Assembly (NCBI RefSeq): GCF_037042905.1
Contig: NC_087262.1
Span: forward strand, 5,766,001 to 5,830,000
Direction: 5' to 3'
From: Lytechinus pictus
Taxonomy: Eukaryota
Length of the DNA: 64,000 bases
Part shown: piece after piece, positions 1 through 64,000 of the stretch
Position numbering within the stretch: the stretch's first letter is position 1
How the letters are laid out: each line of letters opens with the position of its first letter
The notes under the pieces: generated by a model
The model's database searches: none
Seen by the model: only the letters and a program-made list of their open reading frames with translations
Told to the model about the DNA's origin: nothing
Translations under genes and position numbers: made by a program

Positions 1-368
1 TTTAATTTTTTTTCATTGTAGGAATTTCATATTTTTTGACAGACTGTATTTATAGAGATTATGGCTTGTTATATTATTTTGTAATATTAGAAATATTAAA
101 ATTTTCAATGTCTTGAATCGTAATAACACTTATTTTAGTAATTCTATTTCAGGAGGGCTTCTTCAATACATCTTACATTTCAATTCATTCCATTGGGCGA
201 TTGTTTCATAAATTTCATTGTTTCATAAATTATAGACTTTATGAATGACACAAATATGAAGGAGCAAAATATCAACCCTATTTTTCTCCTGATTTTTAAA
301 ATAATTTTTCTTTCCAATATTTCCATGCTCATAGTGGAAAATTATATTGTGCCATTTTACGGTTTGTG

Positions 369-604
369 CAAAGCAAAAACTGTGGTGTTAATTGGTGTAC
401 AAAGAGGACCACACCAATTATTTTACTCCGTTGTTAAATTGACAGCGTTAATTTAACACCTATAGTTATTACAACACCTTTGGTTGTTACATTTACACCC
501 TTTGGTGTTATGTTCAATCTCTAGGGTGTAATTTTAACACCTCTGGGTGTGGTCCTCTATTAACACCAACTGGTGTCAGTTTTAACACCACAGTTTTTAC
601 AGTG
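369..604. mobile_element. Palindromic MITE (aaaaactgtggtgttaa...ttaacaccacagttttt)
   Basis: Terminal inverted repeats and internal acacc/ggtgt symmetry. Confidence 0.7.
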
Positions 605-1138
605 TGAAAATTGCAAGTAGTGCAAGAGGAAAACTTTCATGTAAAATATAACAAAGAAACAACAGACCTGTTTAACATTTTAAAATCATTTGTGGCTGTG
701 AAGTGGGGCACACACTTTATTTCCAACTTTAATAACTCCAGGCTGCCTGTAGGAATTTGTAAAATAAAATCTTTTGTGACAGTAAAACTGTTTTATTTTC
801 TTGTATGCTTAAAATGAGAAAAACCTGTTGTAGTGGAATGCTTTTCACTGACTTGAGTAGTTAATATACTGACTGATATTAGATTTGGAGTGGAGGGGAG
901 AAATCTTATTGCGTGTCGTAAATTTTCTCGGAGGAAATTGCTGTGACTTTGTATTTGGAATCATTTTCATTACCAACGATGATGAAGCAATTTTCCAACG
1001 TTTAAATAGAAATTGCCATCTTGTCATAAAGGTGGCTTACACAATATTGAAGCAAATGATTTGTGCCGAATGTAATAAAATGCAAAGTCTGCCATTCATA
1101 GTTCAAGCTTTAAATGTTCAGTATTGAAGATGTCTTAA

Positions 1139-3098
1139 AGGTCAAGTCCACTACAGAAAAATGTTGATTTGAATCAATAGAGAAAAATCAAACTAACATA
1201 ACGCTGAAAATTTCATCAAAATCGGATCTAAAATAAACAAGTTATGACAATTTGAAGTTTTGCATATTTCTTATAAAACAGTTATAAAAATGCACAACTC
1301 AGTGATATGCAAATGAAAGATTCAATGATGTCCCTCACTCACTATTTCTTTTGTTTTTTATTGTTTGAATTATACAATATTTCAATGTTTACAGATGTGA
1401 CAATGACAATCAACTTGACTGAACCACAAAAGTTAAAACAATGGTAATTCTACATGGTCAGGAGAAATAAAAATTTTGTTTGACATGATAAGGAGAAAAT
1501 GGAAATTTGTATTTGATATTTCATATAATAAAATACAAATGAAATAGTGAGTGGGTGATGTCATCAGTTCCCTTATTTGCATACTGACTAGGATCTGCAT
1601 ATAATTGGTTTTTGTCTCGCCTGCATAGCAGAGCGAGACTATAGGCGCCGCTTTTCCGACGGCGACGGCGGCGGCGGCGGCGGCGTCAACATCAAATCTT
1701 AACCTAAGGTTAAGTTTTTGAAATGTCATCATAACTTAGAAAGTATATGGACCTAGTTCATGAAACTTGGACATAAGGTTAATCAAGTATTACTGAACAT
1801 CCTACCTCAGTTTCAGGTCACATGACCAAGGTCAAAGGTCATTTAGGGTCAATGAACTTAGACCATGTTGGGAGAATTATTTTAAAAATCTTAACCGAAG
1901 GTTAAGTTTTTGAAATGACATCATAACTTAGAAAGTATATGGACCTAGTTCATGAAACTTGGGCATAAGGTTAATCAAGTATTAGTGAACATCCTGCTTG
2001 AGTTTCAGGTCACGTGACCAAGGTCAAAGGTCATTTAGGGTCAATGAACTTTGGTCAAGGTGGGGGTATTTGTTGAATTACTATCATATCTTTGAAAATT
2101 TATGGATCTAGTTCATGAAACTTGGACATAAGATTAATCAAGTATGAGTGAACATCCTGCCTGAGTTTCAGGTCACATGACGAAGGTCAAAGGTCATTTA
2201 GGGTCAATGAACTTTGGCCAAGTTGGGGGTATTTGTTGAATTACCATCATAACTTTGAAAATTTATGGATCTAGTTCATGAAACTTGGACATTAGGTTAA
2301 TCAAGTACCACTGAATATCCTGTGCGAGTTTCAGGTCACATGACCATGATCAATGGTCATTTAAGGTCAATGAACTTTGGCCGTGTTGGGGGTATTTGTT
2401 AAATTACCATCCTAACTCTGAAAGTTTATAGATCTAGTTCATAAAACTTGGACATAAAAGTAATCAAGTATCACTGAACATCCTGTACGAGTTTCAGGTC
2501 ACATGACCATGGTCAAAGGTCATTAAAGGTCAATGAACTTTGGCCATGTTGGGGGTATTTGTTGAATTACCATCCTAACTCTGAAAGTTTATAGATCTAG
2601 TTCATAAAACTTGGAATATAAGAGTAATCAAGTATCACTGAACATCCCCTGTGAGTTTCAGGTCACAAAACCAAGGTCAAAGGTCAGTTAAGGTCAATAA
2701 ACTTAGGTCATGTTGGGGTAATTGTTGAATTGCCATCATAACTTTGAAAGTTTATGGATAGAGTGAATGAAATGTTGACATGGGTGTAGTTGACAAGTCT
2801 TAAGTCACCGTTCAAATGTCATTTATGGTCAATGAACGTGGTATTATGTCATTATATGAATGGTGTTTTTGTGAATGATTATTTTATTGTAGTTTTCAAA
2901 GTTAGCACTGCTGCTATATTAAATCGCGTAATGCAGGCGAGACTGCCAGAGGCGTTCCACTTGTTTAAGTTAAGCGAAGCTTTAAACTGTCATAACTTTC
3001 TTATTTTACATACAATTTTGATGAAATTTGCAGTGTTGATCTTGTTTGATTTTTCTCTTTTTATTGAAATCAACTTTTTGTTGGGGTTGACTTGTCCA
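1139..3098. mobile_element. TTAA-flanked non-autonomous DNA transposon (Kolobok/T2-like MITE, about 600 bp), split by a 1.35-kb insertion
   Basis: TTAA at 1135-1138 and 3099-3102, AGG terminus, long imperfect TIRs. Homologous to 8544-9143 and 60634-61228. Confidence 0.85.
1610..2964 (+). mobile_element. Helentron-associated/DINE-1/Tsp-like non-autonomous element with internal tandem array
   Basis: 13-bp subterminal inverted repeat gtctcgcctgcat (1614-1626) / atgcaggcgagac (2931-2943), 5' hairpin, (GGC)n microsatellite, about 6 copies of a ~163-bp unit, inserted in a T-run. Confidence 0.8.
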
Positions 3099-4924
3099 TT
3101 AATTTAAGTATTGCAAATATTCTTTTGCAATAATACGAATGCATCATTTGACTATGGAATTGTAATGCTGAATCGTAATGACGCTAGAATTATCTTCCGT
3201 TCACACGGCTTAGGAGGCTTCGCCAATTGTGCGGTTTTACGTTTCGCACTGATAAGAGGACATGTGGCTTTTGAGTAGTCCATCTGTCACTTGTGCATAG
3301 CCAGCCAAGTAGAAAATAGCTTGTTTTTCTGTGGAAGTGGTTGAAAGGTCACCATAAGCTCCGCCCCCAGCATTTCGTTTTGGAGGTCAACGCATTCACA
3401 CGGCTGTTTCACTTGAATATTGTCACTGGAAAACACCTTGATACTGTCATTTGAATTGCGATTGCAAATAACGCTATTTTGCATTTACACGCTCATTCAA
3501 ATGACGAAAAATGCGAGCGTGTGTAGCCCCTCTTGCTTTCACACTGGCAAAAATACATGGCATTTTCTGATAGGGGTAGTTCAGGGTAGATTATCCGATC
3601 AGAGACTGATTTATTTTCAGTTATCAAGTCGGTCTGAAAGCACCCTATGAAATAATTGGTAAATGCAAAGGATTAAAGAAAATTTTTATCTGGATGAGGA
3701 AGCTTGACCATGGTGAAAGTGTTAAGATAAGATGGGAAACATGAAACAAGTAATCAATGATAATCACTGACTATTGTTACAAGCTACTAGAAATCCTTGC
3801 GTGTGATTGGCCGAGATCAAATTAGCCGGTGGAAATCACTGACTAAAACCGTTCGTGAAATGCACCCGTGGTGTCCGAGACTCCTGTCAGTCTGGGCTCC
3901 CTTTCGGGCTCATTAGCCAAACTGTATTCATGCGCATGTATAGCTACTCAATTAGACGTTAAATCATTTGAAAACTACATTAGTTAGGATGTCAGCATCA
4001 ATTCATCTAACATGCATCTTATCAGAAAGTGATATCGGATATCATATGGAATAACTTGTATAATATAAGGCAGTGTTGATGGTATCAGAAAAGTAAAATA
4101 GTTGCGAGTGCATATTTGAGCGATATCCACTGGAATATCGAACTAGGTCCTGCACTTAATATGTACACTGTATAAGGTACATGGATGCATATTTTTTGAC
4201 ATCTTCCAATTAAAAAAGATCAATTCCCAATTTGTACTGTAGGTAGTATGACCTACCGGTAATAAGTTAATATTTTTTTTATAATGCTTATCTTTATTCA
4301 TAATGCATCAAACATTTCATAGGATGGAATTTAAGTACAGAAATAGCATAATCATTGGAATACCGCAATATTGTTGTTTTGCTCAATTCAGTGCCACTGG
4401 TTTAATTATTTAAACTGCAATGTTAATTTTAAATGATATATATTTTTGGGTATTTCTATACCTTAATATATTATGAGCGCTATTAAGTGAGCACTAATTA
4501 TTAAGCAAGACACAAGTTCAAAATGGGAATGTGCATGTCTTGATTGGCGTTCTCACTTTGCAGTCAAGAACTGTTAAGCGTGTATTTCAGACGTATCCCT
4601 GTGAAGCGTCCTTTGTACATGTATATTACGCTAATTTTACTTGGAAATTGTACATGTAAACGGTATCAGGTTTTCTGAGCATACTCATGAGATAAAATAT
4701 TCTTTTTGATACATGTAGATCAGATTGGTATTTAGGCCTGCATGTATTTGTATTAATTATGACTGTGTCCATATCTACCCTAGATGTGTATGTGTAAATA
4801 TATGTTAGGGTGGGGGGGGGGGGGATGCGTGTGAGTATGTACATGTGGTTAGATTGAGTATAGATAAGTATCGTAATCGGTAGCTGCATTGCCATCCATT
4901 TTGTTTAACATCACTTATTTTGGC

Positions 4925-6696
4925 TAAGCCCGAGTCAAATCGATTTAAAAATCGGTGTTCGATCGATGTCATCGAACTCCGGTGCAGATTTTGCAAAATC
5001 GGTGCATCGAAAAAAAAAAAAAAATACGTCGGTTGGCCGATTCATTTGGTTCACACAATCAAACATCAAAATAAACAGTAATATCCAACTTGACTACTAC
5101 TTACTTTATTTATATTTCCCCCAAAATGAAACCGATTGTGTAATTATGATGCCTATTCACCATTAATTTGAAGTTTATTTCGATCATAGTTCGAGTCTTA
5201 CTCGTCTGCCCGGCTCGTCTGCTCGAGATAATTTATGCACGATGAATTTATGAATGGAAGTCGCCATTCATCGTGCATGCGCAGTACTGTGCTTTAATCA
5301 AATCAGAAAATGGCCGGAAATTGATGCGATCAACGTAAAGTAAATCTTGCTTTTTATGAACAATATTAATATCATGACCATATACATGATTTAATCGTAA
5401 TATTTAACAATAATTTGCATATGATAATCATTAATATGAATTTAGAGCTTGATGTGAAACGTTTGTATTTCGTTTCAATTTTCAATGGTGGACATCACAT
5501 GACGATCGACTTGAGTGAGTGCACTTGTCTAAAAAATAATTATCACGTCAGGATTGATTATCGAACATTGTCAACATGTAGAAACTCTTTTGAAGATCGT
5601 AATATCACCATATGATAATATTTTACATGACAAAACAGAAAAATTACGTTTGATTTTTTATCCATCAATTTGAAGCTTGTTTGTGCCGTTGGGCTCTGAT
5701 TTCATGAATGGAAAATATGTCAGACGTCATCGAACGCGCATGCTTATTGTGCTTCTTTTCTCGGAGCTCGGAGACGTCCAGAGATGGAATAAAAAATGCC
5801 AGTATAATACTATTAATTGTTCCATATGAACATAACATACTTTGTTGACATCGTCAATATTTTTAGTATGGCCATAAAATCTTATTAAATCGTAATTATT
5901 TAACATCCAATAATAATTTATATGAATTTAGTGCTTGATCCGAGACATTCGTATTTACATGTATTTCGATCACAAGCTCTTGTGTCTAAAAAAATGGATT
6001 ATCAGCATTATCAGGATTAAGTTTCGAACATCGTCAGAACTCATATTCCACAATCTTTCCTCACAATCGTTATATCAGCATTGAATACCAATTTAAATGA
6101 CCATCCAGAGAAAATTACGTATTTATTCCCATCAATTTATTTGGAGCTAATTTTGGATCCAACTACACAATCTCAGGCAAGTTACAGTGCTCTCCCCGCT
6201 GTTTGCACTTATTAGATGGCGCTGGCAAGCACGCCTGTCGTTTCGGGAGAGTGAGTGTACGGGGCTGCGGATGGGGCTGGTATGTGCGAGTTTGGACTGC
6301 GAATGCTAGTTGACCGAAAATTATTCGGATCGACTCTGCGTGATTCATGTCTTTAAAATTGTTTCATTTTAAACTTACATGTTATCATCTGCAAATATCA
6401 TTGTTGAAGATATTTTGGGAAGAATTCTGCATTGCTCCCCGGCCTTTTTTGTGTTTTGTGATCATGGAAAATACAAACGAACTTTGCTCTGTCATTTGCT
6501 TTTGCAACGCTCACCCGGCGCGGCCAGCGCAGACCGTCAGTGCATGTAGTGCATGCATAGCGCATGCATCGACGGCCGGCCGGAGCAAAAAAAAAGACTC
6601 GATATTCCCCGCCTTCAAATTTCGATGCATCGATGTTCGATCGAATTAAAGCTGTCGAACACCGGTTTTCAAAATAATCGATATGACTCAGGCTTA
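4925..6696 (+). mobile_element. Non-autonomous hAT-like DNA transposon, copy 1 (1772 bp)
   Basis: TIRs taagcc(c/t)gagtca...tgactcaggctta. 8-bp TSD attttggc at 4917-4924 and 6697-6704. No transposase ORF. Confidence 0.92.
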
Positions 6697-7354
6697 ATTT
6701 TGGCATCTTATTTTAAACATATTTTACTTTGATTTTATGAATAATGAACCTACCCAACTCTGTATTTTATTCTGTAACATTTTGAGTACATAATTAGTGT
6801 ATATTAGTTTGTAGTTTAAGTTTGCTCTCTTTGTATGTATTTGTATATTTACTTTGTATTTTAAAGGGCCTCAATGAAAACCAGAGTTTGAACTGATTGG
6901 GCTACCTTTTTAATATGTGAAATGAATAAATAAATAGATAAATTAATAAATAAATATAAATGAATGAATGAAACAAACTCAGGTTAAGTTCAAATTTAAT
7001 GAAAGGAGAATATTCAAACCCTCATGACGGCAATGAATGATGGGAAATGTTTCTCCAACCAAAGGCATATGTGTGTATGTGTGTGTACATGTAGTGCATT
7101 ATAGTTTAATAGACAGGTCAAATAGCAATATTTCTCTTCCCCAGCAAAGGTGAATAATTTATGCTTGTCCGACCCTTTCTCTCTCTCTCAAATGGGCTTG
7201 CATGCCAGCGTATGGCTCTGCGCGTTGGGATGGGTTGATCAATGCATGAGCGCACACGAGAGGTCTTTCTCCCCTCACCACTAATCGCATCCATTATTCA
7301 GAGTCAAGGCTGCTCCTCGCCGTGTGGGATAGTGCAGGGAGGGGGGTGGGGGGG

Positions 7355-8290
7355 GGGGATCTGCTGCCCCCATTCTTGAGGTAGTTTTCCCTTTGGCCCT
7401 TTCCCCTATCCATCCTGGTCCACCGTATTCCAATCATCTATGATTGATAGTTTAGGCCGTGCACCTCTCTAAAGAGGGTCCGTAGGGGACCTGCTGCCCC
7501 ATTCTCAATTTAGCTTACCCCTTACCCATCCAGCTCGTTCCATCCTATTCCAGTCATCCATGATCGATTCTTTCCATGATTGATAGTTTTGGCTGCACCT
7601 CTGTAAAAAGGGTCTATGTATGGGGAGTGTGTTAAGGCTTGTTCTCAAGGTAGTTTTCCCCTTTCCCAATGCATCTAACCCTGGTCCACCGTATTCCAAT
7701 CATCCATGATAGATAGTTAAGGCTGTGCGCCTCTCTGAAGAGGGTCAGTAGGGGACCTGCTGCCCCATTCTCAAGCTAGCTTACCCATTGCCCCAACCAA
7801 CCTGTTCCCTCATATTCCAGTCATCCATGATCGATTCTTTCCATTTTGGCTGCACCTCTGTTGAAAAAGGGTCTATGGGGAGTCTGTTTATACCCCGTTC
7901 TTAAGCTAGCTTACCCCTTGCCCAATCCAACCCGTTCCATCCTATTCCAGTCATCCATGATTGATAGTTAAGGCTGTGCACCTCTCTGAAGAGGGTCCGT
8001 AGGGGACCTGCTGCCCCGTTCTCAAGCTAGCTTACCCCTTGCCCCATTCAACCTGTTCCCCCTATTCCAATCATCCATGATCGATTCTTTCCATGATTGA
8101 TAGTTTTGGCTGCACCTCTGTTAAAAAAGGATCTATGGGGGAGGATGTTACCCCATTCTTAAGCTAGCTTACCCCTTGCCTCATTCCACCCATTCCACCC
8201 GCTTTTTCAATCATCCATGATCAATTCCTTCCACGATTGATAGTTTTGGCTACACCTCAGTATACATGGTCCATTGGGAGTCTACTACCC
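7355..8290. repeat. Tandem repeat, ~130-bp monomers alternating as a ~260-bp dimer
   Basis: Recurrent tattcca(a/g)tcatccatgat and tagcttacccc blocks, about 7 monomers. Confidence 0.9.
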
Positions 8291-8543
8291 CCCCCCTCTT
8301 GAAGCAAAAGCCCCTCGCTGTTTCCATCCCACCCACCCCTTAATACCCGAGCCAACCCCACCTGCCCCAATCATTACTTTCAAATAAGAGGGTGCATAGG
8401 GACTCCTTCTCCAAGCCTTGCCCCACCCACCTTTAAGACCATCCATCATTTCAAGTCGAGGGTCATTGGAGAATGTATAGGAACTCCCTCCCCTCCCTTG
8501 TGTTGACTGTAATGTCCCTTCTGAATCTGGAGAGATAACTTAA

Positions 8544-9143
8544 AGGTCAAGTCCACCCCAGAAAAATGTTGATTTGAATAAATAGAGAAAAATCAAACTA
8601 GAATAACGCTGAAAATTTCATAAAAATCGGATGTAAAATAAGAAAGTTATAACATTTTATACTTTCGATTATTTTTTCACAAAACAGTGACATGCACAAC
8701 TCAGTCACATGCAAATGAGACAGTCGATGATGTCCCTCACTATTTCTTTTGTTTTTTATTGTCTGAATTATACAATATTTCATTTCTTACAGATTTGACA
8801 ATAATGACCAACTTGACTGAACCATATAGTATTAAAACATTGCTAATTCCACTGTTCAGGGAGGATTCAATCCTTGTTTCACCTGACAGATAGGAGAGAA
8901 TTAAAATATTTCATGCTTCATATAATAAAATACAAAAGAATTAGTGAGTGGATGACGTCATCAGTCTCCTCATTTGCATACCGACCAGGATGTGCATATT
9001 ACTGTTTTGCGAAATTAAGCGAAACTTTAAAGTTTAATAACTTTCTTACTTTACATCCGATTTTGATGAAATTTTCGGTGTTATGCTTGTTGGATTTTTC
9101 TCTTTTTATTCAGATCACCCTTTTGTTAGGATGGACTGTTTCT
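8544..9143. mobile_element. Kolobok/T2-like MITE, uninterrupted copy
   Basis: TTAA flanks and long TIRs; same family as 1139-3098. Confidence 0.88.
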
Positions 9144-9828
9144 TTAAGAATGCATTAAGACTCTACAACCCAGCCCATCTAATGTTTTTTTGAATTTATT
9201 TATTTTATTTATTTATTTATTCATTTATTTTTATTTTATTTTATTATTTTTTTGGGGGGTATAGTGATGAATGGTTTTTGGTAGTAGGGGTAGATGGTTG
9301 TATGAACTGCTCATTTATCCAAGATGTTGAAGCCCCTGGTTTACCCCACTCCAGCAACCAATGAAAGGTTTTACACATAAAACCGTTTGCCAGTGCATCA
9401 GGGGAGTCTGATTCTCTCTATAATCCTTCCACCACCCAATCTCACTTCCAGTAGTCTCATCCATATCAAAGCCAAACCTCGGTCCGCTGTTGTTTAAACC
9501 AGTATTCTTTTAGACCCTCTTGAATTCAGAACATGAAATAATCCTTGGCCATCGAGGGCCATGACTGTGGATAGCCTATTGACTGGCCCCAATGCCTGTC
9601 CCATTGGTTTTGGAGTGCCTTGTTTCTTTTCCCCTTTTGTGCTCTAGTATAGAAATGTGCCCTGAATAAAAGCGACCTTGCCCTTGAAGGACATAAAAAT
9701 TGATTAAGGCCTGCAAATTCAGTCATCAGTCCTGTGCATCTTCTGTAGATGCATGTAAGTGGACCAATGATAGTATGTCACTTCATATTTGACATGACCC
9801 TTGACCAAATTGAGAGATTGAGACCTCC

Positions 9829-10015
9829 GGTGGATGTTCCACAAAGCTGTTCGTAAATTAATAGTGACTTTAAGAACGACTGGTGAACCTTTCCTACATG
9901 CTAAATAATCCCCAATGAACATTTTATGGTGAATATCGTTAACCACAAGAAAGGATCACCAGTCGCTCTTAAAGTCACGCTTAACATACGAACAGCTTTA
10001 TGAAACAGGGGCCCC
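9829..10015. mobile_element. ~175-bp palindromic MITE family B (also ~25676-25824, 35446-35614, ~47465-47797, 47931-48384, 57297-57475, 61472-61652)
   Basis: Long TIR gtttcataaagctgttcgtaagttaagagcgactttaagaacgactggtga recurring across the window. Confidence 0.88.
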
Positions 10016-12062
10016 TGATCTTCACTACATCTTGCAAGGGGTTTCCTCCAATCTTATCCCATTGCCTTATTCAAAGAAGTTAAATGCAAATGAACAAGAT
10101 GGGAGAGGCATTATGAATAAAGCCTTTTATAATCGTCCCAGGGTTTGGAGTTGACTGTCTCATTTATTATTCACGTCAACGCCTGTCAGTTGCGGTGTGT
10201 CAATGTGATTCGTTTGTTTGTGCCTCGCTTTTCTGATGATAACGTGGGAAATCCCCTTTCTTCTGCACAGTGTGCTTACACTTAACAGTATTGATACTTT
10301 ACTTCTTATCACTTTATCCAGGAATATATATCTTCTTTTCATTTCCAAAGTGACAGATGTATTCATCCCTTCTTTGAAAAATGTATAAAGTTTGGCAAGC
10401 CTTCAGTCAAAATTATGCCTTGGGTAATACTAATAGGCTTGTTCTGCCTTTTGGTTACATTGACCGGGTGGCTGTTTCATTGAGCAATATTTTCAGAAAT
10501 TTCTACTGACTGATTTGCTTTGAGCCAATCAGATGCAAGGATTTCAGTAGCTTATAACAGGTGTTGGGTGAAAATCACTGAGTCTAGATGTTACATGAAC
10601 CAAAGACACTTTACTGCCAAAGTCTTCAGTTTGATTGTCTTACTCTGATTTTCTTTGAAAACTTTAGGGCAGGGATTTGCCTCCTTTCTGATTAACCACT
10701 GTCCAGTGCCCATTCATGAATATATCTAATGATATTTCCAACAAACTCTACAGAATTGGAATTATGCCCAGGTTTACTTAGTTGTCTGTCTTGTTTTTGT
10801 ATCTAATGAATATATTTGTGATGGCAATAAACAAAAATTGTGGAAAAAGTAAAAAAGTGTAATGATCCGCCTTGTGAAAATATGTTCAGGTTTTTTTTTT
10901 CATAGAAAATAGTGAAATGTACTTCATAAATCATATCCATTTATTTTTCAAGCATTTTGCTATTTTGTGTTAATACTGTTTGTGAATTGGGTCTAATATG
11001 GATCCATTCTGTATAGAGGGTATAGGAAGGTCGAATTGTGTTTCAGATATCTTTTTTTATATCTCTCTGCGTTGAATAGTATTTAATTCAACTTTATATT
11101 CATTCAACTTCATAGAAATATATCTCACTTGCGAAAACTCTATTAGTCTGATAATTTGTCATCCTCCCATCCATACATTTTCTTCTCTCATTTTCATCTT
11201 ACATTCCTTTGTCTTCTGCACATTCACTTTGATATGCCCCCCTCCTATCGATTCCAAGCAAAGGGCATTATATCGTAGTTCTTTTCAGCTTTGCATCGAA
11301 GGACAGGGTATTGAAAGTAAGATTTTTCTATGGAAATCCAAATCATGTAAAATCGAGGCATCTTATGGGTGGGGGGTGGGAAACGCAATACGGAGATGCC
11401 AAGGTCTGGTTGTGAATGAGCAATATTAGACAATTTTATGCTCGCCAAGATTGGATATGCTTGCATTTGTATGTATGGGGAGCCAATTGATCGATTGGAT
11501 TGAATTTAAACTGTTTCTTTGACTTTCTTCTCGAAGCTAGCAGGTGTTCGCAGAGGGGTAACTGTAACATAACTGTTAGAAGTGGGAGTATAGAAGTCAC
11601 TCTGTAGAATGTATGAATTTAACAAGTTGCACCTGTTGAAACCTGTGCAAATACAACTTCTTTGGAAATGCCAATGATTGTACCATTTACTGTGATCAAT
11701 GAAGTATTGTTTGTGATTGTGGTATTGAAAACCAGTGCAACGTTGCCTTCTGACATGAATGATAAATTGGAGATTAAAAGAATAATTTCTTTATGTTGCA
11801 AGATTTCCTATAACATGTACATGTATATGCTGATTAAAAGTTGATGTAAAGATTTTCCCAATATGAAGCAAAATGTATTTTTAATTATTTCTTTGTTTTT
11901 GATTAATCTCATTTGTTTATTGTATTCACAATATATACATTGTAATATTCTGCCCCCAAATAAAAAAAGGGGGGATTTATTAATAATAATCCTTCATGAT
12001 ATTTGTTGACTGCTTGCTTAATAATATATTTACACAAACATTTTCCTTTTTTTAACCTGCAG

Positions 12063-12174
12063 TGTGTGCTATATCTGTGGAGTTTGAAGATATTGTGTCC
12101 AAAAACGCTGTTCATGTTACGAGGAAACCACGAGTGCCGGCACCTCACAGAATACTTCACATTTAAAACAGAGT
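12063..12174 (+). CDS. PPP3CA: Calcineurin A catalytic subunit exon ([37 protein letters not shown]), 112 nt
   Basis: Polypyrimidine tract plus cag acceptor and gtaagt donor. Contains the PPP-family RGNHE motif and the calcineurin-type [11 protein letters not shown]. The symbol denotes the PPP3CA/B/C family; an invertebrate co-ortholog is likely. Confidence 0.97.
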
Positions 12175-12216
12175 GTAAGTATACATATTCTTTCCTAAGT
12201 TACCGAAACAGGCTTG

Positions 12217-12428
12217 GGATGTTTCACTAAGATTTAAGTATGACTTAAGTCGCACTTAAATGCCGACGCGTACATGATATGCAACTCGCAGTCTTATTGA
12301 TCAATACGCAGTAGTGCGTGTCCTCTTGGCATGATCTGACCAATGCAGTCATGCCTTTTATACTGCACGCAACTAGGCATTTATTAAAGTGTGACTCTAA
12401 GTCATACTTGAATCTTTGTGAAACACCC
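12217..12428. mobile_element. MITE family E (also ~25450-25640 and 45635-45983)
   Basis: TIR gtttcac.aagatttaagtatgactta / taagtcatacttgaatctttgtgaaac. Confidence 0.8.
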
Positions 12429-12642
12429 ACCTGGCTTTGGATGTTTCCTAAGTTTAATAGAGAAACAGATTTATTAGTGAAAAATTAAATATTACTTTGA
12501 ATATATTGTGAGTGTTTTTTTTTTGTAAAATGGGATGCGTGTACCGGGGACTTGCACATGATTTTTAGACTTATATGCGTTTATGCAGCTCTTTTTGCAA
12601 CAGGCCCCATATCAGTCTCGGGTAGATATGAAGTTATACCTG

Positions 12643-12771
12643 GGGCCTATAACACAAAGCTTAGTTGTGGTCGTAGAACATTTTTCTACGATTGATTCCA
12701 TTGACTACAGTGCACAATCAATCGTGAAAATCAAGCGTACGATTAATCGCTAACCTTTGTGTTACGGGACC
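12643..12771. mobile_element. MITE family D (also 20463-20620, 45325-45464, 63250-63358)
   Basis: TIR ggg...taacacaaag / ctttgtgttacggg with ctg flanks. PIF/Harbinger-like assignment is inference. Confidence 0.78.
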
Positions 12772-13519
12772 CTGGGAGGTGTTTCACGAAACAAATAGGG
12801 AGATAACCTCGGCCAATCAGATGGAAGGATTTGCAATAGCTTATGAAATCACAGATTATTCATTTCATGACATATGCCCTTATAGTTATACATGCAGTTC
12901 ATGGGAGGGATATGCATGAAGTATCAAGTTGAATTGAATGATAGCCCATTACCTACCAGAATAGGAAGGTCCTTGTACAAAGCCTAGATGGGGATTGCTG
13001 AATCAAGTAGTAAATGGATTTAAGAAAAATACAGTAATTTAAATTCACATCCTCATACATGTGATAAGGTTCTCAGATAATAATGGAACCTCATACTTGA
13101 GAAAAGAGAAGATAGCTTGTAAATGTATTCATAATTTATCGAACCCTTTAGTGCCTTAATGGTCTGTTGACAGGTTTGCGTAAAAGTATTAGTAACGGTG
13201 TTGAATATTGACGCAAAGAAGAGCGTTCATTGTGGTAGTTTAGAAGACTCTGAGAAACAAAGGGAGAGTTCCAGGGATTGCATTTCCCTGCAGTTATCGT
13301 CTTCCCGCCACCTACACGTAGGTGTGATCTTTCCTTGTAGAGCAATTGTCTTGAAAAATATATGAGCATGCTACATGAATATTTGACAAGGAAACTTAAC
13401 ATGCCAGGGTTGTGAGTTTTCAGACAGAATCAAGAATTCAGTCCCTGGTAGTTTTGTTTCCAGGTTGTAGTTCAGGCTTGTTTTATCCTGTTTGTACAGC
13501 CCAATGCTGTACTCTTAAG

Positions 13520-13715
13520 GAGGCGCAATAGCTCAGTCGGTAGAGCGGGGTTTCAGATTCCGGTGACCCGGGTTCGATTCCCACTTGGTGCGCTAGTGCC
13601 CTTTGGTAAGGCATTATTCCTCATTACCAGTCCCTCCGAGAGGACCTTAAACCGTCATTACTCTGGTTGCTTGCTTGCTTACAAGCATCCATGCTTTCTT
13701 AGCAATCGGGTAAAA
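13520..13715 (+). mobile_element. tRNA-derived SINE
   Basis: Pol III A box tagctcagtcgg and B box ggttcgattcc, followed by a non-tRNA body. No cloverleaf. Confidence 0.8.
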
Positions 13716-13730
13716 AATCACCACCACTAT

Positions 13731-14150
13731 TTAAGCCCCGGCGCACACTATACGATTTGTTGCAATACAAATTTCAAGTAAATCATAATGAAATTTGATA
13801 TGAACATTCCAAATAATAAAATCTTAGTGATCAAGAGTTCAGAATAGTAGCAGCTAGGTCTACTGAAATCAAAACTCGGTCTAATTCAGGCCTCCTTGTT
13901 GGAATAAAAGCAAAAGCAAATTCAATTCCAAATCGTAATGACGCCATCAGCAGCTGCGACTTGAAGCTGATTTAAACTTTACTCCAACCACAGGGCTTGC
14001 CATAAATCAAAATTACGATTTTATTAATCCTAACATTATGCTGAGCTTCAAATTAAGTAATGTTACCTCAAGATTTGAATATTCACATTTATGCAAAGTG
14101 CAATTTGTTAGAAAAATTGTGTTGTATTGGATCGCATAGTGTGCGCTGTT
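13731..14150. mobile_element. MITE related to 38395-38785 and more distantly 60081-60490
   Basis: TIR gcgcacactat.cgat / atcgcatagtgtgcgc and shared internal sequence. Confidence 0.8.
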
Positions 14151-16796
14151 ATAATTCTGATGTGCAGTGTATAATGGTATTAAAAGGGGCTGTTGCACCT
14201 AGATATTTTAGCCAGCATATTCCGAAATACAAAGGCTATGGAGAGCATATATATCAAAGCCTTTTATAGAGTGTTAGCATACTTCATAAAATCATCTCGT
14301 GACAGAGCGGAAGTGTACATTCCGACCATCAGCGTGACGAGATGTAACGTAATATCAATATAACACATGGTCGACCATGTGAAGTGGCGGCGTTGACTAT
14401 ATATACCCCACCCATACATGATTCCAGTTAACATGTACCTACTGCCCTGGGAAGTATGAGTGTGTGTAATCCCGAGTCTGCTAATTCAGCGTCTTCTCCC
14501 ATCAACCCAACCCTCATCAACATAAAATATCGTTCACACCAAGGGGGATCACTCCCTATAAAAATTCAATATTGTGCAATAAATTTTAATAAAACATGAC
14601 CTGGCCTACTCGAACGAGAGTCATGACTCCGCTCATGTGGGTGTGGGTGGGCGTGGGTGTGTGTATTTGCAGCTGAGTACATAGACGCCAAAGGCTGCAT
14701 TGTCTTTGCTTCAAGCCAGCCGTATTATTGCCAATTTACAACTCGACACAAGATATATAAAACATGATGTCTGTCATGTTTCGATGGATAAAATAATTTA
14801 TCTCCCATATTAGCTCTTACAAAAATCTTGAGAGAGAGAGAGAGATAGATTATAATTCATATTAAATTGCTTTTTGTCAAAACTTTATCAATCTAGGTGA
14901 AGTAGAATGAAATTCTTCACGAAAATTATTACGAGCTAGAAAATCATAAACATTATTGATGTAATCCTTGACATTTTTAATGAAGAGGGAGTAATAACTT
15001 TGCAGTCTGTTTTGAATATAATGTAGAATGAAATTCTAGGTATAATTACCAAAATACTTCCAAGAGACAAAATGAAAAGAATAATAAGTGCTGCCCTGAG
15101 AAGAACCATATTGCCCTTATGACAAGATTTAAAAAGAATGATTCTTTTACTGGCAACTTGATGTCCCATCAAGGCCAGTCTTAATTAATTTTACTGGACA
15201 TTCAATCATCTAGCAATATGCTGACAAGTAGAACAGTGATTTTGAAATTATTTCTGGAAAATCTCCTTTAAGAAATCAATAGAATCGTCAATACAACTCT
15301 ACAAATTTTCTTTTTTTGTTTGATCCATCAAAGTCACAATTACAACAATATTTCTGAAAAGACAAACAGAAGAAAATATGAATAAGTTGGGAAATTGTCT
15401 GAGCGAGCTCCGCCTAGGGAGCAGTTAAGAAGGTGCGAGAGACTGGGGAGGATGTGAATCCTTGCGTCTAGCCTTGCCAGTGGGACCGACCGTCGGCAGA
15501 GAGGAAACGTCACCCGAATCTGACGGGTCAGATTAATGAGTGATCCAGACGGGGTTTGGCATTTCTCAAAGTCAATTGCCCGATCGGGCAAGTGGTTGTT
15601 TTGGAAATAAAATAATGAAATATCAGTAAATTTCAATATCTTTTGGATAATCACAACTTTCATGTAATGTCAAACCAGTAAAAAAACAGTGGAAACTGAT
15701 GAAAAATCAGCGCCAATTACCGATAATTTATCACCAGGTACCTCATTCGAAGTACAGTGCCATCGCATCTTACGTTCTATGTGCGCATGCGCTACTATCT
15801 TGCGCAATTTGCCGATGCAAACTCCCTCAAAAAATTTCATGGATTTAAAGATGCAAAATAAGAAATTTTTGGAATTTTTGGTGAAGGTTTTTTTTAAAAC
15901 CTTAAACGCCCCTTTATAAATAGCAAACAGATTTTTCAAAATAAACGTAATGGATTGGGCCTACTTTGCTGAAAGTAAACTTTCAAATGTGTGTACAGTA
16001 AAGAACACACATTTGTTCAATTGTTCTTATTTTGTATGACCTTTAAAATAGTACCATCCTAAAAAATATGAAAAAACAAAGAAAATAATAAAACAAATTG
16101 GGCAAGCATTTTTATGTTTTACTGTATGCAGGGCCCCTAGTATTTTTTTAATTACTGATAGGGCTATCCTGTTGAATAAAGGGGTTCTTTAAACACACAG
16201 AAAATGTTTGCATTGTAAGTATGATAGCATTTGTTTGTCCAAATTTATCAGCTGTAATGAACCGAAGGGAATGGTCGAAGATGCTGAATATGATTTTTCG
16301 CCCCATAATCCAATAGGTTTCATTACTGGATGCTTGTTAAAACATGCCTGTTGATATTTCCACTGAAGCGCTACAAAGTCGTCATTTATGGTTGGGATTT
16401 GAAAGTGGCAAAGATGGAAGCCAATTTATATGCATTCAATGACAGACACCTTCTCAAGTATCCCAAGAATTTTGACTAGATGCATGAGGGTTTTGTGAAA
16501 TTGGTGCTTTAAAAAGTCTAAAATAATTGATACTAATTATAAAAAGAAGATTTATGTTTAAAAAAAAATATGATGGGTATGTTGAAATGTATTTGTGATC
16601 TTTCTTTGCATTGTTATTTCTATTCATCGCAAGCATTTGTGCTTTTTGGTCCTGTTCTGCTGACTACATATTTGTATACTTTGTAAATAATCATCATCTG
16701 GCTATTAAAAAATGTTAACCATTTTCACTGTTTTGAGATGCTAATTTGTTAATAAAAATCTCTCATTTCTTTCTCCTATTCTTCCATCCATTACAG

Positions 16797-16942
16797 GCAA
16801 AATTAAATACACAGAGAATGTGTATAATGCATGTATGATAGCATTTGATTGTCTACCATTAGCAGCTGTAATGAACCAACAGTTTCTCTGTGTCCACGGA
16901 GGCCTCTCCCCAGAAATACACTCATTAGACGACATCAAGAAT
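16797..16942 (+). CDS. PPP3CA: Calcineurin A exon ([48 protein letters not shown]), 146 nt
   Basis: ttacag acceptor, gtaagt donor. Phase 1 junction T|GC=Cys continues the previous exon. HGGLSP motif. Confidence 0.97.
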
Positions 16943-18021
16943 GTAAGTACTCTATTGCCACTCTCTACCCGGGTCGGCCAATCGGGAATTCGCACAAAGT
17001 TAGAATCCGATTGCCCCATTCAAAGCATTTATGAGATTGAAAACCTGAAAAATGTTTGTCTATGGTTTCTTGGAAAGATGAAAATTGTGACAACCTGTAG
17101 TTGTTTTACGGCAATCTGAAAAAGGTATTTCATACTTTATTTGACAAAGATTTTGCCATTTAATTCATGGGGGGGTGGGGGGACACTCAACAATTTTTTC
17201 CTATGACAACCCTGTGTCCCTACCTTTGCATATATCTGTTCATAGTACTGTATACAAAATTTAACTAATGTCCCTTCTTTTGACAATTTCTCAAGATTTT
17301 GTCCCTGTTTATGGGCTTGCATATATGGCATATATATGACCGGTTTAATACAAATGGTATGAACAAATGGCAGAGGACAGATTTTACAACCACAACCTCT
17401 TCTAGGTTCTTTTAAAGCACATGAACAAGTCTGCTTCCTAGCAAAAATAGCTGATTTCCTTGTCTAAAATTCTAGAACAGAGAGTATTTCATGGAAAATT
17501 TCCTTCCACTACCTTTTTGGCTTCTACCTTTGGTAGCCTAAAATACCTCCTTTCCTTTTGATTATTCCCCCAGTTCATCATTTAGTCCCCAGCTTTACCA
17601 GCTCGCTTGTCTGTATGACAGCTTTAAAGAACAACCGCCTGAGAAAGGCTATTTATAAACTTCAAGGCATTCTGTATTAGTGGTCCTTTATACGTAGTAA
17701 TAGATTGATTGCTATTTCTTGTAAAACAGTTGTTTGCTTTAGAGGAGGGTTCAAGATATCTAGCCTTCTATACTATTTTCTATTTGTGGTCTTTTATTTT
17801 TGTTGTAATTAATTTTTTATACGTACATTATTATGTTACTTTGATGTTTTGTATAAAAAAAGTGAAATAGATAAACTGACACTAACATTTTTTCTATGTA
17901 CATATGATGTACATGTAGCAAACTTTTGATTTTTTAACAAAATATAGATTATTTTAAAGTACATAAAAATCATTCTAATGAATCAGTGTAAAATATTTGT
18001 GTATTACTCATGTCTACTCAT

Positions 18022-18215
18022 GGGGGCGTCTTGGTCTAGTGGTTACGACTCTCCTCTTTCAATGAGAGGGACGTAGATTCGAATCTCAGCTACGGCGTGT
18101 CTTCCTTGAATGCACCAAGTGCCTTTAGCAGCTGGGGTTATATACAGTGCGCCAATGAATAGGAAACTAGATAATCGGCGCCCCATAAATGCTATTGCTA
18201 TTTATTTTTATTATC
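18022..18215 (+). mobile_element. tRNA-derived SINE, internally deleted
   Basis: ggggcgtcttggtctagtgg A box, gattcgaatc B box, AT-rich tail. Head matches 28340-28577 on the minus strand. Confidence 0.78.
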
Positions 18216-18461
18216 TTTATCTTTTCTATTTTAGCCATGTCTTAACTAATTGCAAATAGTGAAGTATCAAAAGTGCCAACCACCCCCCCCCCCCCCCCCC
18301 CTGCTGAGTGCTGAACATGACTATTTGAACTCTTGAATTCTTTATGTGGGCAAGACAGATTTGAAATATGTATTTCACATTATCACAAGTAATCTTTACC
18401 AATTTTCCAATTTATGTACAGTGTACATATATATATTTTTCAAAATTCTTGATTTTGACAG

Positions 18462-18601
18462 TTGGACAGATTCAAGGAGCCTCCAGCATTCGGTCCTATG
18501 TGCGATCTCCTATGGTCAGATCCGTTAGAGGACTTTGGTAGCGAGAAGAGCGCAGAACACTTCAGTCACAATTCAGTCAGAGGCTGCTCATACTTTTACA
18601 G
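18462..18601 (+). CDS. PPP3CA: Calcineurin A exon ([46 protein letters not shown]), 140 nt
   Basis: gacag acceptor, gtaaga donor, in frame. DLLWSDP and RGCSY motifs. Confidence 0.97.
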
Positions 18602-19904
18602 GTAAGAAATGCTATCTGTAACTCCCCCACCCCCCCACATTTCAGATGTTATCCCCAATTTTGATCAATAGTGCTGTCAATCACCAGTGGTCGTATATCA
18701 CTCGTCTGAGTGCTTTGTTATCGGGGATGGTGATTGACTACTAATCACAATCAGTCACGACTCATGATTCAGCAGTCATCTTTACGGATAACAAATTGCG
18801 ATGCTGGTCACCAATCAGTACGATGTTGTGAAGTAGAGATTGTGCGCAATGCGTGGTGGGCTATTACTTGCATGTTGACATGGTGGCATCCTGCATTGTG
18901 CACCGTGATGCATCCTACGTCACAGTTGCCACTGGTGAGCATAAAGCGTATCAAAGTTGTGGTAGCATCAGAGTGACGATTTTGTAGAGCATTTTTAGTG
19001 AGATACCTGAGCCATAATTTGATTAATAAAAGAAGAAAATATTGTTTGTATCAGTAAGATGTAATTTTTACTGGTCATTTTGGACCAGTAAATCTGGTTA
19101 TTTCTGAAAAGTTACTGCCTCAACACCATTTTTTTTCGGTCTGGGACCGTCCGACCAGGGCCAGTGTCGTGTGCTGGCTTGGCCCTTGTTCTGAGTGGTT
19201 GGTGGGGGAAATCCCCTGAACTGCTCTGGTTGGTCGTGTTTGTCCCGCATGGCCACTGGGGAAATACCCTTTGACCGGTCTCTCACAGTCAATGTGAGGA
19301 ATGGATTTGCCTGTGGAAAGACTATGAGGGTTTTGTCTCCCAATAAACAGGAAATGATTGAAGATCTTGAATGGGACCTTTTTTCCCCTCACTCAATTCA
19401 ATAGGTTTCATTATTTTCTCATCATCATATAATAAAGAGCTACAGTGTCATTGTTTATCATTAGAATTTGACAGTCGGCAGAAATGGAAGCTGATATGCC
19501 TGTACATGCATTCAATTACAGACACTTTCTCAAGTATCCAAGAAGTCGGACCAGAGACTGCACTTGCAATGGTTTTATGAAACCGTATCCCATACTGTAG
19601 GAATCTGTTTATGAAGATCTAGATCTTGTAATGCAAAGATTTGTGATCAATTTCAAGTAAAGGATATTGATTGGTTGATATACGGTATGTTGGCACTGCC
19701 ATATATCGTTTGATTGCAAGCCTTTTGTGCTATCAGGTCCTATTCATGTTGACAACCTACCACCCAATAACTTGCTGATGTCTTCAAAATGTGTACTCCA
19801 TGTACTTTACTTTTAATCTGGCTATAAAGAGATTCACAGGTTTCACTTTGATTGGAATGTCAGATTTAATCATTTCGTGTACTTTTTTTGGTTTAAGATT
19901 TCCT

Positions 19905-20200
19905 GAGCCTTGTCTCACAAAGTGTTACAATTGATACAATCAATCTCAACTGTATGGAAATTCATCCATACCATAATTTTTTTCTACAGGAAATTTGCAC
20001 AATCTCCTTTATGGTAAACAAAGAGAATCACACTGAATCTTCAAGAGAATCACACTGAATCTTCAAGAGAATGATGGATGTATGAATATACATCATATCT
20101 AGAAAACATTTTGAACAAATTTGCATTTTAGATTTTGACGCTGCGGGCCATCCATAGTTGTGGTCGATCGTATCAATTGCAACTCTTTTAAGACGGGGCC
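19905..20200. mobile_element. ~270-bp MITE family C (also 21520-21995 with internal duplication, 34915-35181, 48029-48296, degenerate ~37860-38110)
   Basis: TIR ggccccgtcttacaaagagttgc. CTG TSD visible at the 48029-48296 copy. Confidence 0.85.
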
Positions 20201-20929
20201 TGGATTTTGTTTGAAAGATAACAAGTTTTGCATTAGATATCGGTTTCAGTGCACGTATCATTGTTTGATTTAACCAGGAAGAAAACCCATTGTATTAGTT
20301 TGAACCAGGAGTTTTTGTTCACATACCAAATCAAAATAGCTACCAGGAATTCATGAAATACAGTTGAAATATATCATAAAGCTCCAACTATTCAGTGTAC
20401 TATTTTAGAGAAAAATAATTTTTATCCGAGCTATATACTTTTTTTTAATATGAAGCCAACCTGGGCTCCGTAACACAAAGATTTGCGATGAATTGCAAAT
20501 ATGAAAGAACATCCCTGATTGGTCCCTGGTCAGTATTTTAAACTTAATGCGCATGTAACATTGATATTGATTGGTCAGTTCATTTAGCGATTGATCGCTA
20601 ATCTTTGTGTTACGGAGCGCAGTCCATTTAAAACCTCACACTTAGAAATGATGGGTAATTAGGGTTGCTATCTAATGGAGCAGTAACATTCATATGACAA
20701 GTGCAGTAGAGAGGGGTAAATAGCTGTAAAATTCAGGAAGGATTGGGGAGCTAAAAGCTAAAACATATGAATGAATTTCAGACCCATTTCGGTGATAAAT
20801 GATTTCATTTTTCATGTTAGTGGGAAGAAATGGGGAAAAAAGGTTATATTTGTTGTGGAGTAGAATTAAGTTCTAACTTCCAAATTTAGAGAGCACCAAT
20901 GGAATTCAATAATTTGAACTATAAAATGG

Positions 20930-21277
20930 GTAAATTGCCAATTCGTCTCCCGCCAACTCTTCCACTCACCACATGCTGAGTCCATCCACATTTTGTCTAA
21001 CAACTATTTGGTCCAATCATCACTACGTCTAACCACCATTTCGTCTGTGACCATTTCGTCTGATAACCAACTGGTCTAATACCATTTAATTTTCATTCAT
21101 TTTGCACAATTTAACACTTAGTCCAATTAGACCAAATGGTAAATGGACTAAATGGCTATTGGACCAACTGGTTATTGGAAGGAATGTCATTAGACTAAAT
21201 GAAAGTAGACCATGTGGTGAGTGGACGAAATGATAGTAGACGAGTTGGCAATTAGACGAATTGGCATTAGACGAATC
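20930..21277. repeat. Palindromic element built of ttcgtct/agacga subrepeats
   Basis: Left arm tgccaattcgtct...; right arm agacgaattggca. Confidence 0.65.
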
Positions 21278-21361
21278 GGAAATAAAACTATAAAATGCAA
21301 GTTCTGTTAGTATATTTATATGGCAATCTATAAGTAAAATGTTGTAATATATATATATATA

Positions 21362-21479
21362 TGCGGGCATGCAAGGATCCGATGACCGGGGTAATAATAT
21401 GTCTGTAAAGCACTTAGAGACGTCGTTCCGATGTATTAAGCGCTATATAAATGTGGAATATTATTATTATTATTATTAT
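21362..21479 (+). mobile_element. Retroposon 3' tail ending in (TTA)n (similar copy ~45705-45836)
   Basis: Shared gatgaccggggt...tgtaaagc.cttaga...agcgctatataaatg motif and ATT-repeat tail. Confidence 0.72.
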
Positions 21480-23019
21480 ATATTGTAAATATTGATTATA
21501 CATCATTGTTTTACACTACAGGGTACCATCTTTCAGAAAGTTTAGATTGGTCCAGTCAGTCTCAACTATATGGAAATCCATCATTGTTAATAATTTTTCA
21601 AACCAGAAATGTGCAAAAAGTCCTTTTGAAACAAAGAGGAAGCACCCTGAATTGTCAAGAGAATGATGAATATACATAATATCTAGGAAATAGATTCAAA
21701 TACAAACATGTATTTTAGATGTTGACGTTCCTGGCCTTCCATAGTTGCAGTTGATCGGATCAATCTCAAGTTTATGGAAATCCATCAATGTCGTAATTTT
21801 TCTCGAGAAAATTTGCTCATTTTCCTTTGAAAACAAAGAGAAGCATACTGAATTGTCAAGAAAACAGTGAATATATGAATTATGGTCATGCTTAAAAAAT
21901 ATTTTGAACAAACATGTATTTTAGATGTTGACATTGCTGGCTTTTCATTGTTGCGATTGATCGGATCAATTGCGACTCTTTGTAAGACGGGGCCCAGATC
22001 TACTTAAGATATGAATCTACTGCATTTACTTACCTATACACGGAAAAAATTGTACTGGAATGATTCCTAAGAATGAATATTCAATCTGATTTAAAGCTAA
22101 AGAAAGGGTACATTTTCTCCCTTTCCGATTTCTTATGATCTTGAATGATAGCAATTACACATGGAAAATAATTTGGGGTCATTAAAAGTAATAAAAGAAA
22201 TAGAATTAAATGAAATAAAATTTAGTTACTAGATTTTTTTTCCTTGAGAAAACAAATGGGCAGCTTTTACATGATATCTTGCAATTTTTGTGTTATTTGG
22301 ACTCGTGTTCTATCCATATAAAAAAAAAAAAAACTATATCACTAGGTAAAATTTCGAATTATTGCCAATTTGAAGCGTGAAAGCAGATTAATTTAAATCT
22401 TCTGTGCACATTAAGGACAGGAGCCTTGTTAACAAGAGTATTTATTAATCACTTCTGTGAGAATACTTGATTCAACCATCGAAAAAGCCCAAAGCTATCT
22501 GAAGAGACCTAGTTCATATCTAATTATACCTTGAAATTTACTCAACCGACTGCATGGAATGATAATTTCTAAAGCGATGCATATTGTAGATTATAATGAG
22601 GGAATTAGAATTGCCAATTTGCCTCCGTCCCTTCACACTACTGATTCAAAATGTGGAGTTCCCGATCAGTTGAGCGTGTAATGAGAATTCCAAACTAGAG
22701 TTAAATTGGTGTGATCTTTCATTCCGTGACATTCAGTTTTAACAGTCCGGAATTTGCTGACCTTTATTTTTCAGCAGCGTGCATCAAATTTAACAGAAGG
22801 AGGTTTACACTGTGAACTTATGTATAAACATCTTGTTCTTTTTGTATCCTCAATGGATTTTATTCTCTTCAAATTTGTTTTTGTTGGTTTTAATATCCTT
22901 TTAAAAGTTTTTTAGGAGTAGCCTATGTCATTGCAATTTGTCAGTTTCTGCAGTTTTCTTCTTCATCGTCATTATCATCGTTGTCACCACCACCACCACT
23001 ACCACCATCACCACTTCAA

Positions 23020-23353
23020 NNNNNNNNNNNNNNNNNNNNNNNNNNNNNNNNNNNNNNNNNNNNNNNNNNNNNNNNNNNNNNNNNNNNNNNNNNNNNNNNN
23101 NNNNNNNNNNNNNNNNNNNNNNNNNNNNNNNNNNNNNNNNNNNNNNNNNNNNNNNNNNNNNNNNNNNNNNNNNNNNNNNNNNNNNNNNNNNNNNNNNNNN
23201 NNNNNNNNNNNNNNNNNNNNNNNNNNNNNNNNNNNNNNNNNNNNNNNNNNNNNNNNNNNNNNNNNNNNNNNNNNNNNNNNNNNNNNNNNNNNNNNNNNNN
23301 NNNNNNNNNNNNNNNNNNNNNNNNNNNNNNNNNNNNNNNNNNNNNNNNNNNNN
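23020..23353. other. Assembly gap (N run) next to a (CAC/CAT)n microsatellite
   Basis: N characters. Confidence 1.
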
Positions 23354-26056
23354 TCTTTGTCATCATCATTGTCTTGTTGCCTTCTTCCTTGCTGCAAAAA
23401 TCCCATCTTAATAACACTTGACAATTTACAACAGGTTTGAATCCAGACATTCTTATTTCAGCTAGGGAGTTTCATTCATTAATCATGCAACATTTGATTT
23501 ATCTCCAGACACCGCATGTTATTATGACACCTGGTGAAGATTGGATGAGAATGTCAACATTGATATATGTCTGTCGTGCCCTGTTAGATAGGATCTTGCA
23601 ATAATGCATATAGATCTTCACACGTCTTGCCCATTGTAGGTAACCCGTGCCCACAATCTAGGCAGTCCACTCAAACTCGAGCTCAAACCGCTGCATTTTG
23701 GGAGATTTACACAGAGCTTATTTGTGCGTTGCCAGAAATGTAAAAGGGAGAATTCTTCCCTGATTTTACACGCAATGTGAGTGCATTGCATGTTGAAACC
23801 TGATGTGTTATGAGCTGATGAAATCCTAACATTTTATTGGTGGAGAGCAAATTTGTCACTGACAGTACTTTTGTGAAACCTGCTGTTGATATTTCATATT
23901 GCCCCCCCCCCCCTTGCATCAACCTGATGCCTTTGGTGAATAATTTGACTGTTAGCAACATTTTATCTCCGAGCGGTAATTACTCTATACACCTACCTAT
24001 TTTCTTGTTTTCCTCTTTTTGTCTGCTCAGTTTTCTATCTTGGTTCATGGCTTAAATTAATTAATCTGAGGCTATCGGAACCTAGGGTCTTGGTCGAAGA
24101 TGACCTGTTGTCTGGCCGTGGTGGTTGTTTCATTGGCCTTGTTGGCCTTGATTTGTTGCCCCCTTTCGTATATCCCATTTTGTGAGGTAATATAGAAATG
24201 AGCCCTACGGAAAAGTGACTTTGGTCTAATAATGATAATAAGAAACAATATTGAGGCTTGTATTTATCTATTTTTCTTGCTGTGTTATCTCGACATATCC
24301 CTTAAAGTATATCACATTGTATCTCGCTCCCTTTCCTAGCTTCTCATTTTCCTTTTCTCTTTCCATTTTATGGCAGCCATATCATTGTCACCTCATCTCT
24401 TTCTTCAAACGTTGATACACTAATAAAAACACAACGCATCCCCCATTTTGTGCCGTACCTGTTACATGCAAGGAAGGAGAATAGAGCCCTTTAGCCGCAG
24501 TGGTGTATACAAACTGTCTGTCATTGCAGTCTCTCATTGGATCATGCATATTGAATCAGAAGGTTTCATATAACATCCGATCTTTATCCCTTTCATGTAA
24601 ACACAACCCAACTCAGATCGAAATAGCTGCTGTAGTCTATACTCACCCATGTCATGTAAACATAGCCATTTGTGGGTCTACAATTAGTCGCTGTATTTCT
24701 CTGTCTGAGCTCTCGATAACACGCTGTGTAGGCTATCTGCATCCAAGTCGTGTAAACATAGCCACTTTCAAAGGCACATTTATCTGCTGTATTCTACCTG
24801 GTCTCAGATCTGTGTCGTGTAAACACATCCAACCTCAAATCTCTACCAAAGTCTTTTTCTCCCCACTCGTCATAAGAACGTGGCCAACATCTGATCAGCC
24901 TATATTCTTTTTAATGTAATTTTTTACTATTATGTACAAAGCTGTGCTACGTTGTATGCCTTTTTTTCATGTGAACTTAGCCAAATTCAGTACTGCCCTA
25001 GCCTATCTGCATCCTTGTCATGTAAACACTGCCAGCCCCCAGAACTGTGTACATTTACATGAAGCCACATAGGTAAGATGTAACCTCTCTGCCAAATAAA
25101 GACACGCGCCTTCAATTTTCCCTGCCGCAAGTACTGGAGCATGCAGAATTATTCATTTCCCCTTGCATTTTGGACATTCTGGCCGAAACAGTAGCATTAC
25201 TAATGCATTCAAGTAGTGACAGGCAGTTTATTACAGAGCAAACATTAAAACTCACAGTCCATCCAGAATTGCAACTTTCACACAAAAAAAAAATAGAAAA
25301 AATATGAGGCCGTTGAAATCTTTGCTTGCAGTTGCATGGGGATCACCAATTGAGGGCAGGATATCCCACATTTTGCTCAGACACAAAATGAGGGCGGTTG
25401 ATTTAACAAGGTCACTGCTCTCTTTGTACTGCCATGTAGTTGTACGTAAGCGTGTTTCTCAAAGAGTTAGTGTGATACCTTAATGCCAAGTTCTAACGCA
25501 TAACCTCATTGTCAAATACTCAGTCGTGCGCACCCTGTAAGCATGATCTGACCAATGTGATGATGATGTGTCAAGTACCACATGGACATGAGAATTTGAG
25601 TGTGATTTTTATTCAAACTTAAATCCTTGTGAAACGCCCCTTGAGTTTGTTTTACAATTATTACAATATTACAGGTGGGTGTTTCACAAAACTGTTCTTA
25701 AGTTACAAGAGACTTTTACGAAAGACCGGTGGCCGTATCTTAGGAATTTAATCAGCTATAAAAGGGTAACCAGTCCTTCGTAAAGTTGCTCGTAACTGAT
25801 GAACAGCGTTATGAATTACCCACCCGCTATGTTAATGTCATTGTTTGACTCTCATTTTGCGTGAAGGACAGTACTTTGTACAGTGGGTTTGGTCATTTCG
25901 ATGGTTGGTACTTGCTTTCTCCTTTTTCATGTTTTACCATGCAGATATATATGTATGCTGAGAGACCTTCCTCTCTAATCTTCTTGCCTGGAATTTTTAA
26001 AAGGGGATTTGCATTTTCCCCCTCTGGGTTTGAGTAGGGAATATTGGACGGAGTAA

Positions 26057-26812
26057 GGGTGTGTTCAATGTCGGTTTCCAAATTTAAACGGCAACATGAG
26101 ACTGAAAACGTGATTACAAAACGTGGGTATAATGAGGAACAGAGGGTATGTCAAGGCTCCACACTAACTTTTTTTCTTGGTGGCCCGATCAGTCCACCAA
26201 AATCATCAATTTCATATTTTTGGTGGCCCGCAAAGTGAATTTGGTGGCCCTAAAACAATAGGAAACATTACAATTTATCAAAACTTTGGTAGCCCGACTG
26301 GGCCACCAAGTGTTGGCTTTTACAGAATTTTGGTGGCCCGACTCTCATTTTTGGTTGCCCCGGGCCACCGAGCCACTGCTAATGTCGAGCCCTGGGTATG
26401 TTCAAGGTCCTCTTTTCTCGGTCGTAAAAGTAAACGTCTTTCAAATCATGATTCGGAGGAAAATTTAAACTTCGAAAAAGATGCGTTTGTAAACGCGATC
26501 AGTTCTAATTTTACGACCTTGAACATCGCGAATGCGACATGAAACACAATTGTTTTGAAACGTCTTTAAATTTGCTCACGCAATGGAAGCCTACACAAAC
26601 AGGTGCTAGAACTGATATGGGTCATACTGCGCAGTAAACCTGCGCTAACGAAAGTGGAAAATTTAAAGATGATCAACATATAAACGGCTTTATATTTTCG
26701 ACACTGAACAGTGCACCGCTGATCATGTATGTGTTCGCTGTTTTCTAATCAAGTTTTCAATCATGATTCATGTTGCTGTTTATAAATTTAAAAATCAACA
26801 TTGAACACACCC
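26057..26812. mobile_element. TIR element (gggtgtgttcaatg...cattgaacacaccc) with a nested hAT-like MITE at 26152-26394
   Basis: Outer TIRs with taa/tta flanks. Inner caaggctccaca / tgtcgagccctg termini with ggtatgt duplicated on both sides. Confidence 0.82.
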
Positions 26813-26930
26813 TTAATAGAAAAAAAAAAAATTGGGAGACTGGTTTACTGATCAAAGCTGTGAATAAGAAATACATAGACGGCATGACACACAATCATTT
26901 TATCTATTTATGCTTTGTGCATATTTGAGG

Positions 26931-27012
26931 ATAATAATAATAATAATATACAGTTCTTGTATACCGCATATTATGAATAATGTCTCTATGCGCTTCCAAA
27001 GGACTTGGATAT
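26931..27012 (-). mobile_element. Short retroposon tail (inverse copy at 47081-47167)
   Basis: atatccaagtcctttggaagcgcatagagac...tatacaagaactg plus (TAT)n in both copies. Confidence 0.8.
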
Positions 27013-27181
27013 CATTCATTGTTTATTGTTATTTCCAGATTATACACCAGTTTGAAATATTTTAATCCCCTCCCATGTCAAATATTTAAAACTAATATTT
27101 GTATCTAGACATACAAGCCTAAGATTATGTTGGTTGACAAAGAAATCTGCATGTTTCTTTCTTTTTCTTTCAATATTACAG

Positions 27182-27259
27182 CTATCAAGCTTGCTGTGAG
27201 TTCTTACAACAGAATAACCTTCTTTCAATAATCCGAGCGCACGAGGCACAGGATACTGG
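27182..27259 (+). CDS. PPP3CA: Calcineurin A exon ([25 protein letters not shown]), 78 nt
   Basis: Polypyrimidine tract plus tacag, gtaagt donor, phase 2-2. RAHEAQ metal-binding motif. Confidence 0.97.
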
Positions 27260-28339
27260 GTAAGTCGGTTAATTTTATTCCTGCTTTTTTTTTTTTTTAA
27301 ATATTAAACACTTCTACATCAAGATGATGAATATTGGCCATGGTTTCTCAAAAGTATTGACAGCAATCTGTATTTTGGTAGTTATTGTTCACCATTTATC
27401 TTTGGACAATGATCAAATTGAAAGTGTTTGTAGTCGTTTGAATATACTCCAACCCCATAGCCAGGGTTTTCAATTATCGGGTTTGATTCCTTCTCTTCCT
27501 TTGCTGAAAAATTTTTAAAGAAAAAGATGTCACCGATCAAAATTGCTGGGTACTTCGTCCTTGAAAACTGTTTTCATCCTCTATTTTTTTCTTGCTTTGG
27601 AAAATTTAGAGGGTGATTTTAATCTGTATCAGAGAGATCTAATTCTTACAGGTTTCACAACATCATGCTGTGTTAGAGTACAAAAACTATTCTATTCATC
27701 AATGTGATATTAAAGTTTTTATCTCCATTATATATTACCTAATCTGCCGTATGCTCTAGTGATCAAGAAACAGTTGTACTTTTCATCCCAAGATCATTTA
27801 AATACAGCAAATGTCAAATAATGATGATAAATTGAACCTCTACTGGTAGGTAATTGTGTATTTTTTAGTTGCTAGAGATAAAACTGTATCATTGCAACTG
27901 GAGGGTGTGATTTATGAAGCAATTATCAGTCAGTTTCTCAGTGAATTGTTAAAAGCTATTGAAATCTTTGCTTCTTATTGGAGGAGAGTGAATTTGGTTG
28001 TAAAAAAACAGTGACAAGACAATGATGAGTTCATTCCGAGAGGAGTTGAGTGAAAACGTCTTTCGCATTGGAAGCGTTTGGCTGCTGTTTTTTCTTTTTG
28101 ATTTTTGCTACAATTTAGGCGTTTACAAAGAAAGTAATCAAAATTTTAGAACATTTATCCATCGAGATCATGCATTTGGAATAACATGTACTTTATGAAT
28201 ACGAAACAAATAGAAGTAGAGATGTAATACCTGGTTAGAGAAATTCACATTTCTAACAGTACAGGTTCAATTTATCCCATATTGATAATTATACTTGCTT
28301 ATCTAGCGCGTAACACTTGCCTTATTAGAAGTCTCTATT

Positions 28340-28577
28340 AAAGCGCTCTACAGTAAAGCATCATAATTTACCCTGGCTTTAGCAGGGCAGTTGGTACGTG
28401 CACTGCGTTTCAAGGAATAAATTCCTACCAGGAGACCGACCATTCACCTCACCTGGGTCGAGTGCAGCACAATGTAGGTAAATTTCTTGCTGAAGAAAAC
28501 CTGCCATGGCTTGGAAATCCAACCCACGTCCCTCAGATTGAAAGACGAGAGTCATAACACTAGACCACGACGCCCCC
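28340..28577 (-). mobile_element. tRNA-derived SINE
   Basis: Minus strand reads ggggcgtcgtggtctagtg (A box), then a degenerate B box, then a cactcgacccaggtg central body. Confidence 0.8.
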
Positions 28578-29815
28578 ACATTCCTCTCAAATCATTACAA
28601 AATTCTCTGGGATGATAGGGCAACGGTAAATTTTTTGCGAGACAAATCATGAGAAAAGAGCCACGTAAAATGAGGAAATTTACAACATAAACAAATGTTT
28701 GATATATTTGGCTTCCCATAATCTAAGCACGGAGTTAGATCATGGTCGTAGTTAAACTAGACTTCAGGATACGTGCCCATGACTCTTCATCCCCGAGGAA
28801 TGTATAATGAGTATTTGGTTGCTATCATGCAGCCGACAAATTAATTTAATACCTTAGCCATAGAGCATCGGAAGTCCCCTTTCACTCTTAATGGAGATGT
28901 GATGCACATTCGCTCCCACTCTTAGGATTTATGTTTTGCTCCGATATGCAGCCTAGGGAAATTTACGAACTCCGGACGTTGGATCAGAGACCTTAGACAT
29001 TAGAGAGGTTGGTCCCCAAGACGTCTTGATAGGTTTTTACCAATGCTGGCTGCTAATGCTTCTTTATGGGGGAACCATGGCATCTAGATTGTCGCATCAG
29101 GGGTATGCATGTCGTGAATAGATGAGCCCTCATATCAAACAGGCCCTTAGATGATTTGTACACATGAAATCCTCCCATCATAAACTAAGCCTGCAGCCCT
29201 ACGTTTCAACCATTCTCAGTTTAGAGAAGTAAATCTGATTTTTTTTACTCTTCAGAGCTCTTCTTTAGATAGGATTAATTGAATTGGGAAGCAATTTTTT
29301 CCCTAATTTTTTTATAGCAAAATCGTCCTTTTTCCAGTCAGAAAGATGGAGAGGTTTTGACCTTTATTCGAATCTGTATCACACAGAAAGAATGGGTGCG
29401 AGAGAGGGCTCAAGCAAAATAGACAGGGAAGGGGAGAAGGAAGGGGGCAAGGGGGGAGGGATGAGAGGCAATTTCTTTTTGTTTATTTTAACTCTCATAA
29501 TTTCATAAGCTAACTTTCAGAATTCATGTATAGCTTGAGGATCATTTTCATTTTTTTGGACCAAATGGGATGAATTATTCAACAAACCTTCACAAATCCC
29601 AGGATGGAATGGTCCTGTTGTTGGGAAATGAATAGTATATGCACACTTTTTTATGTATGATATAACATTTGAATTTTAAAGCCATTTAAGCCATCAGTAA
29701 CTTGTTCTTCTCTTGTTTATGTGGGTGGGGCTTGTAAAAGATTAACATTTATGCATTTTCTGAGTGCGATTTGGGCCCCATGAATTGTTACATCGATATT
29801 TGTGGTGGTAACTAC

Positions 29816-31622
29816 TAAGCCTGAGTCATATCGATTATTTTGAAAACCGGTGTTCGACAGCTTTAATTCGATCGAACATCGATGCATCGAAATTTGAAGG
29901 CGGGGAAAATCGAGTCATTTTTTTTGCTCCGGCCGGCCGTCGATGCATGCGCTATGCATGCACTACATGCACTGACGGTCTGCGCTGGCCGCGCCGGGTG
30001 AGCGTTGCAAAAGCAGATGACAGAGCAAAGTTCGTTTGTATTTTCCATGATCACAAAACACAAAAAAGGCCGGGGGCAATGCAGAATTCTTCCCAAAATA
30101 TCTTCAACAATGATATTTGCAGATGATAACATATAAGTTTAAAATGAAACAATATTAAAGACATGAATCACGCAGAGTCGATCCGAATGATTTTCGGTCA
30201 ACTAGCATTCGCAGTCCAGCCTCGCACAAACCAGCCCCGTCCGCGTCCCCGTTCACTCACTCTCCCGAAACGACAGGCATGCTTGCCAGCGCCATCTGTG
30301 CAAACAGCGGGGAGAGCGCTGTAACTTGCCTGAGATTGTGTAGTTGGCGGGGTAGTTGGATCCAAAATTAGCTCCAAATAAATTGATGGAAATAAATACG
30401 TAATTTTCTCTGGATGGTCATTTGAATTGGTATTCAATGCTGATATATAACGATTGTGAGGAAAGATTGGAAAATATGAGTTCTGACGATGTTCGAGACT
30501 TAATCCTGATAATGATAATCCATTTATTTTAGACACAAGAGCTTGTGATCGAAATAAATACGAATGTCTCGGATCGAGCTCTAACTTCATATAAATTATT
30601 ATTGGATGTAAAATAATTACGATTTAATAAGATTTTATGGCCATACTAAAAATATTGACGATGTCAGCAAAGTATGTTATGTTCATATGGAAGAATTAAT
30701 AGTATTATACTGGCATTATTTTTATTTTTTATTCCATCTCTGGACGTCTCCGCGCTCCGAGATAAGAAGCACAATGCGCATGCGCGTTCGATGACGTCTG
30801 ACATATTTTCCATTCATGAAATCAGAGCCCAAAGTTGGGCACAAACAAGCTTCAAATTGATGGGAAAAAATATCAAATGTAATTTTTCTCTGTTGTGTCA
30901 TGTAAAATATTATTATATGGTGATATTACGATCATCAAAAGAGTTTCTACATGTTGACAATGTTCGATAATCAATCCTGACGTGTAATTATTTTTTTAGA
31001 CAAGTGCGATTCCACTCACTCAAGTCGATCGTCATGTGATGTCCGCCATTGAAAATTGAAACGAAATACAAACGTTTCACATCAAGCTCTAAATTCATAT
31101 TAATGATTATCATATGCAAATTATTGTTAAATATTACGATTAAATCATGTTCTATGGTCATGATATTAATATTGTTCATGAAAGCAAGATTTACTTTTAT
31201 ACGTTGATCGCATCCATTTTCCGGCCATTTTCTGATTTGATTAAAGCACAGTACTGCGCATGCACGAACAATGGCGACTTGTACTTCCATTCATAAATTC
31301 ATCGTGCATAAATTATCTCGGCACGAGCAGACGAGCCGTGCAGACGAGTAAGACTCGAACTATGATCGAAATAAACTTCAAATTAATGGTGAATAGGCAT
31401 CATAATTACACAATCCGTTTCATTTTGGGGGCAATATAAATGAAGTAAGTAGTAGTCGAGACGGATATTACTGTTTATTTTGATGTTTGATTGTGTGAAC
31501 CAAATGAATCGGCCGGCCGACGTATTTTTTTTTTTTTCGATGCACCGATTTTGCAAAATCTGCATCGGCGTTCAATGACATCGATCGAACACCGATTTTA
31601 AAATCGATTCGACTCAGGCTTA
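29816..31622 (-). mobile_element. Non-autonomous hAT-like DNA transposon, copy 2 (1807 bp), inverted relative to copy 1
   Basis: Reverse complement of 4925-6696 along its full length. 8-bp TSD gtaactac at 29808-29815 and 31623-31630. Confidence 0.93.
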
Positions 31623-31644
31623 GTAACTACTGTACATGGTAACA

Positions 31645-32298
31645 GCCTTGTAATTGTGCAACAACAATGTAATTATGCAACAACCTATTTGTTTATGCAC
31701 CAACCATGTAATTGTACATGTAATTGTGCAACAACCTATGTTAATTGTGCAACAACCATGTAATTGTGCAACAACCATGTAATTGTGCAACAACCATGTA
31801 ATTATGCAACAACCATATAATTATGCAACAAGTAATTGTGCAACAACCATGCAATTGTGCAACAAACTGTTAATTATGCAACAACCATGTAATTATGCAA
31901 CAACCATGTAATAATGCAACAACCTTGTGATTATGCAACAACCATGTCATTGTACAACAACAATGTAATTATGCAACAACCATGTAATTATGCAACAACC
32001 TATGTAATTATGCACCAACCATGTAATTGTACAACAACCATGTAATTGTGCAACAACCTACATGTATGTTAATTATGCAACTACCATGTAATTATGCAAC
32101 AACCTATGTAATTCTGTAACAACCATGTAATTGTGCAACAACCTATGTTAATTATGCACCAACCTTGTAATTGTGCAACAACCATTTAATTGTGCAACAA
32201 CCATGTAATTGTGCAACAACCTATGTTAATTTTGCAACAACCATGTAATTTTGCAACAACCATGTAATTTTGCAACAACCCATGTTAATTATGCAACG
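31645..32298. repeat. Minisatellite, ~19-21-bp unit caacaaccatgtaatt(g/a)tg, about 30 copies
   Basis: Direct inspection. Confidence 0.95.
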
Positions 32299-32376
32299 AG
32301 CATTTAAAATCAAGGTTTCCACGAACTCATTGATGGCAAATTATTAAGAGGTTCACGCAACAATCTTTATCGCTGA

Positions 32377-32589
<213 letters not shown>

Positions 32590-34506
32590 TAATCTCTATG
32601 AGTCCAAGTTAATATTTTTCACATTTATTGAATGAAAATTGTAACCCATTCAAGACTTCAGTGCTTGTTCCAAACAACCTATAAAGTGGAAGAGGTTCCA
32701 TTTATAGACTTTTATGTTGTGTCAAGTCAGTTGATGAAGTAGAGTAAGTCCCACATATAATATTTCATGGTGTGTTATGTTTCTGTAGAGTACTAGTAGA
32801 TTAAAATGACAAACTCTTGTGTACAATACAACAGGAAATATCAGAATTTACCAATATTTTACTAGAAATTCCCTCCTACATCTGCAAAAATGTGTCAAGG
32901 AGAGACTTAATAAACTGACCTGTCTTTATATTTTTATGTTAACCACATCTAAAATAGGAGGAAAAAAACAAAATAAAACAAATATCAAAACCAAAACCAA
33001 GAAAATAACCCCACACCGAGGGTTTAACAGGAAAACGGAAGCCAGCTCGTGGGTTTAATCATCGATCAGAATTGCAGGTTTTCATGTGCGGTTGGTAATC
33101 ACCGAGGCATGCAATGCAATGTGCCGAACTCCCAGCAGTCATGCTCATTCATGGGTTCATTTTGAACATAGCCACAGCAAACACGGGAACCCATCTGTCT
33201 CGCCGGACTCATTAACAAGCCAATAACCATGCAAAAATATGTCTGATATATAAGTTATAAAGTAATTACAGTCTTTTGATTGCACCAGTGTCCTATAGTT
33301 CCCACAGGACAGTGTGTTTAATTCGTAACATGTCAGTCTCTTTCCACTTTTCCTCCAAATCTGTCGGTCGTTCTTTCCAAAATTGGCAATTTATATCACT
33401 TTTCAGCCCTCCCTATTTGGATGAATGTAAAAATGTGTAAGGAAGAAACATACATGACAGGAAAGCATGAATTTTTGGATAACATTGCCAGTTCATACAA
33501 GAAAAAAAAAATCTTGTTTGTAACTCAACTCTTAATATATCACTTATATTTAATCTCCTCCCACTTGGATTACTCTGATGCTTAAATTCCACTTATCTCT
33601 ACATCCTATTTTGTGCAGTAAAAATCAAATGATTTCTGTAACCTCAAATAAGGATTGAACATTGGAAGTGTTGCAGATCTTAATTCAATTCAATTCAATT
33701 CATTTTATTGTCATGTATAAAAAACACAAAAATGTTCCTGATCTTGTTGTATATCAGTGTATGGAATGGACCAGTTCCCTTCAAACATTAATCTGCTTGT
33801 ATCAAGAATAAAGGAGGAGATGTATATTTCACCAGAAACTGTGCAATGTTACAAATATTAGATAATAGTCTTTCAACACATGCTTACATTTATTTATTTT
33901 TCTTTTATTTATGAGATGGCAACATTTATTACTTCATGTCGTCTGCATAGTATAGAACAAATCAATGAGCCTTTTCTATTTGTATTTATTCCTTTGTGAT
34001 TAATACGAGCTCCATTTACTTAAATTTACTTAAATTTTTAATTCATTATTATTTTTTTTTTTGGGGGGGGGGTCAAATGTTTAATTATTCTGTTTGATTT
34101 TTAATGAATGAATTAAGATTTTGTTTCAATGTCAGGCAACCTGCTGGTGAAGTGAAAGAACCCACAAAAATATAAAATGAAGGTTTCGCAAACATTCATT
34201 ACAAAATAACGCATTTATGGATTTTCCGATTTTTTTTCTTCTGATGTCACATGAGATCAAAAGCCCAGAAAATGCTGATATCTTTGAAATTGAAAATTAT
34301 TTTATCTTTGCAATTTATATATCATCTTGCACATTTTTTCATACATTTGGTAATGGTAATTGTATGACATCATGAACCATTGAAGAAAGAGGACATTTTT
34401 GGATTTCATATTACTTGGTACTAAGTATATGGAGCATCGCTCACATGTAATGTCACAAAATAAAAAATGAATAACTGTGTTTTTCTCTGATGGATGTCTG
34501 TCAAAG

Positions 34507-34656
34507 CTTTGTTAAGTCTTTCTTTCATTTTCTTGTATCAAAATTAACTTAAATTGTATTGAACTTGATATTAAGGTGAAGTCTTTGTTAAGTCTTTCTT
34601 TCATTTTCTTGTATCAAAATTAACTTAAATTGTATTGAACTTGATATTAAGGTGAA
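34507..34656. repeat. Near-perfect 76-bp tandem duplication upstream of the 34744 exon
   Basis: ctttgttaagtctttctttc...ttaaggtgaa at 34507 and 34583. Confidence 0.9.
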
Positions 34657-34706
34657 TTTCCCCTTCAAAGCTACCGGTACTTATTTTTAGTGTGACATAA
34701 TGATAA

Positions 34707-34940
<234 letters not shown>

Positions 34941-35222
34941 TGATCCGATCAAGCTCAAGCATATGGAAATCCATCAATGTCATAATTTTTTCTTCAGGAA
35001 ATTTGTACAATGTCCCTTGTAAACAAAGAGAAGCATACTGAATTTCCAAGAAAAATATGAATGTATGAATATACATATTTAGAAAATATTTTGAACAAAC
35101 ATGTGTATTAGATGTTGATGTTGCTGGCTTTCCATAGATATTAATGATTGGATCAACCATAATTCTTTGTAAGATGGGGCCTGGTTCCACAACATTTTGC
35201 ACCCCTTTCCAGTTCTGGGGTT

Positions 35223-35379
35223 ATACCTAAGTCACATTTGCTATACGGCGGTCGTACTGCGAGTCGAAAACAGCTGTTTTGACATTTTTTGTACCGGCTA
35301 CATATTTGAATAAAAATGAATAAAATGGATGTGTTCGACTTGCCATACGGTCGCCGTAGAGCAAATGTGACTGAGGTAT
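35223..35379. mobile_element. Palindromic MITE
   Basis: atacct.agtcacatttgct / agcaaatgtgactgaggtat TIRs. Confidence 0.8.
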
Positions 35380-35631
35380 TAGGGTTTAGAAATATGTTTT
35401 AGGGTATTCAGTATAAGTGTGAGGATAAAGATTTGGAACAGTCCTGGGGGCCGTTTCATAAAGCTGTTGGTAAGTTAAGAGCGACTTTAAGAACGACTGT
35501 TGATCCTTTCTTATGCGCTAAACCATCGCCAATGAATATACCATTTACTATAAATAAGGATCACCAGTCGTTCTTAAAGTCGCTCTTAACTTACGAACAG
35601 CTTTATGAAACACCTATCTGGGCTTGGGTTG

Positions 35632-36030
35632 GTTTCACACAGTCTTTTCCGTTCGTCGGTGAAAAGGGTAGTCGTTCAATCCATTCAGTGGTCCAACATT
35701 TTGGTTCCATGAGAGTTAGCCCTCTCTGCTCACCTTTCGGTCTTTCCTAAGATTTCAGGTTAGGATTAGAGAGGATATAGATTAGGCACCATCTTGGGTT
35801 TTAGGTCGGTTTCACACAGTCGTTACCATTCGTCTGTGAAAAAGGTAGGCCTCTGATCAAACAATTTATTAAGTGACTCAACATGTTGATCCTCCCACAG
35901 TTCTCCCATTTCAGTTACATATGGAGTGCAATGTTCATGTTCAGGTTGGCAACTCAAGAGTTATAAGGGTTTTCCATTTAGAATATCATGAGGGGATAGA
36001 TTAGGCACAGTCAAATCTTGGTTTTAGGTT
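35632..36030 (+). repeat. Two degenerate tandem copies of the 34744-34869 exon 3' end plus donor and intron start
   Basis: ttcacacagtcttttccgttcgtcggtgaaaagg|gtag and ttcacacagtcgttaccattcgtctgtgaaaaag|gtaggc versus the exon's ttcacatggtcattaccgttcgtcggtgaaaagg|gtaggc. Confidence 0.88.
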
Positions 36031-36088
36031 ACAGACAGGTGGAGATACAATCCACTAGTTAACAAATTTCTATTTTCCCTCCACGCAG

Positions 36089-36166
36089 TAACGGAAATGC
36101 TGGTCTCGATTCTCAACATCTGCTCTGACGACGAGCTCCTCTCGGACGGAGACGATACATTTGAAG
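36089..36166 (+). CDS. PPP3CA: Calcineurin A exon (VTEMLVSILNICSDDELLSDGDDTFE), 78 nt; end of CnB-binding helix
   Basis: ccacgcag acceptor, GAAG|gtaggc donor, phase 1-1. Confidence 0.96.
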
Positions 36167-38394
36167 GTAGGCACCCGACCTTCCACCCAGGTCAAAGGTC
36201 AAATATTGCACGTTTCCTCCCCGACCCTCTTCCTTCTCCCTCGCCCTTTGGAATGTTCCCTCCTTTACCCCGTATTGGTTAACACATACTTGATGTCATT
36301 CTCCTCTCCGCCCCTCCTCCTTGGATCTTAAGATTGCGCATGTGTCTTATCAGCATGTGTAGCGCACTTTGTACCACTTACGTTGGGAATCTGTGGACAC
36401 ACCAAATCGATGTGTAACACTTTAGTTCGTAGAAATCACTGGGAAGGAGTCCTCGGATGGAACACATTGTCTACTGGGGTGGGATGATTCAGTTGTATTA
36501 GAATAAAAATTGTAAAATAAAAGCCCCTGTAGGATTGTTAATAGACTGAATTGTTTCCGGCCATGTGGAGTGGGGATGGAGGATGCCAATAAAGTTAAGG
36601 ATTAAGTAATCGGTACTTGCCATTTCCTGGAAATATGAAACATTCCATATTTGAGTGGAGACTACCTCATTGCTCCTAAGCGGATGAAACGATGCTGTCG
36701 AAATGATGTATGGTATGGGTTATTCATGAAGTATTCCTATGTATAATTCGTCTGACGATGCCATGAATGATGATGCCTTAAAAAGAAATAATTCCAAGAG
36801 TATTCCTTAAAGCCTGTCTAAATTGAAATCCATCATTCATAAGACGCTTTTATTTGCTCTATACCAATAGTCGATCAAAACATTTTTCTTTCATTGACGC
36901 GATAAAGGAAGCAATGTATGCCTCCTGTCGAATCCAATCGAGGATAACCCATCGGGCTGTGTTTGATTATAGAATTAAATTTACGATTAATGGCGAAGAT
37001 TGAGCATCGTGTAATTTGATCGTATATGTTACTATGATTAATTTTTTATTGTCGTTATGATCAATCTATGCACCTTGCCACGTGCCTCTTGCATTTTAAA
37101 GCACATTCCTATTAACACGTTTCAGGTTTAATCTTTCCTCATTCTTTCGTTTTCAGAGTTTAACATTGTTGTTTTTGCTTGTCCCTCCTTGAAGCCAATA
37201 TTGTTAATCAGTCTTTGGAGAGAAAAAATGAAGGCGATGGGGGACAGTGTAGTATGCGTTCATTATTTTTTTCATTAATTTTATTTTTCAAAGAGTTTCT
37301 TATTTTTTTATATTTCACTTGTAACATTATGTTTCGTACTGTTCTTTTGTTTAACACATTCTTATTCTAGTTTGGTTCAAAATATGGAAATATGGCAGCT
37401 TTTGGATTTAGAGAAGTTATTGCTAAGCCCGAGTCCACTCTTTGAAATAAATCTGTTATCAGAATGACAGGAGGGGAAGTTGTCGTAAGGACCAATAATC
37501 ACCAAAAAATATTTAAAGACAAACAATGCTTCGCTTAACCCCCTCATATAATCAGAGTAATTATCAAATGCAACTTCACTCTTAAGTTTATACACAAGGC
37601 ACTCACATATATCCCCCCCCCTATTTTTTGATATCTCCAACGACAAACATTGTAAATCTCAGACACTTTAATAAACGACTAACAATCAATCGCACTGCAA
37701 TGAAATTGAGAGAACAGGGTCATATCTTTTATCTGAATGGTAGGGTATGGTCGTCAACATCATTTTTCCCCCTTGGAATGTTCTCTGTTTTGGCAAAGCC
37801 ATTGAGAATCGAAGTATCAGCTTCATCAATATTCATAGGTGTTAGCACAAATGTGTTTTGTGAGATATGGTTGATCCAACCGATCTAAATTATGGAAAGC
37901 CAGAAAGTCCAATATCTAAACTGCATATATATCTGTTCAACGTGTTTTCTCGATATTATGCATAGGCCTACTTCTGCAAGCATCAATGTCTTGACAAATT
38001 ATTGTCCCCAGCAATTCCAAAAGGACACTTTTCCTTTTCAAAGAATCATGACATTGATGGATTTCCATACTTGAGTTTGATTGGATCGGTCACAACTCCA
38101 TGAAAGACCAAGACATGATGTTGTACATTTGAATATTAGTTTGTTGTATGGGGGAGGAATTGGAAGAATCAGGGATAACAAATGAGTATGAATGCCTGTG
38201 GATTTGGTGTACACCTCAATATGAATGAATTATGACTCGTGATTGTCATTCAAAATGGCGCAAGTCTAATGATGGGATAAATTGTAGGGATAAAAGAAAT
38301 TTGCTTACTATGTTTTGTACGAACATGTGAAAAAGGGATATGATAATGTATGTTGCTTTGAAAATTAAGATAAATACCCATTTTTAAAAGAGGG

Positions 38395-38785
38395 TTAAGC
38401 CCAGCGCACACTTTGCGATTCGTTGCGATCCGATTTTGAAAGAAATTATAATAACATTGATATAAACATTCCAACCAATAAAATGTTAGCGATCAGAGAT
38501 AAGAATAGTGGTAAGACTACTGAAATCAAAATTCAGTCTAGTTCGAGCCTCCCTGTAGGAATAAGAGCAAATTGCAATGACGTCATCGGCTGCGATTTGA
38601 AGCTGATTTGGACATTACTCCGACAACCGGGCTTGCCGCAAAGCAAAGTAATGACTTTATTATTCCTTACAATATGCCGAACTTCAAATAAAGAAACATT
38701 TCTGGGAACTTTCATATTTGATACAAAAATATGATTTATCAAAAAATTGCATCGTATCGAATCGCATAGTGTGCGCTGGGCTTAA
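38395..38785. mobile_element. MITE with ttaagcccagcgcacact / agtgtgcgctgggcttaa termini
   Basis: Perfect 18-bp terminal inverted match. Confidence 0.88.
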
Positions 38786-39529
38786 TTGATAGCTTTTCAT
38801 TACTTGATTTTCATTGAAATGGCACTTGGTTCCTTTTGGAACAGAAGCTTTTAAATGCATCTCTTGACTTTAATTCAATGTGATATTAAAGAAGGAGGGG
38901 GTGGGGACGGGTGAGAAGTAATGGATTTCATTCACAACCACAAAACGAGCATGATCAATAGCATGCGGCAGGTTGGTTTATTCAAGACAAACCACGCGAG
39001 GTTTTTCGGTGTATCGACCGTTAACATTCTATCAATATATTGATGTCTCAATTCATCCTAAGCATGATACTGTATCCTGTTAATCAAGACTCTTTTATCT
39101 GTATTCGTGTCATTGTATTCTAATCATTTGCCTTTTCTTCCCCCTCACCCATTTTTTCCCCCTTTCTTTTTTTTTCTTCAAAACTACCCCATGAAATTAA
39201 TTCCCGTGATGGCATATTTGACGGTTGGGTGTGATTTTCCTTCCAATCTATACTTATCAACGAAAATAACTTTTGTGTGGATTCGTTTGGACTTTTTAAC
39301 GTATTATTTGGATGCCATTTTCGTATAACATCATCTGACCTTCTCAAATCTCAAATTTATGAGCCATAATTCACTTAATCTAAACTTAAAACAAATCATT
39401 CAATTACTCGATGGACTGCTCCCCACCTGTCTAATCCTGACCCAATGGCAAATTGATCCTTGCCAACAACCTCTGGAATTATAAAATTAAAATATAAAAA
39501 ACAAATGGATTTAAAAAAAAACATGCCAG

Positions 39530-39580
39530 GTCTATACAAAGACAAAAATAAAGTCAAAACTCAAGTAGTGCAAAGGAATG
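39530..39580 (+). CDS. PPP3CA: Candidate 51-nt alternative cassette exon (GLYKDKNKVKTQVVQRN)
   Basis: Phase 1-1, no stop, ATG|gtaagt donor. The cag acceptor follows a 439-nt stretch containing a single AG, with a distant ctaat branch point and pyrimidine tract. No adjacent polypyrimidine tract. Confidence 0.55.
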
Positions 39581-40628
39581 GTAAGTTTGTAAGGTCGTTG
39601 ACCCCTCTTGAGGTCGTTGACCTTTTTATCTTACAACGTGTGCCTAACATAGTTGATATTTACATCATGGCACTGATATATATATACTCGGAAAGCAGCG
39701 TGTTGTGTGAATTTGACCCATTCCTTTTACTAACAACTGACCAACAATATTGAAGTGGCCTCTTTAATATATGGTGAAGCTAACTCACCGGATGATAAAT
39801 ATTACCTTTGAATACTAAATTAGGACATTTATTAAAAAGATTGTGTGGGATAGAGGGGATATTGTATCAATGCTGTGTATGAAATTGAGAGAGAAGAAAC
39901 AGGGAAAAGATTTTGCCATATTTGCATACAGCATTGAGTAGAGTTGATTTTGTGAACAAGGTACTAGTATATAAATTAAATTGTGTCTTTTGAAAGTTGC
40001 GTACAGGAAGTCTTGAATCCTGTTGAATGCATTACTCTATTTGAAGCAATTTTATCGTCTTTTTGGAGTCATGATACATGTAGTTCCAGGGTCCTTATTT
40101 TAAAAGTATTTCATATTTCCCCTGGCAATATTATAAACATTTTACTTTGTCTAAGATTTTTTATATTTAGTATAATAATACTTCATTAATTCTAGAGTGT
40201 ATGATTTTGCATTGATATGTCAGTCATGGTATTTTGTATAAAAGACTAAGAAATATTCCTTAAATAAGATATGAAATAAGGCTCTGATAGTTTTTAACTG
40301 ATTCAGATGATGTTTAAAACTAGATATATACAGAAGTTGTTTAAAAAAAATTATGTCGAGCTTAAATTCTCTTCACTTCACAAAGATGACCTTTTATTGG
40401 GTTAAGTATTTCAGTAGGTTCGTATTTATTCTTATTCCCATTTCTCTCTGTTCTCCCCCTAATGTTCTTTCTATCCCTTCTATTTCTTTGCCTTTCCCTT
40501 ACTTGTTATTTCTCCCTCCCTCCTCTCTTCAACATTCTCCTCCCCTCTCTCTCTTTATCATTCCCGCTCCTCTATCCCTTTCTTCTTTTCTCTCTCATCT
40601 TTTACTCTTTCTCTATCCCTCCCCCTCT

Positions 40629-41135
40629 NNNNNNNNNNNNNNNNNNNNNNNNNNNNNNNNNNNNNNNNNNNNNNNNNNNNNNNNNNNNNNNNNNNNNNNN
40701 NNNNNNNNNNNNNNNNNNNNNNNNNNNNNNNNNNNNNNNNNNNNNNNNNNNNNNNNNNNNNNNNNNNNNNNNNNNNNNNNNNNNNNNNNNNNNNNNNNNN
40801 NNNNNNNNNNNNNNNNNNNNNNNNNNNNNNNNNNNNNNNNNNNNNNNNNNNNNNNNNNNNNNNNNNNNNNNNNNNNNNNNNNNNNNNNNNNNNNNNNNNN
40901 NNNNNNNNNNNNNNNNNNNNNNNNNNNNNNNNNNNNNNNNNNNNNNNNNNNNNNNNNNNNNNNNNNNNNNNNNNNNNNNNNNNNNNNNNNNNNNNNNNNN
41001 NNNNNNNNNNNNNNNNNNNNNNNNNNNNNNNNNNNNNNNNNNNNNNNNNNNNNNNNNNNNNNNNNNNNNNNNNNNNNNNNNNNNNNNNNNNNNNNNNNNN
41101 NNNNNNNNNNNNNNNNNNNNNNNNNNNNNNNNNNN
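40629..41135. other. Assembly gap within a CT-rich low-complexity tract
   Basis: N characters. Confidence 1.
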
Positions 41136-41406
41136 CTTCCCCTCTCTTTCTATCGCGTCTCCCTCCACCTCCTCACACTGAAGTATCTGTGTCTTTTTAA
41201 TCTTCTGTCCTCCCGCACCTCGAGTCACATCTGACCTTTATTATGGTTCTGTATCTGCTTTTATTTCTTATATCCGTACCTCTTTGTCAGTCTGTCAGTC
41301 TTCTCCACCCCCTGTCTGGCCCTCTTATCCCGGAGAATCATGTGTCTATCTTTCTCTTTTTACAAATGATCTGTTCATACATGACTCTCTCCCCCTCTCT
41401 TTTATT

Positions 41407-41833
41407 AGACACCGTTCTCATTACACTTTCTAAAGCCAGTTAAACGGAAATCGGTTCAGGAAACCAGTTTGGACGATCGCTCTGCTAGCGTTCCCATTTG
41501 ATCAGCCGAAAGTGGTTCTCAAAACCACTTCACGTAAAGTGGTCTTGTTACTATAGGAACGCTCTCAGTGGGGGTCACATGTTTTGCGCGAAATTGAAAC
41601 AGCAGCGTATGCATTCTACACACAGTGTATCAGTGTATGGAGTAGCGTGCTCAAACTGTGCGAAGAACGGTTGTGTCCTCACTTACGCCAAAACCAGTTT
41701 AACTAGGCAAAGCGATCTTGAAAACTACATCGCAAGGTGGTTTTATGAACCGCTTTGGAAGATTGCTTCCAAGACCGCTTTGACTGCTAGTTTCCACTAA
41801 ACTAGTTTTAGGACGGTAATGAGAACGGGGTCT
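41407..41833. mobile_element. MITE (agacaccgttctcattac / gtaatgagaacggggtct)
   Basis: TIRs and internal aaacc/ggttt subrepeats. Confidence 0.82.
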
Positions 41834-42057
41834 TGGTCTCTATTCCCCTTTCTTTCTCCCCATTTCTCCATCTTCATTATGTCTTTCTCACCCCAGTATT
41901 ACTGTGTGAAGGACCTGAATAATTGATACAGACTTTTTCTCACTTTCCATTTACTCTACCACATCTGCTCCACACCTTCTTCAGAACTTGGCTCCCTCCT
42001 TTCTAATTGCCCTATCAACTATGTCTTTTCGGGGTAGCTGGAGGGTATAAACCCAAT

Positions 42058-42375
42058 GGCCCGTATTCTGAACTCGGGGTTAAACTAAGCCCTGGTTTAA
42101 AGTTGTGGTTTAACTATGGAGAGCCAATGGGGGCACAAATCCATAACAATACAATCCAATTTATCAACTCATTTGACACCCAAATTGTTCATAATTGTCA
42201 AGGAATGATAACTGAAGTATTTTGAAGTATTATTCCTCATTATGAAAGCAAAATGAAACAAAATAGTAAACATAAGAATACAATATGAACATAATTTTTT
42301 GACTTTTGGCTCCCCATAACTTGAGCACAGAGTTAGACCATGGTCTAAGTTAAACCTGACTTCAGAATACGGGCC
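42058..42375. mobile_element. MITE (ggcccgtattctgaa / ttcagaatacgggcc)
   Basis: Perfect 15-bp TIR. Confidence 0.85.
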
Positions 42376-43200
42376 CATGTCAACAAGCTAATTTCTGATT
42401 TTCCATTTTACTTTATATATATCTGGGACCAGGATTGTGATCATCAGCCCCTTTAACCTTTATAAAAGCACAGAATATGAACATTAACATCTTCTAGGGT
42501 TTTTTAAATAAATATGAAGGCCTTTTTAATCTATTACTTTTTTTTTGGTTTGAATTAAAAATGGATAAGTTTGTTGTAAAATCCCGAGAAGTAAGTATGT
42601 ATAGGTTATTCAGTATCTTTTTTTCTAAAAAAGCAAAACAAAACTATCAACTTAGAAATTTCTTAGAATGAATTTCTAGTATTCTGGTGTATTACAATTT
42701 TTCTTCATATAAAAAATTGATAGAAAGAAATATATATTTTTTTAAAACTTTTTTATTATTTTTCATCTTGTTATTGCAGTATTGCCAGCATGGAGAAATC
42801 AGTGAAATCATTTAGCTCAAGTTTTTTTTTAAATTGTAAACAGAAAATTAAGACTTATTGTATTGATAATATCATTTTGATTGTAGTGGTTACCCAATTA
42901 TATGTATAAGAATTAAGATATGTGTATAAAAAGATAAAGCATATTTTAAAATGCAATTTTGCTTTCTGTTTGGCAGTGGTGGACCTCCCTAAAAAAAGTG
43001 AGTGAAAAATTATGAGATCGTGAATTCATTAGGTGTATGTCTTGGTAAAAAAGAAAGATTAACATGGGAATTATGGATGGGTACACTAGTATATGGAAAT
43101 TTTCATCCAAGAAACATGATGCATTGACGTTAAAAAAAGCTGTTTTCAAAGAAATGTTTTCACGCTGTCTTTTCTCGTAGGTGATCCCAGCCGATATCTA

Positions 43201-43329
43201 GGGGTGTATTTCATGAAACAAATAGTTGGTGAACTTCACTGACTATTGTTATAAGCTTCTGAAATCCTTGCATCTGATTGGCTGAGAGCAAATTAGTCAG
43301 TGACAAAACTTTTTGTGAAATGCTCCCCC
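43201..43329. mobile_element. Short MITE family F (related pieces ~3750-3868, 10466-10600, 12775-12880)
   Basis: Shared gaaatccttgcatctgattggc core and ggg..tttcatgaa termini. Confidence 0.7.
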
Positions 43330-46300
43330 GATCAAAACTGCGGAGTAGTGTCGCCTCTTAACCATCAAATACAATTTGATGATAGTATAACATAGATTCC
43401 AGCCCAAGTTATCTTTAGTGTAGTGTTAGATGGGTTAAATGAACATGACTAAGGTGTCGGTGTGTTCAAACGATTTCAATTTCTATGGTTCTGGCAATAT
43501 TTCCCAAATCCATTTGGTTTTTCCTTCTCATGTGAGAAAAGCTTTCTTTAATAGTCATTGAACAAAAATTTGCTTGAGCGAAACTCTTTACTCAGCTCTA
43601 AACTTAAAGTAATTTTAAACTGTGAATTACGGTTGAAAAAAGGAGAAAAAAGAACCTGTAACTTAATCCACAGATTTCACTGCATTGTTTTCCTGTTGCG
43701 TCTAGGTGTCTCTTATATGTAAATTGTAAATATTTCATTACTCATCTGCAAATAACACTTCGCTTTCTCGACATTTCCTGTAATGACACGATTAGTTGCA
43801 AATTCAACTGATAGTGATATATTTATCGAATTGGTACTTGTGGCTTTTTAAATGTATGGTGTATCTGAGCTCAAAGGTATCTTGATACACATTATTGTGA
43901 AGGAGTGGTGTTATTATAAACAAACTTTCCATTAACATATGTGTACATGATTATGTTAAGTAGAAAGGAACTTGCTAAGAAATTTTTGAGTTGCTGTGAA
44001 AACTAATATCTGAATACAAATATAACTGATTAACTCTTGAAAATTCAATTAACTCTTGAAAATTCAATTAACTGCAGTTCTACATGTACCTAATGTTCAG
44101 TGATTCAGCCGGGATTGAATGTAAATGAGTTACTCTTTAATGTTGAATAATGCTGACGAATCGGTGTATAGATGTCGGGCTTTCTTGCGTTGGATTAGCT
44201 TCAACCTAATGATGACATCAGTAAACCACAAATCCCTCGGGAGGTAATAGATAGGGGTACACGGTGACCCCCCTCGTGGTACCCTGGATCCAATTAGCGA
44301 TGCATGATAATACCTCCATTTCCCTGGAAATGGTTTTCTCCCGATACGGTCTTGCTATCCCCATTAGAAACATTATAGGTGAGGGGGGGAAAATGATCTC
44401 GTGGCCGCGGGCGATATGAGGGTCCATCCGTGTTTACTGTTCTAATGCAACGCTGCTCGGATACATGTTTCTTGACACTGGTTCGGTTCTTCCTACTTCC
44501 TGGTTTATTTACTCAGGACATATCTTGCCTTTCCAATATTTGATCTCGTTAAACGACTCCACTGCTTGTGACCGTGTTGCAGTCTTAAAAGGGCAATTGA
44601 GGAATTCACCTGCTGGAAATCGTGAATATGTGATCGGCCAGAGTCCTTTCAAAATGATGTTAAAACTTAGTTAAAGTGGCGAAATATTCACATTATCAAC
44701 AGTACCAAATTTACAGCTATTGAAATGAATATTTTGCATTGTTTTATTTACATCATTTGGTTGTGAAGGAGACTTTGGGTTCCATATAAAGAAACCACAC
44801 CCTCTGATACTAAATTTTATATGCATTATAAATTCTTCTTGCTAAACGGATGATTTTAGAACTATATTTGAAGCTTAAAATTTGTGTTGATAGTTAAATT
44901 GAATTTTTTTTTTCAGTTAATAGACAATGTTGACTTATTCTTCATTCATAAGAGGAATAGTAAATTAGCATAAATTGGCCCATTTTTTAAGTAGAATAAA
45001 ATGGGTTTTTTGATAGAAAATGTGAAACTAATGAGAAATATTGAGTGGAGTACGCAACAGAATGCAAATGTAAATAGAACCCTTTCCTTGTTTGCTGATC
45101 AACCTCGGGGACTGGTTTCACAGACTTTTATGATTCTTACTTTGTGAACATCCCGTAGAAATGTATGTTCATTCCATAAACACACTTCTATTGGTTGTTC
45201 AGGAAGTTTGATTGATGATGGTTTTGAGTAACCAGCCCCCAATCCAGTAATAAAAGCATATGAAACCATATTACTGAAAAGGCTGTGTGAAATGTTTAAT
45301 CCCCTCTCCTTTTGCAACAGTACAGGGCCCGGTATCACAAAACTTAGCGATCGATCGTGGGGGCTGGTTTTCACGATTGATCATGCACAATAACCAATAC
45401 AACCAGTTGTAGAAATTAGCCCCATGATCAATTGCTACATTGTAAGTGTTGTGTTACCGGGCCCGAATGCTAATACTAACATAGAGTAGGAAAGTTGTTT
45501 GGGGTGACTGCATCTTGTTCCTTTCCTCAATACCATTATAACCCATCCCTTAATTAACTCATCGAACTAACCTCCAAAAATCCCAGCATTTTTATCTGCC
45601 CCACCCCCATTATAATCTTCTATACCAACCCAAGAGGTGTTTCACAAAGATTTAAAAATTGTACCTAAAGTCATGCTTAACTGTTAATGTCGATACGCTC
45701 CCCAAGGAGTGGAGAAAGGGCGTGCATTGTGTGCAGGCATTCCGGGATCTGATGACCGGGGTGATAATAATTACATTGTAAAGCGCTTAGAAACACAAAG
45801 TATTGAGCGCTATATAAATGTCACTGTAATTATTACAATACTTTACAGACAAACCCATTGGCTGACTACCAAAATTATGCATGTCCCATTTGTATGATTT
45901 GAGTCATTTTTTTATTGTATCACATGCAACTGTGAAGATAGGTATGACTTAAGGTTCATCCAGAAATCTTTGTGAAACACCCCCCTTTTATGCATTTTGC
46001 TAATCCTTATCTAATCCTTATTACCATTCTTTGACAAAGTCATTTAATCACATGTTTTCTGAAAATAATATTTGTATCTCGCTGCATTTGGAGTGTGTCA
46101 TCTTTCAGTATTCATCTTGTTTGACTGAATTTATCTTGATTAATGTTTGATGCATTTGCCACTAGAATGAAATGAAATTTTAATAGTTTGGATTTTATTA
46201 ATTCTTCTTTTGATGTATTTAATAACTTTTGAATACTAAATTACTGAATTTTATAGTATATAATTGTATATACATGTATATATTTCATACTATATTTGAT

Positions 46301-48504
46301 ATATTTTATCAGTAAATGGACAAAAGATAACAAGGTGTCACATGTTGGAATATATTTAAATTCTCATGATTATTATATATAAATATACCATTTATTGCAT
46401 ATTTACTAAATTCATATCTATTTAATTTTTACATTTGTCCCATAAAATATCCCGAAGGATCCATGTTTTATATCGAGATATGGCCAGATAGAAGATTTTT
46501 GAAAATTTGGGGGTCTTTTATAAGAAGGAGGAGCTCTTCAATGCAAGCCATGTTAGAAGCATGCTAATCATGCATTTTATTGAAAGTCAAAATGATTATG
46601 ATTTCATTATTTTTTTGTCGTGCTTGTCATTTATTAAAGATCTGCATTCATTTTAGAAGAAGTTTCATTCTGACACCACGCACTGAATTCATTGCATGAT
46701 GCGTGAATGCACAGTGCGCTTTGATCATGTAGACAGCGCACTTTGCATGATCATCGCATGGTTTCATGCCACCCTTCTACCAATCGACACACCCGCCACG
46801 CCCCATGAGTGCCACTCCCATCAGTGCCACGCCTATCAGATACACGCCCATTGGTATCTGTTTTTACACTCCCACCAGTGAGCACTATTAGGACAGTTTG
46901 AAATTGTCTTTATCAAAATTTTAATATTGATCAAAAGAAAACAAAAAGCGAATACTAAATATTCAAGGGACGAAAAAGCAATAATTTAGAGAGAATCAAA
47001 CATTTTTTAAAGTCGTCTGTCAATGATTTCATCTTGACAGAATAAAAAACTCTTTCACCAAAATGAATATAGTTAGTATAATATCCAAGTCCTTTGGAAG
47101 CGCATAGAGACGTTATTCATTATGTGTTATGCGCTATACAAGAACTGACTATTATTATTATTATTATAAACCAAATTTCACTTCAGTAATATCCAAAGTC
47201 CTTTGAAGCTTATACAAATACATGTATTAGCTCATTAAAATGATATACACCTTAAGAGATTTTACTACTCTTAGAATTTAATCTCATCTTATTCAACTCT
47301 TAGATATTTAATGAATCATATTTAATTTTGACAAATTTACCCCTGAATATTACTGCAGGAACATACAATCAAGTGCTCATTGATTGCAAAATATTTTTAG
47401 ATAAAGAGTAAATGAAGAAAAAATTAAATTTTATTCTGATGCATACCAGAATGGGATGATGTCTGGGAACCGTTTCAAAAAGCTGTTCATACATAAACTA
47501 TAAACGACTTTACTGACCGTCGATGAACCGTTCTTGTCTATTTGAAGCCCAAAATTTCCGTCTTTTGGATTTCTTAAAACCTTGATAAAGTTTTGAAAAT
47601 TATTAAATTTCCATTCAGATGCTTGTTGATAATTAGAATTTTAATCCACATAGATTGAATTTTAATCCGCATAGATGGATTTTTATTTGAGCTTATGGGA
47701 ATCAAAATGATTGAGAAACTGATTTGCACTCTAGAAAGGATCACCAGTTGTTCATTAAGTCGTTCGCAACCTGCAAACAGCTTTGTGGAACACCACCTAA
47801 GGACCAGTTTACACAAAGCCTTGTGATTGATCATAGGGCTGATTTTTTTATGCTTGATTGCATTGATAATGATATACAATCAATCCCAAAGTCAATTGTA
47901 TAATTGCCAGGCTTTGTGCTACTTGCCCCAGGTGGCTGTTTTTATAAAGCTGTTAGTAAGTTATGAGCTGCTTTAAAAATGACTGGTGAACCTTTCTTAG
48001 GAACTTAATCAATACCTCTGAAAATCTGGGCCCCGTCATACAAAGAGTTGATCCAATTAATCGTAACTCTATGGAAATCCATTAGTGTCATAATGTTTTC
48101 TATATTTTCTAATTTGCACAATGTCCTTTGTAAACAAAGAGAAGCACAGTGAATTTTCAAGAAAACAATGAGTGCATGAAATACGCATCATAGTTTGAAA
48201 ATAATTTGAACAAAAATGCACAATAGATGTTGACGTTGCTGGCCATCCATAGATGCGATTGATTGGATCAATTGCAACTCTTTGTAAGACGTGCCCCTGG
48301 TGTATAGCGTCAACATCAAGAAAGGATCACCGATCATTCGTAAAGTCGCTCGTAGGTCGTGAACAGCTTTATGAAACGCCCACCGGGTGTGTTTTTGAGG
48401 TGGAAGGGTGGCATGAAGTGTATTTTTCTCTCTTTATTTTTGAGAGGAGTTGATGTATGTTTAATGGTTGATCACAATGCCTCCTACCATGTGTGTGTTT
48501 TCAG

Positions 48505-48534
48505 ATTCTACCACAGAGACTAATGCAGATCCAG
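48505..48534 (+). CDS. PPP3CA: Candidate 30-nt microexon (DSTTETNADP)
   Basis: gttttcag acceptor, CAG|gtaaga donor, phase 1-1, in frame. YCAY cluster downstream. Confidence 0.72.
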
Positions 48535-51500
48535 GTAAGACGGAGAGCAACGTAACCCCCCCCCCCACCCCCCCCCACCCCCAACACCCCTCTTTGCCAT
48601 CTTCATCCATCCCCTCATCTCATCCGTCCATCTCTTATTCTTCCCTCTTTCTTACATTCCCCTTTCCTGTATCCCATTCTTTCCCCCTATCTTCACTCCT
48701 GTCTCTCCTGTTAAGTATTTGGGCTGATCGGGCACTTTCTATTAACGGTTATAGTCTCTATTATTCTTTAATATTGGCCTTTCATTCATTAATCTTTCAT
48801 CCATTGTGCCTATCTATTCGCCAACTCTTCTCTCTATACTTCTATGGGTATAAGGGCACTTTCCATTAGATACAGCTTTATATCTCTAATATATATATTT
48901 CTCTTAATTCAAAACTTTCATGGATTTTTGCTTCCTTCTGTCTATACCTAACTACCCCTTGGTATTATTATTTTTTTATTGAAATCATAGGAACATCAAT
49001 GTGGTTAACATTCCTTTTAGTTAGTTCTTTTATTTAAATTTTGACCTTTATTCTTTTGATCTTTTTTATTTATTTTTTACCCTCAAATTTTGTTTTTCTG
49101 TAATAGTTTCTGTCCACCTTTTCTCTCTCGCCTTTTGGTAATAGGCATTTTATTTATATATATATATTTTAAAATTGAAATCCCCTTCTCTTTGTTTCTG
49201 GCTTTGGGCACTTAAGTATAGGTACTTCATTATTTCTCCTTATTTTTATGACCTTTTCAATACTTTTTTCCTACTTCCTCATATCATTCATTTTCTGTCG
49301 ACTCACCATTCAACCATCCCCCATCTCTCTTCCTATTTTTGTTTTTGTTTTGGAAACCGAGCACTCTCTCTCTCTCTCTCTCCCTCCCTCTCGAACATGT
49401 AGGTATAGATTCCTTTATAATCAACTTTACAGAGGCAAGAATGGTTTGTTTAAAAAAATAAAATATCAACATTGTAACTTTTCTAATTTTTCATAAAAGA
49501 AGAATTAAAAAAAAAACTTCAATGAACTGATAACTGTTTTCATATATAATTTCTTAGTTTAAGTTCAGATAACTTAAGGTGGGCCTCCATCAAGCATCTT
49601 TGATTTATGATTTGAAGCATTGCCCTACCTGATCCCCTTCCCCCCCCCCCCCGGCCCATAAAGAAAATGAACAAATGAAAAGTGGAAAACATTTCTGCGT
49701 TTAATTCATTTTATTTTCTTTAAAACATTCATTAATTTTAAAATTTTCTTTTTAAAAACTTTTTAGCTACAATATGTTTTTCTTTTACAAATCTTTTGTC
49801 TCATTCTCCCTTCAAAAATTCTTAACTCCTATTCTGTTCTATTCTAGGTTCTAATCATATAATCAAATCTTTCCATATATGTATCAACTAATTATTGTCA
49901 AGTGTATGAATACAATACTAAATCCATGTGCTCTCTCTATGTGGCTGTAACAGTAATATACAAACATGTATATTCTCTTTGTTATACTTTCTATCTATTC
50001 CATGGGATTTATAAAGATTACATAATAATGCATGTGGTACTATCATACTTCTGACAGGTTGTTTTGTAATCAATGTATTGTCTTTATTATTAAGAGCTTT
50101 ATGCTATTATGCTCCAAAGGTGCATATTTTCTTTCAAGATTGTTCATCTGAAGGTTCTAAAAGGCAGAGTAGGTATTTTGCAGCAAAACAGTGGACTTGG
50201 CAGAAAATGTATTAAAGTAATTTAAGGTCACATACAAATAATTTTGAAGACACAATGTGGCATAATTATTCGAATCTACTGTTTGATTGAAAACCCATCC
50301 ATTCCACCATTCATAGAAAGAAAATCTTTCAAAAACGTGACTATTACTATGAAAAAATTATTTCTTCGGCAAAAATTAATCTGTTGCTGATGAAAAAGTA
50401 TTTATGAAATGCACAGCCTTTTGAAAGAAGTAAAATTTTCAAGGCATTCTGTTCTGAGTATGAGTATAGTGTTCATCGATGAAATACTTTGGTGGAATTT
50501 GTTACCCGTCATGGGGTAGGGGGTTAACAGAAATATTCCGCTTCCGTTAGTTTTTGTTAACGTTATTATTGAATGAGAAAAGTTTTTCAGGTACTTCACA
50601 AAAAGGTGGCCATTCATCTGGATTTACTTTAACTGATAGGAGTTAATATGAAAATATGTTCCATGTATGCATTATATTCTATGTCCTTTTTTAATACTCT
50701 AGTAGATAAATTGTTTGTTTTTTAATGTTTGTTCATGTATAATCTACAAAGCAGTGTTCATTAGCCAGAAAGTGTTAGTATACAGATTAAGTATGTGTGG
50801 GTCTTGTATATATTTTAAAGTATTGTGAATGATTAAAATCAATTTCAATTTGAGTCTTTTCCCCAACTCTTTACTTTAAAAGAGAGTTTGAGAGAAATTT
50901 CAAGTTGAAGTTGATATTAATCAATCGCTAGTCATAATAAGTGGGACGGGACCCTGTTTTTTTTTAACCTAAAAAAGTACCCGTTGTAATTAATTATTCA
51001 CTGTTTTTTTTCTAACAATAAGTTATGTATATAGTAACTTCCTTGAAGGCAATTGTATTGATGTTTAGCTTCCAACATTAGTGTCATTGTTATTTTCTAA
51101 TAATATCACTATTTTGTTTCTAATCTCTGTAACCAGTGATTAAAAAAAAAGGATATATATGCTCAACTTTTTTGGCCCAAATTTACACGGGGTTTAAAAT
51201 ATGTTTAAATCCTTTCTTTATTGTGTATGACTGCTGATATATAAGTAAAATGTATTTTTGGATAAAACACTTTGTAAGGAAGCATGAATGCAAAGTTATT
51301 CAGGATCGCTATTCAATTCACATTTTGTTTATGCCATTCTCGAGTATTACGCAAAGTGAACAAAAGCATTGCGTTAAACTTGCATTATCATTATCCTTTA
51401 AAAGTTGAGCATAATATCACGTCGTTGATTGTTATTAAGTTGTTGATTCTGGCGTCAAAAAGATTTTTGCGTCGAATCATACCCAAACATCGCATTTAAA

Positions 51501-51550
51501 CTCTGTGAGCACATGACTAATAATGTTTCTTTTCTATCTTTCATGATCAG

Positions 51551-51562
51551 ATGAGGGGGCAA
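51551..51562 (+). CDS. PPP3CA: Candidate 12-nt microexon (DEGA)
   Basis: tgactaat branch point at 51514, tttcttttctatctttc tract, tcag acceptor, gtaagt donor, phase 1-1. Confidence 0.68.
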
Positions 51563-51890
51563 GTAAGTCTGAAGGTTTCCAAATGTTCCTTAGAAAGTTT
51601 AGCTGTATACTCCCCCCACTCCTACATGTTGCATTTATTGTAATCCACATGATTATCACATGGGATGAGAAACAAGTAAACCCCTTTAAGTATTGTTCAC
51701 TGAATTTTGTTAAACCTCTCCCAGGTATTAGATATGTCTGAACCACATACTACTGCACTATTCAATGCATATTCAACATTTCCCAGCCGAGGCAAAAGGA
51801 ATTTATAGAAGAAGTAGAATTAAAATAAACTTCCACAAATTATTGAAATTCCAAAAACAGTTACGAATGCACCTTGAATACATATGTATA

Positions 51891-52111
51891 TACACTCTAA
51901 ATTCCAAGGATATGAAGTAAATCCAGATTGGCTATGAATGGTTGGATTTATTTTTAATCTTTAGGATTAACTTTTAGATCTCAAATGATATAAATTCAAA
52001 TCTTTTAGCTTTATGTTTAAATCCTAATGGTTTAAATCTAAATCTAACTTTCGCCTGGTCACTATTCACAGCCGATCTGGATTTATTTTAATCCTTGGAA
52101 TTTGGAGTGTA
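51891..52111. mobile_element. MITE (tacactctaaattccaaggat / atccttggaatttggagtgta)
   Basis: 21-bp TIR with one mismatch. Confidence 0.8.
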
Positions 52112-53496
52112 GCACACAACTTTGCACAGGGGATGTATTTACTCTATTAAGATAATATTTATAATAAAAAGCTAATTTGATCACGGGATAAAAGTCAAAT
52201 TGGCAACAGCTACCCAAATTTGGTTTGCTTCTTCAGCTTAGTTTTTCCAGCTTTTATACAGTGATTGTTCTATCCATTGCTAGGCTGTTGAATGAGATTG
52301 ACTGGGTGTTTTTTTACGAAATGGTTATTCAGGAAAATTTTTAATTGGCAAAAATTGGATAGTTTGAGACAAAACAAAGATTTGACAAAATTGGATTCAA
52401 TCGTCCTTTTTATCTTCCATGATTAGACCAAGAGCGATTTCATCCCTGTCTCTGGTAATCAAATTAAAGTGATTTCGATCAAATGAGTTAATGGCTTGAT
52501 ATTTTTGTGATGCCTCCACTGTGGGTCAATCCAAAAATTATAGGTTCTTTTTCAAAACTTATAAAAAAGATAGAAATTGAGTGTAATAGATCATCAAATT
52601 GAGAAACTTTTAAAATAGGACATGCACAAACATGTATGGATAACTGTAGTACTCTAGCTGCACTCAAACACTTTATATATATTTTTATATATTTATAATC
52701 AACACGTGTTATTATGATTGTTAGTTTCATAATGGAATTGATACTTTTTACATTCTCTTATATATACTTGCTTAAAAGTCTGATAACCCCATGTCCTATC
52801 CCTGATATGTATTTAGAAATTCCAAAGTGTCTGGTCCTTAAAATGTTTGTACAAAATTAGAGAAATTATCATTTCAAATATGCTGCCAATTTGAAAAAAA
52901 ATGTTAAAAAATTATGTTTCTATGAGTAAATTAGAATCCTTATTTATATTAGATTTCACAGATACCTTCCCGTTACCCTGTTAATTAATGGTGTCATAAG
53001 TGTTTGTTGTTATATCTGTTAAAAAACCCTCCTTTGTTTGAAAGCAATTTTGATTAGACTCCTGTAAATGTTTTTATTCCACTTTTAGTGCGGATTGTAT
53101 TAAGTAGATGTTCCTGATCAGGGCGTAGATTTACTAGATGTTCCTGCTATAAAAAATGAATATGTATGTTTAGATTTTTTTTATAGCTCTTTGAGAAGTA
53201 TTTGAACCTGATATATTGAAAAATTTCAAATGTCAAAAAGTTCGTATTTAATTTGCATTAATGACAGACAATACACAAGTATTAGTTTGGCATTCGCTAT
53301 GTTTCACATATAGACCTTCGCACGTACGCAGAATAAAAGTCTCTGAAAAACACCAATGAGGTATACAGGCTTAGCAACAGAGTAGGTCTTCCCAAGAATA
53401 AAGTAACAAAATTATTACTTTTCATAGTTTTAAAAAGCATTCAAAAGATTTCCTGTTTTTAATAATTGATTCATGGATTTGGGGGAGTATGCTCAT

Positions 53497-53897
53497 TGGG
53501 TCAGATGCATAAATAGCAGCGATTGCTGGCAAGCAATTGCTTCGAGCAAGCAATAGCTAGCCAAGCAAAAGATCATGCTTCAGCAATTACTTTATTTCAT
53601 TTGCATAACCCTTTGCTAGTGCTTGAACCCTTTTCTTGCCTTCACAAGGCACTTGCTTGCTAATAAAAGGAGTAGTAAGTGCAAACCAAATGCAAACTAT
53701 TAAATATCATTAATTAAAAATGAGTTAAAGGAATAGTTTCACATCACATCAGACATGAAAAGATGTTAACTTGAGAGAAGCATTTTTTTTTCCACTGCCG
53801 TCCCGTTGCATTCGAGTCCCTCCTTTGTGAAGTCACCAATGTGACGTCTCTATTGTTCAAACCGCTAGCAATTGCTCCTTTTTATGCATCTGACCCA
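53497..53897. mobile_element. MITE (tgggtcagatgcataaa / tttatgcatctgaccca)
   Basis: Perfect 17-bp TIR. Confidence 0.83.
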
Positions 53898-55634
53898 TTA
53901 TCTGTTTTAAACCATTTGAATATCACCCAGGAGCCTGTTTCATAAAACATTTGCCCTAAAAAAACTCTAGCAAATTTACAAAAACCGTGGCAAACAAAAT
54001 TATGTCATTGACAATAACACCTTGAAGAACGGTTTAAAAATTGCCAGAGTTTTTTTATCCAACAGGCCCCAGATATGTAAGTGGTTGTGGTTCGGTAGCT
54101 CGTCTTCTACCATTATGAAAATTACCCATTTTATTTAGTTTGTGCTGTAAGTTTCTGGGAGTAACATTAGTTCTGCTATTGTACTACATGAGGTAGCCAA
54201 GTGTATAAGTTTAATAGAGCAATAGAATATTAGAAGTTGTATTTGTGTAGTGCAAAATCCCCCCCCCCCCTGGAAATAAATTTCAATAATATGTAAAAGG
54301 TTGGTGCTGAGACTTTTTGGTGATTTTCAGGTTGTGTGGAACATATTGTCTAAATAGATGTTCGCTGGAATACAGAGTTTAAAAAATGTTTGAAACGCAC
54401 ATGTGCATAGATTATGAGATATTTTAGCTATTTTGTTATGTCAGAACTCAGAAAACATAAATAGTACTTATGAACTTAGACAAAATATTGTTAGTTGCAG
54501 TAGACAAATATGTATCGGTTACTTTTGTTACTGATTTTAGTACAATTTGGTGGTTAGTATGTTCCATTCAGTCACATTTCATGTAATTCTGCAAATTCGG
54601 AAACTTAAGACAGAATTGCAGTTTTTGTTTTGCTATTGTTACAAATAAGTAAATTGCAAAAAAAGTTAGAAATGAATAAGAATTTTTTTATGAATAGATA
54701 AAATGGCAGTTGTTTATTATTTGGTTATGAAGTAACTGCCTCTTAAAGTCAGTTTAATTGAAATTGCTGCATTTCCTTTATGATTTTAGACAAAAACAAC
54801 ACTGGTTTAGTAATAATAATTTTCTAATTATGGTTAATATATTAATAGAATTGTTAAGTATTGATGGGCTGTACGAAAGATGTTACTTGGTAACTACCTT
54901 TTATTTAAGCCAGCTTTTTGCAATTCTGCAGTTTGTGTCACTTGAGACAGAATTGCTGCTTTTGCTTTGCTATTGTTTTAACAATTCTGTGTGTGCATTG
55001 GCTGTCTGTCACACGTATGTCACATGTCTGTTACACTGTTAACTATTCATGCTTGGCTGGTCTTTGTCTCCGCATTCACCTTATAAATGTACCTCTTCCC
55101 CTGTTGTATGCAATATCCAAGTGTCGTCCAAGTATTTGTCTAAATAGTTCAATTTTTGTTGTTGTTGTTGTCTTGCCAATTTGATTATATCTTGTGTTTA
55201 TTGACTTGATGGCTGTTGTGTAAATATGTTTCTGATATGACATAACTAATGTCTCGTGTTTTTTTTTTCAAATTCCTTTGAATCATTTCACGCAAACAAT
55301 ACACTGTGCAACTCCTTCTTGTATGAGGTAAATGGGATTTCAGCATCTTTTTCAAACAGAATTATTCATTTGTCTGATCAATCGCTATTTATATATATAT
55401 GCACTGTATATCTATATTGATATTCATTTATTTGTAAAGCACATTAGAACCTGTTTTCTCTCACTTTCAATATATATCTTTCCTTCATACAGTGCCCAGA
55501 TAGCCCGCCCTTTTCCTTCCGCCCCAACCCCAACTTTCAGTTCTCTCCCCTCACTTCATCTAGTCACATTCTTTTGTGTTCACACTCTCTTTTAAACCTC
55601 ACATTCTGTACACTTTATATCTTTTAAAACTCAG

Positions 55635-55652
55635 GTAAAGCCCTTAGATTTG
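55635..55652 (+). CDS. PPP3CA: Candidate 18-nt microexon (G/S-KALRF) or recursive-splice exon
   Basis: About 70-nt AG-free pyrimidine-rich tract, tcag acceptor, TTG|gtatgt donor, phase 1-1. The exon itself begins gtaaag. Confidence 0.5.
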
Positions 55653-57981
55653 GTATGTAGTTGATCCTGTCATATTTTTGTGTGTTGTGTTCACGTATAT
55701 TATTTCCAGGCGGTTTAAAATCAAACGTTATTCGAATTCTGACGAGAGTGAGTGTGAACGCAATAATCCTTTCCAACTGCGAGTGTGGATGCCATGTTTA
55801 GATCTATCATTTATAAAGAGCAGTTTTGGGTGCTCTAAATGGTAATATTATGTTCTCCACGAATCTTGGTGTAAATAGTTATTTATTTTTATTTTTTCCT
55901 CACAAAATCTGAGCAGAAATGTAAGTGTAAAAGAGATATGCCCAGACTGCCTGATAGTTTGATGATTTCTACCATGACGATACCAAAAAGTTAACATAAA
56001 TACGTTTTATTGAAATGTTTGTAATTTGTTCAAATTAGATTGACTTTCCTGATGAGGAAGTCTCATTGAGTAGTTTTGCTTCCGGTGCATGAGAATTTAA
56101 TCTGAATAAAAGTGTAGGAGGCCATAGTCATAGGTAGCCAAAAACTCAAAAGAAATATGAGAAGGGGATTCAACATTTTTATAACCTTGAAGATATAACT
56201 TTATTTTCCCCCACTCTCCATGCACTTTTCAATGTGTTCTTAATTCAGAACAAGAAATATCATTTATTAAAATTACTTTAAGGATTTCAAAAATGTGTAT
56301 GTAAACCAACTTTGAAATTGCCTTCTTTGTCAAAGTTTTAAATATTGTCTACAAAAATAATTATTGTAACTTTATTGAAGTATTTGTCCTGCGATAGCTG
56401 TATGTTTTTTTTTCTATACTGAAGTTTTGCCAACTGCTCACAGATGTCTTCACAGTTTCTCTTAGATTAAAACTGAAATAGAACTTTATTTCTTCCCTAA
56501 GATAAAGTGAATCAGTTGGGTGCATAAGAACTGGGGGGGGGGGGGGTGCTTAGATTGTATCTAGTGTTGAATTAATAGCATTAATATGATATAAGAGGAA
56601 ATCACCATTTAAAGAAAATTGATGTCATTTCCTTTCAAGCTAAGTTCAGAAGTAAAAGGTGTTTCATTGCTAATGAATGAATCCATTGGAGTGAGCTTCT
56701 TAAGATTGGTTTGAGCATGCTTGGAAGATTATAAGTATTTTAAATATTAAAAAAAAAATGATGCTAATTGAGCTCAGGGTAATATTTTTCTTTATAAAAA
56801 ATTAAATAACACAAGAAGAGAAGAAACCTAATGAATGGGAATATTCTAACTACAATACAAATTAATGTTATGATACACTCCAGTTTAACCTATTACCAAC
56901 TGGAACTGGACAATTCAAAGTCTATAGGAATTATAAAATTCAGTTGTCAGTTGGTTAAAGCTGTTATTAAAGAATTGGCGGGCAGATACTAGTCTGTTTA
57001 AGCTATGTTTGTTTTTTCCTTAAGTTTTTACTGTGCTCCTGTCTTGTGCTTGCCATGGTGAAGAAAATTATTGTAGGTAGCATTCCCAGACAATTTTTAA
57101 AGAATAATTTCAGTGCCAAATATGCTGTTAAAATGAAAATTTATTCTTATAGTCTTTGCCACATATGACATTTAGCTGTCCATAGTCAAAACTACAAGAA
57201 AGGAACACTAGTCATTTGTAATGTTGCTTGTAACTTACATCTTCATGAAACACCCACCTGGGACCATAAGTTTGATGGTAACAGAAGTATATGCCAGGGG
57301 GCCGTTTCATAAAGCTGTTCGTAAGTTAAGAGCAACTTTTAGAACAACTGGTGATCCTTTCTTACTCGCTAAATAATCATCAACATTTAATGGTGAATAT
57401 CATTTACCACAAGAAAGGATCACCAGTCGTTCTTGAAGTCGCTCTTAACTTACGAACACCTTTATGAAACGGCCCAAAGGCACCCAAATCTAACGCTTGA
57501 CTTGCTACCCTCTTCCAAAAAACAAACAAAACAAAAATTTAAAAAATATATACCTATAGAATATGGATGAATGAATGATGTGAAATAATGATTAACAAAA
57601 TGGTAAATAGAAGAAATGAAAAGAGAAGAAGAATTGAAGGAAAAACTGAAAAGACATTTTACAGAAAAATGAAATGAATTGTGCTAATGGGGAAAGAGTT
57701 TTGTTTAGACTGTGTGGAATTAGGGCACCAATTAGAAATTCATTCCATTGAATAATCTTTGGTTCGGGTTAGTGTACATTTGAAATGTGTTTCAAATATG
57801 TCTTATTTGATTACTGAGATGTTTGCCAAATTTGCAGCCCCCGTCTCCCCCACCCACCTGCTTAACAGCATGCTTGAGTGCTTATAATTTGAAGTGAACT
57901 TGAAGTGTATCTACTCTTTAAAGATAGGGAACGAGAAGGCATTTAAAATAAAATTGATTAACTAAATGTTTAAGATTTTTT

Positions 57982-58117
57982 NNNNNNNNNNNNNNNNNNN
58001 NNNNNNNNNNNNNNNNNNNNNNNNNNNNNNNNNNNNNNNNNNNNNNNNNNNNNNNNNNNNNNNNNNNNNNNNNNNNNNNNNNNNNNNNNNNNNNNNNNNN
58101 NNNNNNNNNNNNNNNNN
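57982..58117. other. Assembly gap
   Basis: N characters. Confidence 1.
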
Positions 58118-60633
58118 AAAGCTTGTTGGGGGAATCAACGTTGAGGAGAACAGTGGGGGTTATTCCAGGTGATGTGGAGAGGAGTTGGATCTCCGCTAGC
58201 GGCAACTATGATCAATGATCAAATTCCCCTTTGGTAGCATTTGATATAAAATAATAATTATTATATGAGTAATTGACAAGTGATTAAAGAAGTTATGTTT
58301 AAGATTTCCATTTGCTGTATATGAAATTGACTTATTAAGAATTAACTCTGAAATGGTCTAACAATGAGGATACGACTTCTGTAAAAAATGAAAAATAAAT
58401 AATAAATCTTTGATAAATAAAGGTATGATGAATAAGTGTTAACAATAAACCCTCATTAAAACCAAAAAAAGCTCATGTGAGTGAGTTTGGCACTTAAGGA
58501 AAACCTCTGAAATACTCCATTCTCTTCAAAGAAAATCCTGGATGAAGCAAAGATTTAGAGTGTTGAATAAATGTGTACCTAAGAAAGTTCCCTGTGGTAT
58601 GACATATCTAGTTGTGCTCTGTGTATGAAAAAAGAAATGTATCATTTGACAATCCAACACTTTTTTGCTACTCTCAACCCCTTTCTGCACAAGTTTTCAT
58701 TCAGGGCCATTTGCATAATATGTGTCATTTCACTTTGATTCATCATGTTTTAAGTGCTATTTTACATCATCATGGTTTCACATCATAAATGACAGATACC
58801 AATCTGGATATCAATTAAGGAATTTGTGTTACCTCATCAATTTAAGGTCATGTGAATTTGTGGTTGATCCTTGCAATCACTTGAACTACACTTAAAAAGT
58901 TTATAAGACGACACTTCTTTAGTTTTTCTTAAAGTACCATGCACATAATATAGCGATCAGTTTCAATACTTTTGAAAACAAAAATACATGATAAAGAACA
59001 CTTTCTTTCCATTTCTTCTCGTGAATTTGGTCATTCGATTTTCCATAAACAACCATTGTCCTCCCCATTTGTATTTTGCTGCCCAAATTTTTTGATGTCA
59101 TTATTGTAAATGGAAGTTGTTATTTAGATCAAATATATTTGATATTTCTTAATGATAGAACGTAGGTATAGGCCTAAGTGAATCAATGTTTTTATCATTT
59201 TGTTCTGCATATTCAGTGAGATTGGTATTATTTTTTTATAGAAAACATATTCAATTCAGAAGAATGAAAAGTTAATGTATATATTTATTTTAGCTGGGGC
59301 TTATTAGAGACAACTATCAGATCATTTCTTATTTAATGTCAAAGTTGATGAAAGTTTCAATGTTCTTCCTTGATTTTCTCTGTTTATTCACTCTGACTTT
59401 ACATGGTGGTGGACTTGGCCTGAATGATTATGATATTAATTTTCTTTCTTCCTGTAATATTCAACATCTCATCACCCCCGACCCCCCCCCACCGTTTTCC
59501 GTACTCCCTTTCAAATACTTACATCAAAGATCGTTTGGTACTTCATTCCATAACCTCCCTATGTCTTACATTTCTACTGGAATACTAAGTGTTTTCATAA
59601 TTGAAATCAGTTTGTCACAGTTTCACACAGTGTCTTATTATAACCAAGTTAGTGAAATTGTATATAGTGTAACAAATTTTGACCTAAGACTGTCGAATGT
59701 CTATAAATATCACAAGTTTCATAGTTCTTACGTCTCACTCCATTCGTTAGATAGGCCTATTGTATTGTCATGGTATGAATAAAAATGAATTCGGCTTTGT
59801 AATTTTAACCTCCAAAATGGTATTTTAACCAATTCATGTCAAAATTGTTTCCTCTTGAATTATTTTTTTGGCAGCTTGTGAAGAAAGGTGGCAAGTAATA
59901 GGGGAAACCAGTGTCCAGTAGTTGATTTGTCTGCATTTTTGGCACCTACTAAAACACCTACTAAAACAAAAACATAAACAAAAATGTGTCAAAAATAATA
60001 TTGCAATTCCTTTTCCCCACCACTGTAGCATGAATCCACACACTGTTATCCAGTAAAAATAGTTAGCATGAAATTATACTTAAAGGCCACCGCACACCCT
60101 ACGATTTGGGTGCGACTCGATTTTGGAATAAAATGTAGTAGAATTGATGATAATATTGTGACATGGAATATCTTACTGTATAATGCTCTAAATCATCTTC
60201 CGAATTTACCCATGTTCAAATCTGTGACTATGCTATCATCCTTATTAGAATAAAAGCAAACTTATCATCTAGTTATAATGATGTTATACCAATCATACGA
60301 TTGGTTACGATTTGACACCAATTTGGCCTTTACTCCAAAATAAAGACTTGCAATGACCAAAAGTGTTATATTAGTATCCTTACAGTTAAATATGAACCTG
60401 AAATAAAATGATACTTTTCATTCACATTTTCAGAAAATTAGCAAAATGTGATATGTTCCAAAAACGGATCGAAGGTGTGCGATGGCCTTTTCTTATTTGA
60501 TTATCCATGATTTTAAGTACATTTGTAAACCAAGGTTCAATTCACTTTACTCTGTTGAATGAGATAGATGTCTGGTTTCTAAGTGTAATGGTTAATATTT
60601 AAGAAGGCAACTCGGTCATAATTCCATGCTTGC

Positions 60634-61228
60634 AGGACAAATCCACCCGAGCAAAAAGTTGATTTGAATAAAAAGAGAAAAATCCAACAAGCATAACACT
60701 GAAAATTTCATCAAAATCGGATGTAAAATAAGAAAGTTATGACATTTCAAAATTTCGCTTAATTTCACTAAACAGTTATATGCACATCCTGGTTGGTATG
60801 CAAATGAGGAGACCAATGACGTCATCCACTCACTATTTCTTTTGTATTTTATTATATGAAATATTCTAGTTTTCCCCTCATTGTCAAATGGAACGATTAA
60901 TTCCTACCTGAACATGTGGAATTAGCATCGTTTGATACTATATGGTTCAGTCAAGTTGCTTCTTGTCAAATATATGAAAAATAAAATATTGTATAATTCA
61001 AACAATAAAAAACAAAAGAAATAGTGAGTGCAGGACATCATTGACTGTCTGTCTCATTTGCATGTCGCTGAATTTGGCATATATCACTTTTTTGTGAAAT
61101 ATAAGCGAAACTTTAAATTGTCATAACTTTATTATTTTCCATCCAATTTTGATGAAATATTCAGCGTTATGCTAGTTTGATTTGTCTGAATTTATTTAAA
61201 TAAACATTTTCTGAGGTGGACTTGTCCT
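60634..61228. mobile_element. Kolobok/T2-like MITE, opposite orientation to 8544-9143
   Basis: Same TIR family; right end gtggacttgtcct-ttaa. Confidence 0.85.
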
Positions 61229-63399
61229 TTAAAGAGTACTTGCAGCTCCCATCCTTTGTTAGTGTGCCAGTGTGAGACCTATGGGCAAGAAGAGGACCCC
61301 ATTACATGATGCTCAGCAATTGATTTTAGGGCTGAGTTTACGATTGATTTCATGGATTGATATGTGCAACTAATTGTTCATGTCAACTATACGATTGATT
61401 CCAAAGCTTTGTGTGGCGGGCCCTTTTTGTTTTGTGGCGAGCGCTAGCATAAAAGCTATTATGTACCTAGTGGGTGTTTCATAACGCTGTTTGTAACTTA
61501 AGAGCGACTTTAAGAATGACTGGTGAACCTTTCTTACGCACTAAATAATCACCAATGAACATTTATGGTGAATATCATTTGCCACAAGAAAGGATCACTA
61601 GTCGTTCTTAAAGTAACTCTTAACCTACAAACAGCTTTATGAAACGGTACCCGGTAATATCATCTACATTTTATGAATAGCTAGCGCTAAGAATTTCAAT
61701 TCAATTTCATTTGGTTTATTGTAGGGTCCGGATATAGACACGTACAAACTTCATGAAATTTTAGAAAAATACACAAAATAAACAAGTACTTGCAAATTCA
61801 CAAAATGCCAACAAATAACCATCACAATTATGTAAAAAGGTATCATAAATTAGATATTGCATTTTATGTTGATGTACTTGTATGCACTAATTCAAAAGTT
61901 AAAGTGAGAAATCAAATTTGAGCTATCAAAAATAAAAATTGATAATAAAATAACCCACAACATTGTTACGGTTTGCATTGACATGAGAAAGAAAACAAAT
62001 GTAAAAATGTAAGGATATATTGATTCTTTGTATTGAGGAACAATCGTAAATTTGGCAGAAATTAACAAATTGAGCCACTTCCCAACTAGCCTTGTTTGAA
62101 GGCTTCCATTGACTCACAATATTTTGGTGTAGGTGCTCGATACTCCGCCATGTACATATAGGTATGCTGTGATTTTCAAGTGTCTTCATTTGGTGTAATT
62201 AACACCAAAGATAACACCTGTTAAGACCATGTGGTGAAGGCGCGCTTTTATGTGCCGTGGCATTTTACATAAAAAAGTTGTGGTGGCAAACCAGAGCATG
62301 GGGTCCTATGAGAACTTTATCTTTCCTGCATTTCATAATCCAGTTATGACTCCAAAAACTTTAAAAATTCTTTGAAACTTAGACAGAAGGATGTTAATAA
62401 ATAACCAATTGACAATTCATCAATAATGCATTATTTTCTCTTTCTCACTTGTTTAAAAGTAACAATTTGCTAATTATGACAATTCATCAAGTACTTGAAA
62501 GTTTTTGTTTTACAATTCAAATCAACTTTTTGTTGGGGTGGACTTAAAACCTTTAAAGATGATGAAGGTTTGAAAATTTTCTCCTTTTTAAAAGTGTAGG
62601 AAATTATTTGGATGGGAACCAAAGGTTTTCATGAAAAGGTAACAGCTCACTGGGATGAATGTGGCATTAAGCACATCACAATTGATGTTTCTGATTTTGA
62701 ATTTGATCTTAGCTATTTGGGGAATTTTGGGGGAAATGCAGATCAATGATGGAGCCAAACACAGTTACCTGTCCAGCAAGACATTTTAATTGATTATTCA
62801 AGAATCAGAAATAGATTTGTCATTAAAATTTAAAACCTTGGTTATTTGAAATGTACATGTAACATGTCCAGTGAGATATAGATTCCTGTTTGTAAAAGCC
62901 CACCCATCAACAAAAACTGTATGTCTATTCAAAAGACGAGTTGTCCGTCGATACTTCATGCATTATTTCCAGAACTGTTGAAGTATGTACTTTGAACCTG
63001 TCTACCTAGAAGGTCAAACCTGCTCTGGTGACCTCCTCGTTAGCAATACCGCATGTCTTGAAAAGACCACAAGTTCTGTTTCCCCCTTTGAATTGTACCC
63101 CCATTGAAACCTCTCTATAAAGACCACCTGCTTTGATATTAAGACCACTTTTCTTGTCTTACTTTGGTGATCTATACAGGTTTAGTTATACCCTTGTCCC
63201 TCATATGAGTTGTAGCAGGTTTCACTGAGAAAGGTTTAACATTTTGCAAGGGCCCTGTAACATAGAGATTAGTGATCAATTGTCAGGCTCATTTTATGTC
63301 TGATCACTCGTAAAACTAAGCCCTACGATCAATCGCAAGTTTTTATGTCATAGGGGCCCTTGGTTCCCTTATGTGATTTGTACGATTGATTGCAATGAT

Positions 63400-63888
63400 A
63401 ATAGTGTCTGATTGATCGTAAATATCAACCGTATGATCAACTGCTGAGCTTTATCATTGTGTCTGATCGATCGTAAATATCAACCATACGATCAATCGCT
63501 GAGCATTATCATTGTGTCTGATCGCTCGTAAATATCAACCATACGATCAATCGCTGAGCATCATATTTTGTGTCTGATCGATCATAAATATCAACCATAC
63601 AATCTATTGCTGGGCTTTATAATTGTTTGATCGATCATAAATATCAACCACACGATCAGTCGCTGAGTATTATCATTATGTCTGATTGATCGTACATATC
63701 AACCGTATCATCAATCGCTGAGCATTATCATTGTGTCCGATCGATCCTAAATATCAACCACATGATCAATCGCTGAGCATTATCATTGTGTCTGATTGAT
63801 CGTTAATATCAACCGTACGATCAATTGCTGAGCATTATCATTGTTTCTGATCAATCATAAATATCAACCATACAATCAATCGCCGAGT
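63400..63888. repeat. Tandem repeat, ~55-bp unit, about 9 copies
   Basis: Repeated gtctgatcgatcgtaaatatcaaccatacgatcaatcgctgagcattatcattgt. Confidence 0.95.
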
Positions 63889-63977
63889 GTAATGTTACAT
63901 ATACCTGAAGCTTATTTACAATGGTGACAGGAATGCTAATGCTTTACTTCTTCTCCCCCTCTCCCTCTCTCTATCAG

Positions 63978-64000
63978 GTGGTTCAGCAGCGGCACGGAAA
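63978..64000 (+). CDS. PPP3CA: Calcineurin A exon, 5' part (GGSAAARK), start of calmodulin-binding region; truncated by window end
   Basis: gctaat branch point, long pyrimidine tract, atcag acceptor. AAARK precedes the CaM-binding helix in calcineurins. Confidence 0.92.

Follow-up and report, generated by a model that had tools for sequence, protein, structure and literature searches.

A probable array of five short cassette exons and a tandem acceptor in the calcineurin A linker LR1 of the sea urchin Lytechinus pictus

Introduction

An alternative exon in linker LR1 of calcineurin A is of a known kind, as the vertebrate genes Ppp3cb and Ppp3cc possess a 27-nt exon in this linker, exon 10a, which is included in adult skeletal muscle (PMC5577920; PMC12503234). 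Splicing also alters LR2, where mammalian exon 13 (ATVEAIEADE) and the Caenorhabditis elegans tax-6 exons 13a/13bc are short exons of tissue-specific use with behavioural consequences in worms, and the conservation of LR1 splicing across species has been called largely unknown (PMC12503234). LR2 splicing resembles the urchin LR1 array described here, in that short alternative exons make a disordered regulatory linker longer or shorter in the same gene family, but the linker it affects follows the calmodulin-binding helix.

As a functional analogy, CaMKII comes closest to a linker array of several exons in a Ca2+/calmodulin enzyme: several short cassette exons in its variable linker give rise to many isoforms and the length of this disordered linker tunes Ca2+/calmodulin activation. 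CaMKII is nevertheless unrelated, a kinase holoenzyme whose linker lies between the kinase and hub domains, and its mechanism, regulatory-segment access within a dodecamer, is not directly transferable to calcineurin.

Results

The window, a stretch of 64,000 nt of the L. pictus genome, contains exons of an echinoid calcineurin A (PPP3C) gene (Table 1). The upstream exon, which encodes (V)TEMLVSILNICSDDELLSDGDDTFE, covers the last part of the calcineurin-B-binding helix and the acidic beginning of LR1 and ends ..DTFE in phase 1 (GAA G|gtaggc; last base 36166). Together with the exon starting GGSAAARK it borders a phase-1 intron of ~27.8 kb which, as a sequence-only reading had noted, is the longest of the window, the remaining introns of the exon map measuring 1.2–8.6 kb. 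We consider it likely, with a probability of about 0.85, that five phase-1/phase-1 cassette exons (51, 21, 30, 12 and 18 nt) form an array within this intron, with a 9-nt tandem acceptor at its end.

Table 1. Features of the linker intron and its bordering exons, in window coordinates
Feature	Position	Strand	Evidence or remark
Constitutive upstream exon	36089..36166	+	100% protein identity with Lytechinus models; aligns to spliced RNA contigs L001, L003, L008
E1 cassette, 51 nt, GLYKDKNKVKTQVVQRN	39530..39580	+	Homologous inserts in three species; S. purpuratus genomic counterpart
Assembly gap (N), between E1 and E1b	40629..41135	.	Length only estimated
E1b cassette microexon, 21 nt, VVDLPKK	42977..42997	+	Splice-site scan; peptide in Lytechinus models
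Conserved deep-intronic element	46683..46771	+	~98% identity with S. purpuratus; three GCAUG motifs
E2 cassette, 30 nt, DSTTETNADP	48505..48534	+	Models of all four urchin species; RNA contigs L001, L008, L009
E3 cassette microexon, 12 nt, DEGA	51551..51562	+	L. variegatus X2, X6, X10; S. purpuratus X1, X4, X8
E4 cassette microexon, 18 nt, (G/S)KALRF	55635..55652	+	L. variegatus X4, X9, X12; L. pictus model
Assembly gap (N), between E4 and last exon	57982..58117	.	Length only estimated
Calmodulin-binding-helix exon start, GGSAAARK..	63978..64000	+	Continues beyond window edge; tandem acceptor

The sequence-only reading had proposed E1, E2, E3 and E4; all four are bounded by AG and GT, and their peptides match inserts in RefSeq isoform models. 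Its count was nevertheless too low, as E1b had been overlooked, and its space of 16 combinations was incomplete, because the tandem acceptor adds a sixth binary choice. The claim that the segments are phase 1-1 multiples of 3 with stop-free combinations extends to the whole array, 64 of 64 combinations of five cassettes and two acceptors being stop-free.

E1 (net charge +4) combines a strong donor (G|gtaagt) with an A-rich acceptor that is very weak (-7.0 bits), and homologous inserts are present in L. variegatus (GLYKDTNKVKTPVVQRN, X2-X7), S. purpuratus (GLTNKVKKPSVLPRN, X1-X3 and X8) and Diadema (GLCKESQTHNTPVLQRN). E1b (+1), the second-best frame-preserving segment in a splice-site scan of the intron, encodes a peptide identical in L. 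variegatus X2, X3, X5 and X9-X11 and in L. pictus XP_054773736.1. Because its last base is A, the first residue of the following exon changes from D or G to N or S, and E2 (-3, carrying S-x-x-E and T-x-x-D motifs) then reads NSTTETNADP. E3 (-2) likewise ends in A, while E4 (+2 in its GKALRF form) has weak splice sites and is represented in Diadema X3 by GKGSRV at the same position. At the tandem acceptor, the AG at 63976-63977 sets the start at 63978 and the AG at 63985-63986 sets it at 63987, dropping GGS; the junction forms ..|GGSAAARKE, ..|AAARKE and ..A|TAARKE are found in L. variegatus, S. purpuratus and RNA contigs L001 and L009, and S. purpuratus shares the acceptor sequence gtggttcag.

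All five exon peptides occur at the exact junction in RefSeq models of L. variegatus (X2-X15), S. purpuratus (X1-X8), Diadema setosum (X1-X4) and L. pictus (XP_054773736.1) taken together, with at least 12 combinations among the L. variegatus models listed. The partial L. pictus model, from the window's own species, contains identical peptides in the combination E1b+E2+E4; support for E1 and E3 comes from the congener and S. purpuratus, and the S. purpuratus models examined are without E4. In L. variegatus, E1 and E1b occur jointly or singly, and combine with all three downstream options. E3 and E4 are never together in any model; E3 is always joined to acceptor 63987, giving ..DEGAT|AARKE, and E4 always to 63978, and E2 is part of every inclusion model except Diadema X2. 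Combinatorial use, as claimed from the sequence, therefore stands as a stop-free potential but not as the observed pattern, in which E3 and E4 are exclusive, E3 is coupled to 63987 and E2 is nearly always present, and the full-inclusion protein that had been written out is absent from the models.

Spliced RNA-seq contigs L001, L008 and L009 carry E2, with either acceptor, and the all-skip form is present in L003-L007; the contigs retrieved contain E2 or no cassette and nothing else. L009 and L003-L007 come from one species and one run series yet represent different isoforms, a hint of regulation. Because RefSeq derives its isoforms computationally by chaining junctions from short reads, full-length combinations are supported at the level of models only. 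The models and contigs show that related urchins splice exons of the array into mRNA in different combinations.

Since the two N gaps lie within the intron, its length is an estimate, and the reading frame is unaffected. Both are more than 1 kb away from any exon (the first 1049 nt from E1 and 1842 nt from E1b, the second 2330 nt from E4 and 5861 nt from the last exon), and congeneric isoform models join E1-E1b and E1-E2 across the first and E4-last and E2-last across the second, in frame. Exon order and rough spacing agree with S. purpuratus (E1 to E2, 8.9 kb in the window vs 8.3 kb; E4 to the last exon, 8.3 kb vs 5.8 kb). All linker peptides of the Lytechinus models are explained by sequence outside the gaps, although a further exon may lie inside one of them.

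Only 16% of the intron can be aligned to S. purpuratus, yet E1-E4, four of the five exons, fall within aligned blocks with AG, GT and frame kept. The counterpart of E1 (L002:70366-70410) has 45 nt and that of E2 (L002:78757-78786) is 80% identical, less than the 68 nt upstream of E2 (~93%). E3 and L002:81674-81685 are 100% identical and their flanks are conserved, and E4 matches L002:85918-85935 at 18 of 18 positions, with flanks ~90% identical; overall, identity in the flanks of E2-E4 is about 90% or higher. A counterpart of E1b was found neither in the S. purpuratus locus nor in its models, and from its sequence distribution this exon looks confined to the Lytechinus lineage. E1, E2 and an E4-like exon are also present in Diadema, which belongs to a distant urchin order, microexons are annotated in the same phase-1 intron of a hemichordate and an oyster, and protein isoforms of insects, crustaceans and vertebrates vary at the same linker point. 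The proposal of frame-preserving, alternatively included microexons between the calcineurin-B and calmodulin helices is thus borne out by models from four species, by RNA contigs with E2 or with all cassettes skipped, and by exon and flank conservation; inclusion models and conserved segments were found, rather than the direct junction alone.

The best-conserved non-exonic stretch of the intron relative to S. purpuratus is the deep-intronic element, in which the GCAUG motifs (two of them UGCAUG) surround a 7-bp inverted repeat. With a fourth conserved GCAUG at 46559, all are kept in S. purpuratus, and the element lies within the densest 400-nt GCAUG window of the intron (4 motifs vs ~0.2 expected). 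It has no Rfam match. The conserved cluster suggests Rbfox, and we propose the element as a candidate site of Rbfox-type splicing control in the array. E2 is preceded by a conserved UGUGUGU tract, and no conserved SRRM4/eMIC-type UGC motifs were found near the 3′ splice sites in the S. purpuratus comparison.

Discussion

Sequence alone is insufficient to separate such segments from chance, and outside evidence decides. Within the intron, 837 AG..GT segments of 3-60 nt preserve the frame and contain no stop, the antisense strand yields similar counts at lenient thresholds, and a generic splice-site matrix thresholded at the weakest of the four originally proposed candidates passes 7 segments on the sense and 3 on the antisense strand. 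The idea that the four were merely open stretches chosen by eye, unrelated to splicing, is nonetheless rejected with near certainty, because they match the inserted peptides of relatives residue for residue, and all four pass a conservation test (alignment to S. purpuratus in which AG, GT and frame are retained) that only 46 of 781 candidates pass, an outcome with a chance of ~1e-5 for four random picks. The three top-scoring frame-preserving segments (48505, 42977 and 51551) are all real exons. Somewhat less remote, yet very improbable and largely refuted, is the view that a gene predictor made isoforms out of splicing noise, i.e. functionless cryptic pseudo-exons. It could appeal to the weak splice sites of E1 and E4, to the hundreds of chance segments and to the computed, uncurated nature of the RefSeq X-isoforms; noise should hardly retain sequence, frame and both splice sites in four of five exons, with E3 and E4 unchanged and flanks better conserved than the surrounding intron, nor should E1, E2 and an E4-like exon recur in Diadema; the microexons in the same intron of the hemichordate and the oyster speak against noise as well.

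A more serious prospect, to which we give somewhat less than even odds, is that the exons are real and their use is not freely combinatorial, the RefSeq variety having arisen from the chaining of independent short-read junctions. The isoforms would then be few and fixed, with all cassettes skipped, with E2 only, with E1/E1b ahead of E2, or with E2 and behind it either E3 and the distal acceptor or E4 and the proximal one. The invariant pairing of E3 and E4 with their acceptors, their mutual exclusion, the near-constant presence of E2 and the restriction of the assembled RNA contigs to E2 or nothing all favor such a set, while the independent variation of E1 and E1b in L. variegatus with each of the three downstream options, which requires several distinct read-supported junctions, argues against it. 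Because a fixed set is compatible with the array of five cassettes and a tandem acceptor, it merely restricts the word 'combinatorial'.

Inclusion of cassettes from this array adds 0 to about 38 residues to LR1, directly between an acidic stretch (DDELLSDGDDTFE) on one side and the basic calmodulin-binding helix on the other, in the form of alternating basic (E1, E1b, E4) and acidic (E2, E3) modules. E2 is the core module, with E1 and E1b placed ahead of it and, behind it, either E3 joined to the downstream acceptor or E4 joined to the upstream one. The weak sites of E1 and E4, the highly conserved flanks, the UGUGUGU tract and the GCAUG cluster lead us to infer that cell-type-specific splicing factors govern inclusion. 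The altered length and charge of the disordered tether might change the ease with which Ca2+/calmodulin captures the helix and autoinhibition is released, and E2 may supply CK2-type phospho-acceptor sites. The array may be tissue-regulated and affect Ca2+/calmodulin activation, proteolysis or localisation, as the sequence-only reading also supposed.

That reading knew of no earlier description, which holds for the echinoid array, as no paper describing it was found in the literature, but not for the kind of exon, given exon 10a, nor for the isoforms, since urchin linker variants are already in RefSeq as computed models. It was right to set the array apart from exon 13 of LR2, the ~30-nt exon of vertebrates. 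The urchin exons resemble the neural microexons of the bilaterian SRRM3/4 (eMIC domain) programme in being tiny, frame-preserving and highly conserved, with conserved flanks, and in affecting disordered or surface regions of signalling proteins. They differ in lacking conserved UGC beside the 3′ splice sites, E1 and E2 exceed the usual 27-nt microexon limit, and the vertebrate exon of this linker is muscle-specific rather than neural.

Exon 10a is likewise a short, frame-preserving cassette that lengthens LR1, and it is inserted at the same place, between ..D(Q/G)FD and (V)G(T/S)AAARKE, which corresponds to ..DTFE | GGSAAARKE in the urchin. The peptide E(R/Q)LIYGN(R/K)K that it encodes turns from hydrophobic to basic and loosely resembles urchin E1 (GLYKDKNKVK), a similarity too short for orthology. 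Vertebrates have one LR1 exon per paralogue, of other length than the urchin exons and with no acidic modules, whereas the urchin has an array of five; in vertebrates, too, the acceptor of the following exon shifts slightly (FD|GT.. vs FD|VGT..).

Five cassette exons and a sliding acceptor in the LR1 linker

Calcineurin, the target of cyclosporin and tacrolimus, is the principal phosphatase activated by Ca2+/calmodulin. Its regulatory domain is disordered, and the part that linker length and charge play in setting the activation threshold is a matter of current work. In echinoid calcineurin A (PPP3C), LR1, the linker between the calcineurin-B-binding helix (BBH) and the calmodulin-binding helix, is a modular insertion site with five cassette exons and a sliding acceptor, not a single optional exon, and this set is kept across urchin orders. 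The sequence-only reading had proposed that four segments (E1 to E4) in the phase-1 intron between the BBH exon and the calmodulin-binding exon form a combinatorial microexon array. These segments are as it described them: they are bounded by AG and GT, measure 51, 30, 12 and 18 nt and, like the fifth cassette, are phase 1-1. The cassettes are real and alternative; the array nevertheless comprises five exons and a tandem acceptor, and isoform models suggest that their combination is constrained. The fifth exon, E1b (VVDLPKK), ranked second among frame-preserving candidates in a splice-site scan. That every combination is free of stops holds for the fuller set as well, all 64 being open when five cassettes and the second acceptor are counted.

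Under a strict microexon limit of 3-27 nt, E3, E4 and E1b (12, 18 and 21 nt) qualify, and E2 (30 nt) and E1 (51 nt) do so under a loose limit of up to 51 nt only. The computed net charges are +4 (E1), +1 (E1b), -3 (E2), -2 (E3) and +2 (E4). E2 carries CK2-type motifs (S-x-x-E and T/S-x-x-D) that are kept in Strongylocentrotus purpuratus, the first of them also in Diadema. With the distal acceptor GGS is lost and, where the preceding exon ends in A, T stands in place of the first A of AAARKE (..DEGAT/AARKE), which matches the models exactly.

Splice-site scoring was rejected as sole proof. With a generic splice-site matrix, E2 and E3 score well, E1 has a strong donor and an A-rich acceptor at -7 bits, and both sites of E4 are weak. 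Frame-preserving, stop-free AG..GT segments of 3-60 nt number 837 in this intron, with similar counts on the antisense strand at lenient thresholds, and the matrix fails to part candidates from chance.

Features of the calcineurin A locus in the window
Feature	Position	Strand	Description
Calcineurin A exon	~12061-12178	+	
Calcineurin A exon	16797-16942	+	catalytic domain
Calcineurin A exon	18462-18604	+	
Calcineurin A exon	27177-27262	+	
Calcineurin A exon	32411-32513	+	
Calcineurin A exon	34739-34869	+	
BBH-encoding exon	36089-36166	+	VTEMLVSILNICSDDEL..; in full (V)TEMLVSILNICSDDELLSDGDDTFE; phase-1 end
E1	39530-39580		51 nt
E1b	42977-42997		21 nt
E2	48505-48534		30 nt
E3	51551-51562		12 nt
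E4	55635-55652		18 nt
Eighth exon, start of calmodulin-binding region	63978 to beyond window	+	begins (G)GSAAARK
Distal acceptor AG	63985-63986		exon start 63987
Candidate distal splicing element	46683-46771		
Conserved open segment	50097-50153		45 or 57 nt
Assembly gap	23020-23353		between exons 18462-18604 and 27177-27262
Assembly gap	40629-41135		N run, intronic
Assembly gap	57982-58117		N run, intronic
Decayed partial exon duplicate	16189-16263		75 nt
Copies of exon 3' end and donor	35612-35700, 35811-35842		
Tandem array	63404-63887		55-nt unit, 8.8 copies
Interspersed repeat	9933-10151, 35403-35747, 48253-48450, 57397-57567	+	
Interspersed repeat	61373-61540	-	

Isoforms and spliced transcripts

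A single-exon search of representative proteins returned exon-sized fragments only and no full-length protein. Full-length calcineurin A proteins from many phyla were obtained by a region search seeded with a 307-aa fragment, and sea urchin proteins were reached by a region search with the Logan protein P0335, whose exons closely match the window and in which DSTAEGNADT sits between DTFE and AAARKE. The linker of every urchin isoform fits the formula DTFE, modules, (GGS)AAARKE, and the annotated isoforms add from 0 to ~38 residues to LR1. The peptides of the L. pictus model are identical to those of the window, and E1 of the window differs from that of L. variegatus at 2 of 17 residues, which points to a Lytechinus-like urchin, probably L. 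pictus. S. purpuratus models X1-X8 use E1 (GLTNKVKKPSVLPRN), E2 (DSTAESNADA), E3 (DEGA) and both acceptors; those of Diadema setosum (X1-X4) use E1 (GLCKESQTHNTPVLQRN), E2 (DSTTEGNADP) and an E4-like GKGSRV. The isoform models of the four related species show both inclusion and skipping, as do the RNA contigs for E2, this evidence being drawn from related-species models and contigs. In the models E3 is coupled to the distal acceptor, E4 is coupled to the proximal acceptor, and the two cassettes are not found together, a pattern that suggests a constrained choice at the C-terminal end of the insert, not free combination.

LR1 cassettes in isoform models and RNA contigs (acceptor entered where reported)
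Source	Cassettes	Acceptor
L. variegatus X2	E1+E1b+E2+E3	distal
L. variegatus X3	E1+E1b+E2	
L. variegatus X4	E1+E2+E4	
L. variegatus X5	E1+E1b+E2	distal
L. variegatus X6	E1+E2+E3	distal
L. variegatus X7	E1+E2	
L. variegatus X9	E1b+E2+E4	
L. variegatus X10	E1b+E2+E3	distal
L. variegatus X11	E1b+E2	
L. variegatus X12	E2+E4	
L. variegatus X14	E2	distal
L. variegatus X15	none	
L. pictus XP_054773736.1	E1b+E2+E4	
L001 (SRR6173504)	E2	distal
L008 (SRR3402056)	E2	GGS present
L009 (SRR31798688), protein identical to S. purpuratus X6	E2	distal
L003-L007 (SRR31798687, 89-92)	none	

Several Logan contigs encode calcineurin A without introns and align to the window exon by exon, and they are therefore spliced transcripts. 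Contigs L009 and L003-L007 come from one S. purpuratus-like species and differ solely by a 21-nt net change; within the run series SRR31798687-92, five runs yielded cassette-free mRNA and one run mRNA with E2 and the distal acceptor. That differing isoforms were assembled among samples of one series is at most a hint of regulation. E1, E1b, E3 and E4 were in none of the Logan RNA contigs retrieved.

The two N runs in the linker intron lie 1.0-5.9 kb from the nearest exon and so leave the reading frame unaffected. In congeneric isoforms the exons flanking each gap are spliced together in frame, exon order and rough spacing agree with S. purpuratus across the gaps, and window sequence outside the gaps accounts for all linker peptides of the Lytechinus models. 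A gap could still hide a further exon, and the intron length is an estimate.

Conservation of the cassettes in S. purpuratus

The homologous S. purpuratus intron occupies 67212-91725 of the genomic locus L002, and 4361 of 27168 positions of the window intron (16%) align to it. E1, E2, E3 and E4 each lie within an aligned block and keep AG, GT and frame. This combined test was passed by 46 of 781 candidate segments, many of the 46 overlapping true exons, and the chance of four randomly chosen segments all passing is about 1 in 1e5. E3 and E4 are 100% identical between the species and their flanks ~90%; the 68 nt upstream of E2 are ~93% identical, as against 80% for E2 itself. E1 is 45 nt long in S. 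purpuratus against 51 nt here, the difference being a multiple of three. The KALRF of E4 is perfectly kept in the S. purpuratus genome and is unused by the S. purpuratus models examined. E1b had no detectable counterpart in the comparison of the loci and is not a repeat within the window; judged from these alignments, it looks restricted to the Lytechinus lineage.

A scan of the intron for further frame-preserving exons conserved with S. purpuratus gave nothing convincing past the known ones. One open AG..GT segment, at 50097-50153, lies in a block with ~90% identity to S. purpuratus and keeps its splice dinucleotides and frame. No isoform model seen contains it, and it may represent either an exon missing from the annotation or a non-coding element that is conserved.

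Candidate splicing control signals

Outside the exons, conservation in the intron is highest in a stretch of ~90 nt (46683-46771) with ~98% identity to S. purpuratus, in which three GCAUG motifs surround a 7-bp inverted repeat (AGTGCGC..GCGCACT). With a further conserved copy at 46559, four conserved GCAUG fall within 46559-46760, and the GCAUG density of the intron peaks at 46559-46771; additional conserved copies are at 38949, 39062, 48411 and 50030. Conserved (U)GCAUG motifs in flanking or distal intron are a mark of Rbfox-regulated exons, and at the sequence level the stretch is a candidate Rbfox-type distal splicing element. Rfam gave no matches across the whole window, so the element is not a known RNA family. 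A UGUGUGU tract directly before E2 is perfectly conserved in S. purpuratus. The conserved upstream UGC associated with SRRM3/4 (eMIC)-dependent neural microexons was not found: TGC occurs here at -6 of E1 and -27 of E2, neither of them kept in S. purpuratus, and E3 and E4 have no TGC within 40 nt upstream of the 3' splice site.

Relation to known calcineurin splicing and to other phyla

PMC12503234 (2025), in which the linkers are named LR1 and LR2 (the latter downstream of the calmodulin-binding helix), describes small alternative exons in both in mammals, studies LR2 alone, shows it to be a conserved splicing hotspot with behavioural consequences, and states that cross-species conservation of LR1 splicing is largely unknown. 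The ~30-nt vertebrate exon mentioned in the sequence-only reading is exon 13, in LR2, and is, as supposed there, different from the urchin cassettes. Vertebrate LR1 has its own exon 10a, an exon of adult skeletal muscle, which inserts E(R/Q)LIYGN(R/K)K at the same protein junction as the urchin cassettes; it is 27 nt long, whereas no urchin exon has that length, and E1 shares with it only L-aromatic...K-K, in peptides too short for a homology test. The sequence-only reading, which knew of no description of the array, did not take in exon 10a or the RefSeq isoforms; the literature searched yielded no paper on the array or on any echinoderm calcineurin microexons. The echinoid array is not a new principle, and its exons are already in RefSeq as computed isoforms.

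Isoforms of oysters, clams, aphids, beetles, bees, copepods, hemichordates and other echinoderm classes differ at exactly this LR1 residue, as do those of vertebrates. The homologous intron was checked in two genomes outside the urchins. In Saccoglossus kowalevskii (L010), the upstream exon ends GAA G/gt, in the same phase as in the urchin, a 30-nt phase-1 microexon (ELIGDSVKSK) lies at 40387-40416, and the next exon begins GT GGG TCA GCA.. (GGSAAARKE), like that of the urchin; the LR1 insertion site is therefore common to urchins and hemichordates. In Ostrea edulis (L011), two small exons lie in the same phase-1 intron, one of 12 nt (GTDE) and one of 33 nt (VSDHKDQEKEA). After this intron the exon for the start of the calmodulin-binding helix is present in two tandem copies, from 41810 (..RGTIAARKE..KMTRVF) and from 41958 (..NGAVAARKE..KMARVF), which isoforms X2 and X1 use alternatively; the calmodulin-binding site itself thus appears to be spliced in a mutually exclusive manner.

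These microexons support, without proving, an ancestral hotspot, and they make the loose L-[I/Y/F]...K-K likeness of the basic modules worth testing. We consider it a tentative possibility, with a chance of roughly 0.3, that the LR1 intron is an ancestral bilaterian phase-1 microexon hotspot that first held a hydrophobic-basic module and was expanded in echinoids to five charge-alternating modules under Rbfox-type control. The ancestral module would have had the pattern L-[I/Y/F]-x(2-4)-K-x-K/N, and its survivors would include vertebrate muscle exon 10a (ERLIYGNRK), hemichordate ELIGDSVKSK, insect KLIIKQKN or KLFIQKN, and urchin E1 (GLYKDKNKVK..). If this is true, LR1 is, like LR2, a conserved dial on the Ca2+/calmodulin activation of calcineurin.

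In the skip form, a short, strongly acidic LR1 would adjoin the strongly basic calmodulin-binding helix; the addition of basic or acidic modules would alter tether length and local electrostatics, and these in turn may change calmodulin capture and the release of autoinhibition. As regards anatomy the earlier interpretation holds, although it lacked E1b and the tandem acceptor; the tissue-regulated tuning that it proposed is a hypothesis. The urchin isoforms are a natural allelic series of linker length and charge that can be used for testing models of calmodulin capture, and sea urchin embryos are tractable for such tests because morpholinos and mRNA injection exist.

Gene structure and other features of the locus

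The first seven exons were located by tblastn with calcineurin A proteins and by stop-free stretches; at 84-100% identity to calcineurin A proteins the six before the BBH exon encode the metallophosphatase core (PF00149). The BBH exon and GGSAAARK follow in the order BBH, linker, calmodulin-binding helix, the remainder of the helix lying past the window edge and being found in all orthologues. The intron between them is the longest of the window. No exons for approximately the first 120 residues were found upstream of 12061 (window 1-12000), which places the 5' part of the gene outside the window. Pfam gave nothing for the six longest intronic ORFs, both strands considered, and so no indication of a nested gene.

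Several duplications and repeats were also observed. A decayed copy of the 5' half of exon 16797-16942 lies ~600 nt upstream of it (81% identical), loses the frame after ~26 codons and is used by no model. The 3' end and donor of exon 34739-34869 (..GGTGAAAAGG/GTAG..) are copied within the next intron, possibly as decoy 5' splice sites from a small segmental duplication. The 55-nt tandem array (83% matches) ends ~90 nt before the acceptor of the calmodulin-binding exon and showed no alignment with S. purpuratus. Throughout the gene, on both strands, there are copies of an interspersed repeat that has an open frame (..RKDHQSFLKSLLTYEQLYETP..), and short pieces (~57 nt) of a repeat also match several spots in the S. 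purpuratus locus.
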